This document shows, piece after piece, positions 1-64,000 of a stretch of 64,000 nucleotides of DNA. The notes under the pieces were generated by a model. The model made no database searches. It worked only from the letters and a program-made list of their open reading frames with translations, and had not been told where the DNA came from. The position numbers and the translations under genes are program-made. The number at the start of each line of letters is the position of its first letter. The first letter of the stretch is position 1. The DNA is from Alphaproteobacteria bacterium (GTDB taxonomy: Bacteria > Pseudomonadota > Alphaproteobacteria > UBA9219): NCBI GenBank assembly GCA_013286365.1, contig JABDFY010000002.1, positions 20,062 through 84,061 of the forward strand, written 5' to 3'.

Positions 1-356
1 AAACTGTCAATGACAGCCCGGTCTCAGCCCAGGCTTTAGGTGAGTTGGTTGATCTTATTAGCAATCAGACGATCTCAAACCGCATTGCTAAAGATGTATT
101 TGAAGCGATGCTGGAGACCGGCAAGGGAGCTGCCGCTCTTGTAGAGGAAAAAGGTTTGCGCCAAGTAACTGATCTGGGGTCTATCGAAAAATCAATCGAT
201 GAAATCTTGACGGCACATGCCGATAAGGTAGCCGAATATAAATCTGGCAAAGACAAACTATTCGGCTTTTTTGTTGGCCAAGTGATGAAGACAACTGGTG
301 GTAAAGCCAATCCGGCTGTGTTGAATGAACTTCTAAAGAAAAAGCTGAACAGCTAG
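1..356 (+). CDS. gatB: Asp/Glu-tRNA amidotransferase subunit B, C-terminal part (5' end lies outside the window)
   Basis: The frame is open from nt 3 to the TAG at 354-356. The product (...[15 protein letters not shown]...[33 protein letters not shown]) matches the GatB/YqeY tail domain. Confidence 0.85.
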
Positions 357-358
357 GT

Positions 359-1087
359 CTAATTTCCCCGGTTCATAACAAATTGCCTTGCAATTTTAGC
401 GACATTGCCATTGCAGGCGGTATTGTTCTTGGCATATTCCTCGGGGCTATCGACAAGCTTCTGCCGCCGCTGATTTTCGAGTAGCATTTTTTGTGCCATT
501 TCAGAAAAAACAGCTTTCACTTTTTCGTTTATTAGACTGTCAGCAAAATTGGGCTGTTCAACCTGGAAAGTACCGTAAAGTCGGAAATAATCTTTCAAGC
601 GCTCTTCGATCAGTGGTGTAAATTCTTCTAGCAGCTCACGGTTTACAGTGACGTGCTTCTGTTCATGCGTCATCACATGATCAAACTCACATGTGCCCTC
701 GGGAAATTCGCGTGCGATGTACACTGTGATGTTCGTATAACCTATGCGGGCATTGACACTCTTTACTTTGGCGCAATACAAGCCGCTGCTCATCGTTTTT
801 TTAATCAGCGTGGCATGAAATTCGAGCACAGGATTGTAGTGGGTGATGCCGAGGACAACGGATTCGTGGCGTGGGATAGTGTGCAGACTATCTGCAGCTA
901 ATTTTTGTATATCCCCGAGATCAGCCGAGTAATCATAGCTTATATCGTCAAAGATGGGCGTAATATTGATGGGAATGTCGGCGTAGGGATCGCAGCCTTC
1001 ATCGGCATTATCTTGTGCAAGAGCGTGTGCCGACATCAATGATGTGATGAAGAGAAGAGCCAGCGTTAGACAAAGGATTTTTTTCAT
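359..1087 (-). CDS. secreted protein with an HExxH motif (putative Zn-metallopeptidase, DUF922-like)
   Basis: The internal ATG at 1087 gives MKKILCLTLALLFITSLMSAHALA, a signal peptide. A THEQKHV (HExxH) motif lies mid-protein. The family assignment is from memory only. Confidence 0.4.
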   Translation of the reverse strand: MKKILCLTLALLFITSLMSAHALAQDNADEGCDPYADIPINITPIFDDISYDYSADLGDIQKLAADSLHTIPRHESVVLGITHYNPVLEFHATLIKKTMSSGLYCAKVKSVNARIGYTNITVYIAREFPEGTCEFDHVMTHEQKHVTVNRELLEEFTPLIEERLKDYFRLYGTFQVEQPNFADSLINEKVKAVFSEMAQKMLLENQRRQKLVDSPEEYAKNNTACNGNVAKIARQFVMNRGN

Positions 1088-1261
1088 CTGTGGTCGTCGT
1101 CTCGTCGTATAAAGAAGTCGGACAAGGAAAGTATTGCGCAAACGAAAATCGACAGTAATTGATCCAGACTGATTTGTTAACCATATTATCCACTTGCAGC
1201 CTTTGCCGGAACGATCTATCCCGATTGAGTATCTATAATATTGTGCTGAAGGAGAATTTAA

Positions 1262-1627
1262 ATGCCTTTATCAAAACCACAAGCGCCAACGCCAGCCGGC
1301 ATACTCAGGGGACACGAGGTCGTCATAAACACATTTTTAGGACGGAAGCCCGATCAAAATGGACGAGCCTTTGAGAAACTTCCCCCGCAGCATGGCACAA
1401 TTGTTGAAGTAGCCCCAGGCGTAAGAGTTCAGTTCAGTCAGGTTGCTCTTATGAATAATCTGCCGGCAGCATTGGCAGCAGTTCGTGCAAGTCGAGAGCT
1501 TGTCGCTTCTGTTTTGGTGCGTCTGAGAAATATAGCCGAGAATCCAAAGAGCCGGCGTCTTTACTATCTTGGCGTTCAAGATGTTGCGGTCGCAACGTTT
1601 AAAGCGGTCGAGCCGTCGCTTGGATAG
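1262..1627 (+). CDS. hypothetical protein (121 aa)
   Basis: The ATG is preceded by AAGGAG (1249-1254) and TATAAT (1234-1239). No domain recognised. Confidence 0.5.
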   Translation: MPLSKPQAPTPAGILRGHEVVINTFLGRKPDQNGRAFEKLPPQHGTIVEVAPGVRVQFSQVALMNNLPAALAAVRASRELVASVLVRLRNIAENPKSRRLYYLGVQDVAVATFKAVEPSLG

Positions 1628-1666
1628 AGGGCGGGAGCAATTTTTGTTGTTTTAGCACAGAACCGG

Positions 1667-1936
1667 TTAGTCTCGCTCACCGATCATTGAACTTATTTTG
1701 CGCCGTCTGCCGCGACGTGGAATATCTCCAAAAGCTTTAAGGATTCCCGGCTCCATATCGTGTGTACCGCGTAACTCTGAGAGGGCGCGCTGTAAGGCTA
1801 CCATTTCGCGTAAGTCATCGCGATCGCCAATATGCATGATCGCAATCCTGTTCTCGATCAGATCAACCAGGACATTGACGACGTCTTTCGATAGCATCAT
1901 GGTATAATTCCTTTTTAAAATGTCCCGCGCCATCAT
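1667..1936 (-). CDS. small hypothetical protein (89 aa, basic C-terminus RRGRRRK)
   Basis: Intact ORF with no overlap to neighbours. No family recognised. Confidence 0.45.
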   Translation of the reverse strand: MMARDILKRNYTMMLSKDVVNVLVDLIENRIAIMHIGDRDDLREMVALQRALSELRGTHDMEPGILKAFGDIPRRGRRRKISSMIGERD

Positions 1937-2083
1937 GTCGTTGAAGGTTGCAGGATTTGAAATGAATATGAACAGTATTTATCTAAAAGATTAATACTGT
2001 CTAAAGCCCATGTTTTACATGGCTTTTGGCGACCGTATGGTTAGCGTAAGATTAATGCCGTTAAGGCCAGGAAGACAGGCGAA

Positions 2084-2380
2084 TTATTTGTTCGAGAAGG
2101 CCCGGTTAAACGCATCGGAATTATCTTCTCTACTCATGCCCGTTGCAGGGTTGATATCGAAAGTAACCGGCGCGTTGCCAAAATTTCTTGGCTCGCCCTG
2201 TGACGATTGTTCGTCGGGAGCCGATAAAAATGGCGGTTGGTTTTCGTCAGGATCGGAGAAGTCAGAAGGATTGCTGCTTTTGCTGGGGCTGCCTTGTTCG
2301 GTTGAAAATGCCATTGCATTTGAGGTCCCGAACAGAAACAAAGCGAACATTGCGGCGACGGCGAATTTAGTATATTTCAT
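2084..2380 (-). CDS. small secreted acidic protein (98 aa)
   Basis: The ATG at 2380 is preceded by GGAGG. The signal peptide is MKYTKFAVAAMFALFLFGTSNAMA and the mature part is S/P/D/E-rich. Confidence 0.55.
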   Translation of the reverse strand: MKYTKFAVAAMFALFLFGTSNAMAFSTEQGSPSKSSNPSDFSDPDENQPPFLSAPDEQSSQGEPRNFGNAPVTFDINPATGMSREDNSDAFNRAFSNK

Positions 2381-2419
2381 AACAGCCTCCATTTATTAAA
2401 CGTGAACATAGTATCATAT

Positions 2420-3850
2420 TTAATTGCCAATATCTATCTTATCGCTTGTTGGCAATTGTGTGGCGTTCCAACCGCCGCCCACAGCCTCTATCAATGATAC
2501 GCTGGCATTAAAGCGATCTTCGCGGGTTGTAAGTTCCGTTTGTTCGTCAGTTAGGGCTGTGGTTTGCGCCGTAATCACGCTGGTATAGGGTACGATGCCG
2601 GCTTTGTATTGATTGAGGACCAGTTCCTGAGAACGCTGTGCATCTTTCACGACAGTTTCATTCATTACGGACTGCTTTTCTAGAATACGCAAAGCGGCCA
2701 ATTGATCTTCCACTTGCTGAAAGCCCGTTAGCACGGTCTGGCGATAGTTCGCGACAGCTTGATCATAACTTGCTCGGGCTTCTTCGACACGTGCCTCGCG
2801 CGCTCCCGCATCGAAAATGGTCTCGCCGACAGCAGGCCCAAATGCCCATAGGCTATTTGATGCTTGAAACAGTTTGCTAAGGGCGGTTGCTGTATAGCCA
2901 TACGAAGCTGATAACGTCAGATTGGGAAAGAAAGCAGCCGTCTCGACGCCGATTTGTGCATTGGCCGATACCATTTGACGTTCAGCTGCAGCAATATCCG
3001 GTCGCCGTTCGAGTAGTGTAGAGGGTAAATCGGTTGGTATGACAGGTACATCATAAGCGAGCGGCGCTGCAGCTAATGTAAAGTCGGCAGGCGATTTGCC
3101 GATCAGAATGGCTATCGCATGCTCAAGCTGCGCGCGCTGAACGCCTGCATTAATATATTGTGCTTCGACGCCCTCAAGTTGCGTTTGTGCCAAAAGAACA
3201 TCGGCTTGATCCGCAACGCCAGAATCGTACTGGTTTTGTGTGATCTGAAGAGAGTGCTTTAACTCCACCACTGTCGCATCAAGCAGACCGAGTAACTCAT
3301 CCTGCGCCCGCAGATCAAAGTAATCGGTAGCTAATTCCGCTTGAGCCGAAAGGCGGGCTGAGGCTATATCGGCAGCGCTGGCCTGAGCGTTGGCAACGTC
3401 GCTTTCGATCGTGCGTCGGATGCTACCCCAAATATCCGGGACCCAACTGGCTTGCCCGGCTGCGTTATAAAGATTATGTGGCTTCGCAGGAGGATGACCT
3501 GTGCTACCAGTTTTCTGTCCTGTTGCATCGAGTGAAATCGTTGGAAACAAGGCGGCGCGCGACTCAGCGACAACAGCCGATGCATTACGAAAGGCGGCCT
3601 CGGCAGCCTTAAGATTTTGGTTCGAGATATCAATCTGCTTTTCAAGATCATCCAAGGCAGGGTCTTTATAGACGGCCCACCAAGGACCGCGATTAATATC
3701 GTCTTGCGGCAGCGCTGGCTTCCAGTCGCCTTGTTCTTTGTAAACTTTGGGCACGTCTACTGGCGGCCGTTCGTAATCGGGTCCTACTTCGCAGGCGCTG
3801 AGAAGCACAGTAACACAGAGGGATGCGATAAGTTTAAATGGTCGCTTCAT
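2420..3850 (-). CDS. RND efflux outer-membrane factor lipoprotein, NodT/OprM family
   Basis: Lipobox LLSAC is followed by EVGPDYERP and the two-repeat OEP architecture. Its start overlaps the upstream RND gene by 17 nt. Confidence 0.9.
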
Positions 3851-6800
3851 GCTCGCTCATCCTTGGGTGATCACTACCCCATTTGCGTTTCCACCATAAA
3901 CTATAGCGGTCAAGATAAAGATAAATCACTGGCGTCGTGTAAAGGGTCAGCGCTTGACTAAGGAGAAGTCCACCGACAATAGAAATACCAAGAGGTCGTC
4001 GCAGCTCAGCCCCATCACCAAAGCCAATAGCTAGCGGCAGGGCACCAAACATGGCGGCGATCGTTGTCATCATGATGGGGCGGAAGCGTAAGAGGCAAGC
4101 CTGAAAAATTGCATCGCGTGAACTCAGACCTTGTTCGCGCTCAGCGCTAATAGCGAAATCAATCATCATGATCGCGTTTTTCTTAACAATGCCGATGAGC
4201 AGAATGACACCAATGAGAGAAATAATGGAAAATTCAGACTTGCAGATGAGCAAAGCCAGCACCGCTCCAACACCTGCGGATGGAAGCGTTGAGAGAATGG
4301 TGATGGGGTGGATATAGCTTTCGTAAAGAATACCGAGGACAATATAGACTGCAAAAAGAGCCGCCATAATCAAAATAGGTTCGTTCGAAATAGAGTCCTG
4401 AAACAATTTGGCGGTACCTTGAAAACTGCCATGAACAGAAGCGGGTACACCAATTTTCTGCATAGTCCCGTTGATGATGGTTACGGCGTCGCTCAATGAT
4501 TTGTTATCGGGAAGGTTAAATGAAATAGTTGCAGCGGCAAAATTACCTTGATGGTTGACAGCAAGAGGCGTTGTGCCTGGCCCATAGGAGCTGAAAGCCG
4601 AAAGAGGTACCATCGTTTCAACGGCAGTACTCACGGCAGCCCCCGCTGAAGCACCAGAATGCGTCGTGTTGGCCAAGGAGTTAAGTGCGAGATTGCGTGC
4701 TGAATCGTTGGCGACTGAAGCGGCGGTGGGGTTTGTCGTGGTAGACTTGGGCGAGGCGATGATAACGGTGCCGGCTACGGGGCCGGTTGATTGCGTACCG
4801 TTCACATTGCCTGCTGTACTGACATATATTTTCTTGAGGGTCTCGGGACTTTGCCAGTACTCCGGAGAGACTTCCATAACAACGTGATACTGATTGAGCG
4901 GATTATAGATAGTTGAAACTTCCCGCTGACCAAAGGCGTCGTAGAGAGTGTTGTCAATCTGATCAACATAGAGGCCAAGCCGTGACGCTGTATCACGATC
5001 AATATTTAAATCAGTTTCCAAACCCTTATCTTGCTGATCCGAATTGACGTCTTTTAAAATCGGATCATGCTGCAGCGCTTCGGTTAATTTTGGAGCCCAT
5101 GTACGCAGGTCAGCGAGCTGATCGGCTTGCAACGTATATTGATATTGCGCATTAGACATTCTGCCGCCCATGCGAATATCCTGCGAGGCCTGCAAATATA
5201 GTACCGCTCCGGGGACTTGGGCTATTTTGCTGCGCAAATCTGCAATCACTTGATCTGCCGATAGATCGCGATCAGCTTTTGGCTTAAGCGCTACAAACAT
5301 AGAACCGGAATTTGTTTGTGAGCCACCAGTAAAAGCCGTCACATTTTCAACCGCAGGGTTTTTCTTTACGATGTTGACGAAATTGATCATTTTCTGCCGC
5401 ATTGCTTGAAAAGAGATGCTTTGATCAGCGACAATACTTCCCATAAGACGGCCAGTATCTTGTTGGGGAAAGAAACCCTTCGGTACTATATAAAACAAGT
5501 AGCCATTTAACAGAATGGTGATGAATAGAATGAGCATAATGATAATCCCGTGACGTAGGGCCCAATCAAGAGAATGTTCATAGCCCTTATGCACGCGGTC
5601 AAAGGCGCGTTCGCTCTTCTCCATCCAAGGGGAATGTTTGCGCTCGGCCGAGTTCTTTAGAATACGCGAGCACATCATCGGTGTCGTGGTCAGTGACAAT
5701 ACGAGAGAAACCAAAATTGCAGTCGAAAGCGTAACGGCAAATTCACGAAATAGCCGACCGACGATACCGCCCATCAGCAAGATCGGCGCGAAAACGGCAA
5801 TCAAGGATATACTCATCGAGAGGACAGTAAAGCCCACCTCACGCGCCCCCAAAAGGGCCGCCTTCATTTGCGACATACCGGCTTCAATATGGCGTGAAAC
5901 ATTTTCCAAAACTACAATCGCGTCATCAACAACAAAGCCAGTGCTTACGATGAGGGCCATTAATGAGAGGTTGTCTAGGCTATAGCCAAACAAATACATA
6001 ATAGCGAAAGTACCAACCAAGGATACGGGCACAGCTATGGTCGGAATTATTGCCGCCCGTGCGTTGCGCAAGAACAGGAATACAACAAACACGACGAGTG
6101 CGATGGAGATCAACAGTGTCCGCTCAACGTCATGAAGAGAAGCTCGTATGGTACGCGTCTGATCCATCGCAACCGTCAAATCGATGGCGTTAGGTATGCT
6201 GACTTTTAATTGCGGCATAAGCGCCTTAACGCGGTCGACGGTAGAAATTATATTTGCGCCCGGCTGGCGGAATAGGATGACCAGCACCGAGGGGCTGCCG
6301 TTATTGAGGCCTTGGTTGCGCAGATCTTCGACTGAATCCGTAACTTCACTTACATCGGAAAGCCTCACGGGAGCACTGTTGCGATAAGCAATTATTAGAT
6401 TACGGTAATCCACCGCATGAGAGGCTTGGTCGTTAGTATAAAGCTGAAAATGCTGACCATAGTTTTCTATAGCGCCTTTGGGGCTGTTGGCGTTAGCGGC
6501 TGCCAAGGCTGCACGCACATCTTCAAGGCCAATTCCGTATTTAAACAATGCATTTGGATTTAGCTCAATCCGTACAGCTGGCAATGAGCTGCCACCGACG
6601 TTGACCTGGCCTATGCCAGCTACTTGTGAAAGCTTCTGTTGCAATACAGTAGCCGCGGCATCGTATATTTGTCCTTGTGTCAATGTCTTCGAGGTCATGG
6701 CAAGGATCATAATGGGCGCGTCTGCCGGATTTACCTTACGATAAGTTGGATTGCTTTTGAGGCTAGCCGGGAGATCGGCGCGCGCGGCATTTATTGCCGC

Positions 6801-7127
6801 TTGAACATCTCGCGCCGCCCCATCGATATCACGGTCGAGACCGAACTGCAGCGTGATGCGGGCGTTGCCAACAGTGCTTGACGAAGTCATCTCTGTGACA
6901 TCAGCAATTTGCCCAAGATGACGCTCAAGAGGTGTGGCAACACTGGTAGCTGTGGTTTCCGGACTTGAGCCGGGGAGTGAAGCCTGAACGGAGATAGTCG
7001 GAAAATCTACCTGCGGCAAAGGTGAAACCGGTAATAAAAAGAAGGCAACAACCCCCACCAACGCGATGCCAATCGTCAACAACGTTGTGGCTACGGGTCT
7101 CGCTATGAAGGGCGCAGAAATATTCAC
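3834..7127 (-). CDS. mdtC: RND multidrug efflux permease, MdtC-like (1097 aa, carries an insertion)
   Basis: N-terminus [17 protein letters not shown], AcrB/HAE1 motifs ([25 protein letters not shown]), 12-TM layout. It is the second of two tandem RND paralogs. Confidence 0.85.
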
Positions 7128-10100
7128 TCGTTCGTCTCCACAGCTTTTAGGCCAGCGCCGCTTGCACTAAAGCCAAAGCGACGCGCTAACCCGTCAAACC
7201 AAAGATAAATAACAGGCGTCGTGAAAAGCGTTAGAAGCTGGCTGACAATAAGGCCGCCGACAATACTGATGCCTAGCGGGTGACGTAATTCAGATCCCAC
7301 ACCGGTACCCAACATCAACGGCAGGGCCCCCAAGAGGGCTGACATCGTGGTCATTAAAATGGGGCGAAAACGTAAAAGACAAGCCTGATGTATGGCTTCG
7401 CGGGGTGGCTTGCCCTCGCGCCGCTCGGCGTCCAGCGCAAAGTCAATCATCATAATGGCGTTCTTCTTGACGATGCCGATGAGTAGAATGATGCCAATGA
7501 TACCTATGATACCAAGATCGTTGCCACTTATTATCAGTGCCAACAGAGCGCCTACGCCAGCCGAGGGTAGCGTTGAAAGAATGGTAATTGGATGAATATA
7601 ACTTTCATAAAGCACACCAAGCACGATGTACATCGTGACGATGGCGGCGATGATAAGTAATATCTCGTTGCCCAGCGATGCTTGGAAGGCAAGTGCTGCA
7701 CCTTGAAAACTGGTCATGACGCTCTCAGGCATTTTGATTTCTTTTTCTGCCTGTTTGATGGCATCTACTGCTGAACCCAGTGATGCATTTGAGGCTAGAT
7801 TAAATGACACCATGGCTGCCGGAAACTGACCTAAATGATCAATCTGCAGAGGTGCGGGTTGTTCGGTAATAGTTGTGAAGGCTGAAAGGGGTACTTGCCC
7901 GCCGCCAGCCGAAGGCAAATACAATTGGTCAAGTGACGGCAACAAGGACATATCAGCTTGTAAGATGACGCGATATTGGTTCGATTGCGTAAAAATTGTC
8001 GAGATAATGCGCTGGCCAAAAGCGTCGTAGAGCGCATTATCGACAGTCGCTAACGTAATACCCAGCTTTCCAGCCGTGTCGCGATCTACCATGATATAAT
8101 CAGAAAGCCCTTGCTCCTGCGAATCGCTGGCAACATCTTCCAGCTGCGGCAATTTGTGCATGCTGCTTAGAAGCTTCGATGTCCACGTCGTTAACTCATC
8201 TGGATTAGCGTCTTCTAAAATGAATTGATACTGTGTACGACTGACAGTTGTGTCGATGGTTAGGTCTTGCACCGGCTGCATGTACAATGAGATGCCTTGA
8301 ACGCCGCCAACCTCGTGTTGTAGGCGGCGGATAATTTCACTGGCATTTTTGTCGCGCTGATCGTGGGCTGTGAGGTTAATTAAGAAACGCCCGGTATTAA
8401 GTGTGTTGTTAGTGCCATCGACACCTATAAAAGAAGACAGGCTTTCAACGTCAGGGTCTTTTAAAATTGCCGCAGCTAGGGCTTGCTGCCGTTCGGCCAT
8501 CGCTGGATAGGAAACTGTCGGCGATGCCTCAGATATACCCTGGATCAAACCGGTATCTTGGACAGGAAAGAAGCCTTTAGGGATAACGATATAAAGCAAT
8601 ACGGTCAGTATAACCGTTGCTGTGGCCACGACGAGAGTGAGCCCCGCATGATCGAGCACCCAATTGAGCATATTGCCATAGCGCGCGATGACGTTGTCAA
8701 ACCACTCTTGTGTCCAGCGACTGAAGCTACTTTGTTCCGAAGGTTCATGGTGGCGCAGTAATTTTGCACACAGCATCGGTACGAGCGTCAATGACACAAC
8801 AGCAGATATCAAGATAGTAACAGCAAGGGTAATAGCAAATTCACGGAACAAACGACCCACAACGTCGCCCATAAAGAGAAGCGGTATGAGTACGGCAATA
8901 AGTGAGATTGTCAGCGATATGATGGTAAAGCCGATCTGCTCCGAACCTTTTAGAGCAGCCTTTAGTGGTGGATCGCCTTGCTCAATGTAGCGGGAAATAT
9001 TCTCAATCATCACGATGGCGTCGTCGACGACAAAGCCGGTGGAGATAGTGAGGGCCATAAGCGACAGGTTATTGAGACTAAATCCAGCCAGATACATGAT
9101 GGCAAAAGTGCCAATCAACGATAGCGGTACGGACAAGCTGGGAATAATTGTTGCTGGGATATTTCGCAGAAATACAAAAATGACAACCACAACCAAAATG
9201 ACGGCGAGAATAAGCTCTATTTCAACGTCATGCACTGAGGCGCGAATTGTCGTGGTGCGATCGGTCAGAATGGCAACATCGACGGAACTAGGTAGCGCCG
9301 TTTTCATATCCGGCAACATTTTCTTTATATTATCAACGACGGCGATCACATTGGCATCCGGTTGCCTCTGAACATTCAGGATGACGGCCGGCGTTGTGTT
9401 CATCCACCCGCCAAGTTTGGTGTTTTCAGCACTATCCTCGACGACGGCGACGTCAGACAGTCGAACAGGGGCGCCATTTTTATAGGCAATCACGATATTG
9501 TTGTAATCGACAGCGGCTGTTAGTTGGTCGTTGGCATTGATAGTGTAGGCGCGCGCCGGACCATCAAAATTGCCTTTGGGAGTATTGACGTTTTGGTTGC
9601 CAACGGTTGTGCGCAGATCGTCAATATTAAGGCCATAAGCAGCAAGGGCTTGAGAGTTGGCCCGAATACGCACGGCTGGGCGTTGGCCGCCACTGATGCT
9701 AACGAGACCGACGCCGGGAAGTTGTGATATTTTTTGGGCCAGCCGTGTATCTGCCATATCTTCGACTTGCGTCAGAGGCAAAGTTTTCGATGTTACCGCG
9801 AGTATAATGATCGGGGCGTCGGCTGGATTTACTTTTGCGTAAATTGGCGGTGCGGGTAGATCGGATGGCAAAAGATTGCCGGCAGCATTGATGGAGGCCT
9901 GAACTTCTTGCTCGCCAATATCAAGACTAAGGCTGAGATCGAATTGGAGTGTAATAACGGAGGCACCAGCGGAATTGATCGATGACATTTGATTGAGGCC
10001 GGGCATTTCGCCGAACTGCCTTTCCAGGGGGGCTGTGACCGACGATGTCATAACTTCGGGGCTGGCGCCTGGATAGAAGGTCTGCACCTGAATTGTAGGA

Positions 10101-10225
10101 TAATCGACTTCAGGAAGCGCCGATAAGGGTAAGAAGTGAAAGCCGACAAAACCAACCAATAATATCGCCGCCATCAAAAGTGATGTCGCAACGGGGCGCA
10201 AAATAAAGGGACGAGAAGGACTCAT
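7124..10225 (-). CDS. mdtB: RND multidrug efflux permease, MdtB-like (1033 aa)
   Basis: N-terminus [18 protein letters not shown] and motif [14 protein letters not shown]. Its stop overlaps the mdtC-like start by 4 nt. Confidence 0.85.
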
Positions 10226-10263
10226 AGAATCTTTTCCCTACCCATTAAGGTGGAAAAGAAGAT

Positions 10264-11463
10264 TCATTGGTTGCTCCTGTGGTGTTTGTGCTCACCCTTT
10301 TGATCGTTGGTTTCAGGTGCTGCATCCGCCGGTTTTTCGCCGGGCAACAATACCTTGGCACCATCGCGCAATTTATCGGCACCATCAACGACAACAGTAT
10401 CTCCCGGATTAAGGCCATCGGTGATTGAGATATTATCACCATCGATTTGCCCCAAGGTGACGGCCTGGACCTTAACTGTGCTGTCGGGTTGAACGACATA
10501 AACGAAAGTAGCAGGGTTTCCGCGCTGAATGGCGGCATTCGGAATAATCGTCACATCGTGCAGCGTATCAACCAGAAGTCTTATATTGACGAACTGATCG
10601 GGGAACAGGCTGTAATCAGCATTATCAAACTGCGCACGAATTTTGACAGTTCCAGTTGTCGGGTCGATTTGATTGTCGACCGATATGAGCTTGCCGGTTG
10701 CAAGCTTCGTACTATTGTTGCGGTCATAAGCCGTCGCTTCTAGCGTTGCGCCATCTTTAAGGCGACCCATGACCATTGGAATATTGTCTTCCGGCAGCGT
10801 GAAGATCACTGAGATGGGATCCAGTTCTGTGAGAACGACGATACCATTGGCATCGCTGGTTTGCACATAATTGCCCGGATCAACCTGCCGTAAGCCAACA
10901 CGACCCGATACAGGTGCTGATATATGGCAATAAACGAGGTTGAGCTTGGCGGTGTCGATTTGCGATTGGTCAATTACAACTGCACCTTCATCTTGTTCAA
11001 CCAGTGACTGCTGCGTATCGCGTTGTTGAACAGCGATGGAATCTTGCTGAACCAATTTCTGATAACGGGCCAAATCAAGTCTGGCGTCATAGAGTAAGGC
11101 TTGATCTTTTTTGAGTTGACCCTGCGCTTGCTCGAGCGCTAGTTGATAGGGGCGAGGATCAATAAGGGCAAGCAGGTCACCTGCTTTTACAATCTGGCCT
11201 TCTTCAAACCCGACCTTTATCAAATTACCATTAATCTGCGTCTTGACGGTGATGTTGGCTAAAGGCGTGACAGCGCCTAGGGCATCGAGCTCGACATTAA
11301 CATCGCCTTTTTGTGCCGTGGCGACAACAACCGGCATGGGACCCGAGAGACTGGCATTTTTGCCACCATGCCCCTGTTGCGGCGCGGCAGACGGTTGTAT
11401 CCACCAGATAATTCCGCCAATCACAAGTAGAAGTAAAAAAATCCAAAAGATTCGCTTCATCAT
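10264..11463 (-). CDS. mdtA: RND efflux periplasmic adaptor (membrane fusion protein), MdtA-like
   Basis: N-terminal TM segment, then HlyD/RND-MFP barrel-sandwich and coiled-coil sequence (YQLALEQAQGQLKKDQALL...). It sits directly upstream of the two RND pumps. Confidence 0.85.
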   Translation of the reverse strand: MMKRIFWIFLLLLVIGGIIWWIQPSAAPQQGHGGKNASLSGPMPVVVATAQKGDVNVELDALGAVTPLANITVKTQINGNLIKVGFEEGQIVKAGDLLALIDPRPYQLALEQAQGQLKKDQALLYDARLDLARYQKLVQQDSIAVQQRDTQQSLVEQDEGAVVIDQSQIDTAKLNLVYCHISAPVSGRVGLRQVDPGNYVQTSDANGIVVLTELDPISVIFTLPEDNIPMVMGRLKDGATLEATAYDRNNSTKLATGKLISVDNQIDPTTGTVKIRAQFDNADYSLFPDQFVNIRLLVDTLHDVTIIPNAAIQRGNPATFVYVVQPDSTVKVQAVTLGQIDGDNISITDGLNPGDTVVVDGADKLRDGAKVLLPGEKPADAAPETNDQKGEHKHHRSNQ

Positions 11464-11542
11464 AGAGTGTAATCCATTTCAAACAGTCGTTTATCCCATT
11501 CTTTGGCGAGAACAATCATGGGCTGTGGTGATGGTATGGAGC

Positions 11543-12022
11543 TCATTTGGGTGGCAGCAGGCCGTGTTTGGCCAATGCTTGACGACCTTCTGCAGATAAT
11601 TCTGCAGAAGCATTTTTGATAATTCGGGCGATACTACGATGAATTTTTTGTCGCTCAGTCATAATTTCATCAAGTGTCCTCTGCAGTTCAGCCTGATCGG
11701 GTGTGGCTTGCTGAAGAATAGATGAGACTTTCTGAACATCAGTTTTAATGATCGCCCGACTCTGCTCGATAGCAGGCTCTTCGGCTGCATAGATCTTGTG
11801 CATGATGGCAGCGTCTTCCGGCAACAGCACTTTTGTCATACGATCAATAAAGCGTTCCGATGTTGGCGGCATGAAGGCGTGTACGTGGGCTGAAATTACC
11901 GGACAAATAAGAACCCCTAATAAAATAAAGTTGAGCAAAAGTGAGGCTAGGAATATGCACCTTCCAGCACAAGCGCGCCTACAAATTTTGGCATCTGCTG
12001 ATGTGGGCTTATCGCTCTTCAT
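11543..12022 (-). CDS. membrane-anchored periplasmic helical protein, Spy/CpxP/ZraP-like (weak call)
   Basis: One TM segment followed by a helical region with LTxxQ-like segments (ATPDQAELQ, LSAEGRQAL). Family assignment is tentative. Confidence 0.35.
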   Translation of the reverse strand: MKSDKPTSADAKICRRACAGRCIFLASLLLNFILLGVLICPVISAHVHAFMPPTSERFIDRMTKVLLPEDAAIMHKIYAAEEPAIEQSRAIIKTDVQKVSSILQQATPDQAELQRTLDEIMTERQKIHRSIARIIKNASAELSAEGRQALAKHGLLPPK

Positions 12023-12034
12023 GTCTTTACTCCT

Positions 12035-12454
12035 CTATTGTACAAATTCTTGCCACGGCTCGGTTGTTGCCAGCGACATTAAATCCTCAGTTGATGCTGG
12101 AGGTGTCAAGATTGCTGACAAAGCGTAACCAATAACAAGTCCTAGTACCATTGTTCCCGCGGCAATTGCTGGCCAGCGCAATTGATTTCGAGAAAATGCT
12201 AGAATATTAAATCCGTTACCAAAGCTTGGGATGGAATCAAACTGCGGTTCGGTTTCGATCTTCTCGAGGATGACGCATTCAAGTGCGGTTAATTCTGTGG
12301 GGAGAGAAGATGCGGGATCGGCGCTTTCAAGCAACTTACGCAGGGCGTCGTCGCGATCAGCGTGGCGGGTTGGGTCGTTCCTGGGCGGTGGATCAGGGAT
12401 TGCTGCTGGCGTCATGGCTGGAGCCCTTCGGCGTGGATGAGCATATCTATACAT
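12035..12454 (-). CDS. hypothetical single-pass membrane protein (139 aa)
   Basis: Pro/Arg-rich N-terminus and one TM segment (WPAIAAGTMVLGLVIGYAL). The start codon is uncertain. Confidence 0.4.
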   Translation of the reverse strand: MYRYAHPRRRAPAMTPAAIPDPPPRNDPTRHADRDDALRKLLESADPASSLPTELTALECVILEKIETEPQFDSIPSFGNGFNILAFSRNQLRWPAIAAGTMVLGLVIGYALSAILTPPASTEDLMSLATTEPWQEFVQ

Positions 12455-12525
12455 ACACGCACCTGATCGCCATACCCTGCGGTCAAAGGGAGATTTATTT
12501 TATGGAACATAACTATTTGATATTG

Positions 12526-12903
12526 TTATGAAATTGACTTTACAATTCCACTGCCGATCATGACGGCAATGATTGTGCCCATAACAGAGGCCCCAATATA
12601 AGTCAGCAAAGATGCGTAATCACCCTTCTGCAGCATTAAGGTGGACTCAAGGGAAAAGGCAGAGAAAGTCGTAAAACCACCAAGAAATCCAGTGACCAGC
12701 AGGAGGCGCATCGGATCTGCGCCACTTGCACGCAAAGCCATCAATTCCATGATCACACCAATAAGAAATGCGCCGAGAAGATTTATGCTCAGTGTATGAT
12801 AAGGAAATGAGCTAGTCGTATGTTTGCCTATAACGACGGCCATAGCATATCGGGCAACTGCGCCAGTACCTCCACCAAGAAAAACCAGCAAGATATTATT
12901 CAT
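12526..12903 (-). CDS. crcB: fluoride ion channel CrcB/FluC
   Basis: The ATG at 12903 is preceded by AAGGAGGG. The product MNNILLVFLGGGTGAVARY...GFLGGFTTFSAFSLE is typical CrcB. Confidence 0.9.
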   Translation of the reverse strand: MNNILLVFLGGGTGAVARYAMAVVIGKHTTSSFPYHTLSINLLGAFLIGVIMELMALRASGADPMRLLLVTGFLGGFTTFSAFSLESTLMLQKGDYASLLTYIGASVMGTIIAVMIGSGIVKSIS

Positions 12904-12957
12904 TAAACCCTCCTTGGATAGGCAAGGCATATAGCTGAAGTGGGTGAGATACACAAC

Positions 12958-12983
12958 TTTAGCCACCCCATTTAGCCACCCCA
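12958..12983. repeat. perfect tandem direct repeat, 2 x 13 bp (TTTAGCCACCCCA), in the crcB / GT2 divergent intergenic region
   Basis: Read directly: 12958-12970 is identical to 12971-12983. Confidence 0.9.
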
Positions 12984-13084
12984 GGTCTCTTGGTTTTCAG
13001 CCGTGTCTTTCACTTTTGCGAATTTCCTTATATACCTGGCATTCCCCGCCCTGGGTTGGTGTGGCGGCTGTTGGGATATGTTCA

Positions 13085-14044
13085 ATGGATCAATCACCGC
13101 TAATATCAATTGTAGTTCCTTGTTATGACGAAGAAGCTAACTTGTCTGAATTGTATCGTCGCCTTACCACCGTTCTTCGGGCGATGGATAATAGCGCTAG
13201 CTATGAGATCGTTTTAGTCAATGACGGATCATCTGATCGTACGTGGCCGGTCATTTTATCTTTGATCAATGCCGACAGCCATGTCGTTGGTGTTAATTTG
13301 GCGCACAATCATGGCCATCAGCTTGCTTTGTCGGCTGGGCTAAAAAACTGTAAAGGACAGCGGATTTTTATACTTGATGCCGATTTACAGGATCCCCCCG
13401 AGTTATTGCCCGATATGATGGGACTCATGGATCAGGGCGCCGATGTTGTCTATGGTCAGCGCTTGTCGCGTCGGGGCGAAAACTGGTTCAAAAAAACCAG
13501 CGCAGCCTTATTCTACCGTTGTTTTAATCGCCTGGCCGATGTGCGTCTTCCGCTTGATAGTGGCGATTTTCGCCTCCTCAGTCGTCGTTGTCTTAACATC
13601 CTTAATGCCATGCCCGAGCAGCATCGCTTTATCCGCGGCATGGTCGGCTGGATCGGAATGAAACAGGTGGCACTGCCTTATCACCGGCAGCCACGTTTTG
13701 CCGGCGCTACCAAATATTCCTTTGGTAGAATGCTTCATTTCGCTGCCGATGCCGTAACCGGTTTTTCGATTAAGCCGTTACGGTTGGCCACTTATCTTGG
13801 CGGTTTTTCAGCGTTAGTAGGCATAATTATTCTTGTCTATTCGATCATGAGATGGGTTGAAGGGGATGTCGTGGCCGGTTGGACCAGTCTTATTGCCACC
13901 GTTGTCATTATGGGCAGCACGCAGCTGTTGGTTCTGGGCGTTTTTGGCGAGTATCTTGGACGTCTCTATATCCAAGCAAAACAGCGTCCTTTGTTCGTCG
14001 TTGAATCAATTGTGACGACTCAGGATTTGAAGAAAAACGGTTGA
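13085..14044 (+). CDS. family-2 glycosyltransferase, polyprenyl-phosphate glycosyltransferase type (GtrB/ArnC/DPM1-like)
   Basis: The internal ATG gives MDQSPLISIVVPCYDEEANL. Motifs VNDGSSD and DADLQDPPE are present, with two C-terminal TM segments. Confidence 0.85.
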   Translation: MDQSPLISIVVPCYDEEANLSELYRRLTTVLRAMDNSASYEIVLVNDGSSDRTWPVILSLINADSHVVGVNLAHNHGHQLALSAGLKNCKGQRIFILDADLQDPPELLPDMMGLMDQGADVVYGQRLSRRGENWFKKTSAALFYRCFNRLADVRLPLDSGDFRLLSRRCLNILNAMPEQHRFIRGMVGWIGMKQVALPYHRQPRFAGATKYSFGRMLHFAADAVTGFSIKPLRLATYLGGFSALVGIIILVYSIMRWVEGDVVAGWTSLIATVVIMGSTQLLVLGVFGEYLGRLYIQAKQRPLFVVESIVTTQDLKKNG

Positions 14045-14120
14045 GTTTATTGGACATTATGTCGAAATAGTCTAAATTGCGCCGCTGCCAAGCTTTTATA
14101 ATGTCTTTTTCCGGCCCGTC

Positions 14121-14915
14121 ATGAAACCACAATATGCCAAAATAGCAATGCAGGACATTACGCGTAGTTTACGCCAATTTCCGCTTGCAGCCTTTTTGGC
14201 CTGGGAAGATATCAAACAACGCTATGTTCGCACCATGCTGGGTCCGTTATGGATCGTTTTCAGCACCGGCATCTGGTTCGGAGCCATGGGCTTTGTCATG
14301 GCAAATCTTTTTCATCAAAGCCCGTCGGAATACTTTCCTTTTATGGTTGGCGGTTTGCTGATTTGGATTCTCATTTCAAGTTCAGTTATCGAAAGTTCAC
14401 AAGTCTTGGTCATGTCGGCACCGCTGATTACGTCATTCTCGATCCCGATATTCACTCACTATATCCGTTTTATTTTGCGCAATTATATTATTTTTCTGCA
14501 CAACGTGCTCATACTTGCCATTGTTCTACTCATTTATCCGCCTCAGGTTACGGCGGCGACTTGGTTGGTAATACCTGGGTTACTGCTCAATCTATTCATT
14601 CTTATGAGCGGCGCAATATTTCTATCACTAGCTAATCTGCGCTACCGAGATACACACCTAGCTGTTGCCAGCGCCCTTCAGGTGCTGCCCTTTGTGACAC
14701 CAATCTTTTGGAACAGAGGCATGCTCCAGAATCACAAATGGATCGCGGACATCAATCCATTTTACCATATGATCGAAATCGTGCGCCAACCGATACTTGG
14801 GCAGTTACCGTCCACGCTATCTTGGATTTACACCGGTGTTCTGGCTGTAGGTTCATTTGTTGTAGCGTGCGTGCTGTTCATCCGGTATCGCCATCGAATT
14901 ATTTTTTGGCTTTAG
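14121..14915 (+). CDS. wzm: ABC-2 type polysaccharide export permease (Wzm-like)
   Basis: Six-TM ABC-2 layout (LAWEDIKQRYVRTMLGPLWI...). It lies directly upstream of the matching ATPase. Confidence 0.85.
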   Translation: MKPQYAKIAMQDITRSLRQFPLAAFLAWEDIKQRYVRTMLGPLWIVFSTGIWFGAMGFVMANLFHQSPSEYFPFMVGGLLIWILISSSVIESSQVLVMSAPLITSFSIPIFTHYIRFILRNYIIFLHNVLILAIVLLIYPPQVTAATWLVIPGLLLNLFILMSGAIFLSLANLRYRDTHLAVASALQVLPFVTPIFWNRGMLQNHKWIADINPFYHMIEIVRQPILGQLPSTLSWIYTGVLAVGSFVVACVLFIRYRHRIIFWL

Positions 14916-14922
14916 GAAATAT

Positions 14923-15672
14923 ATGTCACACATCGTAGTTCACAACGTAAATGTTCATTATCCTATTTTGCAGGATCATTATATGTCGATCCGCCGCGCC
15001 ATGTTGCGGGTAATCACAGGGGGGCGGCTCTATCGTCAGGACAAGGATACAAAACTGGTCCACGCACTTAAAGATGTCTGTTTTGAACTTAGAGACGGCG
15101 ACCGTGTTGGGCTGGTGGGACGTAATGGTGCTGGCAAATCAACGCTCTTAAAAACGATCGGCGGGTTTATTTTACCTGATAATGGAAATTTACATGTCAG
15201 TGGTGTTGTGACGTCATTATTTAGTGTCAATGGCGGTATGGATATCGAGCGCAGTGGTTACGATAATGTTTTCCTTATGGGGAGACTGTTGGGTATCCAT
15301 CGCAAAGAAATGATCAAGCATCTTGCTGATATAGCCGAGTTCTCTGAACTCGGGCACTTCTTAAAAATGCCGGTGCGGGCCTATTCAGATGGTATGAAAG
15401 TTAGATTGGGTGTTGCTATCGTCACTTGTATTCATCCAGATATCCTCATCCTTGATGAGGCTATTGGTGCTGGGGATGCACACTTTATCGAAAAAACGAC
15501 CCAGCGCGCACAGAAACTCTACGAACGCGCCAACATCATGATTATGGCGTCGCACGATCCAGTGATCCTTAGGCGATTATGCAATAAGGCCATTTGGCTT
15601 GATCAGGGCAAGGTTATCAAAACAGGTCCTGTTGAAGAGGTTATCGAGGCTTATACAACCGCAACTCTCTAA
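14923..15672 (+). CDS. wzt: ABC polysaccharide export ATP-binding protein (Wzt-like, nucleotide-binding domain only)
   Basis: Walker A GRNGAGKST, signature YSDGMKVRL, Walker B ILILDEA. At 249 aa it has no C-terminal carbohydrate-binding extension. Confidence 0.85.
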   Translation: MSHIVVHNVNVHYPILQDHYMSIRRAMLRVITGGRLYRQDKDTKLVHALKDVCFELRDGDRVGLVGRNGAGKSTLLKTIGGFILPDNGNLHVSGVVTSLFSVNGGMDIERSGYDNVFLMGRLLGIHRKEMIKHLADIAEFSELGHFLKMPVRAYSDGMKVRLGVAIVTCIHPDILILDEAIGAGDAHFIEKTTQRAQKLYERANIMIMASHDPVILRRLCNKAIWLDQGKVIKTGPVEEVIEAYTTATL

Positions 15673-15875
15673 GCCTACCGACAAGCCCACCGGACAGCTT
15701 AAAAATATATATAAAACAATTAGTTAACTGGCATCGCAGTGGTGACAACAAGCGGCCAGTTTGTTATGGACTTCTGTCGCTCTTATAGCCTAATTTTCGG
15801 CCAGGTTTTTAAAGCCACAATCGCCAAATATCCCGGTAAGCCGTAAAACTATAAAAATCCCAAGGCGCCCGCTTT

Positions 15876-16808
15876 ATGGAAATATCACTCGTCGTTCCCG
15901 TATATAAAGAAGAGAAGAATATTCGCCCGTTTCTCGATCGCGTCGAGAAGGTTTTTCAGGGCATGAAAATAAGTTATGAAATTATTTTTGCCCTTGACCC
16001 TTCGCCTGATCACACTGAGGAAGTTATTCTCGAAGAAATCAATCGGAATCCTTCGATTAAATTATTAATCTTCTCTCGACGTTTTGGTCAACCGGCAGCG
16101 ACGATGGGGGGCATTTTGAGCAGCCAGGGCGACACTTGCATTGTAATTGACGTCGATTTGCAAGATCCACCAGAACTAATTGTTGATCTATATGCGAAAT
16201 TGAAGGACGGCTATGAAGTTGTTTATGCTAAGCGCCGGTCGCGCAAGGGCGAAACATTAGTCAAACGCATTATCTCCCATTTTGGTTACTCACTCATCAA
16301 TCAGCTCAGTGATGTGAAGATCCCCCGTAACACGGGTGATTTCCGTATTATGACCAGGCGTGTCATTGAAGAATTAAGAAGACTTAACGAATCGCATGGT
16401 TTTTTGCGTGGCCTGATTGCCTATGTGGGCTTTAAACAGACATTTTTGGAATATGATCGTGATCAGCGGTATTCTGGTGCTGGCAATTACAATCGCTTAA
16501 CCGGTTCGCTCAAGATTGGACTAAACGGTCTCATCAGCTTCAGTAGTCGCCCGCTACAGTTTATGTCGATCGGCGGCAGCATTTTGGCTGGTTTCAGTTT
16601 TCTTCTGGGCGGATGGTATGTACTGCAAAAATTGATCGGTATGAATCTTACGCCGGGTTTGTCAACGACAGTGCTGGTTGTCACATTCTTCTCCGGTGTA
16701 CAGTTGTTGGCCTTAGGTTTGATGGGTGAATATATCGGACGCATCTATGACGAAGTTAAAAATAGGCCAATGTATATTGTCGATAAGAAAGTAAACTTTG
16801 ATGGTTGA
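15876..16808 (+). CDS. family-2 glycosyltransferase, GtrB/DPM1-like (second copy)
   Basis: MEISLVVPVYKEEKNI, then DVDLQDPPE, with two C-terminal TM segments. It is a paralog of 13085-14044. Confidence 0.85.
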   Translation: MEISLVVPVYKEEKNIRPFLDRVEKVFQGMKISYEIIFALDPSPDHTEEVILEEINRNPSIKLLIFSRRFGQPAATMGGILSSQGDTCIVIDVDLQDPPELIVDLYAKLKDGYEVVYAKRRSRKGETLVKRIISHFGYSLINQLSDVKIPRNTGDFRIMTRRVIEELRRLNESHGFLRGLIAYVGFKQTFLEYDRDQRYSGAGNYNRLTGSLKIGLNGLISFSSRPLQFMSIGGSILAGFSFLLGGWYVLQKLIGMNLTPGLSTTVLVVTFFSGVQLLALGLMGEYIGRIYDEVKNRPMYIVDKKVNFDG

Positions 16809-17694
16809 CTTTCCCAGGCTCCCAAACGGCGATAAGCCGGTCTGGGATGGCAGAAATTTCAGAATGTCCGATCGCAACGCCAGCGTTATCACTTATTCTT
16901 CAAATTTGGATGGATGGGACGACGATCTGACGGAATTACACGAAGCCGAAGCCGGAGATGGTCAGCACCCCATTGATATCGCTTCGAGAAATAATGTTTT
17001 ACAAACGCTGAAAAAATTCGGATTTCCCAGCACGGGCTGTCTGCTTGAGGTTGGCTGTTCTTCGGGTTTTATGTTGCGGGATTTGAAACGGGAGTTTCCT
17101 AAAGCCCAAATTGTTGGCAGCGATATTCTAACCCGGGCACTTGAGCGTTTGGCCGAAACGCTGCCCGGCGTTCCTCTGTTGCAAATGGACTTAGTCGATT
17201 GTCCGTTGGCCGAGGGACAGTACGATGCGGTTGTCGCCATCAACGTACTCGAGCATATAGAAAATGATGTCACTGCACTTCAGCAGATAGCACGCGTTTT
17301 AAAACCTGGAGGTTTAGCTATAATCGAGGTTCCGCAGGGACCAGGGCTCTATGACTACTATGACCACTATTTGCGTCATTTTAGACGCTACGATAAAAGT
17401 GAGCTCGTTGCCAAAATTAAGCAAAGCGGATTGAAAGTTGAAAAGATTGGATTCATAGGGTTTTTTATATTTTTGCCATTTATGGTCGTCAAGAAACTAA
17501 ATCGTTTGCGCTATGGCACGCACGGTGAAAAATCAACTAACATCCAAAAAATGGTCCGCAATCAAATACAAAATACTTTTCATAGCCGTGTTTTGGCGTG
17601 GGCCTTGCAGGCAGATCAAGTGCTGGGAAATTTTTTTGGCTTTCCCATCGGCATTCGTTGTGTAACCGTAGCGCGCAAGCCAAGACAAACCTGA
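16801..17694 (+). CDS. class I SAM-dependent methyltransferase
   Basis: Motif I LLEVGCSSGF and LKPGGLAIIEVP. A hydrophobic segment lies near the C-terminus. Confidence 0.75.
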   Translation: MVDFPRLPNGDKPVWDGRNFRMSDRNASVITYSSNLDGWDDDLTELHEAEAGDGQHPIDIASRNNVLQTLKKFGFPSTGCLLEVGCSSGFMLRDLKREFPKAQIVGSDILTRALERLAETLPGVPLLQMDLVDCPLAEGQYDAVVAINVLEHIENDVTALQQIARVLKPGGLAIIEVPQGPGLYDYYDHYLRHFRRYDKSELVAKIKQSGLKVEKIGFIGFFIFLPFMVVKKLNRLRYGTHGEKSTNIQKMVRNQIQNTFHSRVLAWALQADQVLGNFFGFPIGIRCVTVARKPRQT

Positions 17695-17738
17695 TTTTTT
17701 TGCGCCGTATATCCCGATGAATTGATAGGAATAAAATT

Positions 17739-18122
17739 ATGAAAGTGCATTCGTCGTTGGTTATTCGATATGCCATTGTGGGAGTAGCCAACACGTTGCT
17801 TTATGGTCTGGCTATTTGGCTATTTTTACACTTGAATTTGTTTCCATTGCCCGTCTCTTCCACGATTGCCTTTCTTTTTTCAATGATTTTCCAGTATTTG
17901 TCGAACAGGGCATTTACTTTTCGCTCGCGCAATCCTATGGCAAGTGAGGTTAAAAAATACCTCGTTACTTCGGTAATTACTTATGTTTTGTCTTCGAGCC
18001 TGATCTGGCTATTTGTTGACCGGCTAAATGCTCCACCATCGCTGACGGCAGCTGCAGTTGCGGGTATAACGGCTACAACAGGCTTTCTCCTTTCTCATTT
18101 CTGGGTCTTTCGCCAATGTTGA
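17739..18122 (+). CDS. GtrA-family membrane protein
   Basis: 127 aa, four TM segments, N-terminus VIRYAIVGVANTLLYGLAIW and SNRAFTFRS, both typical of GtrA. Confidence 0.8.
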   Translation: MKVHSSLVIRYAIVGVANTLLYGLAIWLFLHLNLFPLPVSSTIAFLFSMIFQYLSNRAFTFRSRNPMASEVKKYLVTSVITYVLSSSLIWLFVDRLNAPPSLTAAAVAGITATTGFLLSHFWVFRQC

Positions 18123-19084
18123 ATTTAAAATCAGTCGCCATCACAGGATGCGCAGGTTTCATTGGCAGTAGCATGGTTGACCGACTGCTTGGTATGGGAT
18201 GTCGTGTCACGGGTATCGATAACTTTTCAACGGGGCAAAAACGGTTTCTTGAGAGTGCATTAAAGCACAGTTCATTTCGACTGGTTGAAGGCGATGTGCT
18301 TGACTTGCAAATGTTAACGCGAGCAATCGCAGATTGCGAACTGGTCTTTCATTTTGCTGCCAACGCTGATGTTCGCTTTGGTACGGAGCACCCTCGCAAA
18401 GATCTGGAGCAAAACACCATCGCCACTTATAATGTCTTGGAAGCTATGCGTGCGCATAATATTAAACGGATTTGTTTCTCATCGACAGGTTCGGTCTATG
18501 GAGAGGCAAAAGTCTTTCCAACTCCGGAAGACAGCCCGTTTCCCATACAAACCTCTCTCTACGGGGCGTCCAAATTAGCAGGTGAAGGCTTAATTGCGGC
18601 TTATTCCGAGGGATTTGGCATTCAATCCTGGGTTTTTCGTTTTGTCTCGATCTTGGGCGAGCGCTATTCGCATGGTCATGTGTTCGATTTCTATAAGCAG
18701 CTAAAAGCTGATCCAAGCCAGCTACGCGTATTGGGCAACGGCAAGCAGCGCAAATCGTACCTCTATGTGCAAGATTGTCTGGATGCCATCCTTTTAGCCA
18801 TCGAATCTGCGCGCGACAAAATCAATATTTTTAACTTGGGTGTCGATGATTGTTGCGAGGTCAACAATTCTATCGCTTGGATCAGTGAAGCTCTCAGCCT
18901 ATCACCGCAAATCATTTATGCAGGCGGAGACCGCGGCTGGGTTGGCGACAATCCCTTTATTTTCCTTGATACAAAAAGAATTCAAGCCCTTGGTTGGAAG
19001 CCGAAGCTAACTATTCGCGACGGTATTGTACGCACACTAAATTGGCTGCGTGATAATGGTTGGATATTGGAGCAAGTAAAATGA
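18116..19084 (+). CDS. NAD-dependent nucleotide-sugar epimerase/dehydratase (extended SDR)
   Basis: GCAGFIGS Rossmann motif and YGASK catalytic motif. Substrate cannot be determined. Confidence 0.75.
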   Translation: MLNLKSVAITGCAGFIGSSMVDRLLGMGCRVTGIDNFSTGQKRFLESALKHSSFRLVEGDVLDLQMLTRAIADCELVFHFAANADVRFGTEHPRKDLEQNTIATYNVLEAMRAHNIKRICFSSTGSVYGEAKVFPTPEDSPFPIQTSLYGASKLAGEGLIAAYSEGFGIQSWVFRFVSILGERYSHGHVFDFYKQLKADPSQLRVLGNGKQRKSYLYVQDCLDAILLAIESARDKINIFNLGVDDCCEVNNSIAWISEALSLSPQIIYAGGDRGWVGDNPFIFLDTKRIQALGWKPKLTIRDGIVRTLNWLRDNGWILEQVK

Positions 19085-20364
19085 AGGTTGCAGTTCTGGG
19101 TCTTTGGCATCTGGGTTCAGTAACGGCGGCATGTTTGGCCGACGCGGGATTTGATGTCGTTGGCATCGATGATAATGCGGACGTCATCCGTGACTTAAAC
19201 AATGGCCAACCGGCGTTGTTTGAGCCCGGCCTCGGAGAACTTGTCGTCAAAGGAATAAAATCAAGAAAGCTAGATTTTACAACCGACTTTGCCGCAGTTA
19301 CAAATTGCGATCTTGTCTGGGTAACTTACGATACGCCAGTCGACGATGACGATGTCGCTGATGTCGCTTGGGTGATAGAACGCATTGAGCGGCTTTTTGT
19401 GCATCTCAAAGAAAACTCGGTTGTCCTGATTTCTTCTCAGTTGCAGGCCGGAACCACAAAGATGGTCGCGGAAGAGTTCTCTCAACGATGCAGCGGCCGC
19501 AAAGTTCATTTTGCTTATTCGCCGGAAAACCTTCGTCTTGGACAAGCGATTAAGGTATTTACTCAACCGGGCCGCATTATCATAGGTACATTTGACGCTC
19601 AACCACGCGCTCTTCTGGAAACGGTTTTAGGAAAATTTTGTGATACACTTTTGTGGATGAGTGTGACATCCGCCGAAATGGTCAAGCATGGCTTGAATGC
19701 GTTTCTTGCCACATGCGTTACATTCGCCAATGAACTCGCGACTATATGCGAGTTGGTAGGCGCCAATGCCATTGATGTTGAGCGCGGCTTACGCTCCGAT
19801 CCCAGGATCGGCAGAAGTGCCTATATTCGGCCTGGCGGCGCTTTTGCAGGTGGAACTCTCGCGCGCGATGTAAGCTTTCTCAATCATCTTGCATCAGACC
19901 GTGGCGGCAAAATACCTTTATTGGGCGCTATTCTTGGCAGCAACGCTGAGCATCGTGTTTGGCCGTTTCGCCAGATATGCAGCCGGCTAAAGCCAAAAGA
20001 CGGTCCAGTTGTTGTTCTCGGCTTATCTTACAAACCAGGCACCGATGCCATCCGCCGCTCCTCGGCAATAGAACTTTGTCGCTCATTACTTTCTGCAAAC
20101 TATAATGTGCGCGCTGTGGATCCAGTTGTGCGGACCTTACCGCCTGATTTGGCGGAACAAATTGAGATTAAGTCTTCTGCGCTTGATGTCTTGCAGGGGG
20201 CGGCGGTTGCTGTTGTCGCTACAGAATGGCCGGAATTTTTGGCGTTGCAGAAAGCAGATATATCGAGATTTATGTCAAGACCTCTCATTATAGATCCAAC
20301 ATGTTTTCTGGCTCGCAACCTCGATACCGATGGTATTGAATATATAACCGTGGGTAGGGGCTGA
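19081..20364 (+). CDS. nucleotide-sugar dehydrogenase (UDP-glucose/GDP-mannose dehydrogenase family)
   Basis: MKVAVLGLWHLGSVTAACLA N-terminus; central and C-terminal UDPG_MGDP_dh domains are recognisable. Confidence 0.8.
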   Translation: MKVAVLGLWHLGSVTAACLADAGFDVVGIDDNADVIRDLNNGQPALFEPGLGELVVKGIKSRKLDFTTDFAAVTNCDLVWVTYDTPVDDDDVADVAWVIERIERLFVHLKENSVVLISSQLQAGTTKMVAEEFSQRCSGRKVHFAYSPENLRLGQAIKVFTQPGRIIIGTFDAQPRALLETVLGKFCDTLLWMSVTSAEMVKHGLNAFLATCVTFANELATICELVGANAIDVERGLRSDPRIGRSAYIRPGGAFAGGTLARDVSFLNHLASDRGGKIPLLGAILGSNAEHRVWPFRQICSRLKPKDGPVVVLGLSYKPGTDAIRRSSAIELCRSLLSANYNVRAVDPVVRTLPPDLAEQIEIKSSALDVLQGAAVAVVATEWPEFLALQKADISRFMSRPLIIDPTCFLARNLDTDGIEYITVGRG

Positions 20365-21230
20365 TGAAACTCAAAGGACGTTACGCCATTATTACCGGCG
20401 CCGGACAAGGACTTGGTGCTTCTATTGCCGAGCACTATGCAGCGGCTGGCGCTTCGATGTATTTATGCGGGCGAAATCTTGACAAACTCGAAAGTTTGCA
20501 GAAAAAACTGTCGTTAAGTCTGGTAGATGGTCAGCGTATTCTGATTAGCCGATGTGATGTGGCCATACCGGCCGAAGTTGATGCGCTGGTATCGCAAGCA
20601 ATAGCGGCCTTTAGCCGCATTGACATATTAGTCAATAACGCCGGTGTTTACGGGCCTTTTGGCGCCATAGAAGAGATTAATTGGCAGGAATGGGTTGAGG
20701 CTATCACCATCAACCTCATGGGCACAGTCTATCCTAGCCGAGCCGTAGTTCCCCATATGAGAAAGCAAGGCTACGGGAAAATAATAAATTTATCGGGCGG
20801 CGGTGCTACTAATCCATTACCGAGGGTCAGTGCTTATGCAGCTGCAAAAGCAGCCGTTGTTCGCTTTGGCGAAACATTGGCACTTGAACTTGCTAGTCAT
20901 AAAATAGATGTGAATTCAGTGGCGCCGGGGGCCCTTAACACGCACATGATGGACCAACTTATAGCCGCCGGTCCCGAGCGCGTTGGTGAGGCCTTCTTTC
21001 AGCGCATGCTCAAAATAAAACAAGAAGGTGGTACACCGCTTGAAACCGGGGCAAAGCTTTGTGTATGGCTGGCTAGTTCGGCAAGCGATGGGATTACGGG
21101 ACGGCTCATTTCAGCGGTTTGGGATAAGTGGGAAGAAATGCCGCAGCACTTGGATGACCTCAATACTAGCGACATCTATACCTTGCGGCGCATCGTGCCC
21201 AAGGACCGCGGCAAAGACTGGGGAGGATAA
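20364..21230 (+). CDS. SDR-family oxidoreductase
   Basis: TGAGQGLG, NNAG and YAAAK motifs. TGATG overlap with the upstream gene. Confidence 0.8.
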   Translation: MKLKGRYAIITGAGQGLGASIAEHYAAAGASMYLCGRNLDKLESLQKKLSLSLVDGQRILISRCDVAIPAEVDALVSQAIAAFSRIDILVNNAGVYGPFGAIEEINWQEWVEAITINLMGTVYPSRAVVPHMRKQGYGKIINLSGGGATNPLPRVSAYAAAKAAVVRFGETLALELASHKIDVNSVAPGALNTHMMDQLIAAGPERVGEAFFQRMLKIKQEGGTPLETGAKLCVWLASSASDGITGRLISAVWDKWEEMPQHLDDLNTSDIYTLRRIVPKDRGKDWGG

Positions 21231-21233
21231 TTC

Positions 21234-22223
21234 GTGAACACCGTCATTATCGGCTGCGGGCTTATTGGCCAAAAACGAGCGAAAACTTTACAAGGTTGCC
21301 ACCTTATCGCTTGTGTCGATACAGAAATTAGGCGCGCCGAACAGTTGGCCAAAAATCATGACGGCTGTATTGCTTTGGCAGATTGGCGTCAGGCCATTGA
21401 ACGAAAAGACGTTTCGTTTGTCATTATTGCTACGACACATAACATGCTTGCCAATATTGTTCGCGGTTGTATAGAGGCCGGTAAACACGTTTTAGTCGAA
21501 AAGCCGGCCGCACGACATGTGAATGAACTAAAAGATCTATGCGCCTTGGCAAATGAAAAAAAAGTACTTGTCCGCGTCGGGTTCAATCATCGCTATCATC
21601 GCGCCTTTCAGAAGGCCAGGGAAGTCGTGGATTCTGGCGCCCTTGGACCACTTATGTTTCTACGCGCCCGCTACGGCCATGGCGGTCGGATAGGCTATGA
21701 CAAAGAATGGCGCGCTAATCCGCAGCTTTCGGGTGGTGGTGAACTCATCGACCAGGGCGTTCACCTGATTGACTTATCGCGCTGGTTTCTTGGAGACTTT
21801 ACTGAAGTAGACGGTTTTGCTCGAACTTATTTCTGGAATATGCCGGTTGACGATAATGGTTTTATGCTTTTGAAAACGGCGAAAAAACAGGCGGCTTTCT
21901 TGCACGCTAGCTGCACGGAATGGAAAAACACATTTTCTTGGGAGCTTTATGGCCGAGACGGCAAGCTTCAAGTCGACGGTTTAGGCGGTAGCTATGGTGT
22001 CGAGCGGCTCACTTGGTACAAAATGCTTCCACAAATGGGGCCACCAGAAACGACGTCTTGGGAATACCCTACAGAAGACAATTCATGGGCCGTGGAAATG
22101 GCAGAATTTCTCGAAGATATCAGACTTGCACGCCAACCCGCCGCTGGGTTAACAGATGCCCTGCGAGCCATGGAAGTTGTCGACACTATATATAGAAAGT
22201 CGGGTTATGATTATAGCGCGTAG
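21234..22223 (+). CDS. Gfo/Idh/MocA-family oxidoreductase
   Basis: GTG start after GGGGAGGA. VIIGCGLIGQKR and EKPAA motifs. Confidence 0.8.
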   Translation: MNTVIIGCGLIGQKRAKTLQGCHLIACVDTEIRRAEQLAKNHDGCIALADWRQAIERKDVSFVIIATTHNMLANIVRGCIEAGKHVLVEKPAARHVNELKDLCALANEKKVLVRVGFNHRYHRAFQKAREVVDSGALGPLMFLRARYGHGGRIGYDKEWRANPQLSGGGELIDQGVHLIDLSRWFLGDFTEVDGFARTYFWNMPVDDNGFMLLKTAKKQAAFLHASCTEWKNTFSWELYGRDGKLQVDGLGGSYGVERLTWYKMLPQMGPPETTSWEYPTEDNSWAVEMAEFLEDIRLARQPAAGLTDALRAMEVVDTIYRKSGYDYSA

Positions 22224-23187
22224 TCCACTACGTATCACTCTCGGTGGCGGCGGCACCGACTTAGCGTCTTACTATCGTGATCATGAAGGTTTTCTCATTG
22301 CGGCCGCCATCGATAAGTACGTCTATGTCACGCTCATGCGCCCCTTTACCGAAGGCATCTATCTAAAATACTCCGCTCTGGAGCATGTCGAGAAGGTCAA
22401 TGAGGTCAAACATCCCATTATACGTGAGGCCCTGCATCTACAGAATTTGAAAACGCCGCAAATTGAAATCACAACACTTGCTGATATTCCGTCCGGTACG
22501 GGGCTGGGTTCTTCCGGGAGTTTCACAACAGCTCTTTTGAAGGGGTTGTATGCCCATCGTCGCAAGCTTATTTTACCACAAGAACTTGCTGAACTTGCTT
22601 GTCATATTGAGATTGATCGCTTGGGCGAGCCCATCGGTAAACAAGATCAATATATTGCCGCTTATGGCGGCATAACGTGTTTTACTTTTCACAAGGACAA
22701 CCGCGTTACAGCTGAGCCATTAAAAATCTCTATGGATGTAATGTTCGATCTCGAAGACAATCTATTGCTATTTTTTACCGGTTTTAGCCGCAGCGCCGGC
22801 GGAATACTGAAGGACCAACACATCCGTTTGCAAAAGAATGACGAAAATATGGTGCAAAATCTCGATTATGTGAAAGAGCTTGGCTATCGCAGTAAAGCGG
22901 CACTGGAAGCAGGAAATTGTCAACAGCTCGGCGAGATTATGGATGAGCATTGGCAACACAAAAAACGTCGTTCGGGCGGTATGAGTAACGTCAAAATTGA
23001 TGAATGGTACAACCTTGCCATGAATAACGGCGCCGTCGGTGGAAAGTTAGTTGGGGCCGGGGGCGGCGGGTTCTTGATGTTTTATGCCAACGACCGCAAT
23101 AAACTACGTCACACAATGGCCCATGCCGGCTTGGAAGAGGTCCGCTTCCGCTTTGACTTCGAGGGCTCGAAAGTCGTTTTGTCATGA
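22207..23187 (+). CDS. hddA: GHMP sugar kinase, D-glycero-alpha-D-manno-heptose 7-phosphate kinase-like
   Basis: MIIARSPLRITLGGGGTD N-terminus and GHMP motif PSGTGLGSSGS. It clusters with hddC, gmhA and gmhB. Confidence 0.75.
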   Translation: MIIARSPLRITLGGGGTDLASYYRDHEGFLIAAAIDKYVYVTLMRPFTEGIYLKYSALEHVEKVNEVKHPIIREALHLQNLKTPQIEITTLADIPSGTGLGSSGSFTTALLKGLYAHRRKLILPQELAELACHIEIDRLGEPIGKQDQYIAAYGGITCFTFHKDNRVTAEPLKISMDVMFDLEDNLLLFFTGFSRSAGGILKDQHIRLQKNDENMVQNLDYVKELGYRSKAALEAGNCQQLGEIMDEHWQHKKRRSGGMSNVKIDEWYNLAMNNGAVGGKLVGAGGGGFLMFYANDRNKLRHTMAHAGLEEVRFRFDFEGSKVVLS

Positions 23188-23888
23188 TTTTCCCCGTGGC
23201 AATTCTTGCCGGGGGACTTGCAACCCGTTTACGCCCCATCACCGAAAAAATCCCAAAGGCCTTACTTATCGTAGCTGGTCGGCCATTTATATTTCATCAA
23301 TTGGAGCTGTTAAAAAGTCAAGGCGTCAATCAAGTCGTTTTGTGTGTTGGCTATCTTGGCGAGCAAATCGAAGCAACGGTAGGGGACGGCTCTGCTTTTG
23401 GTCTTTCGATCAGCTATGTTTATGATGGCGCAAAACTGTTAGGGACGGGAGGGGCGTTAAGGAAGGCGTTGCCACTACTCGGCGCAGATTTTTTTGTCTT
23501 ATATGGTGACTCTTATCTTCAATGCCCCTACGCTGCTATTCAAGCAACCTATCAACAGAGCGGCCTCTTGGCGCTGATGATGGTATTACGCAACGAAGAC
23601 AAATGGGACAAAAGTAACGTTTTATATAATGAGGGTAAAATCATAGCGTACAACAAAAAAGCGCCCTATCCTGAGATGAAACATATTGATTATGGGTTGG
23701 GTCTATTGTCACGTAAAGCCATCGACAAGTATGGAAGTAGAGAGATTTGCGATCTGGCAGAGATCTATCAAAATCTTTCACAAGAAGGGCAGCTGGCTGG
23801 GTTTGAGGTTACGAAGCGCTTTTATGAAATTGGGTCTCAACAAGGCTTGGCAGAAACGGAAAAATATCTTACGACGAGGGGGGCTTAA
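23184..23888 (+). CDS. hddC: sugar-1-phosphate nucleotidyltransferase, heptose 1-phosphate guanylyltransferase-like
   Basis: AILAGGLATRLRPITEKIPKALL motif. ATGA overlap with hddA. Confidence 0.75.
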   Translation: MIFPVAILAGGLATRLRPITEKIPKALLIVAGRPFIFHQLELLKSQGVNQVVLCVGYLGEQIEATVGDGSAFGLSISYVYDGAKLLGTGGALRKALPLLGADFFVLYGDSYLQCPYAAIQATYQQSGLLALMMVLRNEDKWDKSNVLYNEGKIIAYNKKAPYPEMKHIDYGLGLLSRKAIDKYGSREICDLAEIYQNLSQEGQLAGFEVTKRFYEIGSQQGLAETEKYLTTRGA

Positions 23889-23890
23889 AA

Positions 23891-24535
23891 ATGAATAAAG
23901 CACAGGTCAAAATCAATGCTGCATCTGAAAGCGCAGAGAATTTTACCGATAAACATCTCAATGAGACGATACAAATAATTCAGAAACTGGATGTCAACAG
24001 CATTGAGCGCATGGTTGATTTGGTCGCTGATGTTAAGGCTGGTGGCGGACGGCTATTCTTCCTCGGGGTCGGCGGCAGCGCGGGGAACTGTTCGCACGCA
24101 GTAAATGATTTTCGAAAAATAGTCGGAATTGAATCTTATGCGCCAACCGACAATGTTTCCGAACTAACAGCGCGCACAAACGATGAAGGATGGGCAACAA
24201 TCTTTGTCGAGTGGCTCAAGACAAGTCGTCTCACACCCAAGGACGGGATTTTTGTTTTCTCTGTGGGCGGTGGCAATCTCGAGAAAAATATAAGTCCTAA
24301 TTTGGTCGAAGCCTTGAAATACGCCAAGACAATCGGATCTAAAATAACAGGTGTCGTAGGACGTGACGGCGGTTATGTCGCGAAGGTTGCAGATGCTTGT
24401 GTTATTATTCCGGTTGTAAATCCGGAGACGATTACACCGCATTCAGAAGCGTTTCAGGCCGTTATTTGGCATTTGCTGGTTTCCCATCCGCGCCTAAAGG
24501 CTAGTCAGACGAAATGGGAATCGGCGTCGCGATAA
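23891..24535 (+). CDS. gmhA: SIS-domain sedoheptulose-7-phosphate isomerase
   Basis: SIS motif FFLGVGGSAGNCSHAVNDF; size and context fit GmhA. Confidence 0.8.
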   Translation: MNKAQVKINAASESAENFTDKHLNETIQIIQKLDVNSIERMVDLVADVKAGGGRLFFLGVGGSAGNCSHAVNDFRKIVGIESYAPTDNVSELTARTNDEGWATIFVEWLKTSRLTPKDGIFVFSVGGGNLEKNISPNLVEALKYAKTIGSKITGVVGRDGGYVAKVADACVIIPVVNPETITPHSEAFQAVIWHLLVSHPRLKASQTKWESASR

Positions 24536-25083
24536 TGCGTCGTGCCGTTTATCTTGACCGGGATGGTGTCATCAATTCAGTCGCTATTCGTGAAGGCAAG
24601 CCCCACCCCCCGTCGGCGCTTGATGAATTAAAAATTCTGCCGGGCGTTAAAGAAGCCCTGAATGATTTGAAAGCCGCGGGATTTCTTTTAATTGTTGTTA
24701 CCAATCAGCCGGATGTGGCGCGTGGTAAAACTTCCCTTACTATTGTTAACAGCATCAACAATTACCTTAAAGACAAACTCCCGCTCGATGCTATTTATAC
24801 CTGCTTTCATGACGATGCGGATCAGTGTGAATGTAGGAAGCCGAAACCCGGTCTATTGTTGGCGGCTAGAGAGGCTTTCGATATTGACCTCAATTCAAGC
24901 TACATGGTAGGAGACCGCTGGCGGGACATCGAAGCCGGACGTCGCGCGGGCTGTAAAACCTTTTTCGTAGACCACGGATATGATGAGGAAAAGCCCAAGT
25001 TCTCCGACTATACAACAAGCTCTTTACGTGATGCCTCCCGCCTAATTTTGAAAAAGGAAAATGTAAATGTCTCGGGTAAATGA
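24535..25083 (+). CDS. gmhB: HAD-IIIA D,D-heptose 1,7-bisphosphate phosphatase
   Basis: AVYLDRDGVIN, VVTNQ, CxCRKPKPG and GDRWRD motifs. TAATG junction with gmhA. Confidence 0.85.
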   Translation: MRRAVYLDRDGVINSVAIREGKPHPPSALDELKILPGVKEALNDLKAAGFLLIVVTNQPDVARGKTSLTIVNSINNYLKDKLPLDAIYTCFHDDADQCECRKPKPGLLLAAREAFDIDLNSSYMVGDRWRDIEAGRRAGCKTFFVDHGYDEEKPKFSDYTTSSLRDASRLILKKENVNVSGK

Positions 25084-25783
25084 TTTGAAGGTCAAAATTT
25101 TTGCTGACGGTGCCGATAAGGCGGGCATGTTGGAAATGTATGCTAAGCCGTTTGTCAAAGGTCTTACGACAAATCCAACACTTATGCGCAAGGCAGGAAT
25201 TACTGACTACCGCGCATTTGCTAAAGATATTCTTTCCGAGATTAAGGATAAATCGATTTCGTTCGAGGTATTTTCGGATGACTTTGTCGAAATGGAACGC
25301 CAGGCAATGGAAATTGCCAGTTGGGGAAGCAACGTTTATGTAAAAATTCCCGTTACCAATACCAAACGCGAAGCTTGCTACAAACTTGTTAAACGACTAG
25401 CGGATAAAAAGGTAAAACTCAATGTCACGGCACTCATGACATTGGCCCAAGTTCGCGATGTAGTGGCGGCACTTAATCCAGATGTAGCCAGTTACGTTTC
25501 AGTATTTGCTGGCCGCATAGCAGACACGGGCAAAGATCCTGTCCCCTTGATGGCGGCAGCCGTTGAAATGATCAAGGTGAATGCTCACGCTGAACTTATT
25601 TGGGCCAGTCCACGAGAACTATTGAATATTTTCCAAGCCGATGCGATTGGATGTCACATTATTACAGTTACAAACGACGTACTTAAGAAGCTATCTCTTG
25701 TTGGGTACGACCTCGACGAATATTCTCTCGATACCGTCAAAATGTTCTATAACGATGCTGTAGCCGCCGGGTTTGGACTATAG
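25067..25783 (+). CDS. transaldolase-family protein (short, Fsa/TalC-like type)
   Basis: FADGADKAGMLEMY...GLTTNPTLM...VKIPVT motifs. Overlaps the gmhB stop by 17 nt. Confidence 0.8.
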   Translation: MSRVNDLKVKIFADGADKAGMLEMYAKPFVKGLTTNPTLMRKAGITDYRAFAKDILSEIKDKSISFEVFSDDFVEMERQAMEIASWGSNVYVKIPVTNTKREACYKLVKRLADKKVKLNVTALMTLAQVRDVVAALNPDVASYVSVFAGRIADTGKDPVPLMAAAVEMIKVNAHAELIWASPRELLNIFQADAIGCHIITVTNDVLKKLSLVGYDLDEYSLDTVKMFYNDAVAAGFGL

Positions 25784-25867
25784 GACTAGACACCAAGCGC
25801 CTTGCCAGGAATTGTGCCGCAAGCTAGTGTGGCGTTTACTGGATCTGGCCAGAAATATCATGGTTAT

Positions 25868-26593
25868 ATGATGAGTACCGATATCTGTCCGCCACGTTTC
25901 AAGTGGCCAAAAAGCTTTCCACCGTTGACAGCAGAACAAGAGCGCATCAGTGATGACTTTGTTCGTCACTGGCATGAGGTTCTTCCCCGACGTTACGGTA
26001 TGATTGAACGCTTCAATCACGGCTTTCCCGTTCGCCACGGTGATATTAAAGCAGGGTGCAAGACCATTGAAATTGGTGCCGGGCTTGGCGAGCATCTTCG
26101 CTATGAGAATCTCAATATACAGGAATACCACTGTCTGGAATTACGACAGATTATGGCCGAGAATATTCAAAAGTGTTCACCCAAGGTAAAAGTTACAGTC
26201 GGAGATTGTCAGAAACGATTACCATTTGATGATGGGTACTTTGACCGTATCGTCGCCGTCCACGTTCTTGAGCATCTTCCTGACCTACCAGCGGCTATTT
26301 CGGAAATGGCCCGACTGCTAAAGCCTAACGGTGTGTTTCACATAGTCATTCCATGCGATCCGGGCTGGCTCTATAGGCTGACACGCCTGATATCTGCCGA
26401 ACGCATTTTCAAACAGCGCTATAAGCAGTCCTATAATTGGTTTATTCATCGCGAGCATATTAATTCGCCAGACGAAATTCTGTCCGTTCTTGGGCGCTAC
26501 TTTTATATCGAGAAGAGGGAGTTTTTTCCTTTTCGCATTCCTCTGATCAATCTTAATTTGTGCCTTGGGCTCGTTGCACGAAAAAAAGCGTAA
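25868..26593 (+). CDS. class I SAM-dependent methyltransferase
   Basis: IEIGAGLGEH motif I and LKPNGVFHIVIP. The start is set at the first ATG (25868); the track's TTG at 25802 is also possible. Confidence 0.7.
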   Translation: MMSTDICPPRFKWPKSFPPLTAEQERISDDFVRHWHEVLPRRYGMIERFNHGFPVRHGDIKAGCKTIEIGAGLGEHLRYENLNIQEYHCLELRQIMAENIQKCSPKVKVTVGDCQKRLPFDDGYFDRIVAVHVLEHLPDLPAAISEMARLLKPNGVFHIVIPCDPGWLYRLTRLISAERIFKQRYKQSYNWFIHREHINSPDEILSVLGRYFYIEKREFFPFRIPLINLNLCLGLVARKKA

Positions 26594-26609
26594 GAATAAA
26601 AAAGTACCC

Positions 26610-28925
26610 TTAAATGCGACTGCTGTGTTTTTTCAAAGACGCTTTAGCTTGGTTGCAATCCAACAAATAGAGCGATTGTACGTCGTCAAACAATGGCGTT
26701 TTCTTCAGATAAGTCAGGCGGAATTTATCGTCGAAAAATACAGCCTCTTTAGAAGTTGAGGCATCTCTGGAAAGAATGAGGTATCTGAAGCCTTCTCGGC
26801 ACAGTTCGTCTCGAACTGACTTGAGCCGATTGTCAAAAGTTCCGGGTGTTTCCCAAAGATCGATGAGTGTGTGGTTAATGGGGTAATCATACCAATCCAT
26901 TTCGTAAACATTTTTACTATCAAGAAAAAATTTGTCTTCCAAAAGGAACATAATAATCTTGCCATTATCGTTCTTGAGTGCAGCATTAACCTTCGAATAA
27001 AAATCCCGTTTTTTTAGCCATTTCTGTTTGCTTACTCGATCCGCAAGAATATGGTCTGTTGTGCCCTTTTTGTAAGTGTAGGGGGGCGGTCCATAAGAAT
27101 GACCAAAAAATACAAACACTGAAAGCGGCAGGCAGAGCAATACAATCAATACTGTCGAAAACTTTCGTGATGCCAACCATCCATATTCATCAGAATCAAG
27201 CAGAGGTTTCAAGGCACTTAGAAATCCGAGCACAACCAATATGGATAGACCAAAAAAATATCTATGCTGTGGGCCCGCAAGAAAAGAAACTGTCACAAAG
27301 GATAGCACCGCCATAGTAAAGGTTAGGCAAGAAAGAAGAACAGCCGAAGTCCAATCGATCGGATTTCCTTTATTAATCAGTCGCCCCGAGGCCGCATTTA
27401 TTAAGACCAGCATCAAAATAACAGGTGTTAAAAATAGTAACAGCTGCGGTGCAAGGCCATAGAGAACAGGCAAATTAATGCCGCCGGAATAAAACATCAT
27501 TGACGCTTGGGGCGTCAAAGAAAAAAGATCAAGGAAAGTTGTGCCGTCGGGATCATTGGGAAAAAAATACCTTTTCGCAACGACATCCATAGTGCTTGAA
27601 TAGAAAAACGGCGATTTCCAGAAAAAATTGCCCGACGGAAAAGTTGGATTGCCTGTCAATCTAAAATTATCAATCAATAAAATGAGTACCGGGGTAGCAA
27701 GGGCAATGACTTGTAAGGATTTCGTTTTAAAACCATTGATTATAAACTGAATTGAAGATGCGACGCCGTTTCTTGCTAAGTGAATTAATCCTTTGATAAG
27801 GTAAAAAGAAATTATGTAAGGAATTGACTTAAGACTGGCTATGGCAAATAAGCCCGCCACCCATGCTTCGTATAACCGGGACGTATCAGTTTCCAATTCC
27901 GATGATAAATTAAAAGTATGATCCGCCAATCTGTAGCTAAGAAATAATACACAAAGGAACATATAGAAATCTGTAAAATTACAAGTCAGTTCCATGGCGA
28001 TGAGTGGCATAAAACAAAGTAGACACAGCCATAACCAGCGAAGCATCGCTTTTTTCTTGAAGGGTGCAAAAGAATAAGCGAACGTCACAAGTGCAAGAAA
28101 GTAGGATATCGCTTGGAAAAACTTGAAACTAAAGAGAAATACACTTCTATCCCATCCAGAAATTGTTGCCAGCAAACTGCCGGTGCCAAGAGAATATGCC
28201 GAAACATTGGTGAGAAAGGCTGGTCTGTCGGGTGTGAATAGAAAACCGTGGTCTATATAAACGCGCAGTGGTGCAAACAGATATCCGTTGAGATCGTCGA
28301 AGGAGAACGTGTATATGGAGGCCTTGATTAAGTAAGATATGGCAACTGCGTAGAGTAAAATGCGTTCTTTTAAATCAAGCGCGGAGGATTCTTTAAGAGC
28401 TATCCAGATTTTCGCTCTGTAATTACGGAAAATAACAATAGCCGCGTTGATAACAAGTAACGCCAACATAATCTGTAATAAATAAAGCGCTTCAAATCGC
28501 GTAAAGCGAACGATAAGCCACGATACAAAGGCAACAACAACATGGCCAACACAAAAGTTTAAAAAACTATTTTGGGGAAACTTTAAGCGGACATTGATTT
28601 CAAAGCCCAGAAAATATATTGAGCCTGTCAGTAAGATGGCGACCGCAAAAGAAAATAGATTGTTAAAAAAGACCAAGAATCCAATCAATGGTAAAATCCA
28701 AATGTACTGAGCCCACCATATTTTTGACAGAAGAACTTCATTGGCAGCGACGACGGCAATGACAAGAAAAATCACAGAAACAAAATAAGCTACCGACTCG
28801 AAAGTTATGTAATAAGCTAAATGGAAACCTTCATGATAGGTCCTGAGAATAGCCATTCCTAAAATAAGAGAAATAACAAAAGACGTGAGCAAAATAATAT
28901 TGACAAGTGGTTTTGTATTTTTCAA
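26610..28925 (-). CDS. large polytopic membrane protein with a C-terminal soluble domain (candidate GT-C-type transferase or polymerase; function unproven)
   Basis: 771-aa intact ORF with many hydrophobic segments across the first ~600 aa. It is visibly more AT-rich than its neighbours. No motif confidently recognised. Confidence 0.6.
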   Translation of the reverse strand: MKNTKPLVNIILLTSFVISLILGMAILRTYHEGFHLAYYITFESVAYFVSVIFLVIAVVAANEVLLSKIWWAQYIWILPLIGFLVFFNNLFSFAVAILLTGSIYFLGFEINVRLKFPQNSFLNFCVGHVVVAFVSWLIVRFTRFEALYLLQIMLALLVINAAIVIFRNYRAKIWIALKESSALDLKERILLYAVAISYLIKASIYTFSFDDLNGYLFAPLRVYIDHGFLFTPDRPAFLTNVSAYSLGTGSLLATISGWDRSVFLFSFKFFQAISYFLALVTFAYSFAPFKKKAMLRWLWLCLLCFMPLIAMELTCNFTDFYMFLCVLFLSYRLADHTFNLSSELETDTSRLYEAWVAGLFAIASLKSIPYIISFYLIKGLIHLARNGVASSIQFIINGFKTKSLQVIALATPVLILLIDNFRLTGNPTFPSGNFFWKSPFFYSSTMDVVAKRYFFPNDPDGTTFLDLFSLTPQASMMFYSGGINLPVLYGLAPQLLLFLTPVILMLVLINAASGRLINKGNPIDWTSAVLLSCLTFTMAVLSFVTVSFLAGPQHRYFFGLSILVVLGFLSALKPLLDSDEYGWLASRKFSTVLIVLLCLPLSVFVFFGHSYGPPPYTYKKGTTDHILADRVSKQKWLKKRDFYSKVNAALKNDNGKIIMFLLEDKFFLDSKNVYEMDWYDYPINHTLIDLWETPGTFDNRLKSVRDELCREGFRYLILSRDASTSKEAVFFDDKFRLTYLKKTPLFDDVQSLYLLDCNQAKASLKKHSSRI

Positions 28926-29271
28926 TGGAGCGCCTAATCAGATTATTTTACTGGACCTTGACCCTGAAAAGTTGAGGCTTGCGAGAACCCGCTCATGGGA
29001 TGGATGAGGGGGAGGTATATAACTTGTTACATCAAGCAAGACAAGGATCCCCCTCTGTTAAGTTAAGGGCGGTAAAGATAGCTTTTTACCTTGACATATA
29101 AGGGTTTTTAACCGATTTTGTCGCCCGCACGCGAGAGCGGAATTTTGGCTCTTGTTGACCGTGCCTGGTGTCAGCGTAACAGCTGGAATCCTGTTTAATG
29201 ACAGACCAATATTTAAGTGCTATTGCACCCAACGCCAAAGCAAACTTGTAGTTACACTGGAGAACCCCGCG

Positions 29272-30111
29272 ATGAATCAGCGCGAACACCAAATGCTCGA
29301 TATCTTAAAACGCGGGCGCGATGAGTTTGGTTATCTTGCCGTAAAAGCTGAATTTGAAGCTGAAGGTACGCGTATCGAAGAGCTCTTGCGTTTGATTGAA
29401 ATCGCCCGCAAGGCTAATTTAAAAATTGGCCTTAAGGTTGGCGGTTGCGAGGCTATGCGCGATCTTATCGAAAGTAAGCAGCTCGGCGTCGACTATATCA
29501 TCGCACCGATGATTGAAAGCGTTTATGCCCTGACGAAATTTGTTGATGCAAAAAATAAAATCTATTCAAAGGAAGAACGCGAAGACACAGATTTCTTGTT
29601 TAACCTGGAGACGGAAAGCGCTTTTCGTGCACTCGATGGTCTTGCTGCCGAGGCTGGCAAACCAAACGGCGCAAAAGGCATCGTTTTTGGCCGCGTCGAC
29701 TTTTCGCTGTCGATGGGTTTGTCGCGGGATTCCATCAACGATAAAACTGTTACCGATCATGTTATTGCGACGGCCAAAATCTGCAAACAAAAGAATCTCG
29801 ACATGGTAGTTGGTGGTGGTGTCTCAATGGATGCTTTGCCAGCCCTACGTGAGATCAACGCAGTCCACTTAACGCGGTTTGAAACACGCAAAGTCATTTT
29901 TGGCTCCCACGCCCTCAAAGAAAAGTGCGTCGAAAAGGGTCTTTTGAATGCCGTTCATTTCGAGTTGCTATGGCTGTTGAACAAGCGCGATTTCTATGGC
30001 GCCATACAGCAAGAAGACGCTAAGCGCATCGACATGCTTGAGAAGCGCTGGCACGTCCTGCAGACCGAAGCTGAAAACGAGGCGCCGGTCAAACGTGCCG
30101 CTAGTGCCTAA
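29272..30111 (+). CDS. HpcH/HpaI aldolase / citrate-lyase-beta-like TIM-barrel protein
   Basis: AEFEAEGT..., [10 protein letters not shown] and [11 protein letters not shown] segments resemble this family. Substrate unknown. Confidence 0.55.
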
Positions 30112-30138
30112 TGGCCGCCCAACGCGATTATCCTTTCC

Positions 30139-30849
30139 ATGGACAGTGAGCGTGGCCGCAATAAACTTTTGCTCTTTGGCGCCAACGGAGCCATAGGATC
30201 TGCTCTGCATGAAGGGTTCCGCCAAGATGGCTGGGACGTCGTTGCCACGAGCCGTCATGCTGTTTCCGGCGTCGATTGGTTGAAAGTTGATCCATTTGCG
30301 TCCGATTTTAATCCAGCTCTCCTTGATACCGGCGGTAAGTACACAGCCGTTTGTTGGGCCCAGGGCGCTAATATTAACGACAGCATCTATGACGTTGATC
30401 CGCAAAAGCATCTTGAACTTTATCAAGCGAACTGCCTATTCATCGCCGTAACTTTACAATTATTATTGGCGCGCAAATTGTTGGCGCCAGCCTCGCGCTT
30501 GTGCGTTATTAGTTCGATTTGGCAAAATCTTGCGCGGCAGAATAAATTTTCCTATAGCGTGACCAAATCTGCCTTGCAGGGACTGGTGCTGTCGGCATCT
30601 GCCGATCTTGCGGCGGATGGACATCTTATCAACGCGATTTTACCCGGCGTACTCGATACACCAATGACGCGACGTAATTTGACAACCCAACAAATTGATG
30701 CCGCAAGTTCGGCAACAAAATTTAATCGCCTGCCGCAATTGAAGGACGTTGTATCTCTTGCAAGCTATCTTTGTTCGCCTAAAAATACCGGCATAACCGG
30801 ACAATTTCTTGCCGCTGATCTTGGTTTTAGCCATGTACGCATCATTTGA
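30139..30849 (+). CDS. SDR-family oxidoreductase
   Basis: LLFGANGAIGSA Rossmann motif and YSVTK catalytic motif. Confidence 0.75.
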   Translation: MDSERGRNKLLLFGANGAIGSALHEGFRQDGWDVVATSRHAVSGVDWLKVDPFASDFNPALLDTGGKYTAVCWAQGANINDSIYDVDPQKHLELYQANCLFIAVTLQLLLARKLLAPASRLCVISSIWQNLARQNKFSYSVTKSALQGLVLSASADLAADGHLINAILPGVLDTPMTRRNLTTQQIDAASSATKFNRLPQLKDVVSLASYLCSPKNTGITGQFLAADLGFSHVRII

Positions 30850-31915
30850 AGTGGCGTCTTCATCCGGTGCCTATGGTGTCGAGATTGAAGCGGGTGCATT
30901 TAAGAAAACTTTAACTGCGTCAAAAGATGCTGTCGCGATGTGCGACGAACGTTTTGTGTCTTCCATCCAAAAGGCGGGTCTAAAAACTATCGCCATTCCG
31001 GCCGAAGAGGCCGCTAAGAGTCTGGACGCAATACCGACTTACATTATAAATCTTCGCAAACTTGGCGCCAACCGCCGTACGCCTTTGTTGGCTGTAGGCG
31101 GAGGTATCGTACAGGATGTTGCTGCGTTTTGTGCCGCCATCTATATGCGCGGACTTAGTTGGACTTATATTCCAACGACACTTTTGGGCATGGCAGATTC
31201 TTGTATAGGCGGTAAGTCCTCAATTAATGTTGGTGAATATAAAAACATTGTTGGTACGTTTTTACCGCCACAGAAAATCCTCATCGATCCGGATCTGGCC
31301 GCTACCTTGTCACCCGAGCAGATAATTGCAGGCCTCTGCGAAGCTGCAAAAATATGTTTTTGTCGTGGCCCTAAAGAATTTCAGGCTTATATGAAAATAG
31401 CGCCGACCCTCACAATGGACGAACGCGCAATAACGGAAATTATTACAACGAGCCTTCTGGCTAAAAAGTGGTTTATCGAGACGGATGAGTATGACCGCAA
31501 AGAAAGGTTGTTGCTCAATTTCGGCCACACTTTTGGCCATGCTCTGGAAGGAGCCACACATTTTCGTGTCAGTCACGGGATTGCCGTTGGCCTCGGCATG
31601 CTCTGTGCGCTGGCGTTTGGTCGGCGACTTGGCCGCTCCTATGAAGGAGCTTTGCTGCAATCCGTTCGTGACATGGAAAGTCATATAGATAAGCTTCTGC
31701 AGCAACATCCAACACTGCCAAAGCAGCTCGCTGGGGTTGAAGTATCGGAAGTATTGGACCGTTTTGCTGCTGACAAAAAGCATACAAGTGACCACTTTAG
31801 TATAGTTATGGTAAATGCGTCTGGGGCTGCTGTTTTGGAAAACCTGTCGAAAACGGATGCCACGCGCGCTCCGCTTGGCGATGCCATTGCGGACGTATTA
31901 AAGTGCTACGCGTAA
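30833..31915 (+). CDS. 3-dehydroquinate synthase family protein (sugar-phosphate cyclase superfamily), non-housekeeping context
   Basis: GGGIVQDVAAF, DSCIGGKSSIN, KNIVGTFLPP, RLLLNFGHTFGHALE and HGIAVGLG correspond to DHQS-family motifs. Confidence 0.75.
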   Translation: MYASFEVASSSGAYGVEIEAGAFKKTLTASKDAVAMCDERFVSSIQKAGLKTIAIPAEEAAKSLDAIPTYIINLRKLGANRRTPLLAVGGGIVQDVAAFCAAIYMRGLSWTYIPTTLLGMADSCIGGKSSINVGEYKNIVGTFLPPQKILIDPDLAATLSPEQIIAGLCEAAKICFCRGPKEFQAYMKIAPTLTMDERAITEIITTSLLAKKWFIETDEYDRKERLLLNFGHTFGHALEGATHFRVSHGIAVGLGMLCALAFGRRLGRSYEGALLQSVRDMESHIDKLLQQHPTLPKQLAGVEVSEVLDRFAADKKHTSDHFSIVMVNASGAAVLENLSKTDATRAPLGDAIADVLKCYA

Positions 31916-31931
31916 TAGGAAAATATGCACA

Positions 31932-33710
31932 ATGAAATATAGTGATATCCTTGCCGATTGGCTTGTAAGTCTTGGCTATACCACGTGTTTTTATGTTGCT
32001 GGCGGCAACATCATGCATCTATTGGAAAGCTGCAGCCGCAAGATGAAGATTATCTGCACTGTGCATGAAGTTGCGGCCGGCATAGCGGCCGAGTACTTCA
32101 ATGAAGTTGCGGCTGGCAAAGAACGTGCCTTTGCTCTGGTCACGGCGGGTCCTGGCCTCACCAATATAGTAACCGCCTTTGCTGGTGCCTGGTTGGAAAG
32201 TCGTGAACTGTTGGTTCTGGGGGGACAGGTGAAGGTTCCCGATCTAAGTCGAGGCAAGTTGCGTCAACGCGGAATTCAGGAAATAGATGGCGTAAATATT
32301 GTTAAGCCGATCACTGTACGTTCAGTGCTCATGGACGATGTTATGGATCGCGCGACTTTTTCGGAAATCGTCGAGGCCAGCAGCCGAGGCCGTAAGGGGC
32401 CCGTCTTTATAGAAATACCGCTTGATATTCAGGGCCGAACTCTAGAGCCCGATACATTGGAAAAAAAGAGCGCAATCACTCACAAATCTGCCATCGCCGC
32501 AATTCCGGAAAACGATCTCGCAAAACTAGCGGAACAAGTCCGTAAGGCCGAACGGCCTTTACTATTAATTGGTGCCGGTATTGATCGGCGCACCTCAGAA
32601 GAGGTTAGGACGCGACTTGATGTTATGGGCTTGCCGCTGACAACAACATGGAATGGCGCCGATCGCGTAGCCTTTGATCATCCTCTCTATTTCGGTCGTC
32701 CGAATACGTGGGGTATGCGTTACAGTAATCTTGTCCTTCAGCAGGCCGATCTCCTGATTGCGCTAGGTACAAGACTTGGTCTACAGCAGACCGGTTTTAA
32801 TTGGCAGGAGTTTGTTCCTGGCGGAAAAGTTGTTCAAGTCGATTGTGACCGCGCTGAATTGGAAAAAGGCAATCCGAAAGTGGCTTGGCCGATTTGTGGC
32901 GATGCCAATCAAGTGCTGCGCTATTTATCGAAGGCTGATCTTGGCCAGCACGAAGCCTGGGTCAAATATTGTAAGACGATCAAATCGGCGTTGCCTCTTG
33001 TTGAAGAGGGCAATACGACGGGGACCAGTTTTGTTTCACCCTATAAGTTTGTCACCGAACTTTCAAAATTATGCAAATCAACAGATGTGATTGTTCCGTG
33101 CAGTAGTGGCGGGGCCTTCACCGTCATGATGCAAACTTTTGCTCAGCAATTGGGGCAGAAGATGGTGACCAATAAAGGTCTCGCATCGATGGGTTACGGA
33201 TTAAGTGGTGCCATAGGGGCCGCTGTTGCAGCGGAAGGCCAACGCACGATTTTGGTCGAAGGCGACGGCGGCTTCTCACAGAATTTGCAAGAAATCGGCA
33301 CAGTCGCAGTCAACAAACTTAATCTGAAAATATTTATATTTATGGATAACGGCTATGCGTCAATTCGGATGACGCAGAGCAATTATTTTGGTGGGCGCTA
33401 TATGGGCTGCGATACGTCCTCCGGCCTTGGTTTGCCAAACTGGGAGAAGCTTTTTGCCGCCTATGAGGTGCCAGCGATGCGCCTCGACACTAATTATGCC
33501 CAAGACATGGCATTTAAGCAGTTATTCGCGTGTGAAGGGCCGGCGGCCTTTATTGTGCCGGTCGATCCAAAACAGACCTATTTCCCTAAAATTATGAGCC
33601 GGGTGACCGAAACAGGGGGTATGGCCTCCAATCCACTGCATTTGATGTCCCCGCCTCTTGACGAAGACACCTTCAAACAGGTAGGCCGTTACTTGCCGCC
33701 ATCAACATAA
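31932..33710 (+). CDS. thiamine-diphosphate enzyme, acetolactate-synthase-large-subunit / YerE-like
   Basis: 592 aa with N-terminal Pyr domain GGNIMHLLES..., VTAGPGLTN, and ThDP motif GDGGFSQN...FMDNGYASI. Confidence 0.8.
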   Translation: MKYSDILADWLVSLGYTTCFYVAGGNIMHLLESCSRKMKIICTVHEVAAGIAAEYFNEVAAGKERAFALVTAGPGLTNIVTAFAGAWLESRELLVLGGQVKVPDLSRGKLRQRGIQEIDGVNIVKPITVRSVLMDDVMDRATFSEIVEASSRGRKGPVFIEIPLDIQGRTLEPDTLEKKSAITHKSAIAAIPENDLAKLAEQVRKAERPLLLIGAGIDRRTSEEVRTRLDVMGLPLTTTWNGADRVAFDHPLYFGRPNTWGMRYSNLVLQQADLLIALGTRLGLQQTGFNWQEFVPGGKVVQVDCDRAELEKGNPKVAWPICGDANQVLRYLSKADLGQHEAWVKYCKTIKSALPLVEEGNTTGTSFVSPYKFVTELSKLCKSTDVIVPCSSGGAFTVMMQTFAQQLGQKMVTNKGLASMGYGLSGAIGAAVAAEGQRTILVEGDGGFSQNLQEIGTVAVNKLNLKIFIFMDNGYASIRMTQSNYFGGRYMGCDTSSGLGLPNWEKLFAAYEVPAMRLDTNYAQDMAFKQLFACEGPAAFIVPVDPKQTYFPKIMSRVTETGGMASNPLHLMSPPLDEDTFKQVGRYLPPST

Positions 33711-33755
33711 TGTGGGCGACAGGCTGAAATCATTGCTTTTTAGGGCGGGCTGGAC

Positions 33756-34553
33756 GTGGTTGAAATTGGAAAAATAAAAGCTGTTATCCTGGCTGGCGGC
33801 AAAGGGTCACGCATCAGCGAAGAGTCCGTATTCAAGCCAAAACCGCTTATTGATATCGGCAATCACCCCATTTTGTGGCATGTCATGAAAACTTATGCCC
33901 ATTACGGCGTGAAAGACTTCATTATCTGCCTTGGTTATAAGGGCCATAAGATCAAAGAATATTTCTTTCACTACAATCTTTATAACGCCGACGTTACCAT
34001 CGACATTCACAATGGCGTCAAAATTCATGAAAGCGCTGCCGAGGATTGGCGGATCAGTCTTATTGAGACGGGCGAAGAAACGATGACGGGTGGACGCATC
34101 AAGCGCATCCGAAAATATCTTGGCAACGACGAAGTGTTTTTTCTTACCTATGGCGATGGCGTGGGCAATGTTGATATAGGGGCCAGCCTGGCTTTCCATC
34201 AAAAGCACGGTAAATTAGCGACGGTTACCGCCGTGCGGCCATTGGCACGCTTCGGTTCGCTCGACATCAAAAACGATCAAGTTCGCGCGTTCGTAGAGAA
34301 ACCAACCGGTGAGGGCGGCCTTATCAATGGCGGATTTTTCGTTGTTTCGCCTAAAGCCATCGATTACATCAAGGATGACACAACCTTATGGGAAAAAGAG
34401 CCGTTGGAAGGTCTGGCGCGCGATGGCCAATTGATGGCTTTTGCACATCAAGGCTTCTGGCAACCCATGGATACGTTACGCGATCGCCACCACCTTGAAG
34501 AGTTATGGGCGGGCGGTAAAGCTCCGTGGAAAGTTTGGCAGGACCGTTCATGA
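33756..34553 (+). CDS. rfbF: glucose-1-phosphate cytidylyltransferase
   Basis: KAVILAGGKGSRISEES..KPKPLIDIG..PILWHVMK. ATGA overlap with rfbG. Confidence 0.9.
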   Translation: MVEIGKIKAVILAGGKGSRISEESVFKPKPLIDIGNHPILWHVMKTYAHYGVKDFIICLGYKGHKIKEYFFHYNLYNADVTIDIHNGVKIHESAAEDWRISLIETGEETMTGGRIKRIRKYLGNDEVFFLTYGDGVGNVDIGASLAFHQKHGKLATVTAVRPLARFGSLDIKNDQVRAFVEKPTGEGGLINGGFFVVSPKAIDYIKDDTTLWEKEPLEGLARDGQLMAFAHQGFWQPMDTLRDRHHLEELWAGGKAPWKVWQDRS

Positions 34554-35659
34554 CGCCGGAATTTTGGCAGGGAAAAAAGGTTTTTGTTACCGGTCACACA
34601 GGCTTTAAGGGCGGCTGGCTGTGTTTACTCTTGCGCCAATTAGGCTCGACAGTTCACGGCTATTCTCTGGCGCCGCCAACAGTGCCCAATCTTTTTACGC
34701 TAGCTCATGTCGGCGACTGTTTGGACCATCAGATCGGTGACGTTCGCGATTTGCTGATCCTTACTGCGGCCATCAAGGCGTTTAAGCCCGATATCGTTTT
34801 ACATTTGGCGGCGCAGGCTTTGTTGCGGCCTTCGTATGAGACACCTCTTGATACTTATTCCACCAATGTTATGGGCACAGTCAATGTGTTGGAGGCTGCT
34901 CGTCAGACCAATGTTCCCGTAACCCTGATTATTACCAGCGATAAATGTTATGAAAACCGCGAAACCATTTGGCCTTATCGCGAAACTGATCCCATGGGCG
35001 GGTATGACCCTTACAGCAGCAGTAAGGGCTGCGCCGAACTAGTTGTTTCTGCTTATGGCCGCTCTTATTTTACTGATGGGCACAAAACATTGGCCAGCGT
35101 GCGCGCTGGAAATGTTATTGGCGGTGGCGATTGGGCACGCGATCGCTTAATGACAGATGTAATTTATGCGCTGATGAACAACAAACGCCCCATCATTCGT
35201 CGGCCTAAATCAATACGACCATGGCAGCATGTACTCGAGCCGCTTTCGGGATATCTTCGCGCTGCTGAGTATATGTGGCAATTCAAGCCGCGTTCGCCAC
35301 AAGCATGGAATTTTGGCCCAAATGCTGAAGGCGAAGCACCAGTTGCAGAAGTCGCCAACGATGTTTGTCGCTTGTGGGGACAAAGCTCAGGTATTGAAAT
35401 AATCGAAGATCCTAACGCCGTGCATGAAGCAGGTCTGCTGCAGTTAGACTCAACAAAAGCCCGGCATGAGCTTCAGTGGCGCCCACGTTGGCCTTTGCCC
35501 AAAGCCCTTGCTATGTTGGTGGAATGGTTCAAGAAATATGAGGCCAAGGCTGATATGAACGCAGTTACACTTGAGCAAATTGCAGCCTATAGAAAAGAAG
35601 GCGAACCAACGGTTTCACCTCAGACCCAAACTCTTAGAGCAGCAGGAAAACGCGCATGA
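34550..35659 (+). CDS. rfbG: CDP-glucose 4,6-dehydratase
   Basis: [20 protein letters not shown] and YSSSK motifs. ATGA overlaps on both sides. Confidence 0.9.
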
Positions 35660-37011
35660 CCGCCGTCACGGCAAAATCAAATACACCTCTCAGCGAAGCT
35701 GAGCAGTTGAAGGCCCAAATTCTTGAGCTAACCGAGCGTTACAGTAAACTTGCCCATGCTCCGAAAGCGTTCACGCCCGGCCAATCGTCAGTGCCTGTGT
35801 CGGGCCGCGTGTGGGGACCTGAAGAAGTTTGCGCGTTGGTTGATTCAGCCCTGGAGTTTTGGCTAACAACTGGACGGTATAACGATCTGTTTGAGAAGCG
35901 TCTTGCGAAATATCTCGGTGTATACCACACACTAACTTGTAACTCAGGCTCATCCGCTAATCTATTGGCGGCCTCGGCTTTGACAAGTCCTATGCTCGAA
36001 GACAAGGCCTTGAAACCGGGCGATGAAGTTATTACCTGCGCAACCGGATTTCCAACGACCGTTAATCCCATCATACAAAACGGGTTGGTGCCGGTGTTTC
36101 TTGATGTACATATTCCGACTTATAATATTCGTGCTGACTTAATTGAAGCTGCGCTCTCAGATCGCACAAGAGCCATTATGGTGGCACATACTTTAGGCAA
36201 TCCCTTTGATCTCGACACTGTTATGGCTGTGGCCAAGAAGCACAACTTGTTTGTGATAGAAGATACTTGTGATGCGCTTGGAGCTACTTACAACGATCGC
36301 AAGGTTGGAACCTTCGGCGATATCGGTACGGTGAGCTTTTATCCTGCACATCACATTACGATGGGTGAAGGTGGTGCTGTCTTTACCGGCAGTGCGCGAT
36401 TTAAGCGCATACTTGAATCTATTCGCGATTGGGGTCGCGATTGTTGGTGCGCGCCCGGCAAAGATAATACATGTAAAAAGCGTTTTGAATGGCAATTGGG
36501 TGAGTTGCCCTATGGCTATGACCACAAATACACCTACTCGCATATTGGCTATAATCTTAAGATCACCGATATGCAGGCGGCTGTAGGGTATGCACAGCTC
36601 GATCGTCTCGAGGGATTTATTGCTGCCCGTCGGGCCAATTTTGTACGCCTGACAGAGCAATTCAAAACAATGGAAGATCATTTTATCTTGCCCGAGCCAA
36701 CACCCAAATCCAACCCGTCTTGGTTTGGGTTTCCAGTTACAGTTCGTAGCAATACGCCCTTTAAGCGTGACGACCTCGTCAAATATTTAAACGATTGTAA
36801 AATTGGCACACGCCTATTGTTTGGCGGTAATATCTTACGTCAGCCCTATATGTTGGGACGCAAATATCGTGTACACGGCTCGCTTGAAGCCAGCGATATG
36901 GTCATGAACAATACGTTTTGGATCGGCGTTTACCCCGGCCTGCATCAGCCGGAAATTGACTATATTGCCGACTCTATTAGGACGTTTTGCAAAAACAGCA
37001 AAACCGCTTGA
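35656..37011 (+). CDS. rfbH: CDP-4-keto-6-deoxy-D-glucose 3-dehydrase (E1, RfbH/DdhC type)
   Basis: DegT/DnrJ/EryC1 fold plus the E1-type Cys cluster [12 protein letters not shown] (C-x-C-x7-C). Confidence 0.85.
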
Positions 37012-37052
37012 TACGAAGCCTTAAAAGCGGCGCGTGACGTGAGTATACAGCC

Positions 37053-38015
37053 ATGAAATTTATGTCCTTCGGTAGCCAGTTAACAGACAGGCTGCGCGCA
37101 AATGATGTGCGCTTTGCCATTACAGGTGGTGGCGGTTGGCTGGGGCAGGCGACGTTAGAAATGTTGGATCAGGTGCTTGGCGCTGCCTTTGCCGAGCGTG
37201 TGAGTGTTTTCGGCTCAAAGGCTCGCGATATCAAGCTACGTTCTGGTCGCGCTGTACCTTGTTTTGAGCTTAAGGAAATTGTGAAACTTCCGCGCGGCCC
37301 CCACTATTATCTGCATTACGCTTTTTTGACCAAAGACAAACTTACCACCCAGTCTAACGACACTTTTATCAGAGGCAACGATATCATTCGTAGCTATGTC
37401 ATCGAAGCCATAAACAATAATGAATGCTGTGGTCTATTTTTACCCTCTTCAGGCGCCGTTTATCGCGCCGACGGCAAAATCGACACCGATATTGTTGCCA
37501 ATGCCTACGGCGTTATGAAAGCGCAGGACGAGAACATTTTTTCTGCGTTAGCTACAAAGCAAAATTTCCCGGCCGTTATTCCACGTGTCTTTAATCTTAG
37601 CGGACCTTATATGAATAAGGTGGATCTCTATGCGTTGGGCTCTATGTTGCGCGATGCGTTGGCGGACAGGCCAATCGTGATCAATGCTGCGCATCGTGTG
37701 TTGCGATCTTATGTGCATGTTGCCGATGTTATTCGATTGGCCATCAGCATGTTGCTTGAAGCCCAAAATAATATTTCGGTATTTGATACAGCAGGCGACC
37801 AGGTTGTCGAGCTTTCCGAGTTGGCTCAGCAAATCCGCACTGTATTAAACATGCCGCATCTGGAGATAAAACGGCCTGTCGTCGAAGCTGGCAAGGAAAA
37901 CAGGTATATTGGAAGGCCAGGGGAAATGGCTGCGCTTGCCAAGCGTTTCGGTTTTACCCTATGTTCCCTTGGCAGCCAAATCGAAGATACGGCAAGTTGG
38001 CTGCTGTCGGCGTAG
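37053..38015 (+). CDS. NAD(P)-dependent sugar epimerase/reductase (extended SDR); candidate 4-keto reductase of the CDP-sugar pathway
   Basis: ITGGGGWLGQ Rossmann motif and YGVMK catalytic motif. The role is inferred from position only. Confidence 0.55.
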   Translation: MKFMSFGSQLTDRLRANDVRFAITGGGGWLGQATLEMLDQVLGAAFAERVSVFGSKARDIKLRSGRAVPCFELKEIVKLPRGPHYYLHYAFLTKDKLTTQSNDTFIRGNDIIRSYVIEAINNNECCGLFLPSSGAVYRADGKIDTDIVANAYGVMKAQDENIFSALATKQNFPAVIPRVFNLSGPYMNKVDLYALGSMLRDALADRPIVINAAHRVLRSYVHVADVIRLAISMLLEAQNNISVFDTAGDQVVELSELAQQIRTVLNMPHLEIKRPVVEAGKENRYIGRPGEMAALAKRFGFTLCSLGSQIEDTASWLLSA

Positions 38016-38041
38016 TTTTATAATAGGGACCCATCGGTATC

Positions 38042-39160
38042 ATGAATAACTTTACGGCAACTTCTTCAAATCTTAATGAATTAATTTATCCCGATAAACG
38101 CAATCCATATTACATTGTTACGCCAAAATATATTCGCTCGTCGGCTGGAATTCGGGCGCTTCATTTGCTATGTCACAGCTTAAATCGTCTAGGCTATCAG
38201 GCTTATATCGTTCCGTTTCCACCGCATCCCCATGAATTGGCGGTTGCCCCGGACTTGTTGACGCCGGTCATAAACAATACGCTAATCCAGTTCCACTTCG
38301 AGAACAAACAATGCCCAATTATTATTTACCCCGAAACAGTGGCGGGTAATCCCTTTAAATCGCCGCTCGTCGTGCGCTACGTCTTAAATTTCCCCGGCTT
38401 TCTTGGTGGTGACAAAGTCTATCCGGCGAGCGAAATATGTTTCGGCTATTCGCAAGTTCTCGCAGATGCCGCGAATGCGAGTGACAATGTTCTGTTTCTT
38501 CCGGCCACAGACACGCGCATATTTAACCCAGGTAGTAAACAATTACCACGTTCCGGCAGCTGTTTTTATGCCGATAAATATAAGAATATCCATAGCGGCA
38601 GATTGTTCGATATTACAAGTAAGAGTACGGAAATTACACGTGACTTGCCTGATTCACAAACGCCCGAGGAAATCGCCGATCTCTTTAGACATTCGGAGAT
38701 ATTCTACTGTTATGAAAACTCGGCGCTCGCTATCGAGGCCGTTTTATGTGGCTGTCCGGCTGTGTTCCTGCCCAATCCTTATTTGACAGAAGTCATAGCG
38801 ATCAAGGAGTTGGGTATTGATGGATTTGCCTGGGGCACGGCACCTGAGGAAATTGATCGTGCGAAGGCAACTGTCGAAAAGGGTGCCCAGAATTATTTAA
38901 GAACCTATCAAAAATATTGGGAACAGCTGGAGCGTTTCGTCAATATTACGCAAGAACGTGCTGCATCCACACCCTATGTGGAGATCGTCGACATACCAAT
39001 CATGACTTTAAATGAACCCGGAATATCCTTTAGGGAGTTGACGAAATTCTGTTGGCATGTGGTACGGCATGAGGGGGCGCTATCCTTACTTAAAAAGATT
39101 ATCCGTAAAATTGGGCGCCTAAAAATTGCAGTCATTTTTTATTGGGTAAGTAATAAATAG
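38042..39160 (+). CDS. hypothetical protein, possibly a GT-B-like glycosyltransferase
   Basis: C-terminal half contains YCYENSALAIEAVLCGCPAVF, resembling the GT4 E-x7-E region. Weak call. Confidence 0.35.
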   Translation: MNNFTATSSNLNELIYPDKRNPYYIVTPKYIRSSAGIRALHLLCHSLNRLGYQAYIVPFPPHPHELAVAPDLLTPVINNTLIQFHFENKQCPIIIYPETVAGNPFKSPLVVRYVLNFPGFLGGDKVYPASEICFGYSQVLADAANASDNVLFLPATDTRIFNPGSKQLPRSGSCFYADKYKNIHSGRLFDITSKSTEITRDLPDSQTPEEIADLFRHSEIFYCYENSALAIEAVLCGCPAVFLPNPYLTEVIAIKELGIDGFAWGTAPEEIDRAKATVEKGAQNYLRTYQKYWEQLERFVNITQERAASTPYVEIVDIPIMTLNEPGISFRELTKFCWHVVRHEGALSLLKKIIRKIGRLKIAVIFYWVSNK

Positions 39161-40070
39161 CGCTCAGTATTACACTGACAGTAATTTGAACCGCTAAAAT
39201 CAGAAGTCTAAAGCCTAAAGCAAAAGAAGCCCCTGCTGCGGCTGGCATATGCCAGAGCGTAAGGAGATAAGCCCAGCTCCATTCCGCAATGCCAAGATTG
39301 GCGGGGGTTAGTGGAATAAGGCTTGGAAGCGTTGCCAGTGGTGTCGCATAAGCGATGATTTTTGCCGGAATAGCAATATTGAGTGCGCTAACACCTAGCA
39401 CAAGTTGAGTGATCACGAGACCGTAGCGGGCCAAAGAAAGCAACATAATCTTCGTTATCAATTGCGGCGCCAACAAACCTTGACGGCGCTCATCTTTCAG
39501 TCTCTGCAACCATGGGTACTTAAGTTTGGTCATGATGGGCCACGAGAGAATATTTGGTAGCCGTACCAGAATAAACCCGGCAACCAACAATAAGAGCGCA
39601 GCGAACATCAACCACAGAACAAAACTAAATCCAAAGACGATTTGGAAAAGGCTGGCGGGAATAAGTATGACAGCAATAAGAAAGTCAAAGCCAAGATCAT
39701 AAACGGCGTTTAAAAGACTGTGCTTAAACGAAGTGTTTTGCTGTAAACGCATGACGGCCGTGCGGCATAAAGCTGTGGCAACGGATTGTGGTAAGAACTG
39801 GCCAAGCAGTACGGCATGCGCCGTGTAATATAGATAAAAATGTGGCCGCGGTTCTTTGCGGTTATGGGTAATCAACTGCCATTTCAGTGCGCCCAGGTAA
39901 ATAAAGGAAGAGGAACAGATGAGCATGACAAAAAATATTGGCCATCTGATATGCGCCGCTATATCGACCAGTATTCGCCAAGAGACGCCGGTTGCGAGAC
40001 ATAAACCGACGACGAGGCTTATGCCGAGAATGAAGGCCAGAAGACTTTTCAGACAGAGTTTTAAACTCAC
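39132..40070 (-). CDS. flippase-like / lysyl-phosphatidylglycerol-synthase TM-region family membrane protein
   Basis: 312 aa, about 8 TM segments, typical N-terminus (...IFFVMLICSSSFIYLGALKWQLI). 4-nt overlap with the upstream GT4 gene. Confidence 0.6.
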   Translation of the reverse strand: MSLKLCLKSLLAFILGISLVVGLCLATGVSWRILVDIAAHIRWPIFFVMLICSSSFIYLGALKWQLITHNRKEPRPHFYLYYTAHAVLLGQFLPQSVATALCRTAVMRLQQNTSFKHSLLNAVYDLGFDFLIAVILIPASLFQIVFGFSFVLWLMFAALLLLVAGFILVRLPNILSWPIMTKLKYPWLQRLKDERRQGLLAPQLITKIMLLSLARYGLVITQLVLGVSALNIAIPAKIIAYATPLATLPSLIPLTPANLGIAEWSWAYLLTLWHMPAAAGASFALGFRLLILAVQITVSVILSAIYYLPNKK

Positions 40071-41254
40071 CTGGTTGTCCGCTTACACATAGTTTGTAAA
40101 AGATCGTCGTAATAACCACCGATGCGCGACCAAAGCCAAAAATCTTGGACAAAGTTTGCCAGATCCCATTTGGCTTGTTTGAGCGGTAAGAGAGGACGCT
40201 GCGTCATGAGCTTCTTTGTCCATAACTGAGCCGTATGTTTGACATTTTGTGGGTCAACACTGGCCGTTAAGAGGTAGGGGGAAGCGATTTGACTACCGGC
40301 AGCTACGGAAGGGCTGCATAGTACAGGCAAGCCACAAGCCATGGCCTCTTGAATAACCAGTGGGAATCCTTCGCCATAGCTTGGTAAAATTAGCATGTCC
40401 GCCGCTTGATATAACTCAGCCAGCGTTGCATCGGCGCGGTCTTTAAAGACGTGGATATTGGGAAGACGCCATTGATTGGGATCGATGGGTCCTCTACCGA
40501 CCAGCCAAAAACGCCACTCGGGCAACGATTCTGCAAGATGCCGAATAACTGACAACCCTTTTCTCTCGACGAAACGACCAACGAACAACAATACCGGTTG
40601 ATCACGGCGAAGGGCAAACTGATCGCGAAGGACTTGTCGCTTTTCTGGCAGCACCGGTTGGAAAATATCGATATCAACGCCATTCGGAATAATTTTAACC
40701 GGCGTTTTGAAACTGATGGCACGATAATAGTGTTCGGCAACAGCATCACTGATAAAATTTACCTGGTTTGCGAGCTTCAGCATTTTGTGCGTTATGTAAC
40801 GATCTGCACATTTCATGATCCAACGTAAAGCAGCGTTGCGGTAAGTAATGGGTCCGATATGTTGGGTTATCAGAACTGGTTTTTTCATCCACCGCGCCAT
40901 GATGAAGGCTGAAATATTACCCATATAAAGTGTATCATGTAGCCAGACGATGTCGGATGCGGCCACGGCTCTTTTTAACCGCCATAAACTGCGCGGCCCC
41001 CACAATGGCAGTGGTAAGCCGCACATGCGTTCAAGAAAATTCAATACCCGCATGGGCTGCATAACTTGACCGGGTATAGTAGGCGGTAAATCACAATTGC
41101 TAGCCACCCAGGTGAAACGAAAGTTTCCAACGATAGAAATTTCGACAATAAGATTATTAACAACGCGTTCAATACCGCCTCCGTGGGCGGCGTAATAGTG
41201 GCTGACGACGAGGACCTCGCGGCAGCGCTTGGGGATGTTGATTGGCTCAGTCAT
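40067..41254 (-). CDS. glycosyltransferase family 4 (GT-B fold)
   Basis: LILPSYGEGFPLVIQEAMACGLPVL (E-x7-E) motif. Confidence 0.85.
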   Translation of the reverse strand: MTEPINIPKRCREVLVVSHYYAAHGGGIERVVNNLIVEISIVGNFRFTWVASNCDLPPTIPGQVMQPMRVLNFLERMCGLPLPLWGPRSLWRLKRAVAASDIVWLHDTLYMGNISAFIMARWMKKPVLITQHIGPITYRNAALRWIMKCADRYITHKMLKLANQVNFISDAVAEHYYRAISFKTPVKIIPNGVDIDIFQPVLPEKRQVLRDQFALRRDQPVLLFVGRFVERKGLSVIRHLAESLPEWRFWLVGRGPIDPNQWRLPNIHVFKDRADATLAELYQAADMLILPSYGEGFPLVIQEAMACGLPVLCSPSVAAGSQIASPYLLTASVDPQNVKHTAQLWTKKLMTQRPLLPLKQAKWDLANFVQDFWLWSRIGGYYDDLLQTMCKRTTR

Positions 41255-42315
41255 CAGAGCAAATTATGCCGAATTTTTTCTATGGCTTCATGTTGGTATT
41301 TCAACACCTCAAGCGCGTTAGCAACACCGATACCTTCTAACGGTAGGCCCGTATGAATGGCGGTAGCAAAACGATTAAAGACCTCATCATTTCCGTAATC
41401 AAGGCGGCCGCGAAGGTACGCAAGGCCGTTCGGAATATGTTGTGACCAATGTTGCGAGAACGCATAGAAACTTGTGCGTAGTATTTGCAGTATATTATGT
41501 GCACCGTCATTAGGCAGCCGAATATAAATATCGCGAAAAATATCAAGAATACCCACGGCTTTAGTGCCCGTGACGACGACAAACCACTCGCTTACAGCGC
41601 TATCGAATTGGCAATCTATGGTAACAGGAATATCGCCATCCGTTTTGTAAAGTAAATTTAGGAGTGAAGGTGTTGATGTTTTGTCGTGGGCGCCTGTAGC
41701 GTGGCCGTGACGTAATTTTAAGTCTGAGCCGGCAAGGCGCCGCAATAAATAAAAAAAATGCGGACTTTCGTCATAAAATAACCCTAAGGGTAGCTCTGGA
41801 TACCAATGTGGCAGGCGACGTAAGGGGTTGCCAAACTGTACGGCGGCAAGGCGTCGGGTTGGACCCAGTCTATTGTGCGCCAAGTCATATTCTAATTTTT
41901 GTGTCGCACGACTAAACTGGAAATTATGTACGACACCGAGGACACGCTTGTTGGCAGCGGCCGCAGCGACCATCGCATCGCCTTCTTTTACGTCCATGGC
42001 AAACGGTTTTTCAACCAGCACGTGCTTACCGAGCCTAAGGGCTTCCAAAGTTAGGGCTGCATGTGCCAACGGGGATGTTCCGATGCAAAGTGCATCCACG
42101 TCGCTCAACCAAGCAACATTTTTTAGATCATCAGCTGTATCAAAGTTTTTAACATTAAATCTTGCGGCGCATTGCTGAGCACGTTCTCTGTTACGGTCAA
42201 TAACGCCAATAAGCCGAAATTGGGGTTGCCGTAAAATTGCTGGAATATGGCGATGGGTCGCAACCCAGCCAAGACCAATGCAGGCGATACGGAGTGGAGG
42301 TGAAGCTGTGATCAT
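41254..42315 (-). CDS. Gfo/Idh/MocA-family oxidoreductase
   Basis: The internal ATG at 42315 gives MITASPPLRIACIGLGWVATHRH. EKPFA motif present. Confidence 0.8.
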   Translation of the reverse strand: MITASPPLRIACIGLGWVATHRHIPAILRQPQFRLIGVIDRNRERAQQCAARFNVKNFDTADDLKNVAWLSDVDALCIGTSPLAHAALTLEALRLGKHVLVEKPFAMDVKEGDAMVAAAAANKRVLGVVHNFQFSRATQKLEYDLAHNRLGPTRRLAAVQFGNPLRRLPHWYPELPLGLFYDESPHFFYLLRRLAGSDLKLRHGHATGAHDKTSTPSLLNLLYKTDGDIPVTIDCQFDSAVSEWFVVVTGTKAVGILDIFRDIYIRLPNDGAHNILQILRTSFYAFSQHWSQHIPNGLAYLRGRLDYGNDEVFNRFATAIHTGLPLEGIGVANALEVLKYQHEAIEKIRHNLL

Positions 42316-42495
42316 AAGGTGATGATATAGAATAACCAGAAAACGCAATCTACATAATGCAGCAACCCGGCGGAAGCGGGAAGCCAAAGAATATATGTGA
42401 TAACACGATAGCTACACCCGCTTATATATCGCCACGTGTTTTACCGCTGCGGAGAGCACAATAATAGGTGCACCAACCTAAAGCAGGGTTGCACT

Positions 42496-43383
42496 TTAAG
42501 ATTTTACCGCTCTAGCATCCACACCGGCTTCTGAAGCCACGGCAGCCTCAATAGAAAGGGTGTCCAGTTCATCCTGAATGCCTGATTTAATGGCGCGCGC
42601 GCAGGCCTGATCCAGCACAAGGATTGATTTATCAGGATTGTTGCGGTTGCGGATGAAACGGTCGGTGAGCTTCACGATCCGCGAGCAGCTATCCTTGGTG
42701 ATCTTCATTTTATAATGTTTCTCAAAATTCCCCTTGAGATTCATCAAAATCTCAACGGTTCTCGGCAAATCAGGCACTTCAAGATGAATTTTTTGAAAGC
42801 GGCGGTCAATGGCGGGTTCGACCTTGACGTAATCATCATATTCTTCGCGTGTTGTAGCGCCGAGCATATAAAGATCGCCTGCAGTAAGGTAGGGTTTCAT
42901 CAAGTCGGCTATGCCAGCGAAGCTTGAAGCCTTGAAGCAAATCATCAACTGATGAATTTCGTCGATACAGAAGATGATAGGAGGTTGCTCATAAGTTGCA
43001 TTACGTTCGGCAACGCCCTTAATAATCGGCATCAAGCGACCCTCGAGATCAGAACGCGATTGTGATCCAGCGCCGATCATTGACATTTCTAACTCAATGA
43101 TGCGCGAATTTTTTAACATATCAGGGACGCGGCCCTGATGGATCCATTGTGCAAGACCAATAAAAAGAGCTGTTTTACCAGTACCTGCCGGGCCTAAAAG
43201 CATCACATTTTTGCGTAAGCGTTGCAGCAGGATAAGTGTGATCTGATCAAGCTCTGTATCTCGGCCTGTTATCGGATCAAATTTTCCGGCGCGCTCTTGT
43301 TCGGTAATATCGCGGGTATAGCGCTGGATCAGCCCGTTGAGTTCGTCGTCGCTGATTTGGAATTTATTTGTTTTGCCCGCCAT
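42496..43383 (-). CDS. stand-alone AAA+ ATPase resembling only the D1 module of ClpA/ClpB
   Basis: DPITGRDTELDQITLILLQRLRKNVMLLGPAGTGKTAL (Walker A), IIFCIDEIH (Walker B), RRFQKI. There is no N-domain, D2 or middle domain. It starts 1 nt after the acnA stop. Confidence 0.75.
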   Translation of the reverse strand: MAGKTNKFQISDDELNGLIQRYTRDITEQERAGKFDPITGRDTELDQITLILLQRLRKNVMLLGPAGTGKTALFIGLAQWIHQGRVPDMLKNSRIIELEMSMIGAGSQSRSDLEGRLMPIIKGVAERNATYEQPPIIFCIDEIHQLMICFKASSFAGIADLMKPYLTAGDLYMLGATTREEYDDYVKVEPAIDRRFQKIHLEVPDLPRTVEILMNLKGNFEKHYKMKITKDSCSRIVKLTDRFIRNRNNPDKSILVLDQACARAIKSGIQDELDTLSIEAAVASEAGVDARAVKS

Positions 43384-43384
43384 A

Positions 43385-46087
43385 CTATGCCGCCTTTTTG
43401 ATAAGATCGCGCAGCACATAGGGCAGAATACCGCCATTTTTATAATACTCGACTTCGTCCAGTGTATCGATGCGACATAGTAAAGTAATCCGGTCCGTTT
43501 TTCCGTCTTGGCGTGTGATGGTAAGCGCTATGTCCATGCGTGGTTGAATGCCGGCCGCAGCACCTGTTATGGAAAATGTTTCCATGCCAGTAAGTTTCAA
43601 ATCGGCGCGTGTCATACCATCTTTGAAAACTAAAGGTAAAACGCTCATGCCAACGAGATTAGAGCGATGAATGCGTTCGAAACTCTCGGCGATCACGGCG
43701 CGCACACCCAGTAGTTTAGTTCCTTTTGCCGCCCAGTCGCGTGATGAGCCTGTGCCGTATTCTTTTCCTGCTACGATGATGAGTGGTACGTTTTCAGCTT
43801 GATAGCGCATGGCGGCATCGTAAATCGGCATGGTTTCACCCGAAGGGAAATGTTTGGTATTACCGCCTTCGGCGCCGTTCATAAGCTCGTTCTTTATACG
43901 TATATTGGCAAAAGTTCCCCGCATCATAACTTCATGATTGCCGCGTCGTGCTCCGTAGGAGTTAAACTCACTCGGCTCAACTTTATGATCGAGAAGATAT
44001 TTGCCGGCTGGGCTGCTTTTTTTGATGTCGCCGGCGGGAGAGATATGATCGGTTGTGATAGAGTCGCCAAGCAGAGCCAATAATCTAGCACCAGATATGT
44101 CCGTTACCGGCTGTGGGCTGCGCGGCATGGCGAAGAATAGAGGCGGCAGTTTCACATAAGTTGAACTCTCCTCCCATTTGTAGGTCATGCCTTCGGCTGT
44201 TTTTATGTGCTGCCATTTTTCAGGGCCGGCGAAGACGTTAGCGTAGCGTTGACGAAACATCTCAGGTGTCAGGGCTTGACGCATCGTCATTTGGATTTCT
44301 TCGTTTGATGGCCAGATATCTTTCAAATATACCGGTTTGCCATCCTTGCCAGTTCCGATGGGCTGTGTGGTGAGATCAAGCGTCATTGATCCTGCCAGCG
44401 CGTAGGCAACAACGAGCGGCGGTGAAGCCAGGTAGTTTGCCTTGCAATTAGGGTTGATACGCCCTTCAAAATTACGGTTTCCTGATAGAACCGAGCAAGC
44501 CACAAGATCACCCTTTTCGATGGCAGCCGCAATGGCATCGGGCAGCGGCCCAGAATTGCCGATGCAGGTTGTACAGCCATATCCGACAAGATTAAATCCG
44601 AGAGCATCGAGATCGACATTCAAACCCGTTTTGGCGAGGTAGTCGGTAACAACTTGGCTGCCTGGCGCTAATGAAGTTTTTACCCACGGCATTGTGCTAA
44701 GGCCCTTCTCGCGCGCCTTACGTGCGAGTAAGCCTGCGGCTAAAAGCACGCTCGGATTAGACGTGTTGGTGCAGGATGTGATTGCCGCTATGACGACATC
44801 ACCGTGTTTTAGGCTGTAAGGGGTGCCTTCGACGAGAATTTGTTTGCCGCGGGCTGCCGCATCAATCTTGAAGGTTGGCAACTCTTCTTCGAACTTGGTC
44901 GCCGCTTCGCTAAGTTCTACACGATCTTGTGGCCGACGAGGGCCCGCCAGACAGGGTTTGACCTTGCTCAGATCAAGTTCCAGTGTATCGGTGAATATGG
45001 GTTCAGGACTTGAGGCGTCATGCCACATACCCTGGGTTTTCGCATAGGCTTCGACGAGAGCAATGCGATCAGCGTCTCGTCCAGTGAATTTGAGATAATT
45101 GATGGTTTCGGCGTCAATGGGGAAAATGCCACAAGTGGCTCCGTATTCTGGCGCCATGTTGGCTATGGTGGCGCGATCGGCGAGACTTAGTCCGCTTACA
45201 CCTTGGCCATAAAATTCGACAAACTTATTAACGACGCCTTTTTTGCGTAGCATTTGAGTAACGGTTAGCACGATATCTGTAGCTGTTGTGCCTTCGCGTG
45301 GCTTACCTGTAAGTTTAAAGCCGACGACTTCAGGGATTAGCATCGATACGGGCTGTCCCAGCATCGCAGCCTCGGCCTCTATACCACCAACGCCCCAGCC
45401 AAGAACGCCGAGGCCATTGATCATGGTTGTGTGACTGTCGGTGCCGACAAGCGTATCGGGATAAGCGACAAGCTTTCCATTGCGGCTATCGGTATCTGTC
45501 CATACCGTTTGCGCTAGATATTCCAAATTTACTTGATGACAAATTCCAGTACCGGGCGGCACAACGCGGAAATTATTGAAAGCCTTTTGGCCCCAGCGCA
45601 AAAAGGCATAACGCTCATCATTGCGCTCGAATTCGCGGCCAACATTTTTTTGAAATGAATCTGCTTTGCCGAAAAAATCAACCATGACCGAATGATCGAT
45701 CACGAGATCAACGGCACACAAAGGGTTGATGCTTTTGGCATCACCGCCTAAGGCAATTGTCGCCTCGCGCATAGCGGCAAGGTCGACAACAGCTGGAACA
45801 CCTGTAAAATCTTGCATCAGCACGCGCGCCGGACGGTAAGCAACTTCTGTGTCGCTTGTGCGGGTTTTGAGCCATGTGCCGCAGGCCTTGATGTCGTCGA
45901 CCGTAACTGATCGGTCGTCTTCGAAACGGAGTAAATTTTCCAAGAGCACTTTCAGGCTATAGGGTAGCCGCCCAAGATCACCTAGGGTGGCCTCTGCTGC
46001 TTTTAGGCTAAAGTATTCGTAGCTTTTACCAGCGACATCCAACGTCTTACGCGTTTTCAGCGTGTCGTGGCCAGTTTGCGTGGTCAT
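43385..46087 (-). CDS. acnA: aconitate hydratase A
   Basis: About 900 aa, with aconitase motifs ([39 protein letters not shown]). The ATG at 46087 is preceded by AGGAG. Confidence 0.95.
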
Positions 46088-46228
46088 GGTGACTCCTGAG
46101 TTATGGATCAATTACTCCCGGGAACCAGGAATATATTTTGACGTCGGAGGTGAATAAATTTTCAACTTGAGTTATGTATTGTGTTACTGAAATTTTGTTG
46201 CCAACAAGTTAAGCTCACCAGGCAAAAT

Positions 46229-46696
46229 ATGTCCTTATTCTTCAAGGCGTTACGATTGCGGTTGTTTTTGGCTGTTGTGGTGTTGGGGATAGCCGGTTTC
46301 AGGCCATCCCCGGCCATGGCCGCCATGGCATATTGCAATCGAACCCAAACGCCCATAGAGGCAGCCTTTGGCCATCGTGAGACACTCGACTGGATCTCGG
46401 ATGGTTGGTGGCAATTACAGCCGGGTGAATGTTTGCGCGTTTTCAGCAAGCCTCTCACTGACCGGTTTTACTTTTACTTTGCGCGCGCCCTATCAACGGA
46501 AGTTCCTGACAAACCGCCCTTTACGTGGGCGGGCAAGTATATTTTTTGTATCAATGCAAAACCATTTCACATTGAAGGTGATGGTACTTGTGAGGCTCGC
46601 GGCTATGTTTCGCAAGGTTTTGCCGAAATCGATATTGGTGCCAACGTGCGCGACTACACATTGGATTTTAAGGACGGAACTAGTCCGGACAAGTAA
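46229..46696 (+). CDS. DUF1036-domain secreted protein
   Basis: Signal peptide then AYCNRT...GWWQLQPGEC...FYFYA...C.ARGY, the pattern I recognise as DUF1036. Confidence 0.7.
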   Translation: MSLFFKALRLRLFLAVVVLGIAGFRPSPAMAAMAYCNRTQTPIEAAFGHRETLDWISDGWWQLQPGECLRVFSKPLTDRFYFYFARALSTEVPDKPPFTWAGKYIFCINAKPFHIEGDGTCEARGYVSQGFAEIDIGANVRDYTLDFKDGTSPDK

Positions 46697-47241
46697 TCCT
46701 AGAGGATACTAAAACCATAACGCGGCGTGGATACGAGCGCCAGCCGCCGGCCATTGTAAAAATTGAAAAGAGATGTACCCAGGCCTAGTCATTGATGCAG
46801 AGACCACCTTGGAAGGGCCGCTGATTGATATAGTGGAGCCATAAGGCTCGGCACTAGGCCTGGGTTCTGGACGGAGCACCCCATGGGACGCAACAAACCA
46901 AACTCGTCACATCTACGGTTTGATAGGGCTCCATCCGGTGTATGGGGCGCTTCTAGAAACGGTATATCGGTCAAGTTGGGGATGGCCTTGAAGAACAAAT
47001 CATCACGATTTCCAAAAATCGCGTTCTCCCTAGAGCCCGACAGACCAGAGCCCGATACAGCCAAATTATCGAAATGATCTGAAGGCCTGTCACCTTGGAT
47101 GTTTTCACCAAAGTTAGCTTTCTGCCTCAGGCGCCCTATAAAAAGGGGTTGAAACGCTAAATGACCAATGAATAATGACACGCCTAATCCATAAATAGGA
47201 TAAATTATTACCTAATTTTATATAATTTATAATAATAGTTC

Positions 47242-47295
47242 GTTAACAAGTGTGGCTTGTAGCGGTTGGTTTTACACCACCAAACACTTCTTAAC
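47242..47295 (-). terminator. candidate terminator hairpin downstream of the 47354-47746 gene
   Basis: GTTAACAAGTGT (47242-47253) pairs with ACACTTCTTAAC (47284-47295), 12 bp with one mismatch, inside an AT-rich tract. There is no clean U-run. Confidence 0.25.
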
Positions 47296-47353
47296 ATATT
47301 ATAATTAAAAGATAATATGTAGACTTCAATAAAATAGAATAGGGCTGATTACG

Positions 47354-47746
47354 TTAGTGATTAGGAGCCACGCCTGGAGTGCCTATATTTATACAAGCGA
47401 AGGTATAAGGCCCCGTTTTTGTCAAAGCCTCGCCAGCCGTGCAAATAGGCGCATTGTACAAGGCGATGGCCTCCCCCACCAGGGCGTCAAGTTGTGTGGA
47501 AAATTCTGAACTTCCGTTAGCAGCCGTGGAAGTTGAGGAAGTCGTCGGAGCCGATGTGGGGGTCGTCGCAGTTGTGGCGCTAGAGGCGAACTGGGGAGCG
47601 GCGTCGCTTGTCACAGGAGATGATACGGGTGGTGGGTTGTTCCCGGAAGTTTTTACAGCCCAAGCAGAGTTTGACGCGTCAAAACATGTAAATAAGGCCA
47701 AAACGGTCATAATAACACACCCCTTGGGCCCTAAATTTTTGGACAT
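47354..47746 (-). CDS. secreted Thr/Ser/Pro-rich protein with a Cys-containing C-terminal domain
   Basis: The ATG at 47746 lies 6 nt after GGAGG. Signal peptide ...CFDASNSAWA, then a low-complexity TTATTPTSAPTTSSTSTA stretch. Confidence 0.6.
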   Translation of the reverse strand: MSKNLGPKGCVIMTVLALFTCFDASNSAWAVKTSGNNPPPVSSPVTSDAAPQFASSATTATTPTSAPTTSSTSTAANGSSEFSTQLDALVGEAIALYNAPICTAGEALTKTGPYTFACINIGTPGVAPNH

Positions 47747-47972
47747 CACACACCTCCCCTGTAACCTTTTTCCTGGCTTAAACTATTCAATCAGACGTGC
47801 AAAACAAGCGTAATCTGCAGGCTTCTGGGATCATTAAGAAAAATTTGAGGATTCTCGCGCTAACTGCGAATTAGTTTCATAAGATGTAGCAAGGACCTGT
47901 AGGTTAAATGGTGGTTAGTCCACAAATGATTAGTTGCAAGACCCAGAACCAAAGTGACGGGAGTGTCGTAAA

Positions 47973-48440
47973 GTGAGTGAGTCAGATACATCAGAATCAG
48001 AAGCAATGTCGATGTCAGCGCCAGCTGCAGTAACGAGCTGGCAGGAACAAGACGGCGTATTGCGTGAGATGTGGCTGCACCACCAAACGCCAGCAGCAAT
48101 TGCTCAGGCACTTAATCGGTCGGTGGCGGCTATTATGACCCGCGCCGCACGTCTCGGTTTACCTAGGCGCTCGGCACCCGGTCGCAAACCTGGCCGTCGT
48201 ACATCCGATACCGGTGTTAACTCATCGACTGCTATGGGTCGTTCCGCGATGCCACGCACGAATAACGCAGCTTCCGAAACGATTGAAGTTTCGTCGCAGA
48301 CCATGGAGCGCGTTTGTCTTATGTGCCTTGGAAAATTTCAATCTATTGGACGACATAACAGGATATGTTCAAATTGCAAAAATTCTGCAGAGTATGAATC
48401 AGGCGCGCGCTTACCCGATCTTCACTTTCCAGTCGAGTAA
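47973..48440 (+). CDS. GcrA-like HTH protein with a C-terminal CxxC...CxxC zinc-ribbon-like motif
   Basis: W..QDGVLREMWLHHQTPAAIAQALNRSVAAIMTRAARLGLPRR parallels the GcrA N-domain. The C-terminus reads CLMC-x14-CSNC. The start (GTG 47973 or ATG 48006) is uncertain. Confidence 0.55.
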   Translation: MSESDTSESEAMSMSAPAAVTSWQEQDGVLREMWLHHQTPAAIAQALNRSVAAIMTRAARLGLPRRSAPGRKPGRRTSDTGVNSSTAMGRSAMPRTNNAASETIEVSSQTMERVCLMCLGKFQSIGRHNRICSNCKNSAEYESGARLPDLHFPVE

Positions 48441-48449
48441 GGAAATCTC

Positions 48450-49073
48450 ATGGCACTCAAAGATGCTATCAGCACAATTCTAACCCGCAACGCATTTTAC
48501 CGCGACGGCTATCGTTTGCTTTTGCGTATCAGTATTATCCAGGGGATCGTCATCATTCTCCTGGTTAGCGGCATAGTTACGCTCTTGATGACGATCGAAA
48601 CCAAACACGTCTATTTTGCGACAACTTCAGACGGTCGAATTATCAGCATCGTGCCGCTTAATGATCCCTATCGCTCTCATGCCGATGTCATTGCCTGGGC
48701 GGCCGGAACAGCACAAAATACGATGCGCTTTGGCTATCATGATTTCCGTGAACGCCTACAACAAGCGTCTGCAAATTTCACAGCCTCGGGTTGGGAGAGT
48801 TTTACCAAGGCTATGAAAGATGCCCACATCCTGGAGGCCGTAGAAGCACGCAAACTGGTTGTCACCATGGACATCAACGGCGCGCCCGAGATCAAGAAAG
48901 AATTTGTGAAAAACGGCGTTTACACCTGGTATCTTGAGTTTCCCGTTCAAATCAAGTTTGACGGTGATAATCCACCCGTTCCTATTCACGCCGTGCTGCT
49001 TTTGCAGATCGTGCGCGTTTCAACATTGCAGAACACCGATGGCATCAGTATTGAGCAGTGGGTTGCACGCTAG
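48450..49073 (+). CDS. icmL: type IVB secretion protein IcmL/DotI
   Basis: RNAFYRDGYRLLL, then a TM segment, then a periplasmic domain ...DVIAWAAGTAQNTMRFGYHDFRERLQ.... Typical IcmL/DotI/TraM. Confidence 0.85.
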   Translation: MALKDAISTILTRNAFYRDGYRLLLRISIIQGIVIILLVSGIVTLLMTIETKHVYFATTSDGRIISIVPLNDPYRSHADVIAWAAGTAQNTMRFGYHDFRERLQQASANFTASGWESFTKAMKDAHILEAVEARKLVVTMDINGAPEIKKEFVKNGVYTWYLEFPVQIKFDGDNPPVPIHAVLLLQIVRVSTLQNTDGISIEQWVAR

Positions 49074-49082
49074 TTGCGCAGC

Positions 49083-49826
49083 ATGACAAAACTATCCGAA
49101 CCAGAAGCAGCTCCAGCTAAAGCAAAAGCCAAAAAAACTGAGGCAAAAATACCAAAGCTGCCAAAGATCCCGGGAGCTGGTAATTTTTTTGGCCTGTTCG
49201 AGGAGGAGCCTGTCAATGTCGACAGCCTTCCTGACGCAGAGGATGCGACTAAACATCGCCTGAGAATGTTAAAAATCGTTTATGCGGAATCTATACTTAT
49301 CATTGTGCTGGTCGGTATTTTTATTATTGCTATGCCGATCTTTAGACCCATTTATCTTTATCACGCCGTCGAACCAGACGGTAAGCAAGCTATGCTTGTG
49401 CCGCTTGATATGCCCAATCTGACAAATCAGGCCGTGAGATCGTGGGCGACATCTAGCGTCACCGAAATTATGACCCTTGGCTTTGGCGACTTCAATCAAA
49501 AGCTCATTTCCCAAAAACCAAGATTTACAAAAGAAGGCTGGGAAGGGTTCTTGAAGGCCTTCTTCAATCAAAATGTCGGCAAGAGGTTCGAGGACTATTC
49601 GTTAGTTCTGACAACGGTACCAGCAAACACAGCGGTCATAACGGCGCAAGGTGAGAACCCTAAAGGTCAATACCAATGGACGATAGAACTTCCGGTCATC
49701 ATGACCTACGCCACCAACAACGACGTTTCACAAAGAGCTTATGTGCTTGTCAGATTAACGATTGTGCGTGTTCCCCCGGAAGAAAACTCGTCCGGCATAG
49801 CCATCCAATCCTGGATGTCCCTCTAA
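49083..49826 (+). CDS. IcmL/DotI paralog with a basic N-terminal extension (may occupy the IcmM/DotJ position)
   Basis: One TM segment plus a full IcmL-like domain (...QAVRSWATSSVTEIMTLGFGDFNQKL...) that aligns by eye with the preceding gene. Confidence 0.7.
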   Translation: MTKLSEPEAAPAKAKAKKTEAKIPKLPKIPGAGNFFGLFEEEPVNVDSLPDAEDATKHRLRMLKIVYAESILIIVLVGIFIIAMPIFRPIYLYHAVEPDGKQAMLVPLDMPNLTNQAVRSWATSSVTEIMTLGFGDFNQKLISQKPRFTKEGWEGFLKAFFNQNVGKRFEDYSLVLTTVPANTAVITAQGENPKGQYQWTIELPVIMTYATNNDVSQRAYVLVRLTIVRVPPEENSSGIAIQSWMSL

Positions 49827-49978
49827 GTTAAGGTCCCCGAAGGTTACGACTTAGCCAAGGAATGCCGCTTAAAACCGGTTTTTCCGTGGATAGGCTTGCG
49901 TTATAAACTTGCTGTTAACTTTGGATTGCTGAAAGGCTAGTTTCATCCGATTATGAATGACTGATTCGAGGATCGGAT

Positions 49979-51127
49979 TTGCCGCAAAGACCTAAACAGA
50001 TACTCGCCCTGAATACACCCGCGCTTGCCTTGTTCATTGGCACGCTTATAGCGGTGTTTTTCGCTTTACCATTTGATTGTCATGCGCAGACACCTCAAGG
50101 TGCTGACGCACCCGCTCAAAGCCCGTCACTTGATACTGGGTTTCCAGCCAACCCTTCACCGTCACTTCCGAACACGACACCGTCTTCGTCTGATAACGGC
50201 ATCAATATTCCGGCACCACCACCACCCTCAGCCTTGTCAACCAATCCCGCTCAACTGCAACAACAGGCCGAAGAAGCGGCTATGCAAGCCGAAGCACAAG
50301 CCGAAGCCGATCAAGCCAAACGCGAAAACGATCACAATCACCAATCGTTTGATCGTGCATCATCGGGGATTATGCCGCTCTCGCCTGACCAGATACGCGA
50401 GTTCATGCATCGCCTCGAAAATACACAAACAGCGGCGCAACCGCCTTCCGGCGGCCCACCAAAGGCTGAAGTGAAAGTCACCACGCTTTCACTTGATCCA
50501 GGTGTTGAACCGCCGCAAATAAATTTGGCTGCGGGTTATGTCACCACTATTACTATGGTTGATGCGACAGGCGAGCCCTGGCCTATTCTTGACATTGGTG
50601 TTGGTGGCAGCTTTGAGGTAACGCCAACACAGTCAAATTCAGACTCTCACGTTGTACGTATTATGCCTTTGACGCGTATCGGTGAGGGCAATCTTTCGGT
50701 GTTACTTAAGACATTGCCGACGCCGATCATATTCCGTCTGTCTGCCGGGGGCCCCACAGTTGATATGCGTTATGATGCACGCATACCTAAACTTGGGCCT
50801 GGCGCAAAAGTACCTCTCATTGATCGCCCCCGTCTTGAGGCTGGCGATCAAACCATCATGATGGTGCTTGAAAATGCGCCCCCCAAAGAAGCGAAACGCA
50901 TGAAAGTTAATGGCGTGGACGCGAGAACTATGGCTTGGATGTTGGGCAGCAATGTATATGTTCGCACGCCGCTTACACTGTTATCACCAGCTTGGAATGC
51001 TAGCGTATCTTCGGCCGATGGAATGACGGTCTATGAAATTGGTGATGCGCCCATTTTGCTGATGTCAGACAATGGCGATATGGTGCGGGCACGGCTTTTA
51101 CGGGATGAAGATCATGACAAACCTTGA
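49979..51127 (+). CDS. icmK: type IVB secretion outer-membrane core protein IcmK/DotH
   Basis: TTG start, signal peptide, P/S/A/Q-rich linker, then the conserved C-terminal domain (...AGYVTTITMVDATGEPWPILDIGVGG...NLSVLLKTLPTPIIFRL...). Confidence 0.85.
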   Translation: MPQRPKQILALNTPALALFIGTLIAVFFALPFDCHAQTPQGADAPAQSPSLDTGFPANPSPSLPNTTPSSSDNGINIPAPPPPSALSTNPAQLQQQAEEAAMQAEAQAEADQAKRENDHNHQSFDRASSGIMPLSPDQIREFMHRLENTQTAAQPPSGGPPKAEVKVTTLSLDPGVEPPQINLAAGYVTTITMVDATGEPWPILDIGVGGSFEVTPTQSNSDSHVVRIMPLTRIGEGNLSVLLKTLPTPIIFRLSAGGPTVDMRYDARIPKLGPGAKVPLIDRPRLEAGDQTIMMVLENAPPKEAKRMKVNGVDARTMAWMLGSNVYVRTPLTLLSPAWNASVSSADGMTVYEIGDAPILLMSDNGDMVRARLLRDEDHDKP

Positions 51128-52844
51128 CGAATTTGATCAGCCCGAGGAGTTGGGACCGAATAATCAGGGTCCCCGCAACATGACATCTAATTTGGCCGAA
51201 GCTTGGCGCTCCCGGCCGCTCTTTAAACTTCTCGTGCTGTTGACAGTTATAGGCGCTGTTGTAGCCGCTAGTATTGGGCTGTTCTCAGGTAGTGGTATTC
51301 TCAACCAGTCGCGTATCGCTAAGCCGCCAGAAATGACCGAAGCGCCAGGCGGTAAATCGTCACCATTTTATATTGAACAAACCAAAGAAGCTGCCGAGCG
51401 CCGCGCTGCGGCGGCCATGCAAAGTGGCGGCAGCGCATTGCCCACACCTGTTGGACAAGCGTCTGACACTGAAGAAATGGGCGGCGAGGGACAAAAGAAA
51501 GATCCGCTCGTCGAATTGCGCGCCGAGACAGAACATATGAAACAACAGCTGGCACAAGTTCAGCAGCAGCAACAAATTCAGCAACAACAGGTCCAGCAAC
51601 AACCAAAGGCGCCACCCGCTCCTTTTGACGACAGCTTAGCCCAAGCCATGCAGCGGCAGATGCAACAGCTGATGGAAAGCTGGATGCCGCATGGCATTAA
51701 AACAGTTGATGTCACGGCGGTGCATGAAAACAAAGAGAGAGACGAAAGCAAAGCCGCCCAAGCAGGCGCAGCCGGTGCCAATGCAAACGGCGTAGCTGGC
51801 GCCGCTGTTCCGCCACCACCGCCGCCCAAAATCTTGGTACCTGCTGGTACAGTTAGCTATGCGCAGTTGCTAACCGAGGCGAACTCTGATGTGCCCGGTC
51901 CCATCCTCGCTCAAATTTTGTCAGGCCCGCTTTCAGGTGCACGCATCATTGGACAGTTCCAGGTCATGAACGACTACCTGGTTTTGCAGTTCAATCTTGC
52001 TGATCGTAAGGGCACAGATTACTCGATCAATACTCTCGCACTTGATACAGATACGACGCTCGGCGGCTTGGCGACGGAAGTAGACGAACGATATTTCTCG
52101 CGCGTGTTGCTACCGGCAGGCGCTAGCTTCTTGCAGGCGGTCGGTCAGACTGTGGGTCAAGGCGGTTCTTCAATAGCGACGAACGGTACCACGACGATTG
52201 TTTCGCAATCGAGCCGCGGTATAACCCAAGGCATGTTCACAGGTCTTGGCCAAGCGGCGCAAACGGCAGGCCAATTTTTCCAGAATGAGGCGAATTTAAT
52301 TAAACCATTGGTACGCGTAGCTGCCGGAACACCTATGGGCTTGTTTTTTGTTTCGTCTGTTTATGATGTGTCGCCACAGAATGCTGCCAATCCTTATGGT
52401 TATGGACCCAATGGACCTAACGGTCCTTACGGCGCTTATCCCGGCATGGCTGGCGGTTATCCAGGCGCTGGTTATCCTGGGGCCGGTTATCCAGGTGCTG
52501 GTTATCCAGGGGCTGGTTATCCCGGCCTCGGTTATCCAGGCGCTGGTTATCCTGGGGCTGGATATCCCGGCGCTGGCGGATATCCCTCATTTTATGGTTC
52601 TTCGCCCGGCGGCTATTCACCGGGCGCAACTTTTGGAGGTAATGGTGTGCCTGGCGGTGGTCCTGGTGCCAGTTACCCAATTTATCCAGGCGCGAATGGA
52701 CAAGTTCCTTATCCAAGTGCTATGGGCAATTCGAATACGTCGAACGCAACATCACCTAATATGCCAATCTTGCAAAACACTAACACCGGTGCCGTTAGCG
52801 TAATACCGGGCGCCAGTGTCGGCAGTGCTGGTTTTGGACACTAA
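51105..52844 (+). CDS. icmE: type IVB secretion protein IcmE/DotG (VirB10/TrbI-like domain) with a C-terminal GYPGA repeat tail
   Basis: TM segment, poly-Q coil, then a TrbI-like domain (VPAGTVSYAQLLTEANSDVPGPILAQI...VRVAAGTPMGLFFVS), then a G/Y/P-rich tail. The start is 51105 or 51114. Confidence 0.8.
   Translation: MKIMTNLDEFDQPEELGPNNQGPRNMTSNLAEAWRSRPLFKLLVLLTVIGAVVAASIGLFSGSGILNQSRIAKPPEMTEAPGGKSSPFYIEQTKEAAERRAAAAMQSGGSALPTPVGQASDTEEMGGEGQKKDPLVELRAETEHMKQQLAQVQQQQQIQQQQVQQQPKAPPAPFDDSLAQAMQRQMQQLMESWMPHGIKTVDVTAVHENKERDESKAAQAGAAGANANGVAGAAVPPPPPPKILVPAGTVSYAQLLTEANSDVPGPILAQILSGPLSGARIIGQFQVMNDYLVLQFNLADRKGTDYSINTLALDTDTTLGGLATEVDERYFSRVLLPAGASFLQAVGQTVGQGGSSIATNGTTTIVSQSSRGITQGMFTGLGQAAQTAGQFFQNEANLIKPLVRVAAGTPMGLFFVSSVYDVSPQNAANPYGYGPNGPNGPYGAYPGMAGGYPGAGYPGAGYPGAGYPGAGYPGLGYPGAGYPGAGYPGAGGYPSFYGSSPGGYSPGATFGGNGVPGGGPGASYPIYPGANGQVPYPSAMGNSNTSNATSPNMPILQNTNTGAVSVIPGASVGSAGFGH
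52455..52574 (+). repeat. 8 in-frame tandem 15-bp repeats (consensus GGTTATCCAGGCGCT, encoding GYPGA) inside icmE
   Basis: Units counted directly at 52455, 52470, 52485, 52500, 52515, 52530, 52545 and 52560. Degenerate G/Y/P-rich sequence flanks both sides. Confidence 0.95.
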
Positions 52845-52876
52845 ATTGGTTTTGTGACAACAGGAGACTCTTTCCA

Positions 52877-54103
52877 ATGACGGATCCCTACAATTCAGAC
52901 CCCCAAAATCAAGACGAACATAAAGAAGAAACAGGGGCTGAAGTTTGGCACGACGACCGGCCGCCGGTTGATGACTTTGCTGATCATCCGGCAGAAGAGG
53001 CTGTTGCCTCAGAAGAGGCGATGCCCGAGGGGGATCAGTCGGAAGCACCCGTTACCGAAAAGAAAAAACGCTCGATTTTATTACCAATTGCCGTCGGCAT
53101 TATTGGCGTCCTATTTCTGGGCGCCATGCTTTACATTCAGTTTGGCGGCTCAAATTCAAATACCAATCCACCACCCATAGCCGTGGCAAGTTCAGCGCCT
53201 TCGTCGCCAACAACGGCTGCGGCGTCAACAACTTCATCCACGCCAGCCTCGGGTGATGTCGATATCGGATCACTTTATAACGGCGCAACTCAGGATCAGT
53301 CACAAGGCAAGCCGACCGCTGCCGATGCAGCCCCAACCACATCTTCTGCGATCATGACGCCGCCGCCAGCGCCGGCCAGTACACCAGCTTCTCCTCCATC
53401 GGTCGTTCCTTCAAAGGCGGATCAGCCGACACAACCATCACTACAACCATCACCGCCACCAATGGCGGTACAAAATCCAATTGTCATGCCAGCACCGATA
53501 GCGCCAGCACCACCGACGTCCGCCACGTCTGATAATGGTGCTGCTGAACAACGTTTAAGCGCTCTGACTTCGCGCGTAGATGATTTACAGAAAGCGCTTG
53601 ATCAAGCTACGCAACAGTTGGGCCAGGTCAGTAATATGGTCGCCGCCAATCCCCCGTCACAAAACACCGCGCAAACTAATCCGGCACTTGAAGAACGACT
53701 TGATAAACTTGAGCAGCGATTGGCCCAACTCAGTAACAGTGAAACAGCGAGTACGTCTTCAGGCATTTCTGAGCCGCAGCCTACTTCGCGAAGCAATTCA
53801 GTGGTCATGTCTCGCATGACGCATAAAGCGAAACATAAAAGTAGAAAACACGGAGCTCCCAAAAACGTTGCTCATAATGTATCTAGGCATCACACGAAAG
53901 TTGCCAATGCCGGGCCAGCTAATACGCATTGGGTTTTACGGGCAGCGACACCCGATAGTGCCTGGGTTGCTACAAGTGCTTCTTCTGCTGATTTGCGCCG
54001 CGTTGAAATTGGCGATGACTTGCCTGGCGTCGGTCGGGTACGCGCCATTCATCAGACCGGTGATAGCTGGGTCATTGAAGGATCGAAAGGTACGGTCCAT
54101 TAA
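52877..54103 (+). CDS. icmG: IcmG/DotF-like protein, expanded with P/S/T/A-rich and coiled-coil regions
   Basis: Acidic N-terminus, one TM segment, long low-complexity region. The C-terminus AWVATSASSADLRRVEIGDDLPGVGRVRAIHQTGDSWVIEGSKGTV resembles the IcmG C-terminal domain. Position after icmE also fits. Confidence 0.6.
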   Translation: MTDPYNSDPQNQDEHKEETGAEVWHDDRPPVDDFADHPAEEAVASEEAMPEGDQSEAPVTEKKKRSILLPIAVGIIGVLFLGAMLYIQFGGSNSNTNPPPIAVASSAPSSPTTAAASTTSSTPASGDVDIGSLYNGATQDQSQGKPTAADAAPTTSSAIMTPPPAPASTPASPPSVVPSKADQPTQPSLQPSPPPMAVQNPIVMPAPIAPAPPTSATSDNGAAEQRLSALTSRVDDLQKALDQATQQLGQVSNMVAANPPSQNTAQTNPALEERLDKLEQRLAQLSNSETASTSSGISEPQPTSRSNSVVMSRMTHKAKHKSRKHGAPKNVAHNVSRHHTKVANAGPANTHWVLRAATPDSAWVATSASSADLRRVEIGDDLPGVGRVRAIHQTGDSWVIEGSKGTVH

Positions 54104-54292
54104 GCCTGAAGCAAGGTTATTGCCCCGAAAATAGGTAATGAGTTGAAAAGCTTTGATATTTCACTCCTCTAAGGGCAATTAAAGGCTTTGTTAACAAGTT
54201 CACTGATAGATTATTCAGGAATAACAATAAATTGAGGCAATTTTTGCCAATTGAAAATTTACGTTTTCGGAGGCATTTTCGGAAGCGAAACG

Positions 54293-55393
54293 ATGAATAA
54301 AATAATTTCTCCATCGCAGCAAAAAGGCCGCCTTTGGCTGGGGCCATTTTTATTGGCCTTTGGGCTTTGTTTGCTCACACCAAAATTGGTCGCGGCACAG
54401 ACAAGCACTCTTGGCGATGTCTTATGCCAAGTTGGCGGCAATATATCCTCATTTGCCGAGCTCTTTTCCACAATAGCCTATTCGGCAGGCGTCTTCTTCG
54501 CCATTATGGGTGTCCTTGAATTAAAACTTCATGCCTTCGAGCAAAACAGACAACATATTCGCCAGGGAATTATGTATCTCGTGGCAGCTGGCGGTTTATT
54601 GACTTTGCCCGGTGTTGTCGGAGCCCTTCAAAGCAGTATTTTTATGGGAAGTTTGAGCGGCAGCAGCACGATGGTGAACGGCCTGTCGGCTTGTACGCCT
54701 GGTGGCGCATTTAGTAATGCAATCGGCGGTATTGTTCCCGCAAGCGTGACCATAGGTGGCGGCATCGGTACGGCAGGCTACGGTGGCGGAATAGCGGCCA
54801 GTTCTGGCTCGATTATGGGCGTTACAGGCTCAGGCGCTGGTCTCGATGGCATGTTGGAAAATATTGTCGGCGACATCTATCAACCGATGCTGTGGTTGTT
54901 GTCTGTCATTGGCGCCGTTGCTGGAATTTATATGATAATTCGGGGCCTGTTTAAGGCAGCTAAGTATGGAACTGATCCAAAAACAAATTCCGCCCCAGCC
55001 ATTCTTGTCAATTTTATAATTGGCGCCATACTTGTTTCATCCAGTTCGGCCTTAGACGCTATGACGGGCACTGTGTTTGGTCAGGGTATCCAGGAATTCA
55101 GTGGCCTTAATTGGTCATCGGTGACAAGCGATAGTACAGATACTGCCGCCATCAACGCCGCGCTCAGCGCTGTGTTGGCTTTTGTTCAATTAATCGGGGC
55201 CATCTCATTCATCCGTGGCTGGTTCATCGTCAAGCAGGCGGTTGAGGGCACCGGACAGGCAACAATCCCACAAGGACTAACGCATATTATAGGTGGTGTA
55301 TTTGCGATCAATATCGGCGTTTTCATCTACATCATGAGCAATACGTTTTTCAGCGGAACGTCACTTTCTGGTATGGTGAATCCACCGACTTGA
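54293..55393 (+). CDS. IcmC/DotE-position membrane protein built from three IcmD-like modules
   Basis: Signal peptide, then three segments that each align by eye with the IcmD-like protein at 55517-55906 (see findings). Gly-rich linkers join them. Confidence 0.55.
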   Translation: MNKIISPSQQKGRLWLGPFLLAFGLCLLTPKLVAAQTSTLGDVLCQVGGNISSFAELFSTIAYSAGVFFAIMGVLELKLHAFEQNRQHIRQGIMYLVAAGGLLTLPGVVGALQSSIFMGSLSGSSTMVNGLSACTPGGAFSNAIGGIVPASVTIGGGIGTAGYGGGIAASSGSIMGVTGSGAGLDGMLENIVGDIYQPMLWLLSVIGAVAGIYMIIRGLFKAAKYGTDPKTNSAPAILVNFIIGAILVSSSSALDAMTGTVFGQGIQEFSGLNWSSVTSDSTDTAAINAALSAVLAFVQLIGAISFIRGWFIVKQAVEGTGQATIPQGLTHIIGGVFAINIGVFIYIMSNTFFSGTSLSGMVNPPT

Positions 55394-55455
55394 TGGGTGG
55401 TATTTTAGGGCGAAGAATAACTATGTTTTTCAAATGCTTTTGGGAAATTAGGAAT

Positions 55456-55485
55456 TTGTTAATCGCGGCAATTTAGTGTTAGTAT
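55456..55485 (+). promoter_or_regulatory. candidate sigma70-like promoter upstream of icmD (TTGTTA-N18-TAGTAT)
   Basis: Hexamers at 55456-55461 and 55480-55485 in the 123-nt gap before icmD. Pattern match only. Confidence 0.25.
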
Positions 55486-55516
55486 GTCTTAAATTTTTTA
55501 TATTGGGGAGGCACAG

Positions 55517-55906
55517 ATGAAAGTTCAATCGACGGCTTGGCAATGGGCACTGATGGCAGCAGTAGTAGGTATGGCCATACCGATGCCCGATATTGCTTGG
55601 GCACAAGGAGCTACCGACCTTAACTCGTTGGTTGGCAGCATTAACTCAAACGAAATGCCGGCTATTCCATTGGCATTATCGACTGTTAGCTATGTTGTTG
55701 GTATCTTTCTTGGTATCCGCGGCATCATGTTACTTAAGCAGCATGCAGAAAATCCAACGCAACAAAATCTACCAAAGGGCATCTCAGCCATTGCTGCAGG
55801 TAGTGCGTTTCTTGCGTTGCCAGCGTTGACAAAAGTTCTGCAGGGTACGACGCAGCTAACCAGTGGCGCCGCTAACTTCCAGGATTTCAACACAACATTC
55901 CACTAA
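55517..55906 (+). CDS. icmD: IcmD/DotP-like small membrane protein
   Basis: 129 aa with a signal peptide and two TM helices. GGGGAGG Shine-Dalgarno. It sits between the icmC-like gene and icmJ, as in Legionella. Confidence 0.55.
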   Translation: MKVQSTAWQWALMAAVVGMAIPMPDIAWAQGATDLNSLVGSINSNEMPAIPLALSTVSYVVGIFLGIRGIMLLKQHAENPTQQNLPKGISAIAAGSAFLALPALTKVLQGTTQLTSGAANFQDFNTTFH

Positions 55907-55922
55907 GTACTGGTCTTTCGAT

Positions 55923-56609
55923 TTGACCCTCCTTCCAATCTCACTCGGTATCAGGCGTTCGCCTGATACCGAGAGTGTTGTTCGGCAGGGCTCTTCGCAT
56001 TTAAAATCACTTATGGAAAAATGTTTACGGCAGGATGATTTCACCTGCTGTTTCTGCGGCTTTCGTGCCGAACAGTACCAACGCATTGTACCTTATTCCG
56101 ATGCTGGCCGTGATCCGCCGTTTGTTACGGCGTGCACGTTTTGCGAGCAGTGTCTAGCTCTTGAGCGCGCGGGTATGATGGGTGCTGGCGTTCTTGTTTG
56201 GCTGCCGGAAATAAGTCAGACGGATTTGCATCATATTGCACGCGCCATATATGTTGCGCGCGCGTCTAAAAGCGATCTCGCCGTACGAGCAGCTCACGCC
56301 CTTGATGCTTTAATGTCGCGCCGCGCTGAGGCCAAGAAGCGTCTGGGTAGTGATGATCCCCTCTTATTGGCGACAGTATTTCATGAAAACCTAACCGAGC
56401 AGGAATATCAGCAAAGCACGACAAAGTTAGAAGGCATACGCCTTCTGCCTCTCGATAAGCGTCTCGTTCGCACACATAAGGGCGATATCAATCAATTTCC
56501 GCAAATCGTTACCTATTGGGCATCGCCACAGGGCCCCTATGGCAAATTACCGATAGAAAAATGGGCGGATTTACTGAAATTGGCTACAACCACCATCGGA
56601 AATGCCTGA
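55923..56609 (+). CDS. icmJ: type IVB secretion protein IcmJ/DotN (Cys-rich, Zn-binding type)
   Basis: DDFTCCFCGFRAEQYQRIV...FVTACTFCEQCLALERAG...VLVWLPEISQTDLHHIARAIY parallels Legionella IcmJ. The start is uncertain: TTG 55923 or ATG 56013. Confidence 0.8.
   Translation: MTLLPISLGIRRSPDTESVVRQGSSHLKSLMEKCLRQDDFTCCFCGFRAEQYQRIVPYSDAGRDPPFVTACTFCEQCLALERAGMMGAGVLVWLPEISQTDLHHIARAIYVARASKSDLAVRAAHALDALMSRRAEAKKRLGSDDPLLLATVFHENLTEQEYQQSTTKLEGIRLLPLDKRLVRTHKGDINQFPQIVTYWASPQGPYGKLPIEKWADLLKLATTTIGNA
55944..55973. promoter_or_regulatory. perfect 30-bp palindrome CTCGGTATCAGGCG-TT-CGCCTGATACCGAG just downstream of icmD
   Basis: 14-bp arms verified base by base. It lies 38 nt after the icmD stop, in or just before the icmJ 5' region. 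Confidence 0.85.
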
Positions 56610-56666
56610 TTAAAGCGCTTGAGTAACGATCCCAAAGATTGACCGTTGCCAGTAGCGCTGTCCCTA

Positions 56667-56684
56667 AAATCAGGCGCCTGATTT
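56667..56684. promoter_or_regulatory. perfect 18-bp palindrome AAATCAGGC|GCCTGATTT between icmJ and icmB
   Basis: Verified base by base. It shares the ATCAGGCG / CGCCTGAT core with the palindrome at 55944-55973. Confidence 0.85.
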
Positions 56685-56816
56685 CTGACCTCTGACTGTC
56701 TTGATCCGGTGGAAGAGAGCGCCTAAGTTCATCATGAACAAGAATTTCAAGCATCTTTATGGGGAAAGCTTGAGCGTCAAACCTAGTCGTTGGCAGAGTA
56801 TTTTCAGGACGGCGCA

Positions 56817-59816
56817 ATGATAAGTTTTCTAGACGATACCATTGCTGCCGCTCTTCTGGCCTTGCATCAGCCTATGGAGTCGTTCATCCAACTTGAAACG
56901 GCGGATGATGAAGACACGCTTGTATCCAGCGACGGCTCGCTTATTACCTTCATTAAATTTTTCGGCGCCCGCCAAATTATAGGTGATGCTGAGTATCAAT
57001 GGATTGTCAGCCAGGCGACATTAAAACTAGGTGCCCGTTTCGATCGTACCGGTTATGCCATGCAGTTTTATTTTATGCGTAATCCAGCGACTGTTGGTCA
57101 TGATCTCGATAAGGTGATGCTGAGTAATCGAATGGCAGCGCGGGCGTTGGAGCTTGACCTCGATGATCTTCTTAATGAACGGCGCCGGCACCTCGCTAAG
57201 TATCTCGCGCATGAAGAAATTTATATTGTGCTGTGGACCCGGCCTTCCGCCTTAAGCAAAACTGAGGCGACGAAGGCTATTAAGCAGCGGGGTAAAATAA
57301 AATGGTTACCCTCGCGTGATGCCCAATACCCTATGCAGGCTCTTGAGGCTTTGCGTACAAGGCATAAGAGCTACGTTGCCGCCACACTCGCCGCGCTTGA
57401 AGACATAGCCATGAAAGCCCGCATGGTAAATGCGCACGAAGCTTTGGCGGCGGTGCGAGGAAATCTTTATCCACAGATCGAGAATGAAAAATGGCGCGCC
57501 AATTTGCCGGGCGATCCTCTTATGCCGCGGGCTGGGTTAGAAAAAGGTAAGGATGTTTCCGATGTCCTCTGGCCCCCTCTGCGCCGTCAGTTATGTTTTG
57601 GCGATGCCAAGATTATTTCGCCAACAATCGTGCAGATCGGTGGCCTTATATGGACGGGCGTAGACATGACATTGGCGCCCGCCGAGCCGTCACCGTTTCC
57701 GCAACTTTTGGCGCGATTAATCGACAATGATGTTCCATTTCGCCTTTCCTATTTGATCGAAAGCGCCGGTGCGCAAGGGATCGGTTTTCGTGCCTTCGCC
57801 GCATCTGTATTGGCGTTTACCAACCAAGTTAACAAACAAATTCGTGAGTCACTTAAAGCGTTACAGGTTTTGTCGCAAAGTGAACCGGTCGTTAAATTGC
57901 GTGTTTCAATATCGACTTTTGCACCAGCCGACGACAAGCATTTGCTTGAAACGAGGGCGGGAGCTTTAACCCAAGCCCTGGAAGCGTGGGGATACTGTCA
58001 GGCGTCTTCAGCCGGTGGTGATCCTCTGGAAGTCGTTTTATCGTCAGCACTTGGAATTGCTTGTGCTTCGACAGCGCCCGCTGCCGTTGCTCCGTTCCGT
58101 GAAGTCGTCAAACTTCTGCCGTGGCAACGCGCTTCTTCACCCTTTGAAGAAGGTTCAATTTTATTCCGTACTCTGGATGGAAGATTGTGGCCCTATCAAA
58201 CCGGCAGCAGCTTGACGACACTCTGGTTCGATCTGATTTTTGCTCAACCCGGCGCCGGAAAGTCGGTGCTCATGAACGCACTGAACCTTGGCACGGCGCT
58301 TACAGCGGGTGCGGCCCGTTTACCATTTATCGCTATTCTCGATATTGGCCCGTCTTCGTCGGGGTTGATCTCTCTCATTCGTGATGCGTTGCCACTCGAT
58401 CGTCGTCATGAGGCGCTGCATTTCAAATTGCGCATGACACCCGATTATGCTGTCAATCCGTTTGATACGCAGCTGGGATGTCGTTACCCGCTGGTTGAAG
58501 AGCGTTCCTATCTATCGGAGCTGCTGACGCTTTTGTGCACACCGCCAGGACAGGCCGTACCTTATGATGGTATGGCGCAGCTCGTTGGTCTTTGCGTTGA
58601 TGAAATGTACCGTTGGCGCGATGATGCAGGGGCAAATACTGAGGCACGGCCCTACTTAATGCGTATCGAACATGAAGTTGATGAGGCGATCGAAAAATAC
58701 AACATTCACTTACCCCAAGACCCTTATTGGTGGGATGTCGTTGACGCTCTCCATGAACAAGGCGCTTATCACGAAGCAGCCTTGGCACAACGGCATGCAT
58801 CACCGACACTTGTCGATGCAGTTACGGCGGCGCGCCGCCCACAAATCAGAGCTTTGCTTGAAGAAACGCAAATTGGGGCATCGGCCGAGTCTGTCATCCA
58901 CGCTTTCGAACGCATGATAGCCTCTGCCGTACGCGAATTCCCCATCTTAGCTTCAGTGACGCGGTTTGACGTTGGTGGCGCGCGCATAGCGGCCGTAGAT
59001 TTACAAGACGTGGCGCCGCAGGGCGATGAAGTCGCCGATCGGCAAACAGCCATTATGTATATGCTTGGGCGTCATGTGCTTATTCGCTCTTGGTGGATGG
59101 GTCCGGACGCGCTGCGCTCGGTGCCGGAAAAATATCGCCCTTATCATGAAGCGCGTATTCGTGATATTCGCGAAACGCCAAAGCGCATATGTTTTGACGA
59201 ATTTCATCGCACCAGCAAAACGAATGCTGTGCGGGCACAAGTTATTCGCGACGTACGCGAAGGTCGTAAGTGGGGCGTTCAGATTGTGTTGGCTTCACAA
59301 TTGCTCGGTGATTTCAGTGAAGATATGGTCGATTTGGCAACGGGTGTTTGGATTTGTGGTACGGCCGTTTCAGATCGTGCGCTCGAAGAAACGGCCTCCC
59401 GTTTCGGCCTATCCGAAACGGCGCGCTGGGTCATGCGTTATCGGCTAACTGGTCCGAGACCTTCTGGTGCGCCTGTTTTACTTCTCCTTAGCACCAATGA
59501 GGGACGCTATGAACAGCACCTCATTAATACATTGGGCCCGATCGAGTTATGGGCGCTCTCGACCTCGTCGGAAGATGTGCAGGTAAGAACAAAACTTTAT
59601 GAGGCCCTCACTGCCAATCGTGCACGTCAAGTGCTGGCCCAATTTTTCCCTGGTGGCTCAGCGCGTCAAGAAATTCGCCGCCGTGTTGTACTGCGTACTG
59701 AAAAAGGTGAAGTAGAATCTGGTGCGACGACTGTTGTTATCAGTGAAATAGTCCAGGAACTCGTTAATTATGCCCATGCGCAATCGCCGGCAGGCCAAGG
59801 CGTCGCCAAGACGTGA
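56817..59816 (+). CDS. icmB: type IVB secretion ATPase IcmB/DotO
   Basis: About 1000 aa. N-terminus ...ESFIQLETADDEDTLVSSDGSLITFIKF, Walker A AQPGAGKSV, Walker B ICFDEFH. An in-frame TTG at 56790 is an alternative start. Confidence 0.9.
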   Translation: MISFLDDTIAAALLALHQPMESFIQLETADDEDTLVSSDGSLITFIKFFGARQIIGDAEYQWIVSQATLKLGARFDRTGYAMQFYFMRNPATVGHDLDKVMLSNRMAARALELDLDDLLNERRRHLAKYLAHEEIYIVLWTRPSALSKTEATKAIKQRGKIKWLPSRDAQYPMQALEALRTRHKSYVAATLAALEDIAMKARMVNAHEALAAVRGNLYPQIENEKWRANLPGDPLMPRAGLEKGKDVSDVLWPPLRRQLCFGDAKIISPTIVQIGGLIWTGVDMTLAPAEPSPFPQLLARLIDNDVPFRLSYLIESAGAQGIGFRAFAASVLAFTNQVNKQIRESLKALQVLSQSEPVVKLRVSISTFAPADDKHLLETRAGALTQALEAWGYCQASSAGGDPLEVVLSSALGIACASTAPAAVAPFREVVKLLPWQRASSPFEEGSILFRTLDGRLWPYQTGSSLTTLWFDLIFAQPGAGKSVLMNALNLGTALTAGAARLPFIAILDIGPSSSGLISLIRDALPLDRRHEALHFKLRMTPDYAVNPFDTQLGCRYPLVEERSYLSELLTLLCTPPGQAVPYDGMAQLVGLCVDEMYRWRDDAGANTEARPYLMRIEHEVDEAIEKYNIHLPQDPYWWDVVDALHEQGAYHEAALAQRHASPTLVDAVTAARRPQIRALLEETQIGASAESVIHAFERMIASAVREFPILASVTRFDVGGARIAAVDLQDVAPQGDEVADRQTAIMYMLGRHVLIRSWWMGPDALRSVPEKYRPYHEARIRDIRETPKRICFDEFHRTSKTNAVRAQVIRDVREGRKWGVQIVLASQLLGDFSEDMVDLATGVWICGTAVSDRALEETASRFGLSETARWVMRYRLTGPRPSGAPVLLLLSTNEGRYEQHLINTLGPIELWALSTSSEDVQVRTKLYEALTANRARQVLAQFFPGGSARQEIRRRVVLRTEKGEVESGATTVVISEIVQELVNYAHAQSPAGQGVAKT

Positions 59817-59831
59817 TCGGAAGGAAGCAGG

Positions 59832-61082
59832 ATGAGTAGTAGTGGCAGTAATACGCCTCAAACAGACCCCATCTGGATGCTGATGGCTTTACTACTCATT
59901 ATCGGTGGCCTGATGTGGTTTCTTTGGCATGAGTTTAGACCGCAGTTGCTCGAAGTCTTGCGCTACATGCGTTTTGGCGAACTCTGGGTCATCAATCTTT
60001 TTACCGGCCGCGAAGTACCTTGCATGAGATGGCTTCGTGTGGCGGATCCCGATAATTTTCAGCCCACACGTGAAGCAATGCAATGGGCGGCAGCCTGTTT
60101 TGGTGGCAACAACCTGCAAAATCTTTCGCCCCAACAGGCTCAAGCTTACTACAGCCTTTCTGGCGTAAGTATTGGCGCCGTTGCCAAGCGGACGTTGCCG
60201 TTTTTTAGCATTCTGTCCATTCCCGTTTTCAGTGCTATGGCGATTTACGCCTTATTTTATTCCCCGCTGAGCAAGTTTAGAACGATCTATACACTTGAAA
60301 CTTTTATCAAAACACAAGCTAAAATGTGGCCAGTGATTTCACCGATCGTTAAATTTAAATCAGCCGAGCACAGCGCGCGTTCTCCGGGCCAAATTATACC
60401 GGACAAATTACCGCCGTTTGCCGAAGCGCTATCGCCAGAAGAGTGGATTGCTTGGCATCGTATTCCGGTGACGAACGGCATCCCAGACCGCGAAGCTGCG
60501 CGACGCGCCTTTCTTATACAGCTGGGGCCGCGTTGGCAGGGCATTGCTAATCAACCGCCATATTTTTTGGCCTTATTTGCGGCCTTTTCCCTTAAAGGTG
60601 TGCAACGGCGTGAAGAGAGCGACGAATTGCTTGGCGAAATCGCCAAATATTGGACAGTTGATGGTGGGTTTCAAATGCCGATGAGCTTATCGTCAAAAAT
60701 CAATGGTATGATCAAAGATGCGGAGATTGGCGATCCTGCCGTGGCGATAGCCAATCAACATGCCTATCGCACGACGGCGCTTATGGGCGTGCTTCGTTGG
60801 GCACGTTCCATGGGCGGTGTGTTGGCTCCGGCGCAGTTTGTTTGGTTGCGGGCGGTCGATCGGCCACTCTGGTATCCTTTGAATAATCTTGGGCGACGTT
60901 CGTTTCACACTGAAGGTGCTGGGGCCATGGCCCACTTCATGGCCGAACAAAGCGCCAAGAAGCCATTGCCTTTGCCGCGTATTGACACGGCCATTGTGAC
61001 GATTAATCAGTTTCTTGCAGATCCAGAAAAACGTACAATCTCCATTCCGCCGCGTGAAGAACCAAAGTCTGCAAAATCTTGA
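59832..61082 (+). CDS. icmP: IcmP/DotM-like inner-membrane protein of the coupling complex
   Basis: N-terminal TM segments plus a large cytoplasmic domain. Located upstream of dotL, as in Legionella. Sequence recognition is weaker than for the other components. Confidence 0.55.
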   Translation: MSSSGSNTPQTDPIWMLMALLLIIGGLMWFLWHEFRPQLLEVLRYMRFGELWVINLFTGREVPCMRWLRVADPDNFQPTREAMQWAAACFGGNNLQNLSPQQAQAYYSLSGVSIGAVAKRTLPFFSILSIPVFSAMAIYALFYSPLSKFRTIYTLETFIKTQAKMWPVISPIVKFKSAEHSARSPGQIIPDKLPPFAEALSPEEWIAWHRIPVTNGIPDREAARRAFLIQLGPRWQGIANQPPYFLALFAAFSLKGVQRREESDELLGEIAKYWTVDGGFQMPMSLSSKINGMIKDAEIGDPAVAIANQHAYRTTALMGVLRWARSMGGVLAPAQFVWLRAVDRPLWYPLNNLGRRSFHTEGAGAMAHFMAEQSAKKPLPLPRIDTAIVTINQFLADPEKRTISIPPREEPKSAKS

Positions 61083-61122
61083 CGCAGTTCTTACGATTTC
61101 AACAAGGACAAAGGAACGAACG

Positions 61123-61587
61123 ATGCCAATATGGCCACATAAATCACCTTTTAAGGCCAAAGTACTGGGACATACTCTTATTGCAGCATTCAGAACCAGC
61201 CACCCGCCGCTAATCTGGCAATTTGATCTGGAAAAAAATCACAGCTTTACTGTAGCTCTTCAAGGCGAAGAAGGTGATCTGGAATTGGGTGTAACTTCGC
61301 CGCGGGGCGAGTTTTACCCGATTGCCCATTTTACTGACCGCGAAGATGCTGAAGAAGCGTTTGCTCGGGTGCAAAAGGCTTTAATGTGCCGCCATCAACC
61401 CTGGCACTGGAAACGGGCCGTCTGTTGGTTGGCTTTAGCCGCTATCGTTTACTTGCTCTTATTTAGTCCCATGGTTGGAGAGGGTATTAAAATTGCGTCG
61501 CTTTTATTCTCCTCGAATAATCCAGTGAATACACCAAGCGGGGTTCCCCTACCGGCTGATCAAGTTTTGCACGCCCCGTCTCAATAA
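61123..61587 (+). CDS. hypothetical protein with one C-terminal TM segment, inserted between dotM-like and dotL
   Basis: ATG after AAGGAA. 154 aa with TM segment AVCWLALAAIVYLLLF. No family recognised. Confidence 0.45.
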   Translation: MPIWPHKSPFKAKVLGHTLIAAFRTSHPPLIWQFDLEKNHSFTVALQGEEGDLELGVTSPRGEFYPIAHFTDREDAEEAFARVQKALMCRHQPWHWKRAVCWLALAAIVYLLLFSPMVGEGIKIASLLFSSNNPVNTPSGVPLPADQVLHAPSQ

Positions 61588-61628
61588 ACCCCAGGTGTCG
61601 TCGTGGGTGCTGGATTGAGGTACGCGGT

Positions 61629-61649
61629 CGTTTTTCGTTAACGAAAACG
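61629..61649. promoter_or_regulatory. near-perfect palindrome CGTTTTTCGTT|AACGAAAACG upstream of dotL
   Basis: 10-bp arms centred on GTTAAC, with one extra T in the left arm. It lies about 80 nt upstream of the dotL ATG. Confidence 0.5.
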
Positions 61650-61728
61650 TAATATTAGCGACCGAGACTTATAAAGGAAAATGAGCTAATATAGCAGCCT
61701 TGTTGGCTAAAGGGCGGGTGTCACTTCC

Positions 61729-64000
61729 ATGCCTATTGTACTACCCAAATTCGTCGTCAAACACCGACATCTATTGCGCGATGTGCGTCCTGTATCGCAG
61801 CGCATAGCCGAGTATATGCAGCAGCCAAGTTCCACGGCTATGGTATTTGGTTTTGCGGTAGCTATCTATTGGTTGTTGCCCCAATACGTTATGGTCTGGC
61901 CGGACTTCATGATGATACTGGTCTTCTTCTACTTTCGTTGGTTCTACAAGCGCCCCTTCGTTCCGCCGCTTAAGATGCCAAAGTTTGCAAATTTGCCCGA
62001 TCCACACAATCCACCGCCAGGCAGGACAGGTTCTGGTAAATCAGATGGCATCCTTTTTGTCGGCAACATATCAGATGAAGATGACCCCTATGAATTGCGC
62101 AAAGAAATTTGGCTGACTAACACAGATGCGCGAACCCACATTTTGTATCTGGGTACAACCGGTGCTGGTAAGACTGAAGGCCTGAAATCGATTGTCACCA
62201 ACGCGCTTACTTGGGGATCGGGGTTCGTCTATGTTGACGGTAAAGCAGATACCGATTTGTGGGCTTCGCTTTATGCCCTGGCGCGCCGCTTTGGGCGTGA
62301 TGATGATCTCTTGGTTCTTAACTATATGACCGGTAACACCGACGAAGGATCGGTTTCAAATAGTATGAACCCGTTTTCGAACGGCTCATCGTCTTATCTC
62401 GCCAACATGATCACAAGTTTCATGCCAGATGCCGGCGGCGATAATGCGATGTGGAAAGAACGTGCTATGGCCTTGATGTTTGCGCTCATGCCCGCGTTGA
62501 CTTGGAAGCGCGATAAGCAAGGTTTACTTCTTGATATTGGCGTCGTTCGCGACAACCTCGAAATGCAACCAATTATACGCCTCGCTCGCGACCCCAACCT
62601 ACCGGAGCGAATAATTCATGGCTTGCAGGGATACCTCAACACATTACCAGGCTATGTCGATGCCGCGTTTGATGATGAGGGCAACGAACGGCCACCATCG
62701 CCGGATCAACCAATGTACGATCTACAGGTAGCTCGCCAACAACACGGCTATCTGTCAATGCAGTTCACGCGCGCTCTGCAGATGTTGGCTGATGAGTATG
62801 GCTATATTTTCAAAGTTCAACTTGCCGATATCGATGTGCTTGATGTCGTGCTTAACCGACGCATTTTAATTGTGCTCATTCCAGCCTTGGAAAAAAACCA
62901 GGACGAAGCCGCCAATCTCGGTAAAATTGTTGCCGCTAGTCTTAAGGGTATGATGGGCGCTACGCTTGGCAATACAGTTGAAGGTTCGTGGGAAATGGCC
63001 ATCGGCAGCAAGCAGACGCGCTCATCTTCATCGTTTATGACCGTGTTTGATGAGGTCGGCTACTACACGGCACAGGGCATGGCTGTGATGGCAGCGCAGG
63101 CGCGCTCGCTTGGTTTCTCCCTTATCTTTGCCTCACAAGATTTGCCGTCGATGGAAAAGAAAATCAAAACCGAGGCCAAATCGATTGTCGGTAACTGCAA
63201 TCTTAAAATCTTTGGTAAAATTGAGGATCCGACCGATACGCGCGAGTTTCTCAACAAACATGCCGGCACGGCTTATGTGCTCGAATCAAGCGGTATGTCG
63301 GCACCTACAAATACGATTTCAAGCCTCTTTTTCAATATGCCGTTTGTTGATAATCGCGGAACAACACAAACCAACCAACGTCAACGCGTCGATTATGACC
63401 ACATTCGGTTTCAACGTGAGGGTGAAGTTCACATCCTTTTTGCCGACTGGTTCTTGCGTGCGCGCATGTTTTTTGTAGCTCCGGAGAAGGTGAAGGCCTT
63501 GCGCGTTCACCGATTTTTGCCAGTGCCCGGCACGACGTCTTCCACGGCTGCTCGTGAACGCGCTATGCATGAACTTGCAACACGATTAAAAGACCCTGAG
63601 TGGACGGCAACTTCGGCATCATCTGACGCGGCCTTTTCACCTGAGGTATCCGCTCTTGCCAAGGGGTATGCTGCGGGTCTAGCCGCGAAACGATCGACCC
63701 TCGAAGCAAGTGCTATGGCGCTAGCCAACTTTGCGATCTTGCCGCCACCGGCTAAAACAGCTGTCACGACATCAGACAGTGCCAAAAAATCGGATGGTAT
63801 TAAGAGTAAAGCCGGAGGTGATCGTGCACAACCAGCCGTTATTCCCGAGATCTCGGTAGAAGAAAAAGCAGCTCTTCGTGCGGGATTGCCGCCGCTTTAC
63901 GAAGGTGACCAATATGCGGTTCAGGAAGTGGCTCAAAGCACAGCTAAACCCAAAGCCACGACAAATTTCGTGACGACGGATGCCGATCTAGCTGTGGTCA
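61729..64000 (+). CDS. icmO: type IV coupling protein IcmO/DotL (3' end lies outside the window)
   Basis: Absent from the ORF track because no stop occurs before the window end. Hand translation from ATG 61729 is open to 64000. Two N-terminal TM segments, Walker A LGTTGAGKTE, Walker B FMTVFDEVGYY. Confidence 0.85.
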   Translation, partial: MPIVLPKFVVKHRHLLRDVRPVSQRIAEYMQQPSSTAMVFGFAVAIYWLLPQYVMVWPDFMMILVFFYFRWFYKRPFVPPLKMPKFANLPDPHNPPPGRTGSGKSDGILFVGNISDEDDPYELRKEIWLTNTDARTHILYLGTTGAGKTEGLKSIVTNALTWGSGFVYVDGKADTDLWASLYALARRFGRDDDLLVLNYMTGNTDEGSVSNSMNPFSNGSSSYLANMITSFMPDAGGDNAMWKERAMALMFALMPALTWKRDKQGLLLDIGVVRDNLEMQPIIRLARDPNLPERIIHGLQGYLNTLPGYVDAAFDDEGNERPPSPDQPMYDLQVARQQHGYLSMQFTRALQMLADEYGYIFKVQLADIDVLDVVLNRRILIVLIPALEKNQDEAANLGKIVAASLKGMMGATLGNTVEGSWEMAIGSKQTRSSSSFMTVFDEVGYYTAQGMAVMAAQARSLGFSLIFASQDLPSMEKKIKTEAKSIVGNCNLKIFGKIEDPTDTREFLNKHAGTAYVLESSGMSAPTNTISSLFFNMPFVDNRGTTQTNQRQRVDYDHIRFQREGEVHILFADWFLRARMFFVAPEKVKALRVHRFLPVPGTTSSTAARERAMHELATRLKDPEWTATSASSDAAFSPEVSALAKGYAAGLAAKRSTLEASAMALANFAILPPPAKTAVTTSDSAKKSDGIKSKAGGDRAQPAVIPEISVEEKAALRAGLPPLYEGDQYAVQEVAQSTAKPKATTNFVTTDADLAVV

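Follow-up and report, generated by a model that had tools for sequence, protein, structure and literature searches.

Nine closely spaced, co-directional genes form one run on the forward strand (29272-39160) of the 64-kb stretch of DNA analyzed here (the window), and likely represent a widespread, conserved operon for a CDP-3,6-dideoxy sugar bearing a long carbon branch. We predict the product to be a CDP-3,6-dideoxyhexose with a long, hydroxylated, methyl-terminated branch at C4, i.e., a caryophyllose-type 12-carbon sugar (probability of roughly 0.6), and infer both its C6 branch length and its stereochemistry. A branched sugar had been suggested from the letters of the DNA alone (hereafter, the sequence-only reading), and is likely, being well supported by the gene module and the caryophyllose-type scheme described below.

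Table 1. Genes of the run and two upstream genes, with family calls based on Pfam and NCBIfam profiles (positions are those of the window).
Gene product	Position	Strand	Length	Profile matches and motifs
HpcH/HpaI-type aldolase (class II, pyruvate-type), divergent	29272..30111	+	279 aa	PF03328
Short classical SDR	30139..30849	+	236 aa	Pfam adh_short_C2; motifs GANGAIG, YSVTK
DHQS-family protein, distinct subfamily	30833..31915	+	360 aa	Pfam DHQ_synthase and DHQS_C
YerE-like ThDP-dependent carboligase	31932..33710	+	592 aa	Three ThDP domains (Pfam)
RfbF/DdhA, glucose-1-phosphate cytidylyltransferase	33756..34553	+		TIGR02623, 400 bits vs cut-off 300
RfbG/DdhB, CDP-glucose 4,6-dehydratase	34550..35659	+		TIGR02622, 460 bits vs cut-off 278
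RfbH/DdhC (E1), PMP- and [2Fe-2S]-dependent 3-dehydrase	35656..37011	+		PRK15407, 733 bits vs cut-off 423
Extended-SDR reductase (candidate)	37053..38015	+		Pfam Epimerase (NAD epimerase/dehydratase family); motifs GGGGWLG, YGVMK
Soluble protein without family, last gene of the run	38042..39160	+	372 aa	
Transaldolase, upstream of the cassette	25067-25783			
SIS/GmhA protein, upstream of the cassette	23891-24535			

The aldolase, SDR, DHQS-like and ThDP genes recur as a group beside rfbF/G/H at 12 further loci, which come from four phyla (an Alphaproteobacteria MAG, Granulicella, Acidobacteriaceae/Terriglobus, Sulfurirhabdus, Actinomycetota MAGs, Cellulomonas xiejunii and Sphingomonas). At each related locus, the DHQS-like gene directly follows the SDR gene; the aldolase and ThDP genes are at most a few kb away from this pair in nearly all of them, and rfbF/G/H accompany the module in most loci with sufficient flank. 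None of 71 ordinary aroB loci carries any of the module partners. Rather than being a separate cassette fused to a yersiniose pathway, the first three genes belong with the ThDP gene in a single conserved module, a point missed in the sequence-only reading. Translation of the DHQS-like gene is taken to start at ATG 30833 (alternative, 30809), giving a 17-nt overlap with the SDR stop; in 11 of 13 loci, a start codon is placed at precisely this distance, 17 nt ahead of the last base of the SDR stop, and the overlap is kept across phyla. The aldolase start (ATG 29272; alternative frame start at 29152) is the one chosen in the sequence-only reading, which also correctly described rfbF, rfbG (ATG 34550) and rfbH as coupled by ATGA overlaps (34550-34553 and 35656-35659).

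The acceptor pathway is assigned on strong family matches. RfbH carries C205-X57-C263-X-C265-X7-C273, and His232 occupies the position of the PLP lysine in aminotransferases; on sequence grounds, this is the E1 pattern, and the E1-type Fe-S motif noted earlier (C-x-C-x7-C) is its C263-X-C265-X7-C273 portion. The partner reductase, E3, had been reported as missing from the window, and our searches agree: no Fer2 or FNR-type domain was detected in any ORF of at least 150 aa across the 64 kb, and neither a plant-ferredoxin Cys motif nor a combination of RxY[ST] and an NAD-binding motif in ORFs of at least 120 aa. The absence of E3 is general for this type of cluster and not a peculiarity of this window. 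Electrons for E1 would be supplied by a reductase encoded elsewhere.

Several lines of evidence indicate that the ThDP enzyme is YerE-like rather than an acetolactate synthase, an assignment that is well supported at the sequence level and matches the class proposed earlier. It scores under every AHAS equivalog cut-off (NCBIfam), and its best PDB matches are JanthE (8rph, E 8e-82) and PpYerE (5ahk, 1.5e-59), followed by AHAS. The enzyme contains the motifs HEVAAG and EGDGGF and is 54-68% identical across related cassettes (33% in locus L008). The extended-SDR gene at 37053-38015, already put forward for the YerF role, encodes GxxGxxG and YxxxK motifs, and an Epimerase-family gene neighbors either the ThDP gene or the aldolase gene in five related loci (L001, L002, L009, L084 and L085), although at only 25-47% identity; it is a plausible candidate for a YerF-type enzyme that would reduce the branch at its C1' ketone. 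The protein encoded by the last gene of the run has no Pfam or PDB match and yielded an unusable single-sequence AF2 model (pLDDT 33); a 58% identical homolog occupies the same position in L001, and our guess is that it may be a glycosyltransferase.

The aldolase scored 31.5 bits against PF03328 (HpcH_HpaI; cut-off 25) and had no PDB match by sequence or profile. Its AF2 model (pLDDT 89) shows a class II pyruvate-aldolase fold, with best Foldseek matches to SbnG, HpaI, HpcH and SwHKA (TM 0.56-0.65). Identity to characterized HpcH enzymes is 11-19%, i.e., it is very divergent, compared with 70-84% to its homologs and 54-74% within related cassettes; the family comprises 380 clusters at 50% identity (E<=1e-30). 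A 52%-identical aldolase in Novosphingobium humi adjoins rfbF/rfbG without DHQS-like, ThDP or RfbH genes, and hence the family is not strictly bound to this pathway.

The DHQS homolog forms a monophyletic subfamily (median 50% identity within it) with 24-38% identity to AroB, and falls under the cut-offs of both aroB (245 versus 305) and TIGR04425 (290 versus 400). In similarity searches, it matches DHQS (E 6e-40) better than ValA (1e-25) or DDGS (2.5e-18). The motifs ascribed to it previously were located at R233-x3-N237-x-G-H240-x2-G-H244 and H256-G257. Further residues kept are R114, D130, K136, N146, E178, K181, K219 and K323/324, and the catalytic and substrate residues are invariant across 37 subfamily members. 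Their spacings are those of A. nidulans DHQS, and they include the Lys/Arg pair that binds the carboxylate of DAHP. As judged from sequence, the full residue set argues for a substrate with both a carboxylate and a phosphate. Subfamily-specific switches occur at Q102, Y120, M128, C132, S137, S138, P153, C183 and D229. Compared with AroB and the wider superfamily (DOIS, EEVS, DDGS, EVS), the protein shares fold and domains, and keeps the metal, NAD-cycle and phosphate/carboxylate residues of DHQS, but belongs to a clade separate from AroB and sits with nucleotide-sugar branching genes rather than in an aromatic or cyclitol biosynthesis context. It probably helps to build the branch and makes no ring, and differs from the superfamily in this proposed non-cyclizing outcome, for which we know of no precedent among sugar phosphate cyclases. 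Work by Bartlett and Knowles on DHQS reportedly showed that the enol-pyranose intermediate cyclizes spontaneously to dehydroquinate; a non-cyclizing outcome would therefore require active protonation or immediate trapping.

In the proposed pathway, RfbF, RfbG and the E1-type RfbH would convert glucose-1-phosphate to CDP-4-keto-3,6-dideoxyglucose, as their strong family assignments predict. The aldolase may join pyruvate and erythrose 4-phosphate into a DAHP-like 3-deoxyheptulosonate 7-phosphate, which would provide the branch with its 4-hydroxy-2-keto acid backbone. The DHQS homolog would then serve as an NAD+/metal-dependent phosphate eliminase, performing only the initial half of the DHQS reaction (transient oxidation of C5 by NAD+, loss of phosphate through beta-elimination, and re-reduction), which would yield the terminal methyl of the branch and leave the 2-keto group unconsumed by cyclization. 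Reduction of the resulting C6 ketone by the translationally coupled SDR would give 3,7-dideoxyheptulosonate, the exact donor for a 1,3,4,5-tetrahydroxyhexyl branch. Homology and published work on relatives suggest that the YerE-like enzyme decarboxylates this long 2-keto acid and that the resulting acyl anion attacks the C4 ketone of CDP-4-keto-3,6-dideoxyglucose, after which the extended SDR would reduce the C1' ketone of the branch. Alternatively, the DHQS homolog and SDR may act first, turning erythrose 4-phosphate into a 4-deoxytetrose, and the aldolase would follow to give the same keto acid. The five non-ddh genes equal in number the five needs of the scheme (aldol reaction, loss of phosphate, reduction at C6, ligation by the ThDP enzyme and reduction at C1').

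Among the closest known systems is the caryophyllose locus of Mycobacterium marinum, whose lipooligosaccharide sugar has a 1,3,4,5-tetrahydroxyhexyl branch (PMC5706390). As annotated, it encodes a DHQS family protein (MMAR_2329), an aldolase/citrate lyase (MMAR_2331), a ThDP protein (MMAR_2332), a G1P cytidylyltransferase (MMAR_2334), RfbH (MMAR_2335) and a CDP-glucose 4,6-dehydratase (MMAR_2336), with a separate housekeeping AroB (MMAR_2177; PMC12395582 supplement). Judging from annotation and actinobacterial MAG orthologs, the gene set of MMAR_2329-MMAR_2336 is the same as here, although in another phylum and gene order, and no E3-type entry is present among the readable genes of that locus. 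Caryophyllose is lost in mutants of 2331, 2332 and 2333 (PMC9306805, PMC5706390), and the literature searched assigns no role to MMAR_2329. Steitz et al. [quoted passage not shown] There, a pyruvate aldolase supplies the 4-hydroxy-2-keto acid, which the YerE-like enzyme adds to CDP-4-keto-3,6-dideoxyglucose before reduction; the caryophyllose-type logic is matched here. The erwiniose aldolase, however, resembles BphI and is paired with an acetaldehyde dehydrogenase, in contrast to the divergent HpcH type with a DHQS homolog and SDR, a pair not discussed in the main text of that study (PMC9306805). Yersiniose A biosynthesis in Yersinia pseudotuberculosis (YerE/YerF, DdhA-D) shares the acceptor pathway, the ThDP class and a reductase after the carboligase. 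It is not known to have a DHQS-like gene or extra SDR, and its cluster carries the E3 gene ddhD/ascD. According to the literature, the branch that YerE forms from pyruvate is C2, and the pathway has no aldolase step.

Among known relatives with related ThDP enzymes, the branch is C4 in erwiniose, C6 in caryophyllose and C7 in gastriose (PMC9306805), which would be consistent with a cluster of this type building a different branch length here, such as a C5, C7 or other non-caryophyllose branch from glyceraldehyde 3-phosphate, ribose 5-phosphate or an unphosphorylated aldehyde. We consider this unlikely, as the full DAHP-type binding set, with its spacing unchanged, suggests that the substrate is a seven-carbon 2-keto-3-deoxy acid 7-phosphate, and C6-branched caryophyllose is the sole product known from loci of this gene content.

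It is less likely still that the DHQS homolog genuinely cyclizes its substrate, either a DAHP-like acid or sedoheptulose 7-phosphate, to give a carbocyclic unit, with the ThDP enzyme adding a C2 branch from pyruvate. Its DHQS catalytic residues are all intact, all characterized members of the superfamily cyclize to our knowledge, and the transaldolase and GmhA to which the sequence-only reading drew attention are indeed encoded upstream. Dehydroquinate-type ring closure, however, destroys the 2-keto acid required of a ThDP donor, and the conserved module lacks enzymes that would activate or transfer a cyclitol. The carbocyclic idea put forward earlier, with sedoheptulose 7-phosphate as substrate, also loses ground because heptose and transaldolase genes travel with the cassette in none of the 12 related loci, while the DHQS residues are kept. 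The closer match to DHQS compared with ValA and DDGS, and the acyclic branch made in M. marinum from the same annotated gene set, argue in the same direction. The order of aldolase, reductase and DHQS homolog, with its intact residues, also resembles early shikimate steps, so that these genes might encode an auxiliary shunt (pyruvate and E4P to DAHP, dehydroquinate, and then quinate or shikimate) merely linked to a yersiniose-type operon. This is very improbable given the linkage with ThDP and rfbF/G/H genes in four phyla, its absence from the aroB loci, the distinctness of the subfamily from AroB, the separate aroB retained by M. marinum, and a cassette lacking dehydroquinase and shikimate dehydrogenase domains (Pfam).

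A caryophyllose-type branched sugar is thus our preferred product. The polysaccharide encoded around the operon is ABC-transporter-dependent, and we propose that the branched sugar would enter this polysaccharide, as opposed to the lipooligosaccharide that carries caryophyllose in M. marinum.

The nine genes of the cassette run in one direction with intergenic spacings of -17 to +45 nt (see table), and the ATGA overlaps between rfbF and rfbG and between rfbG and rfbH described in the sequence-only reading were borne out. Both SDRs retain their cofactor motifs and YxxxK intact. A single-sequence AF2 model of the 372 aa protein encoded by the last gene was unusable (pLDDT 33), and a promoter and terminator scan across the operon gave a number of sites not above chance. 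The window sequence has matches in soil-metagenome assemblies.

Features of the cassette and of its surroundings in the window (positions are window-based; score cut-offs in parentheses)
Feature	Position	Strand	Assignment or content
HpcH/HpaI-type aldolase	29272-30111	+	Pfam PF03328, 31.5 bits (25)
Classical SDR	30139-30849	+	Pfam
DHQS-family protein	30833-31915	+	Pfam, two domains
ThDP enzyme	31932-33710	+	Three ThDP domains, PF02776, PF00205, PF02775
RfbF	33756-34553	+	TIGR02623, 400 bits (300)
RfbG	34550-35659	+	TIGR02622, 460 bits (278)
RfbH	35656-37011	+	PRK15407, 733.5 bits (423)
Extended SDR	37053-38015	+	Pfam Epimerase
Protein without family match, 372 aa	38042-39160	+	No Pfam or PDB match
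RND efflux operon	2420-12022	-	Two tandem AcrB-family pumps (1097 and 1033 aa, MdtB/MdtC-like), membrane fusion protein, outer-membrane factor, small "Metal_resist" periplasmic protein
SAM methyltransferase	16798-17694		
GDP-D-glycero-D-manno-heptose-type set	22156-25783	+	GHMP kinase, nucleotidyltransferase, GmhA, GmhB, short transaldolase/FSA-type protein
SAM methyltransferase	25802-26593		
Protein of 771 aa	26610-28925	-	About 15 hydrophobic segments, no Pfam match; divergent from cassette
Genes downstream of cassette	39132-42387	-	LPG_synthase_TM-family membrane protein, GT4, GFO oxidoreductase
Dot/Icm-type type IVB secretion run	47973-61587	+	Two DotI/IcmL paralogs, DotH/IcmK, TrbI/DotG-like, DotM, several ORFs without Pfam match (one of 1008 aa); adjoins aconitase and DUF1036 protein

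A scan of genomes with a DHQS-like profile gave 80 loci among the matches listed, mostly ordinary aroB, which served as a negative control. Loci of the DHQS-like subfamily came from an Alphaproteobacteria MAG, Granulicella sp. dw_53, Acidobacteriaceae and Terriglobus MAGs, Sulfurirhabdus, three Actinomycetota MAGs, Cellulomonas xiejunii (CP101987.1) and a Sphingomonas sp. An SDR gene lies directly upstream of the DHQS-like gene in every subfamily locus with flanking DNA; a ThDP gene and an aldolase gene are found within a few kb in nearly all, and rfbF/G/H with an Epimerase-family reductase alongside in most. Module partners were found at none of the 71 aroB loci (among the matches listed). 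The four genes previously left unassigned (aldolase, SDR, DHQS-like and ThDP) are one conserved module, of which the DHQS-like gene and the SDR are inseparable parts in four phyla. Translational coupling of the two genes is conserved as well: 11 of 13 loci have a start codon for the DHQS-like gene at precisely the same distance, 17 nt, ahead of the last base of the SDR stop codon. This junction, at 30833-30849 in the window, is the same in loci L001, L002 (Granulicella), L005-L009, L012, L084 (C. xiejunii) and L085 (Sphingomonas), again in four phyla, and its sequence is recognisably conserved (..GCCATGTCCGCATC.TTTGA..). L001 retains the junction, although the start of its DHQS-like gene has moved 155 nt downstream. 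In related loci, conservation of the module does not extend to the window's heptose and transaldolase genes. A transaldolase and GmhA feeding the DHQS-like enzyme, as suggested in the sequence-only reading, were rejected as a substrate source, since every related cassette lacks both.

The R-x3-N-x-GH-x2-GH and HG motifs reported for the DHQS homolog are present, and the protein keeps R114, D130, K136, N146, E178, K181, K219, R233, N237, H240, H244, H256 and K323/324, with the same spacings as what we take to be their counterparts in Aspergillus nidulans DHQS (R130, D146, K152, N162, E194, K197, K250, R264, N268, H271, H275, H287 and K356). This catalytic, metal- and substrate-binding set is invariant in 37 of 37 subfamily members; subfamily-specific switches include Q102, Y120, M128, C132, S137, S138, P153, C183 and D229. 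Homology searches, for each of which the best 120 matches were listed (mostly metagenome proteins), indicated thousands of proteins 50-60% identical to the DHQS homolog, and ordinary AroB proteins are 24-38% identical to it. A grouping with housekeeping AroB, considered earlier, was not recovered: neighbour-joining analysis of 37 subfamily members with 50 AroB sequences places the former in a single long-branched monophyletic group, sister to AroB, and the protein scores 245 bits against the AroB equivalog TIGR01357 (cut-off 305). It also misses the cut-off of TIGR04425, AroB-related putative sugar phosphate phospholyase (289.6 bits vs 400). Overall similarity, as distinct from the 14-residue fingerprint, is highest to DHQS (6e-40), followed by BtrC (2e-32), ValA (1e-25) and DDGS (2.5e-18).

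The ThDP enzyme, whose gene is directly 5' of rfbF, aligns over its full length with JanthE and PpYerE, including HEVAAG (catalytic Glu) and EGDGGF (GDG ThDP motif). Its best PDB matches are JanthE (8rph, E = 8e-82) and PpYerE (5ahk, 1.5e-59), the lead of PpYerE over the top AHAS (3.7e-55) being modest. All AHAS equivalog cut-offs were missed (TIGR00118, 256 bits vs 538; other AHAS models far below), and the window ORFs scanned contained no ACT or ALS small-subunit domain. Acetolactate synthase is ruled out as an assignment by scores far below every AHAS cut-off, and the choice between YerE and IlvB raised previously falls on the side of the characterised YerE-like enzymes.

The aldolase had no PDB match by single sequence or by profile. 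Its AF2 model is confident (pLDDT 89), with SbnG, HpaI, HpcH and SwHKA as the top Foldseek matches (probability 1.00, TM 0.56-0.65), and the Pfam assignment together with the predicted TIM-barrel fold indicates that it is probably a member of the HpcH/HpaI class II pyruvate aldolases. Residues E113, D143, R34, R63 and R141 are invariant and are candidates for the Glu/Asp metal ligands and the pyruvate-binding Arg. The family is small and strongly conserved (380 clusters at 50% identity, E <= 1e-30), and homologs among the matches listed are 70-84% identical. On a Novosphingobium humi megaplasmid (L086, NZ_CP103869.1, 10037-12807), a 52%-identical aldolase lies directly 3' of rfbF and rfbG and is followed by a Wza-like exporter and a GT2; DHQS-like, ThDP and RfbH genes are absent within 12 kb, and this locus is a putative variant use of the aldolase family with CDP-4-keto-6-deoxyglucose. 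The remotest homolog found (32% identity), on Ilyobacter polytropus pILYOP01 (L087, 10001-10774), neighbours organic-acid catabolism genes (aconitate hydratase, isocitrate/isopropylmalate-type dehydrogenases and a 2-hydroxycarboxylate transporter), a setting consistent with keto-acid aldolase ancestry.

RfbH exceeds the curated equivalog cut-off for CDP-4-keto-6-deoxyglucose 3-dehydrase (E1), and the E1-type Fe-S motif noticed earlier is present as C205-X57-C263-X-C265-X7-C273. His232, 27 residues past C205, occupies the position of the PLP lysine, which matches what we take to be the defining pattern of Yersinia pseudotuberculosis E1 (His for the PLP lysine, C-X57-C-X-C-X7-C). The absence from the window of its partner reductase E3 (AscD/DdhD/RfbI) held up, as ferredoxin and FNR-type domains and motifs are lacking in every ORF of the 64 kb. 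A motif scan likewise found no E3 within 10 kb in nine related loci, and the Pfam assignments for the Cellulomonas and Sphingomonas loci include no ferredoxin-type reductase. E1 activity can be sustained in vitro by surrogate reductases, and a reductase whose gene lies elsewhere most likely supplies its electrons. At the edge of the Cellulomonas cluster (L084, 19656-20654, minus strand), a thioredoxin-reductase-like flavoprotein (Pyr_redox_2) adjoins a 4,6-dehydratase-type gene; that it might substitute as electron donor for E1 is pure speculation. Among the genes of the M. marinum caryophyllose locus, as annotated in the available part of a supplement (PMC12395582), there is also no E3-type entry. 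Since M. marinum makes a 3,6-dideoxy sugar and E3 is missing both from that part of its locus and from every related locus examined, its absence is a trait of this cluster type.

A general scheme for acyl-branched sugars was proposed, and in part demonstrated, by Steitz et al. in 2022 (PMC9306805). A pyruvate aldolase provides a 4-hydroxy-2-keto acid, which a YerE-like ThDP enzyme (ErwE, MMAR_2332, MyGE) attaches with decarboxylation to CDP-4-keto-3,6-dideoxyglucose, and a reductase completes the branch (PMC9306805). The window locus brings together the corresponding genes: an aldolase, a YerE-like ThDP enzyme, an NAD(P)H reductase and those for CDP-4-keto-3,6-dideoxyglucose. In M. marinum, mutants in 2331-2333 lack caryophyllose (PMC9306805, PMC5706390), which is 3,6-dideoxy-4-C-(D-altro-1,3,4,5-tetrahydroxyhexyl)-D-xylo-hexose (PMC5706390). 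These mutants accumulate LOS-II*. In the part of the annotation available, MMAR_2329 is a "3-dehydroquinate synthase family protein" separate from the housekeeping AroB (MMAR_2177), and MMAR_2331 to MMAR_2336 are, in order, an aldolase, the ThDP protein, a GT2, glucose-1-phosphate cytidylyltransferase, RfbH and CDP-glucose 4,6-dehydratase (PMC12395582). DHQS-family, aldolase, ThDP and rfbF/G/H genes are thus shared at the level of annotation, so that the cassette matches, in its gene content, a locus with a known product. It adds a metagenomic member to the known acyl-branched (caryophyllose-type) sugar cluster family. The published scheme covers the ThDP branching step and, in the part available, leaves unexplained the origin of a methyl-terminated polyhydroxy keto acid (PMC9306805). 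The literature searched, with a supplementary, a dissertation and a 2024 in-silico source beyond reach, gave no role for the DHQS-family gene. What is new here is the recognition of the DHQS-like gene and the SDR as integral, conserved parts of the cluster family, together with a specific role that we propose for them.

Upstream of the cassette lie the GDP-heptose-type set, transaldolase, methyltransferases, glycosyltransferases and Wzm/Wzt. A heptose is probably a further constituent of the polysaccharide, and the two SAM methyltransferases could O-methylate either this heptose or the branched sugar. The 771 aa protein may act on the branched sugar as a GT-C-type transferase or polymerase; a GT87 membrane glycosyltransferase is found near the M. 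marinum locus in the available part of its annotation (PMC12395582). In the Granulicella, Cellulomonas and Sphingomonas loci, a GT2 and a GtrA-like flippase adjoin the cassette, which suggests that the branched sugar goes to polyprenyl phosphate and that its addition takes place outside the cytoplasm; in the window, the LPG_synthase_TM-family protein and its neighbours lie downstream instead.

Strong family assignments predict that RfbF, RfbG and E1 lead toward CDP-4-keto-3,6-dideoxyglucose, and homology together with published assays on relatives supports attachment of a long 2-keto acid to it by the ThDP enzyme, which would be followed by reduction. For the supply of that acid, we propose that the aldolase would join erythrose 4-phosphate and pyruvate into a DAHP-like acid (a 3-deoxyheptulosonate 7-phosphate), on which the DHQS homolog would stop halfway through DHQS chemistry, after C5 oxidation, loss of the C7 phosphate and C5 re-reduction, leaving the 2-keto group free. 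The coupled SDR would trap the product before cyclisation by reducing the new C6 ketone, yielding 3,7-dideoxyheptulosonate. We give this role of the DHQS homolog and SDR a probability of roughly 0.45. The proposal is supported by the match of five non-ddh genes (those other than the CDP-3,6-dideoxyhexose genes) to five chemical requirements, as well as by the two points raised below against a cyclised product. Decarboxylative ligation and C1' reduction would then produce exactly the 1,3,4,5-tetrahydroxyhexyl branch, and erythrose 4-phosphate would give the D-erythro configuration of the last two stereocentres of caryophyllose, one of which the SDR would reset; a branch of another length is unlikely. 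In the reverse order, the DHQS homolog and SDR would act on erythrose 4-phosphate and the aldolase last, giving the same acid, but conservation of the carboxylate-binding Lys/Arg pair favours the aldolase-first order.

The enol-pyranose intermediate of DHQS cyclises spontaneously. A non-cyclising outcome would consequently need active control, which is beyond proof by sequence, and this is the main, chemical weakness of the proposal. A true cyclase would make a carbocyclic unit, with a C2 branch derived from pyruvate, and the invariant DHQS residues would suit such an enzyme. A cyclised product, however, could no longer serve as ThDP donor, and the module has no enzyme to activate or transfer a cyclitol, and we consider this outcome improbable. 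Hence, where the sequence-only reading had allowed for a branched-chain or even carbocyclic sugar, the acyl-branched gene set favours the former and the lack of cyclitol activation and transfer disfavours the latter. A shikimate-type shunt unrelated to the sugar would draw on the same residues; the subfamily stands apart from AroB and travels with the module, and we regard such a shunt as very improbable.

M. marinum, plant-associated Burkholderia relatives and Rhodopseudomonas display caryophyllose-like long-branched 3,6-dideoxy sugars at their surface, and these sugars shape host recognition. If the non-cyclising proposal is true, it would reveal a route to terminal C-deoxygenation that had gone unrecognised and would supply 3,7-dideoxyheptulosonate, the long-sought donor for caryophyllose-type sugars of mycobacteria, acidobacteria and proteobacteria. 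A non-cyclising DHQS homolog would also widen the chemistry of a textbook enzyme family and give biocatalytic access to deoxy keto acids for use in ThDP carboligations. The DHQS-like gene and SDR provide a concrete hypothesis for the missing keto-acid step, testable with four enzymes, and the quartet of aldolase, SDR, DHQS-like and ThDP genes is a genomic signature predicting such sugars in uncultured soil bacteria.

Follow-up and report, generated by a model that had tools for sequence, protein, structure and literature searches.

A chromosomal type IVB (Dot/Icm-class) secretion locus with IncI-like gene order in an uncultured alphaproteobacterial lineage

The 3′ end of the window, the whole 64-kb stretch of DNA analysed, carries 13 co-directional genes (47973-64000, ~16 kb) with profile and PDB matches as strong as E = 1e-129. 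All 13 ORFs are uninterrupted in the cluster; it starts at 47973 with the first position of a GcrA-like gene, and its last gene, encoding DotL, is truncated by the window end. From its predicted products the block is identified as the chief locus for a secretion machine of the Legionella type (type IVB, Dot/Icm class, MPF_I), with the following features.

47973..48440, + strand: GcrA-domain helix-turn-helix protein with C-terminal CxxC...CxxC (weak GcrA matches and synteny)
48450..49073, + strand: DotI/IcmL copy 1, inner-membrane complex (Pfam PF11393, T4BSS_DotI_IcmL, 5e-44)
49074..49826, + strand: DotI/IcmL paralog, copy 2 (Pfam PF11393, 1.6e-37)
49979..51127, + strand: DotH/IcmK, outer-membrane core complex (Pfam PF12293, DotH_IcmK, 5.5e-73)
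51072..52844, + strand: DotG/IcmE, TrbI/VirB10-type core protein (Pfam TrbI 5e-11; NCBIfam DotG 4e-46)
52877..54103, + strand: DotF/IcmG-like protein (NCBIfam IcmG_DotF 1.9e-8, weak; position, topology)
54251..55393, + strand: DotE/IcmC-like polytopic inner-membrane protein, TraQ family (NCBIfam TraQ 6.8e-13; DUF6750 1e-4)
55517..55906, + strand: DotP/IcmD-like small membrane protein (DUF6750 1e-4)
55944..55973, + strand: hairpin at the icmD/icmJ junction, 13-bp stem and 4-nt loop (conservation and covariation)
55923..56609, + strand: DotN/IcmJ, Zn-binding subunit of the coupling complex (NCBIfam IcmJ_DotN 2.2e-24; PDB DotN 6e-18)
56817..59816, + strand: DotO/IcmB, VirB4-family ATPase (IcmB-named homologs; TraU alignment)
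59832..61082, + strand: DotM/IcmP, coupling complex (Pfam DotM_C 1e-47; NCBIfam DotM 1.3e-49)
61123..61587, + strand: lineage-specific small membrane protein (family-less; conserved position between DotM and DotL)
61729..64000, + strand: DotL/IcmO, type IV coupling ATPase (PDB 6sz9_A 2.7e-129; NCBIfam TrbC 2.9e-111)

The marks of the broad type IVB class are present, namely a TraU/IcmB/DotO-type ATPase, the DotL, DotM and DotN coupling set, and the DotI, DotH and DotG envelope set. The twelve gene assignments that the earlier note had made from the sequence hold in profile-HMM searches (Pfam, NCBIfam) and PDB comparisons, that of IcmB, for which Pfam has no model, through its named homologs and TraU, and that of IcmG/DotF weakly. 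The scores of IcmL (copy 1, 153.6 bits, cut-off 175), DotG (157.6, cut-off 750), IcmG (34.3, cut-off 200), IcmJ (86.1, cut-off 100) and DotM (169.2, cut-off 230) all lie below the NCBIfam equivalog cut-offs for Legionellales.

The first gene matches GcrA weakly (Pfam 0.0063, NCBIfam 3e-4), and its homologs (46-60% identity), which share an unvarying WxxQD..LR..W....IA..LGRS..AIMTRAARLGLPRR core, lie immediately 5′ of IcmL in at least 38 related loci. It had been described as a neighbouring gene; its presence stands, but it is the conserved first member of the cluster rather than a mere neighbour, and its product is probably the cluster's regulator. The tandem pair of DotI genes is kept in all related clusters. 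DotH matches the DotH of PDB 6x62 (1.2e-44), and DotG, which carries a GYPGA-type repeat tail at its C-terminus, scores better on NCBIfam DotG (4e-46) than on IncI1 TraO (3.3e-28). The DotF-like ORF, which lies between the DotG and DotE genes like its counterparts in Legionella and IncI1, combines an N-terminal TM segment, a Pro/Ala/Ser/Thr-rich linker, a coiled coil and a C-terminal domain. Seven hydrophobic segments are predicted for the DotE/IcmC-like protein, of which the DotP/IcmD-like protein encoded next to it is a paralog (tblastn cross-matches between both); the gene of the latter is doubled in some relatives (L009, L050 and L051).

The hairpin where icmD meets icmJ is a newly observed covarying element. 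It was found in 18 distinct related clusters, with 88.5% of cells paired vs 31-42% in slid controls and compensatory changes in 8 of its 13 base pairs, and its covariance model gave one match per cluster and none elsewhere in 1.0 Mb. A window scan brought no Rfam family to its gathering threshold.

The ORF of the ATPase IcmB begins mechanically at 56790, and the database-called version (P0001, 999 aa, 100% identical) at 56817. Homologs with 72-82% identity occur in more than 120 clusters, which implies purifying selection; the closest carry the name IcmB (NCBI, JGI), and the Walker A column is unvarying in alignment A1. IcmB is 26% identical to IncI1 TraU over ~970 aa (E about 1e-88 to 1e-91) and 42% identical to a Bosea plasmid homolog.

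Among the coupling proteins, DotN has CxxC...CxxC motifs and a mechanical ORF start at 55863, and the NTG column conserved at 55923 in the alignment of relatives is its probable start. DotM matches PDB 6sz9_B (1.2e-25). Residues 21-606 of DotL, whose mechanical ORF begins at 61711 and matches T4CP families, align with DotL of PDB 6sz9_A (2.7e-129), with 39.7% identity to Legionella DotL over ~600 aa and the motifs GTTGAGKT (Walker A) and DE. Full-length relatives have 801-845 aa, and the window ends ~40-90 codons before the stop; in these relatives the DotL tail consists of short conserved motifs with variable linkers between them. The ORF between DotM and DotL (mechanical start 61015, end 61587) matched no Pfam or NCBIfam family and is predicted to comprise a cytoplasmic beta-rich domain and one TM helix. 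Homologs with 30-48% identity occupy the same place in L001, L005, L006, L009, L012, L024 and L027, and a single-sequence AF2 model (pLDDT 71) gave weak PH-like fold matches (E > 0.1). TrbB was considered for this ORF, which takes the place of trbB in IncI1, and was rejected, sequence similarity to TrbB being absent.

More than 100 related MAG clusters carry the labels Alphaproteobacteria, Rhodospirillaceae or "Bdellovibrionales", and all 26 species-representative loci derive from MAGs labelled Alphaproteobacteria, Rhodospirillaceae, proteobacterium or Bdellovibrionales, the order in which NCBI places Micavibrio; the metagenome samples are of a wide range. From these labels and from the DUF1036 and GcrA-domain genes in the window, the host is classified as an alphaproteobacterium, and from the labels and the NCBI placement of Micavibrio its lineage is most likely GTDB Micavibrionales. 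Upstream of the cluster lie RND efflux and O-antigen genes, acnA and DUF1036, and the acnA-DUF1036-HTH-IcmL synteny is shared by seven metagenome loci. The same 13-gene cluster also occurs on an 889-kb scaffold, where glycosyltransferases and Wzy come next; in other relatives the gene after DotL is DapB or HtpX. In L001, L024 and L027 it is housekeeping genes that adjoin DotL on this side, and some relatives have the cluster in a second chromosomal neighbourhood. Some loci are broken after IcmL2 or after IcmJ; within the available flank, IcmB stands without another Icm homolog of the window in ~14 of the 26 species representatives, and in L023 PhaR and LysRS flank a solitary IcmB. Distances of acnA and of the T4BSS proteins are correlated (r = 0.82, Mantel p about 0.001), sister pairs agree, and the cluster has a GC3 of 0.483 against 0.475 for its flanks (GC of related loci 0.485-0.60). 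Because the acnA synteny recurs, acnA co-diverges with the cluster and GC3 resembles that of the flanks, we conclude that the cluster is chromosomal, long-standing and vertically inherited with the chromosome. The alphaproteobacterial chromosomal background proposed earlier is thus borne out by MAG labels, synteny and GC3; these do not point to Legionellales, and no relaxase module was found beside the cluster in the window or in the related loci.

Family and tRNA scans likewise agreed with the earlier note in finding no relaxase or integrase among window ORFs of at least 120 aa and no tRNA in the window. Profile scans of the same ORFs (Pfam and NCBIfam) revealed none of DotC/TraI, DotD/TraH, DotA/TraY, DotB/TraJ and IcmT/TraK, and window ORFs gave no family match to IcmS/IcmW/LvgA, IcmQ/IcmR, IcmX, DotK or DotU/IcmF, consistent with the absence of dotA-D and icmT/S/W/Q noted before. 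In 1.04 Mb (the window and ~90 related loci), tblastn with IncI1 TraY/DotA and with DotD, DotB and IcmT of Aminobacter pSR4 gave no match, in a search that small divergent proteins could escape, and NikA/NikB had no match either. Taken together, the window and ~1 Mb of related loci yielded no relaxase, integrase, tRNA, DotA-D or IcmT. The sole DotB candidate belonged to a PilT/PilU-like ATPase gene pair and was rejected. A T4SS without cognate relaxase is termed pT4SSi (Abby et al. 2016, PMC4793230), and no relaxase was found within the window or the flanks of its relatives.

On balance, we read the block as a chromosomally fixed T4BSS locus of an uncultured alphaproteobacterial lineage that probably encodes a relaxase-independent, contact-dependent protein translocator, and protein translocation by such a T4BSS is its most likely function. 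Under the putative control of the GcrA-domain protein, the two DotI paralogs, the DotE/DotP-like proteins and the DotO ATPase would form an inner-membrane complex, DotH, DotG and the DotF-like protein would be part of an envelope-spanning core, and DotL, DotM, DotN and the lineage-specific membrane protein would constitute the substrate-receptor (coupling) complex. Substrates may be recruited by the DotL tail together with DotM and DotN and moved through a DotH/DotG channel, energised by DotO, into the target, which would be a prey bacterium or a protist. DotC, DotD, DotA, DotB and IcmT are missing from the window and ~90 related loci, which leaves completeness unproven; genes for the DotC/DotD lipoproteins, DotA, DotB and IcmT would need to lie at other sites of the genome.

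A narrower form of the translocator reading, which we regard as possible but tentative, is a bacteria-targeting T4BSS with which an epibiotic predator would inject Gram-negative prey with effectors that poison or digest it. To our knowledge, no T4BSS is known to target bacteria. The lineage labels fit Micavibrionales, obligate epibiotic predators; relatives have genes for flagella, chemotaxis and PilT/PilU-like ATPases, as is typical of motile hunters, and their genomes are unreduced, with contigs up to ~1 Mb that hold PHB, TCA-cycle and O-antigen genes. Bacteria-killing T4ASS provide a precedent (cited in PMC12428579). However, neither effector nor immunity genes were found within the sequence examined, the gene content would equally suit a bacterium that, like Legionella, is a facultative parasite of protists, and the taxonomy is inferred from labels. 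More speculative still is the proposal that free-living motile Alphaproteobacteria of one order-level lineage, probably the predatory Micavibrionales, turned a domesticated IncI-like conjugation machine into a protein injector for use on bacterial prey, independently of Legionellales; if true, a type IVB system would here be seen for the first time in an interbacterial, predatory role.

Because some of the closest IcmB/DotL relatives outside the lineage belong to plasmid-borne systems of Alphaproteobacteria and Pseudomonas, a recent ancestry in DNA transfer is suggested, and the block could be the mating-pair-formation and coupling module of an ICE or integrated plasmid that still moves DNA, with relaxase and oriT elsewhere. 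The gene order of IncI1 conjugative plasmids, the good score of DotL on the TrbC conjugation model and the insertion of a TraX-family gene in the L051 cluster accord with this reading, which we nevertheless judge unlikely: relaxase, integrase, tRNA, repeat boundary and compositional shift are all absent from the sequence examined, acnA/DUF1036 adjoin the cluster in seven or more related metagenome loci and co-divergence with acnA is seen, and the genes, scattered among housekeeping genes in many relatives, are still intact and 72-82% identical, unlike a mobile element. It is very improbable that the block is what remains of an ancient T4BSS that has lost its function and is decaying. Several core components are missing in every locus examined, and many relatives have a fragmented cluster, but the 13 ORFs are without exception intact, IcmB (72-82%) and DotL (66-71%) are conserved within a lineage whose GC spans 0.485-0.60, Walker and Zn-binding motifs are retained, and the covarying, regulatory-looking hairpin is maintained.

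The translocator reading can be set beside known systems. [quoted passage not shown] The Legionella order is icmTSRQPONMLKEGCDJB, of which the locus shares L-K-E-G-C-D-J-B; both are chromosomal without an adjacent relaxase, and DotI is nearer Legionella DotI (PDB comparison, 75 bits, 4.9e-20) than R64 TraM (37 bits). Unlike in Legionella, the host is alphaproteobacterial, dotM and dotL lie 3′ rather than upstream of dotO, the second DotI paralog has its full length, periplasmic domain included, a leading GcrA-domain regulator and the membrane protein between DotM and DotL are added, and icmT/S/R/Q, dotK, icmW/X, dotA-D and dotU/icmF are absent from the locus.

The rearranged order, which the earlier note had taken as novel, is colinear with the IncI1 (R64-type) tra/trb backbone, traM(DotI)-traN-traO-traP-traQ-traR-(traS)-traT-traU ... 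trbA(DotM)-x-trbC(DotL), where x is trbB, and in the IncI1 locus L030 TraM, TraN, TraO, TraT, TraU, TrbA and TrbC were matched in the same order. The identities are only 21-30%, traV/W/X, traY(DotA), excA, trbB and nikA/nikB are not in the locus, and unlike the plasmids it is chromosomal and vertically inherited. The layout is therefore best described, from gene order, as the putative ancestral conjugative IncI-type layout minus the traV-traY/excA segment. Nor are relatives limited to Legionellales and IncI plasmids, as had been supposed, since homologs of IcmB and DotL with 40-44% identity occur on (mega)plasmids of Alphaproteobacteria. These MPF_I systems (Bosea pBSY19_1, the Methylorubrum extorquens AM1 megaplasmid, Rhizobium, Martelella and Aminobacter pSR4) supply the closest annotated IcmB (39-44%) and T4CP (40-43%) relatives found outside the lineage, their DotL homologs being about as near as Legionella DotL (39.7%). 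Their core IcmL, IcmK and IcmE are just 27-28% identical, the arrangement differs (IcmL-K-E-IcmT in one operon, IcmB in a divergent one), and pSR4 has DotD and a DotB-like ATPase.

The system is also not unrecorded in such organisms, as the earlier note had implied. IcmB homologs are named by NCBI and JGI, and a one-sentence survey result reports relaxase-less MPF_I (pT4SSi) that MacSyFinder detected in the genomes of seven marine Micavibrionales (Needham et al. 2022, Nat Microbiol, PMC9418006); in these sources the system itself is never studied, and the genome paper on the cultured Micavibrio ARL-13 does not mention a Dot/Icm system. As far as that sentence describes it, the Micavibrionales pT4SSi is probably the same kind of system as the locus, in the same bacterial order.

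The region at 47973-64000 contains 13 plus-strand ORFs spaced by short gaps or overlaps. Together with a hairpin inside icmJ, its features are as follows:

47973-48440, plus strand: ORF with a GcrA-type N-terminal DNA-binding domain (weak profile matches)
48450-49073, plus strand: DotI/IcmL (Pfam, 5e-44)
49074-49826, plus strand: DotI/IcmL paralog (Pfam, 1.6e-37)
49979-51127, plus strand: DotH/IcmK (Pfam, 5.5e-73)
51072-52844, plus strand: DotG/IcmE (TrbI, 5e-11; NCBIfam DotG, 4e-46, beating IncI1 TraO, 3.3e-28)
52877-54103, plus strand: DotF/IcmG (NCBIfam, 1.9e-8, weak)
54251-55393, plus strand: DotE/TraQ-like protein (NCBIfam, 6.8e-13; DUF6750)
55517-55906, plus strand: DotP-like paralog (DUF6750)
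55863-56609, plus strand: DotN/IcmJ (NCBIfam, 2.2e-24)
55944-55973, plus strand: hairpin with a 12-13 bp stem, ~19 nt 3' of the probable icmJ start codon
56790-59816, plus strand: IcmB (database homologs named IcmB by NCBI and JGI; aligns to IncI1 TraU over ~970 residues)
59832-61082, plus strand: DotM (Pfam, 1e-47)
61123-61587, plus strand: small unknown ORF
61711 to the window end, plus strand: type IV coupling protein (T4CP) DotL (several T4CP families)

The gene names proposed in the earlier note were borne out by these profile searches. Sequence comparison with the PDB matched the window DotL to L. pneumophila DotL over residues 21-606 (2.7e-129), and DotM (1.2e-25), DotN (6e-18), DotI (4.9e-20) and DotH (1.2e-44) were also matched, lending independent support to these component names. 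IcmB gave neither a Pfam match nor a PDB sequence match. The ATPase and Zn-binding motifs of the cluster proteins are intact, and the window ends ~40-90 codons before the DotL stop. An 889-kb scaffold bears the identical 13-gene cluster followed by glycosyltransferase and Wzy genes, and DapB or HtpX follows DotL in other relatives; the cluster therefore ends at DotL. Beyond its TrbI domain, the DotG homolog ends (window ~52390-52700) in repeats rich in Gly, Tyr and Pro (GYPGAGYPGAGYPG...); the pentapeptide repeats of Legionella DotG are N-terminal.

The GcrA-like ORF is assigned to the cluster because it is the first gene in every related locus extending far enough, and no consistent GANTC or CtrA-box motif was found upstream of it. 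The unknown ORF between DotM and DotL matched no Pfam or NCBIfam family. Its single-sequence AF2 model (pLDDT 71) retrieved nothing below E = 0.1 in Foldseek and at that level displayed no likeness to TrbB, IcmS/W or LvgA; though it sits in the trbB position, sequence comparison with IncI1 found it not homologous to TrbB. The icmJ hairpin recurs in 18 distinct clusters of relatives, with 88.5% of cells paired versus 31-42% in slid controls and compensatory changes in 8 of the 13 pairs, some of which change the encoded amino acids. It occupies the same position in related loci L005, L006, L009, L027/L028, L034, L037, L039, L045, L050, L051, L058, L061/L073, L064, L066, L067, L072 and L078. Its covariance model found exactly one match per cluster, none elsewhere in 1.0 Mb and none in the plasmid relatives. 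The hairpin matches no Rfam family and lacks a U-tract; speculatively, it may govern translation, or processing, between the icmD and icmJ segments.

Outside the cluster, the window (47 kb) holds genes for an RND efflux system and CrcB, a long O-antigen/polysaccharide biosynthesis region, genes for a ClpA/B-NBD1-like protein, for aconitase and for a DUF1036 protein, and two small unknown ORFs. Scans for tRNAs and profiles upheld the earlier statement that the window has no relaxase, integrase or tRNA; they also found no component of the type IVB secretion system (T4BSS) outside the cluster. Nothing in Rfam reached the gathering threshold. The T4BSS genes and their flanks have equal GC3 (0.483 and 0.475). 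The Clp-like gene (42496-43527, minus strand) encodes a 343-aa stand-alone ClpA/ClpB/ClpV-like protein with the first AAA+ domain and lid only (NCBIfam ClpV1, 7e-65, matches confined to the NBD1 region); it adjoins acnA, a pairing kept in related loci L043, L047 and L058. Inside the polysaccharide cluster, a 775-aa ORF (26610-28937, minus strand; GC 0.40 versus ~0.48) without a Pfam or NCBIfam match may encode a polymerase-like membrane protein or have been inserted recently.

When one genome per species was searched, 26 related loci emerged, all from uncultured MAGs and with 61-81% IcmB identity; the MAGs are recorded as Alphaproteobacteria, "uncultured proteobacterium", Rhodospirillaceae or Bdellovibrionales. 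More than 1000 IcmB relatives occur in the protein database; the 120 best-matching clusters have 72-82% identity and bear these labels too, and genomes of the lineage derive from environmental metagenomes of many kinds. Since NCBI taxonomy files the alphaproteobacterial predator Micavibrio under Bdellovibrionales, these mixed record labels are best explained by GTDB Micavibrionales, which is probably the host lineage.

To follow the locus across this lineage, 58 metagenome loci were retrieved with IcmL as the anchor. The acnA-DUF1036-regulator-IcmL neighbourhood of the window is kept in seven of them, and flagellar genes, LexA, ComEC or GltX lie upstream in others. Pairwise distances for acnA and for concatenated IcmL1+L2+K+E are correlated (r = 0.82, Mantel p ~0.001), and both data sets give identical sister pairs. 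In many relatives the T4BSS genes are split among housekeeping genes: some clusters stop after IcmL2 or after IcmJ, and IcmB stands alone in ~14 of the 26 species loci within the available flank, as in L023, where PhaR and class I LysRS enclose it. Such scattering of intact, highly conserved genes among housekeeping genes indicates that the T4BSS is an old chromosomal resident under selection, unlike a mobile element. In L051, an inserted TraX-family (PF05857) membrane acyltransferase gene (17052-17855, plus strand) separates the IcmC-like from the IcmD-like gene. L086 (Ga0155640_1164) and L076/L077 hold more distant chromosomal T4BSS loci (IcmB 46%, IcmL 32-41% and DotL 45-52% identity), with FabI-like, MurJ and RibF genes separating IcmB from IcmL-IcmL-IcmK in L086; a scattered T4BSS therefore occurs in at least one other uncultured lineage.

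DotC, DotD, DotA, DotB and IcmT were not found in the window and related loci (~1.04 Mb) with IncI1 DotA/TraY and Aminobacter pSR4 DotD, DotB and IcmT as queries. These components lie in separate blocks in IncI plasmids and in Legionella, and because the T4BSS genes of this lineage are demonstrably scattered, their absence from the locus is expected. A PilT-like ATPase adjoining DotL in L024 was rejected as DotB (PilT 78.8 versus DotB 61.6 bits); on a 500-kb contig it belongs to an adjacent PilT/PilU-like pair among housekeeping genes. This pair is 68-87% identical across the MAG lineage (L031/L032, 8958-11023; L024, 9957-10958) and lies near flagellar hook/filament, MCP, PhaR/PhaC and ComEC genes, which points to a motile, non-reduced lifestyle.

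The cluster encodes a DotL-DotM-DotN receptor complex, the DotO ATPase, DotI-type inner-membrane proteins and DotH/DotG/DotF-like envelope proteins, and it would function as a relaxase-independent protein translocator. The DotL tail of the relatives consists of conserved short motifs with variable linkers between them, a pattern that recalls the tail with which Legionella DotL binds adaptors. Large ORFs next to clusters of relatives were considered as possible effectors and rejected, all being housekeeping genes (flagellin, PBP1, KdpD, LigA). The flagella, chemotaxis, PHB, PilT/PilU-like ATPase genes and large genomes seen in relatives fit an epibiotic bacterial predator or a Legionella-like facultative protist parasite equally well. 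Should the hosts prove to be epibiotic predators, this locus would be a concrete candidate for the mechanism of feeding through the prey envelope.

Recent work on Legionellales and allied groups confines its discussion of T4BSS that translocate effectors to Legionellales, Piscirickettsia and Fangia, and regards the T4BSS there as a hallmark of eukaryotic-host adaptation (PMC8896642, PMC11338181). Needham et al. 2022 (PMC9418006) report that 25 marine genomes outside UBA7916, seven of them Micavibrionales, carry relaxase-less systems of this class (pT4SSi). The Micavibrio ARL-13 genome paper makes no mention of such a T4BSS, and our literature search found no study dedicated to the system in this lineage; it is uncharacterised, its presence in such organisms already noted in passing. 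A vertically inherited T4BSS, relaxase-less in the window and flanks, would imply either repeated domestication or a machine older and broader than assumed, and the finding would be far weightier if the system served predation or had been domesticated independently.

Comparison with the annotated IncI1 plasmid NZ_CP024854 altered the reading of the gene order. Its first block runs traM(DotI)-traN-traO-traP-traQ-traR-traS-traT-traU-traV-traW-traX-traY(DotA)-excA and its second trbA-trbB-trbC-nikB-nikA, and the window proteins match TraM, TraN, TraO, TraT, TraU, TrbA and TrbC colinearly. Because of this colinearity, icmP-x-icmO after icmB is the IncI layout minus the traV-excA segment and not a genome-specific rearrangement. 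While the observation in the earlier note was confirmed, its interpretation holds in part only: the order it called rearranged relative to Legionella region II is ancestral (IncI-like), and captures a stage intermediate between T4BSS for conjugation and those that translocate effectors.

In sequence, all NCBIfam scores fall under the curated equivalog cut-offs, and the window proteins are homologs of Legionellales proteins outside the curated Legionellales equivalog families. In an IcmB NJ tree, which lacks a named Legionellales member, the window lineage groups with two metagenomic representatives; an IcmB profile search yielded only 10 proteins and no Legionellales anchor. DotL was therefore compared pairwise with the PDB Legionella sequence in place of an anchored IcmB tree. 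The window DotL is 39.7% identical to Legionella DotL and 40% to the T4CP of a Bosea megaplasmid, these two being 43% identical to each other, whereas each of the three is 26-30% identical to IncI1 TrbC. Likewise, window IcmB is 39-44% identical to homologs on alphaproteobacterial (mega)plasmids versus 26% to IncI1 TraU, and window DotI scores 75 bits to Legionella DotI versus 37 bits to R64 TraM. The IcmB family comprises 1397 clusters at 50% identity. The window lineage is a single branch within a broad radiation of non-enterobacterial T4BSS.
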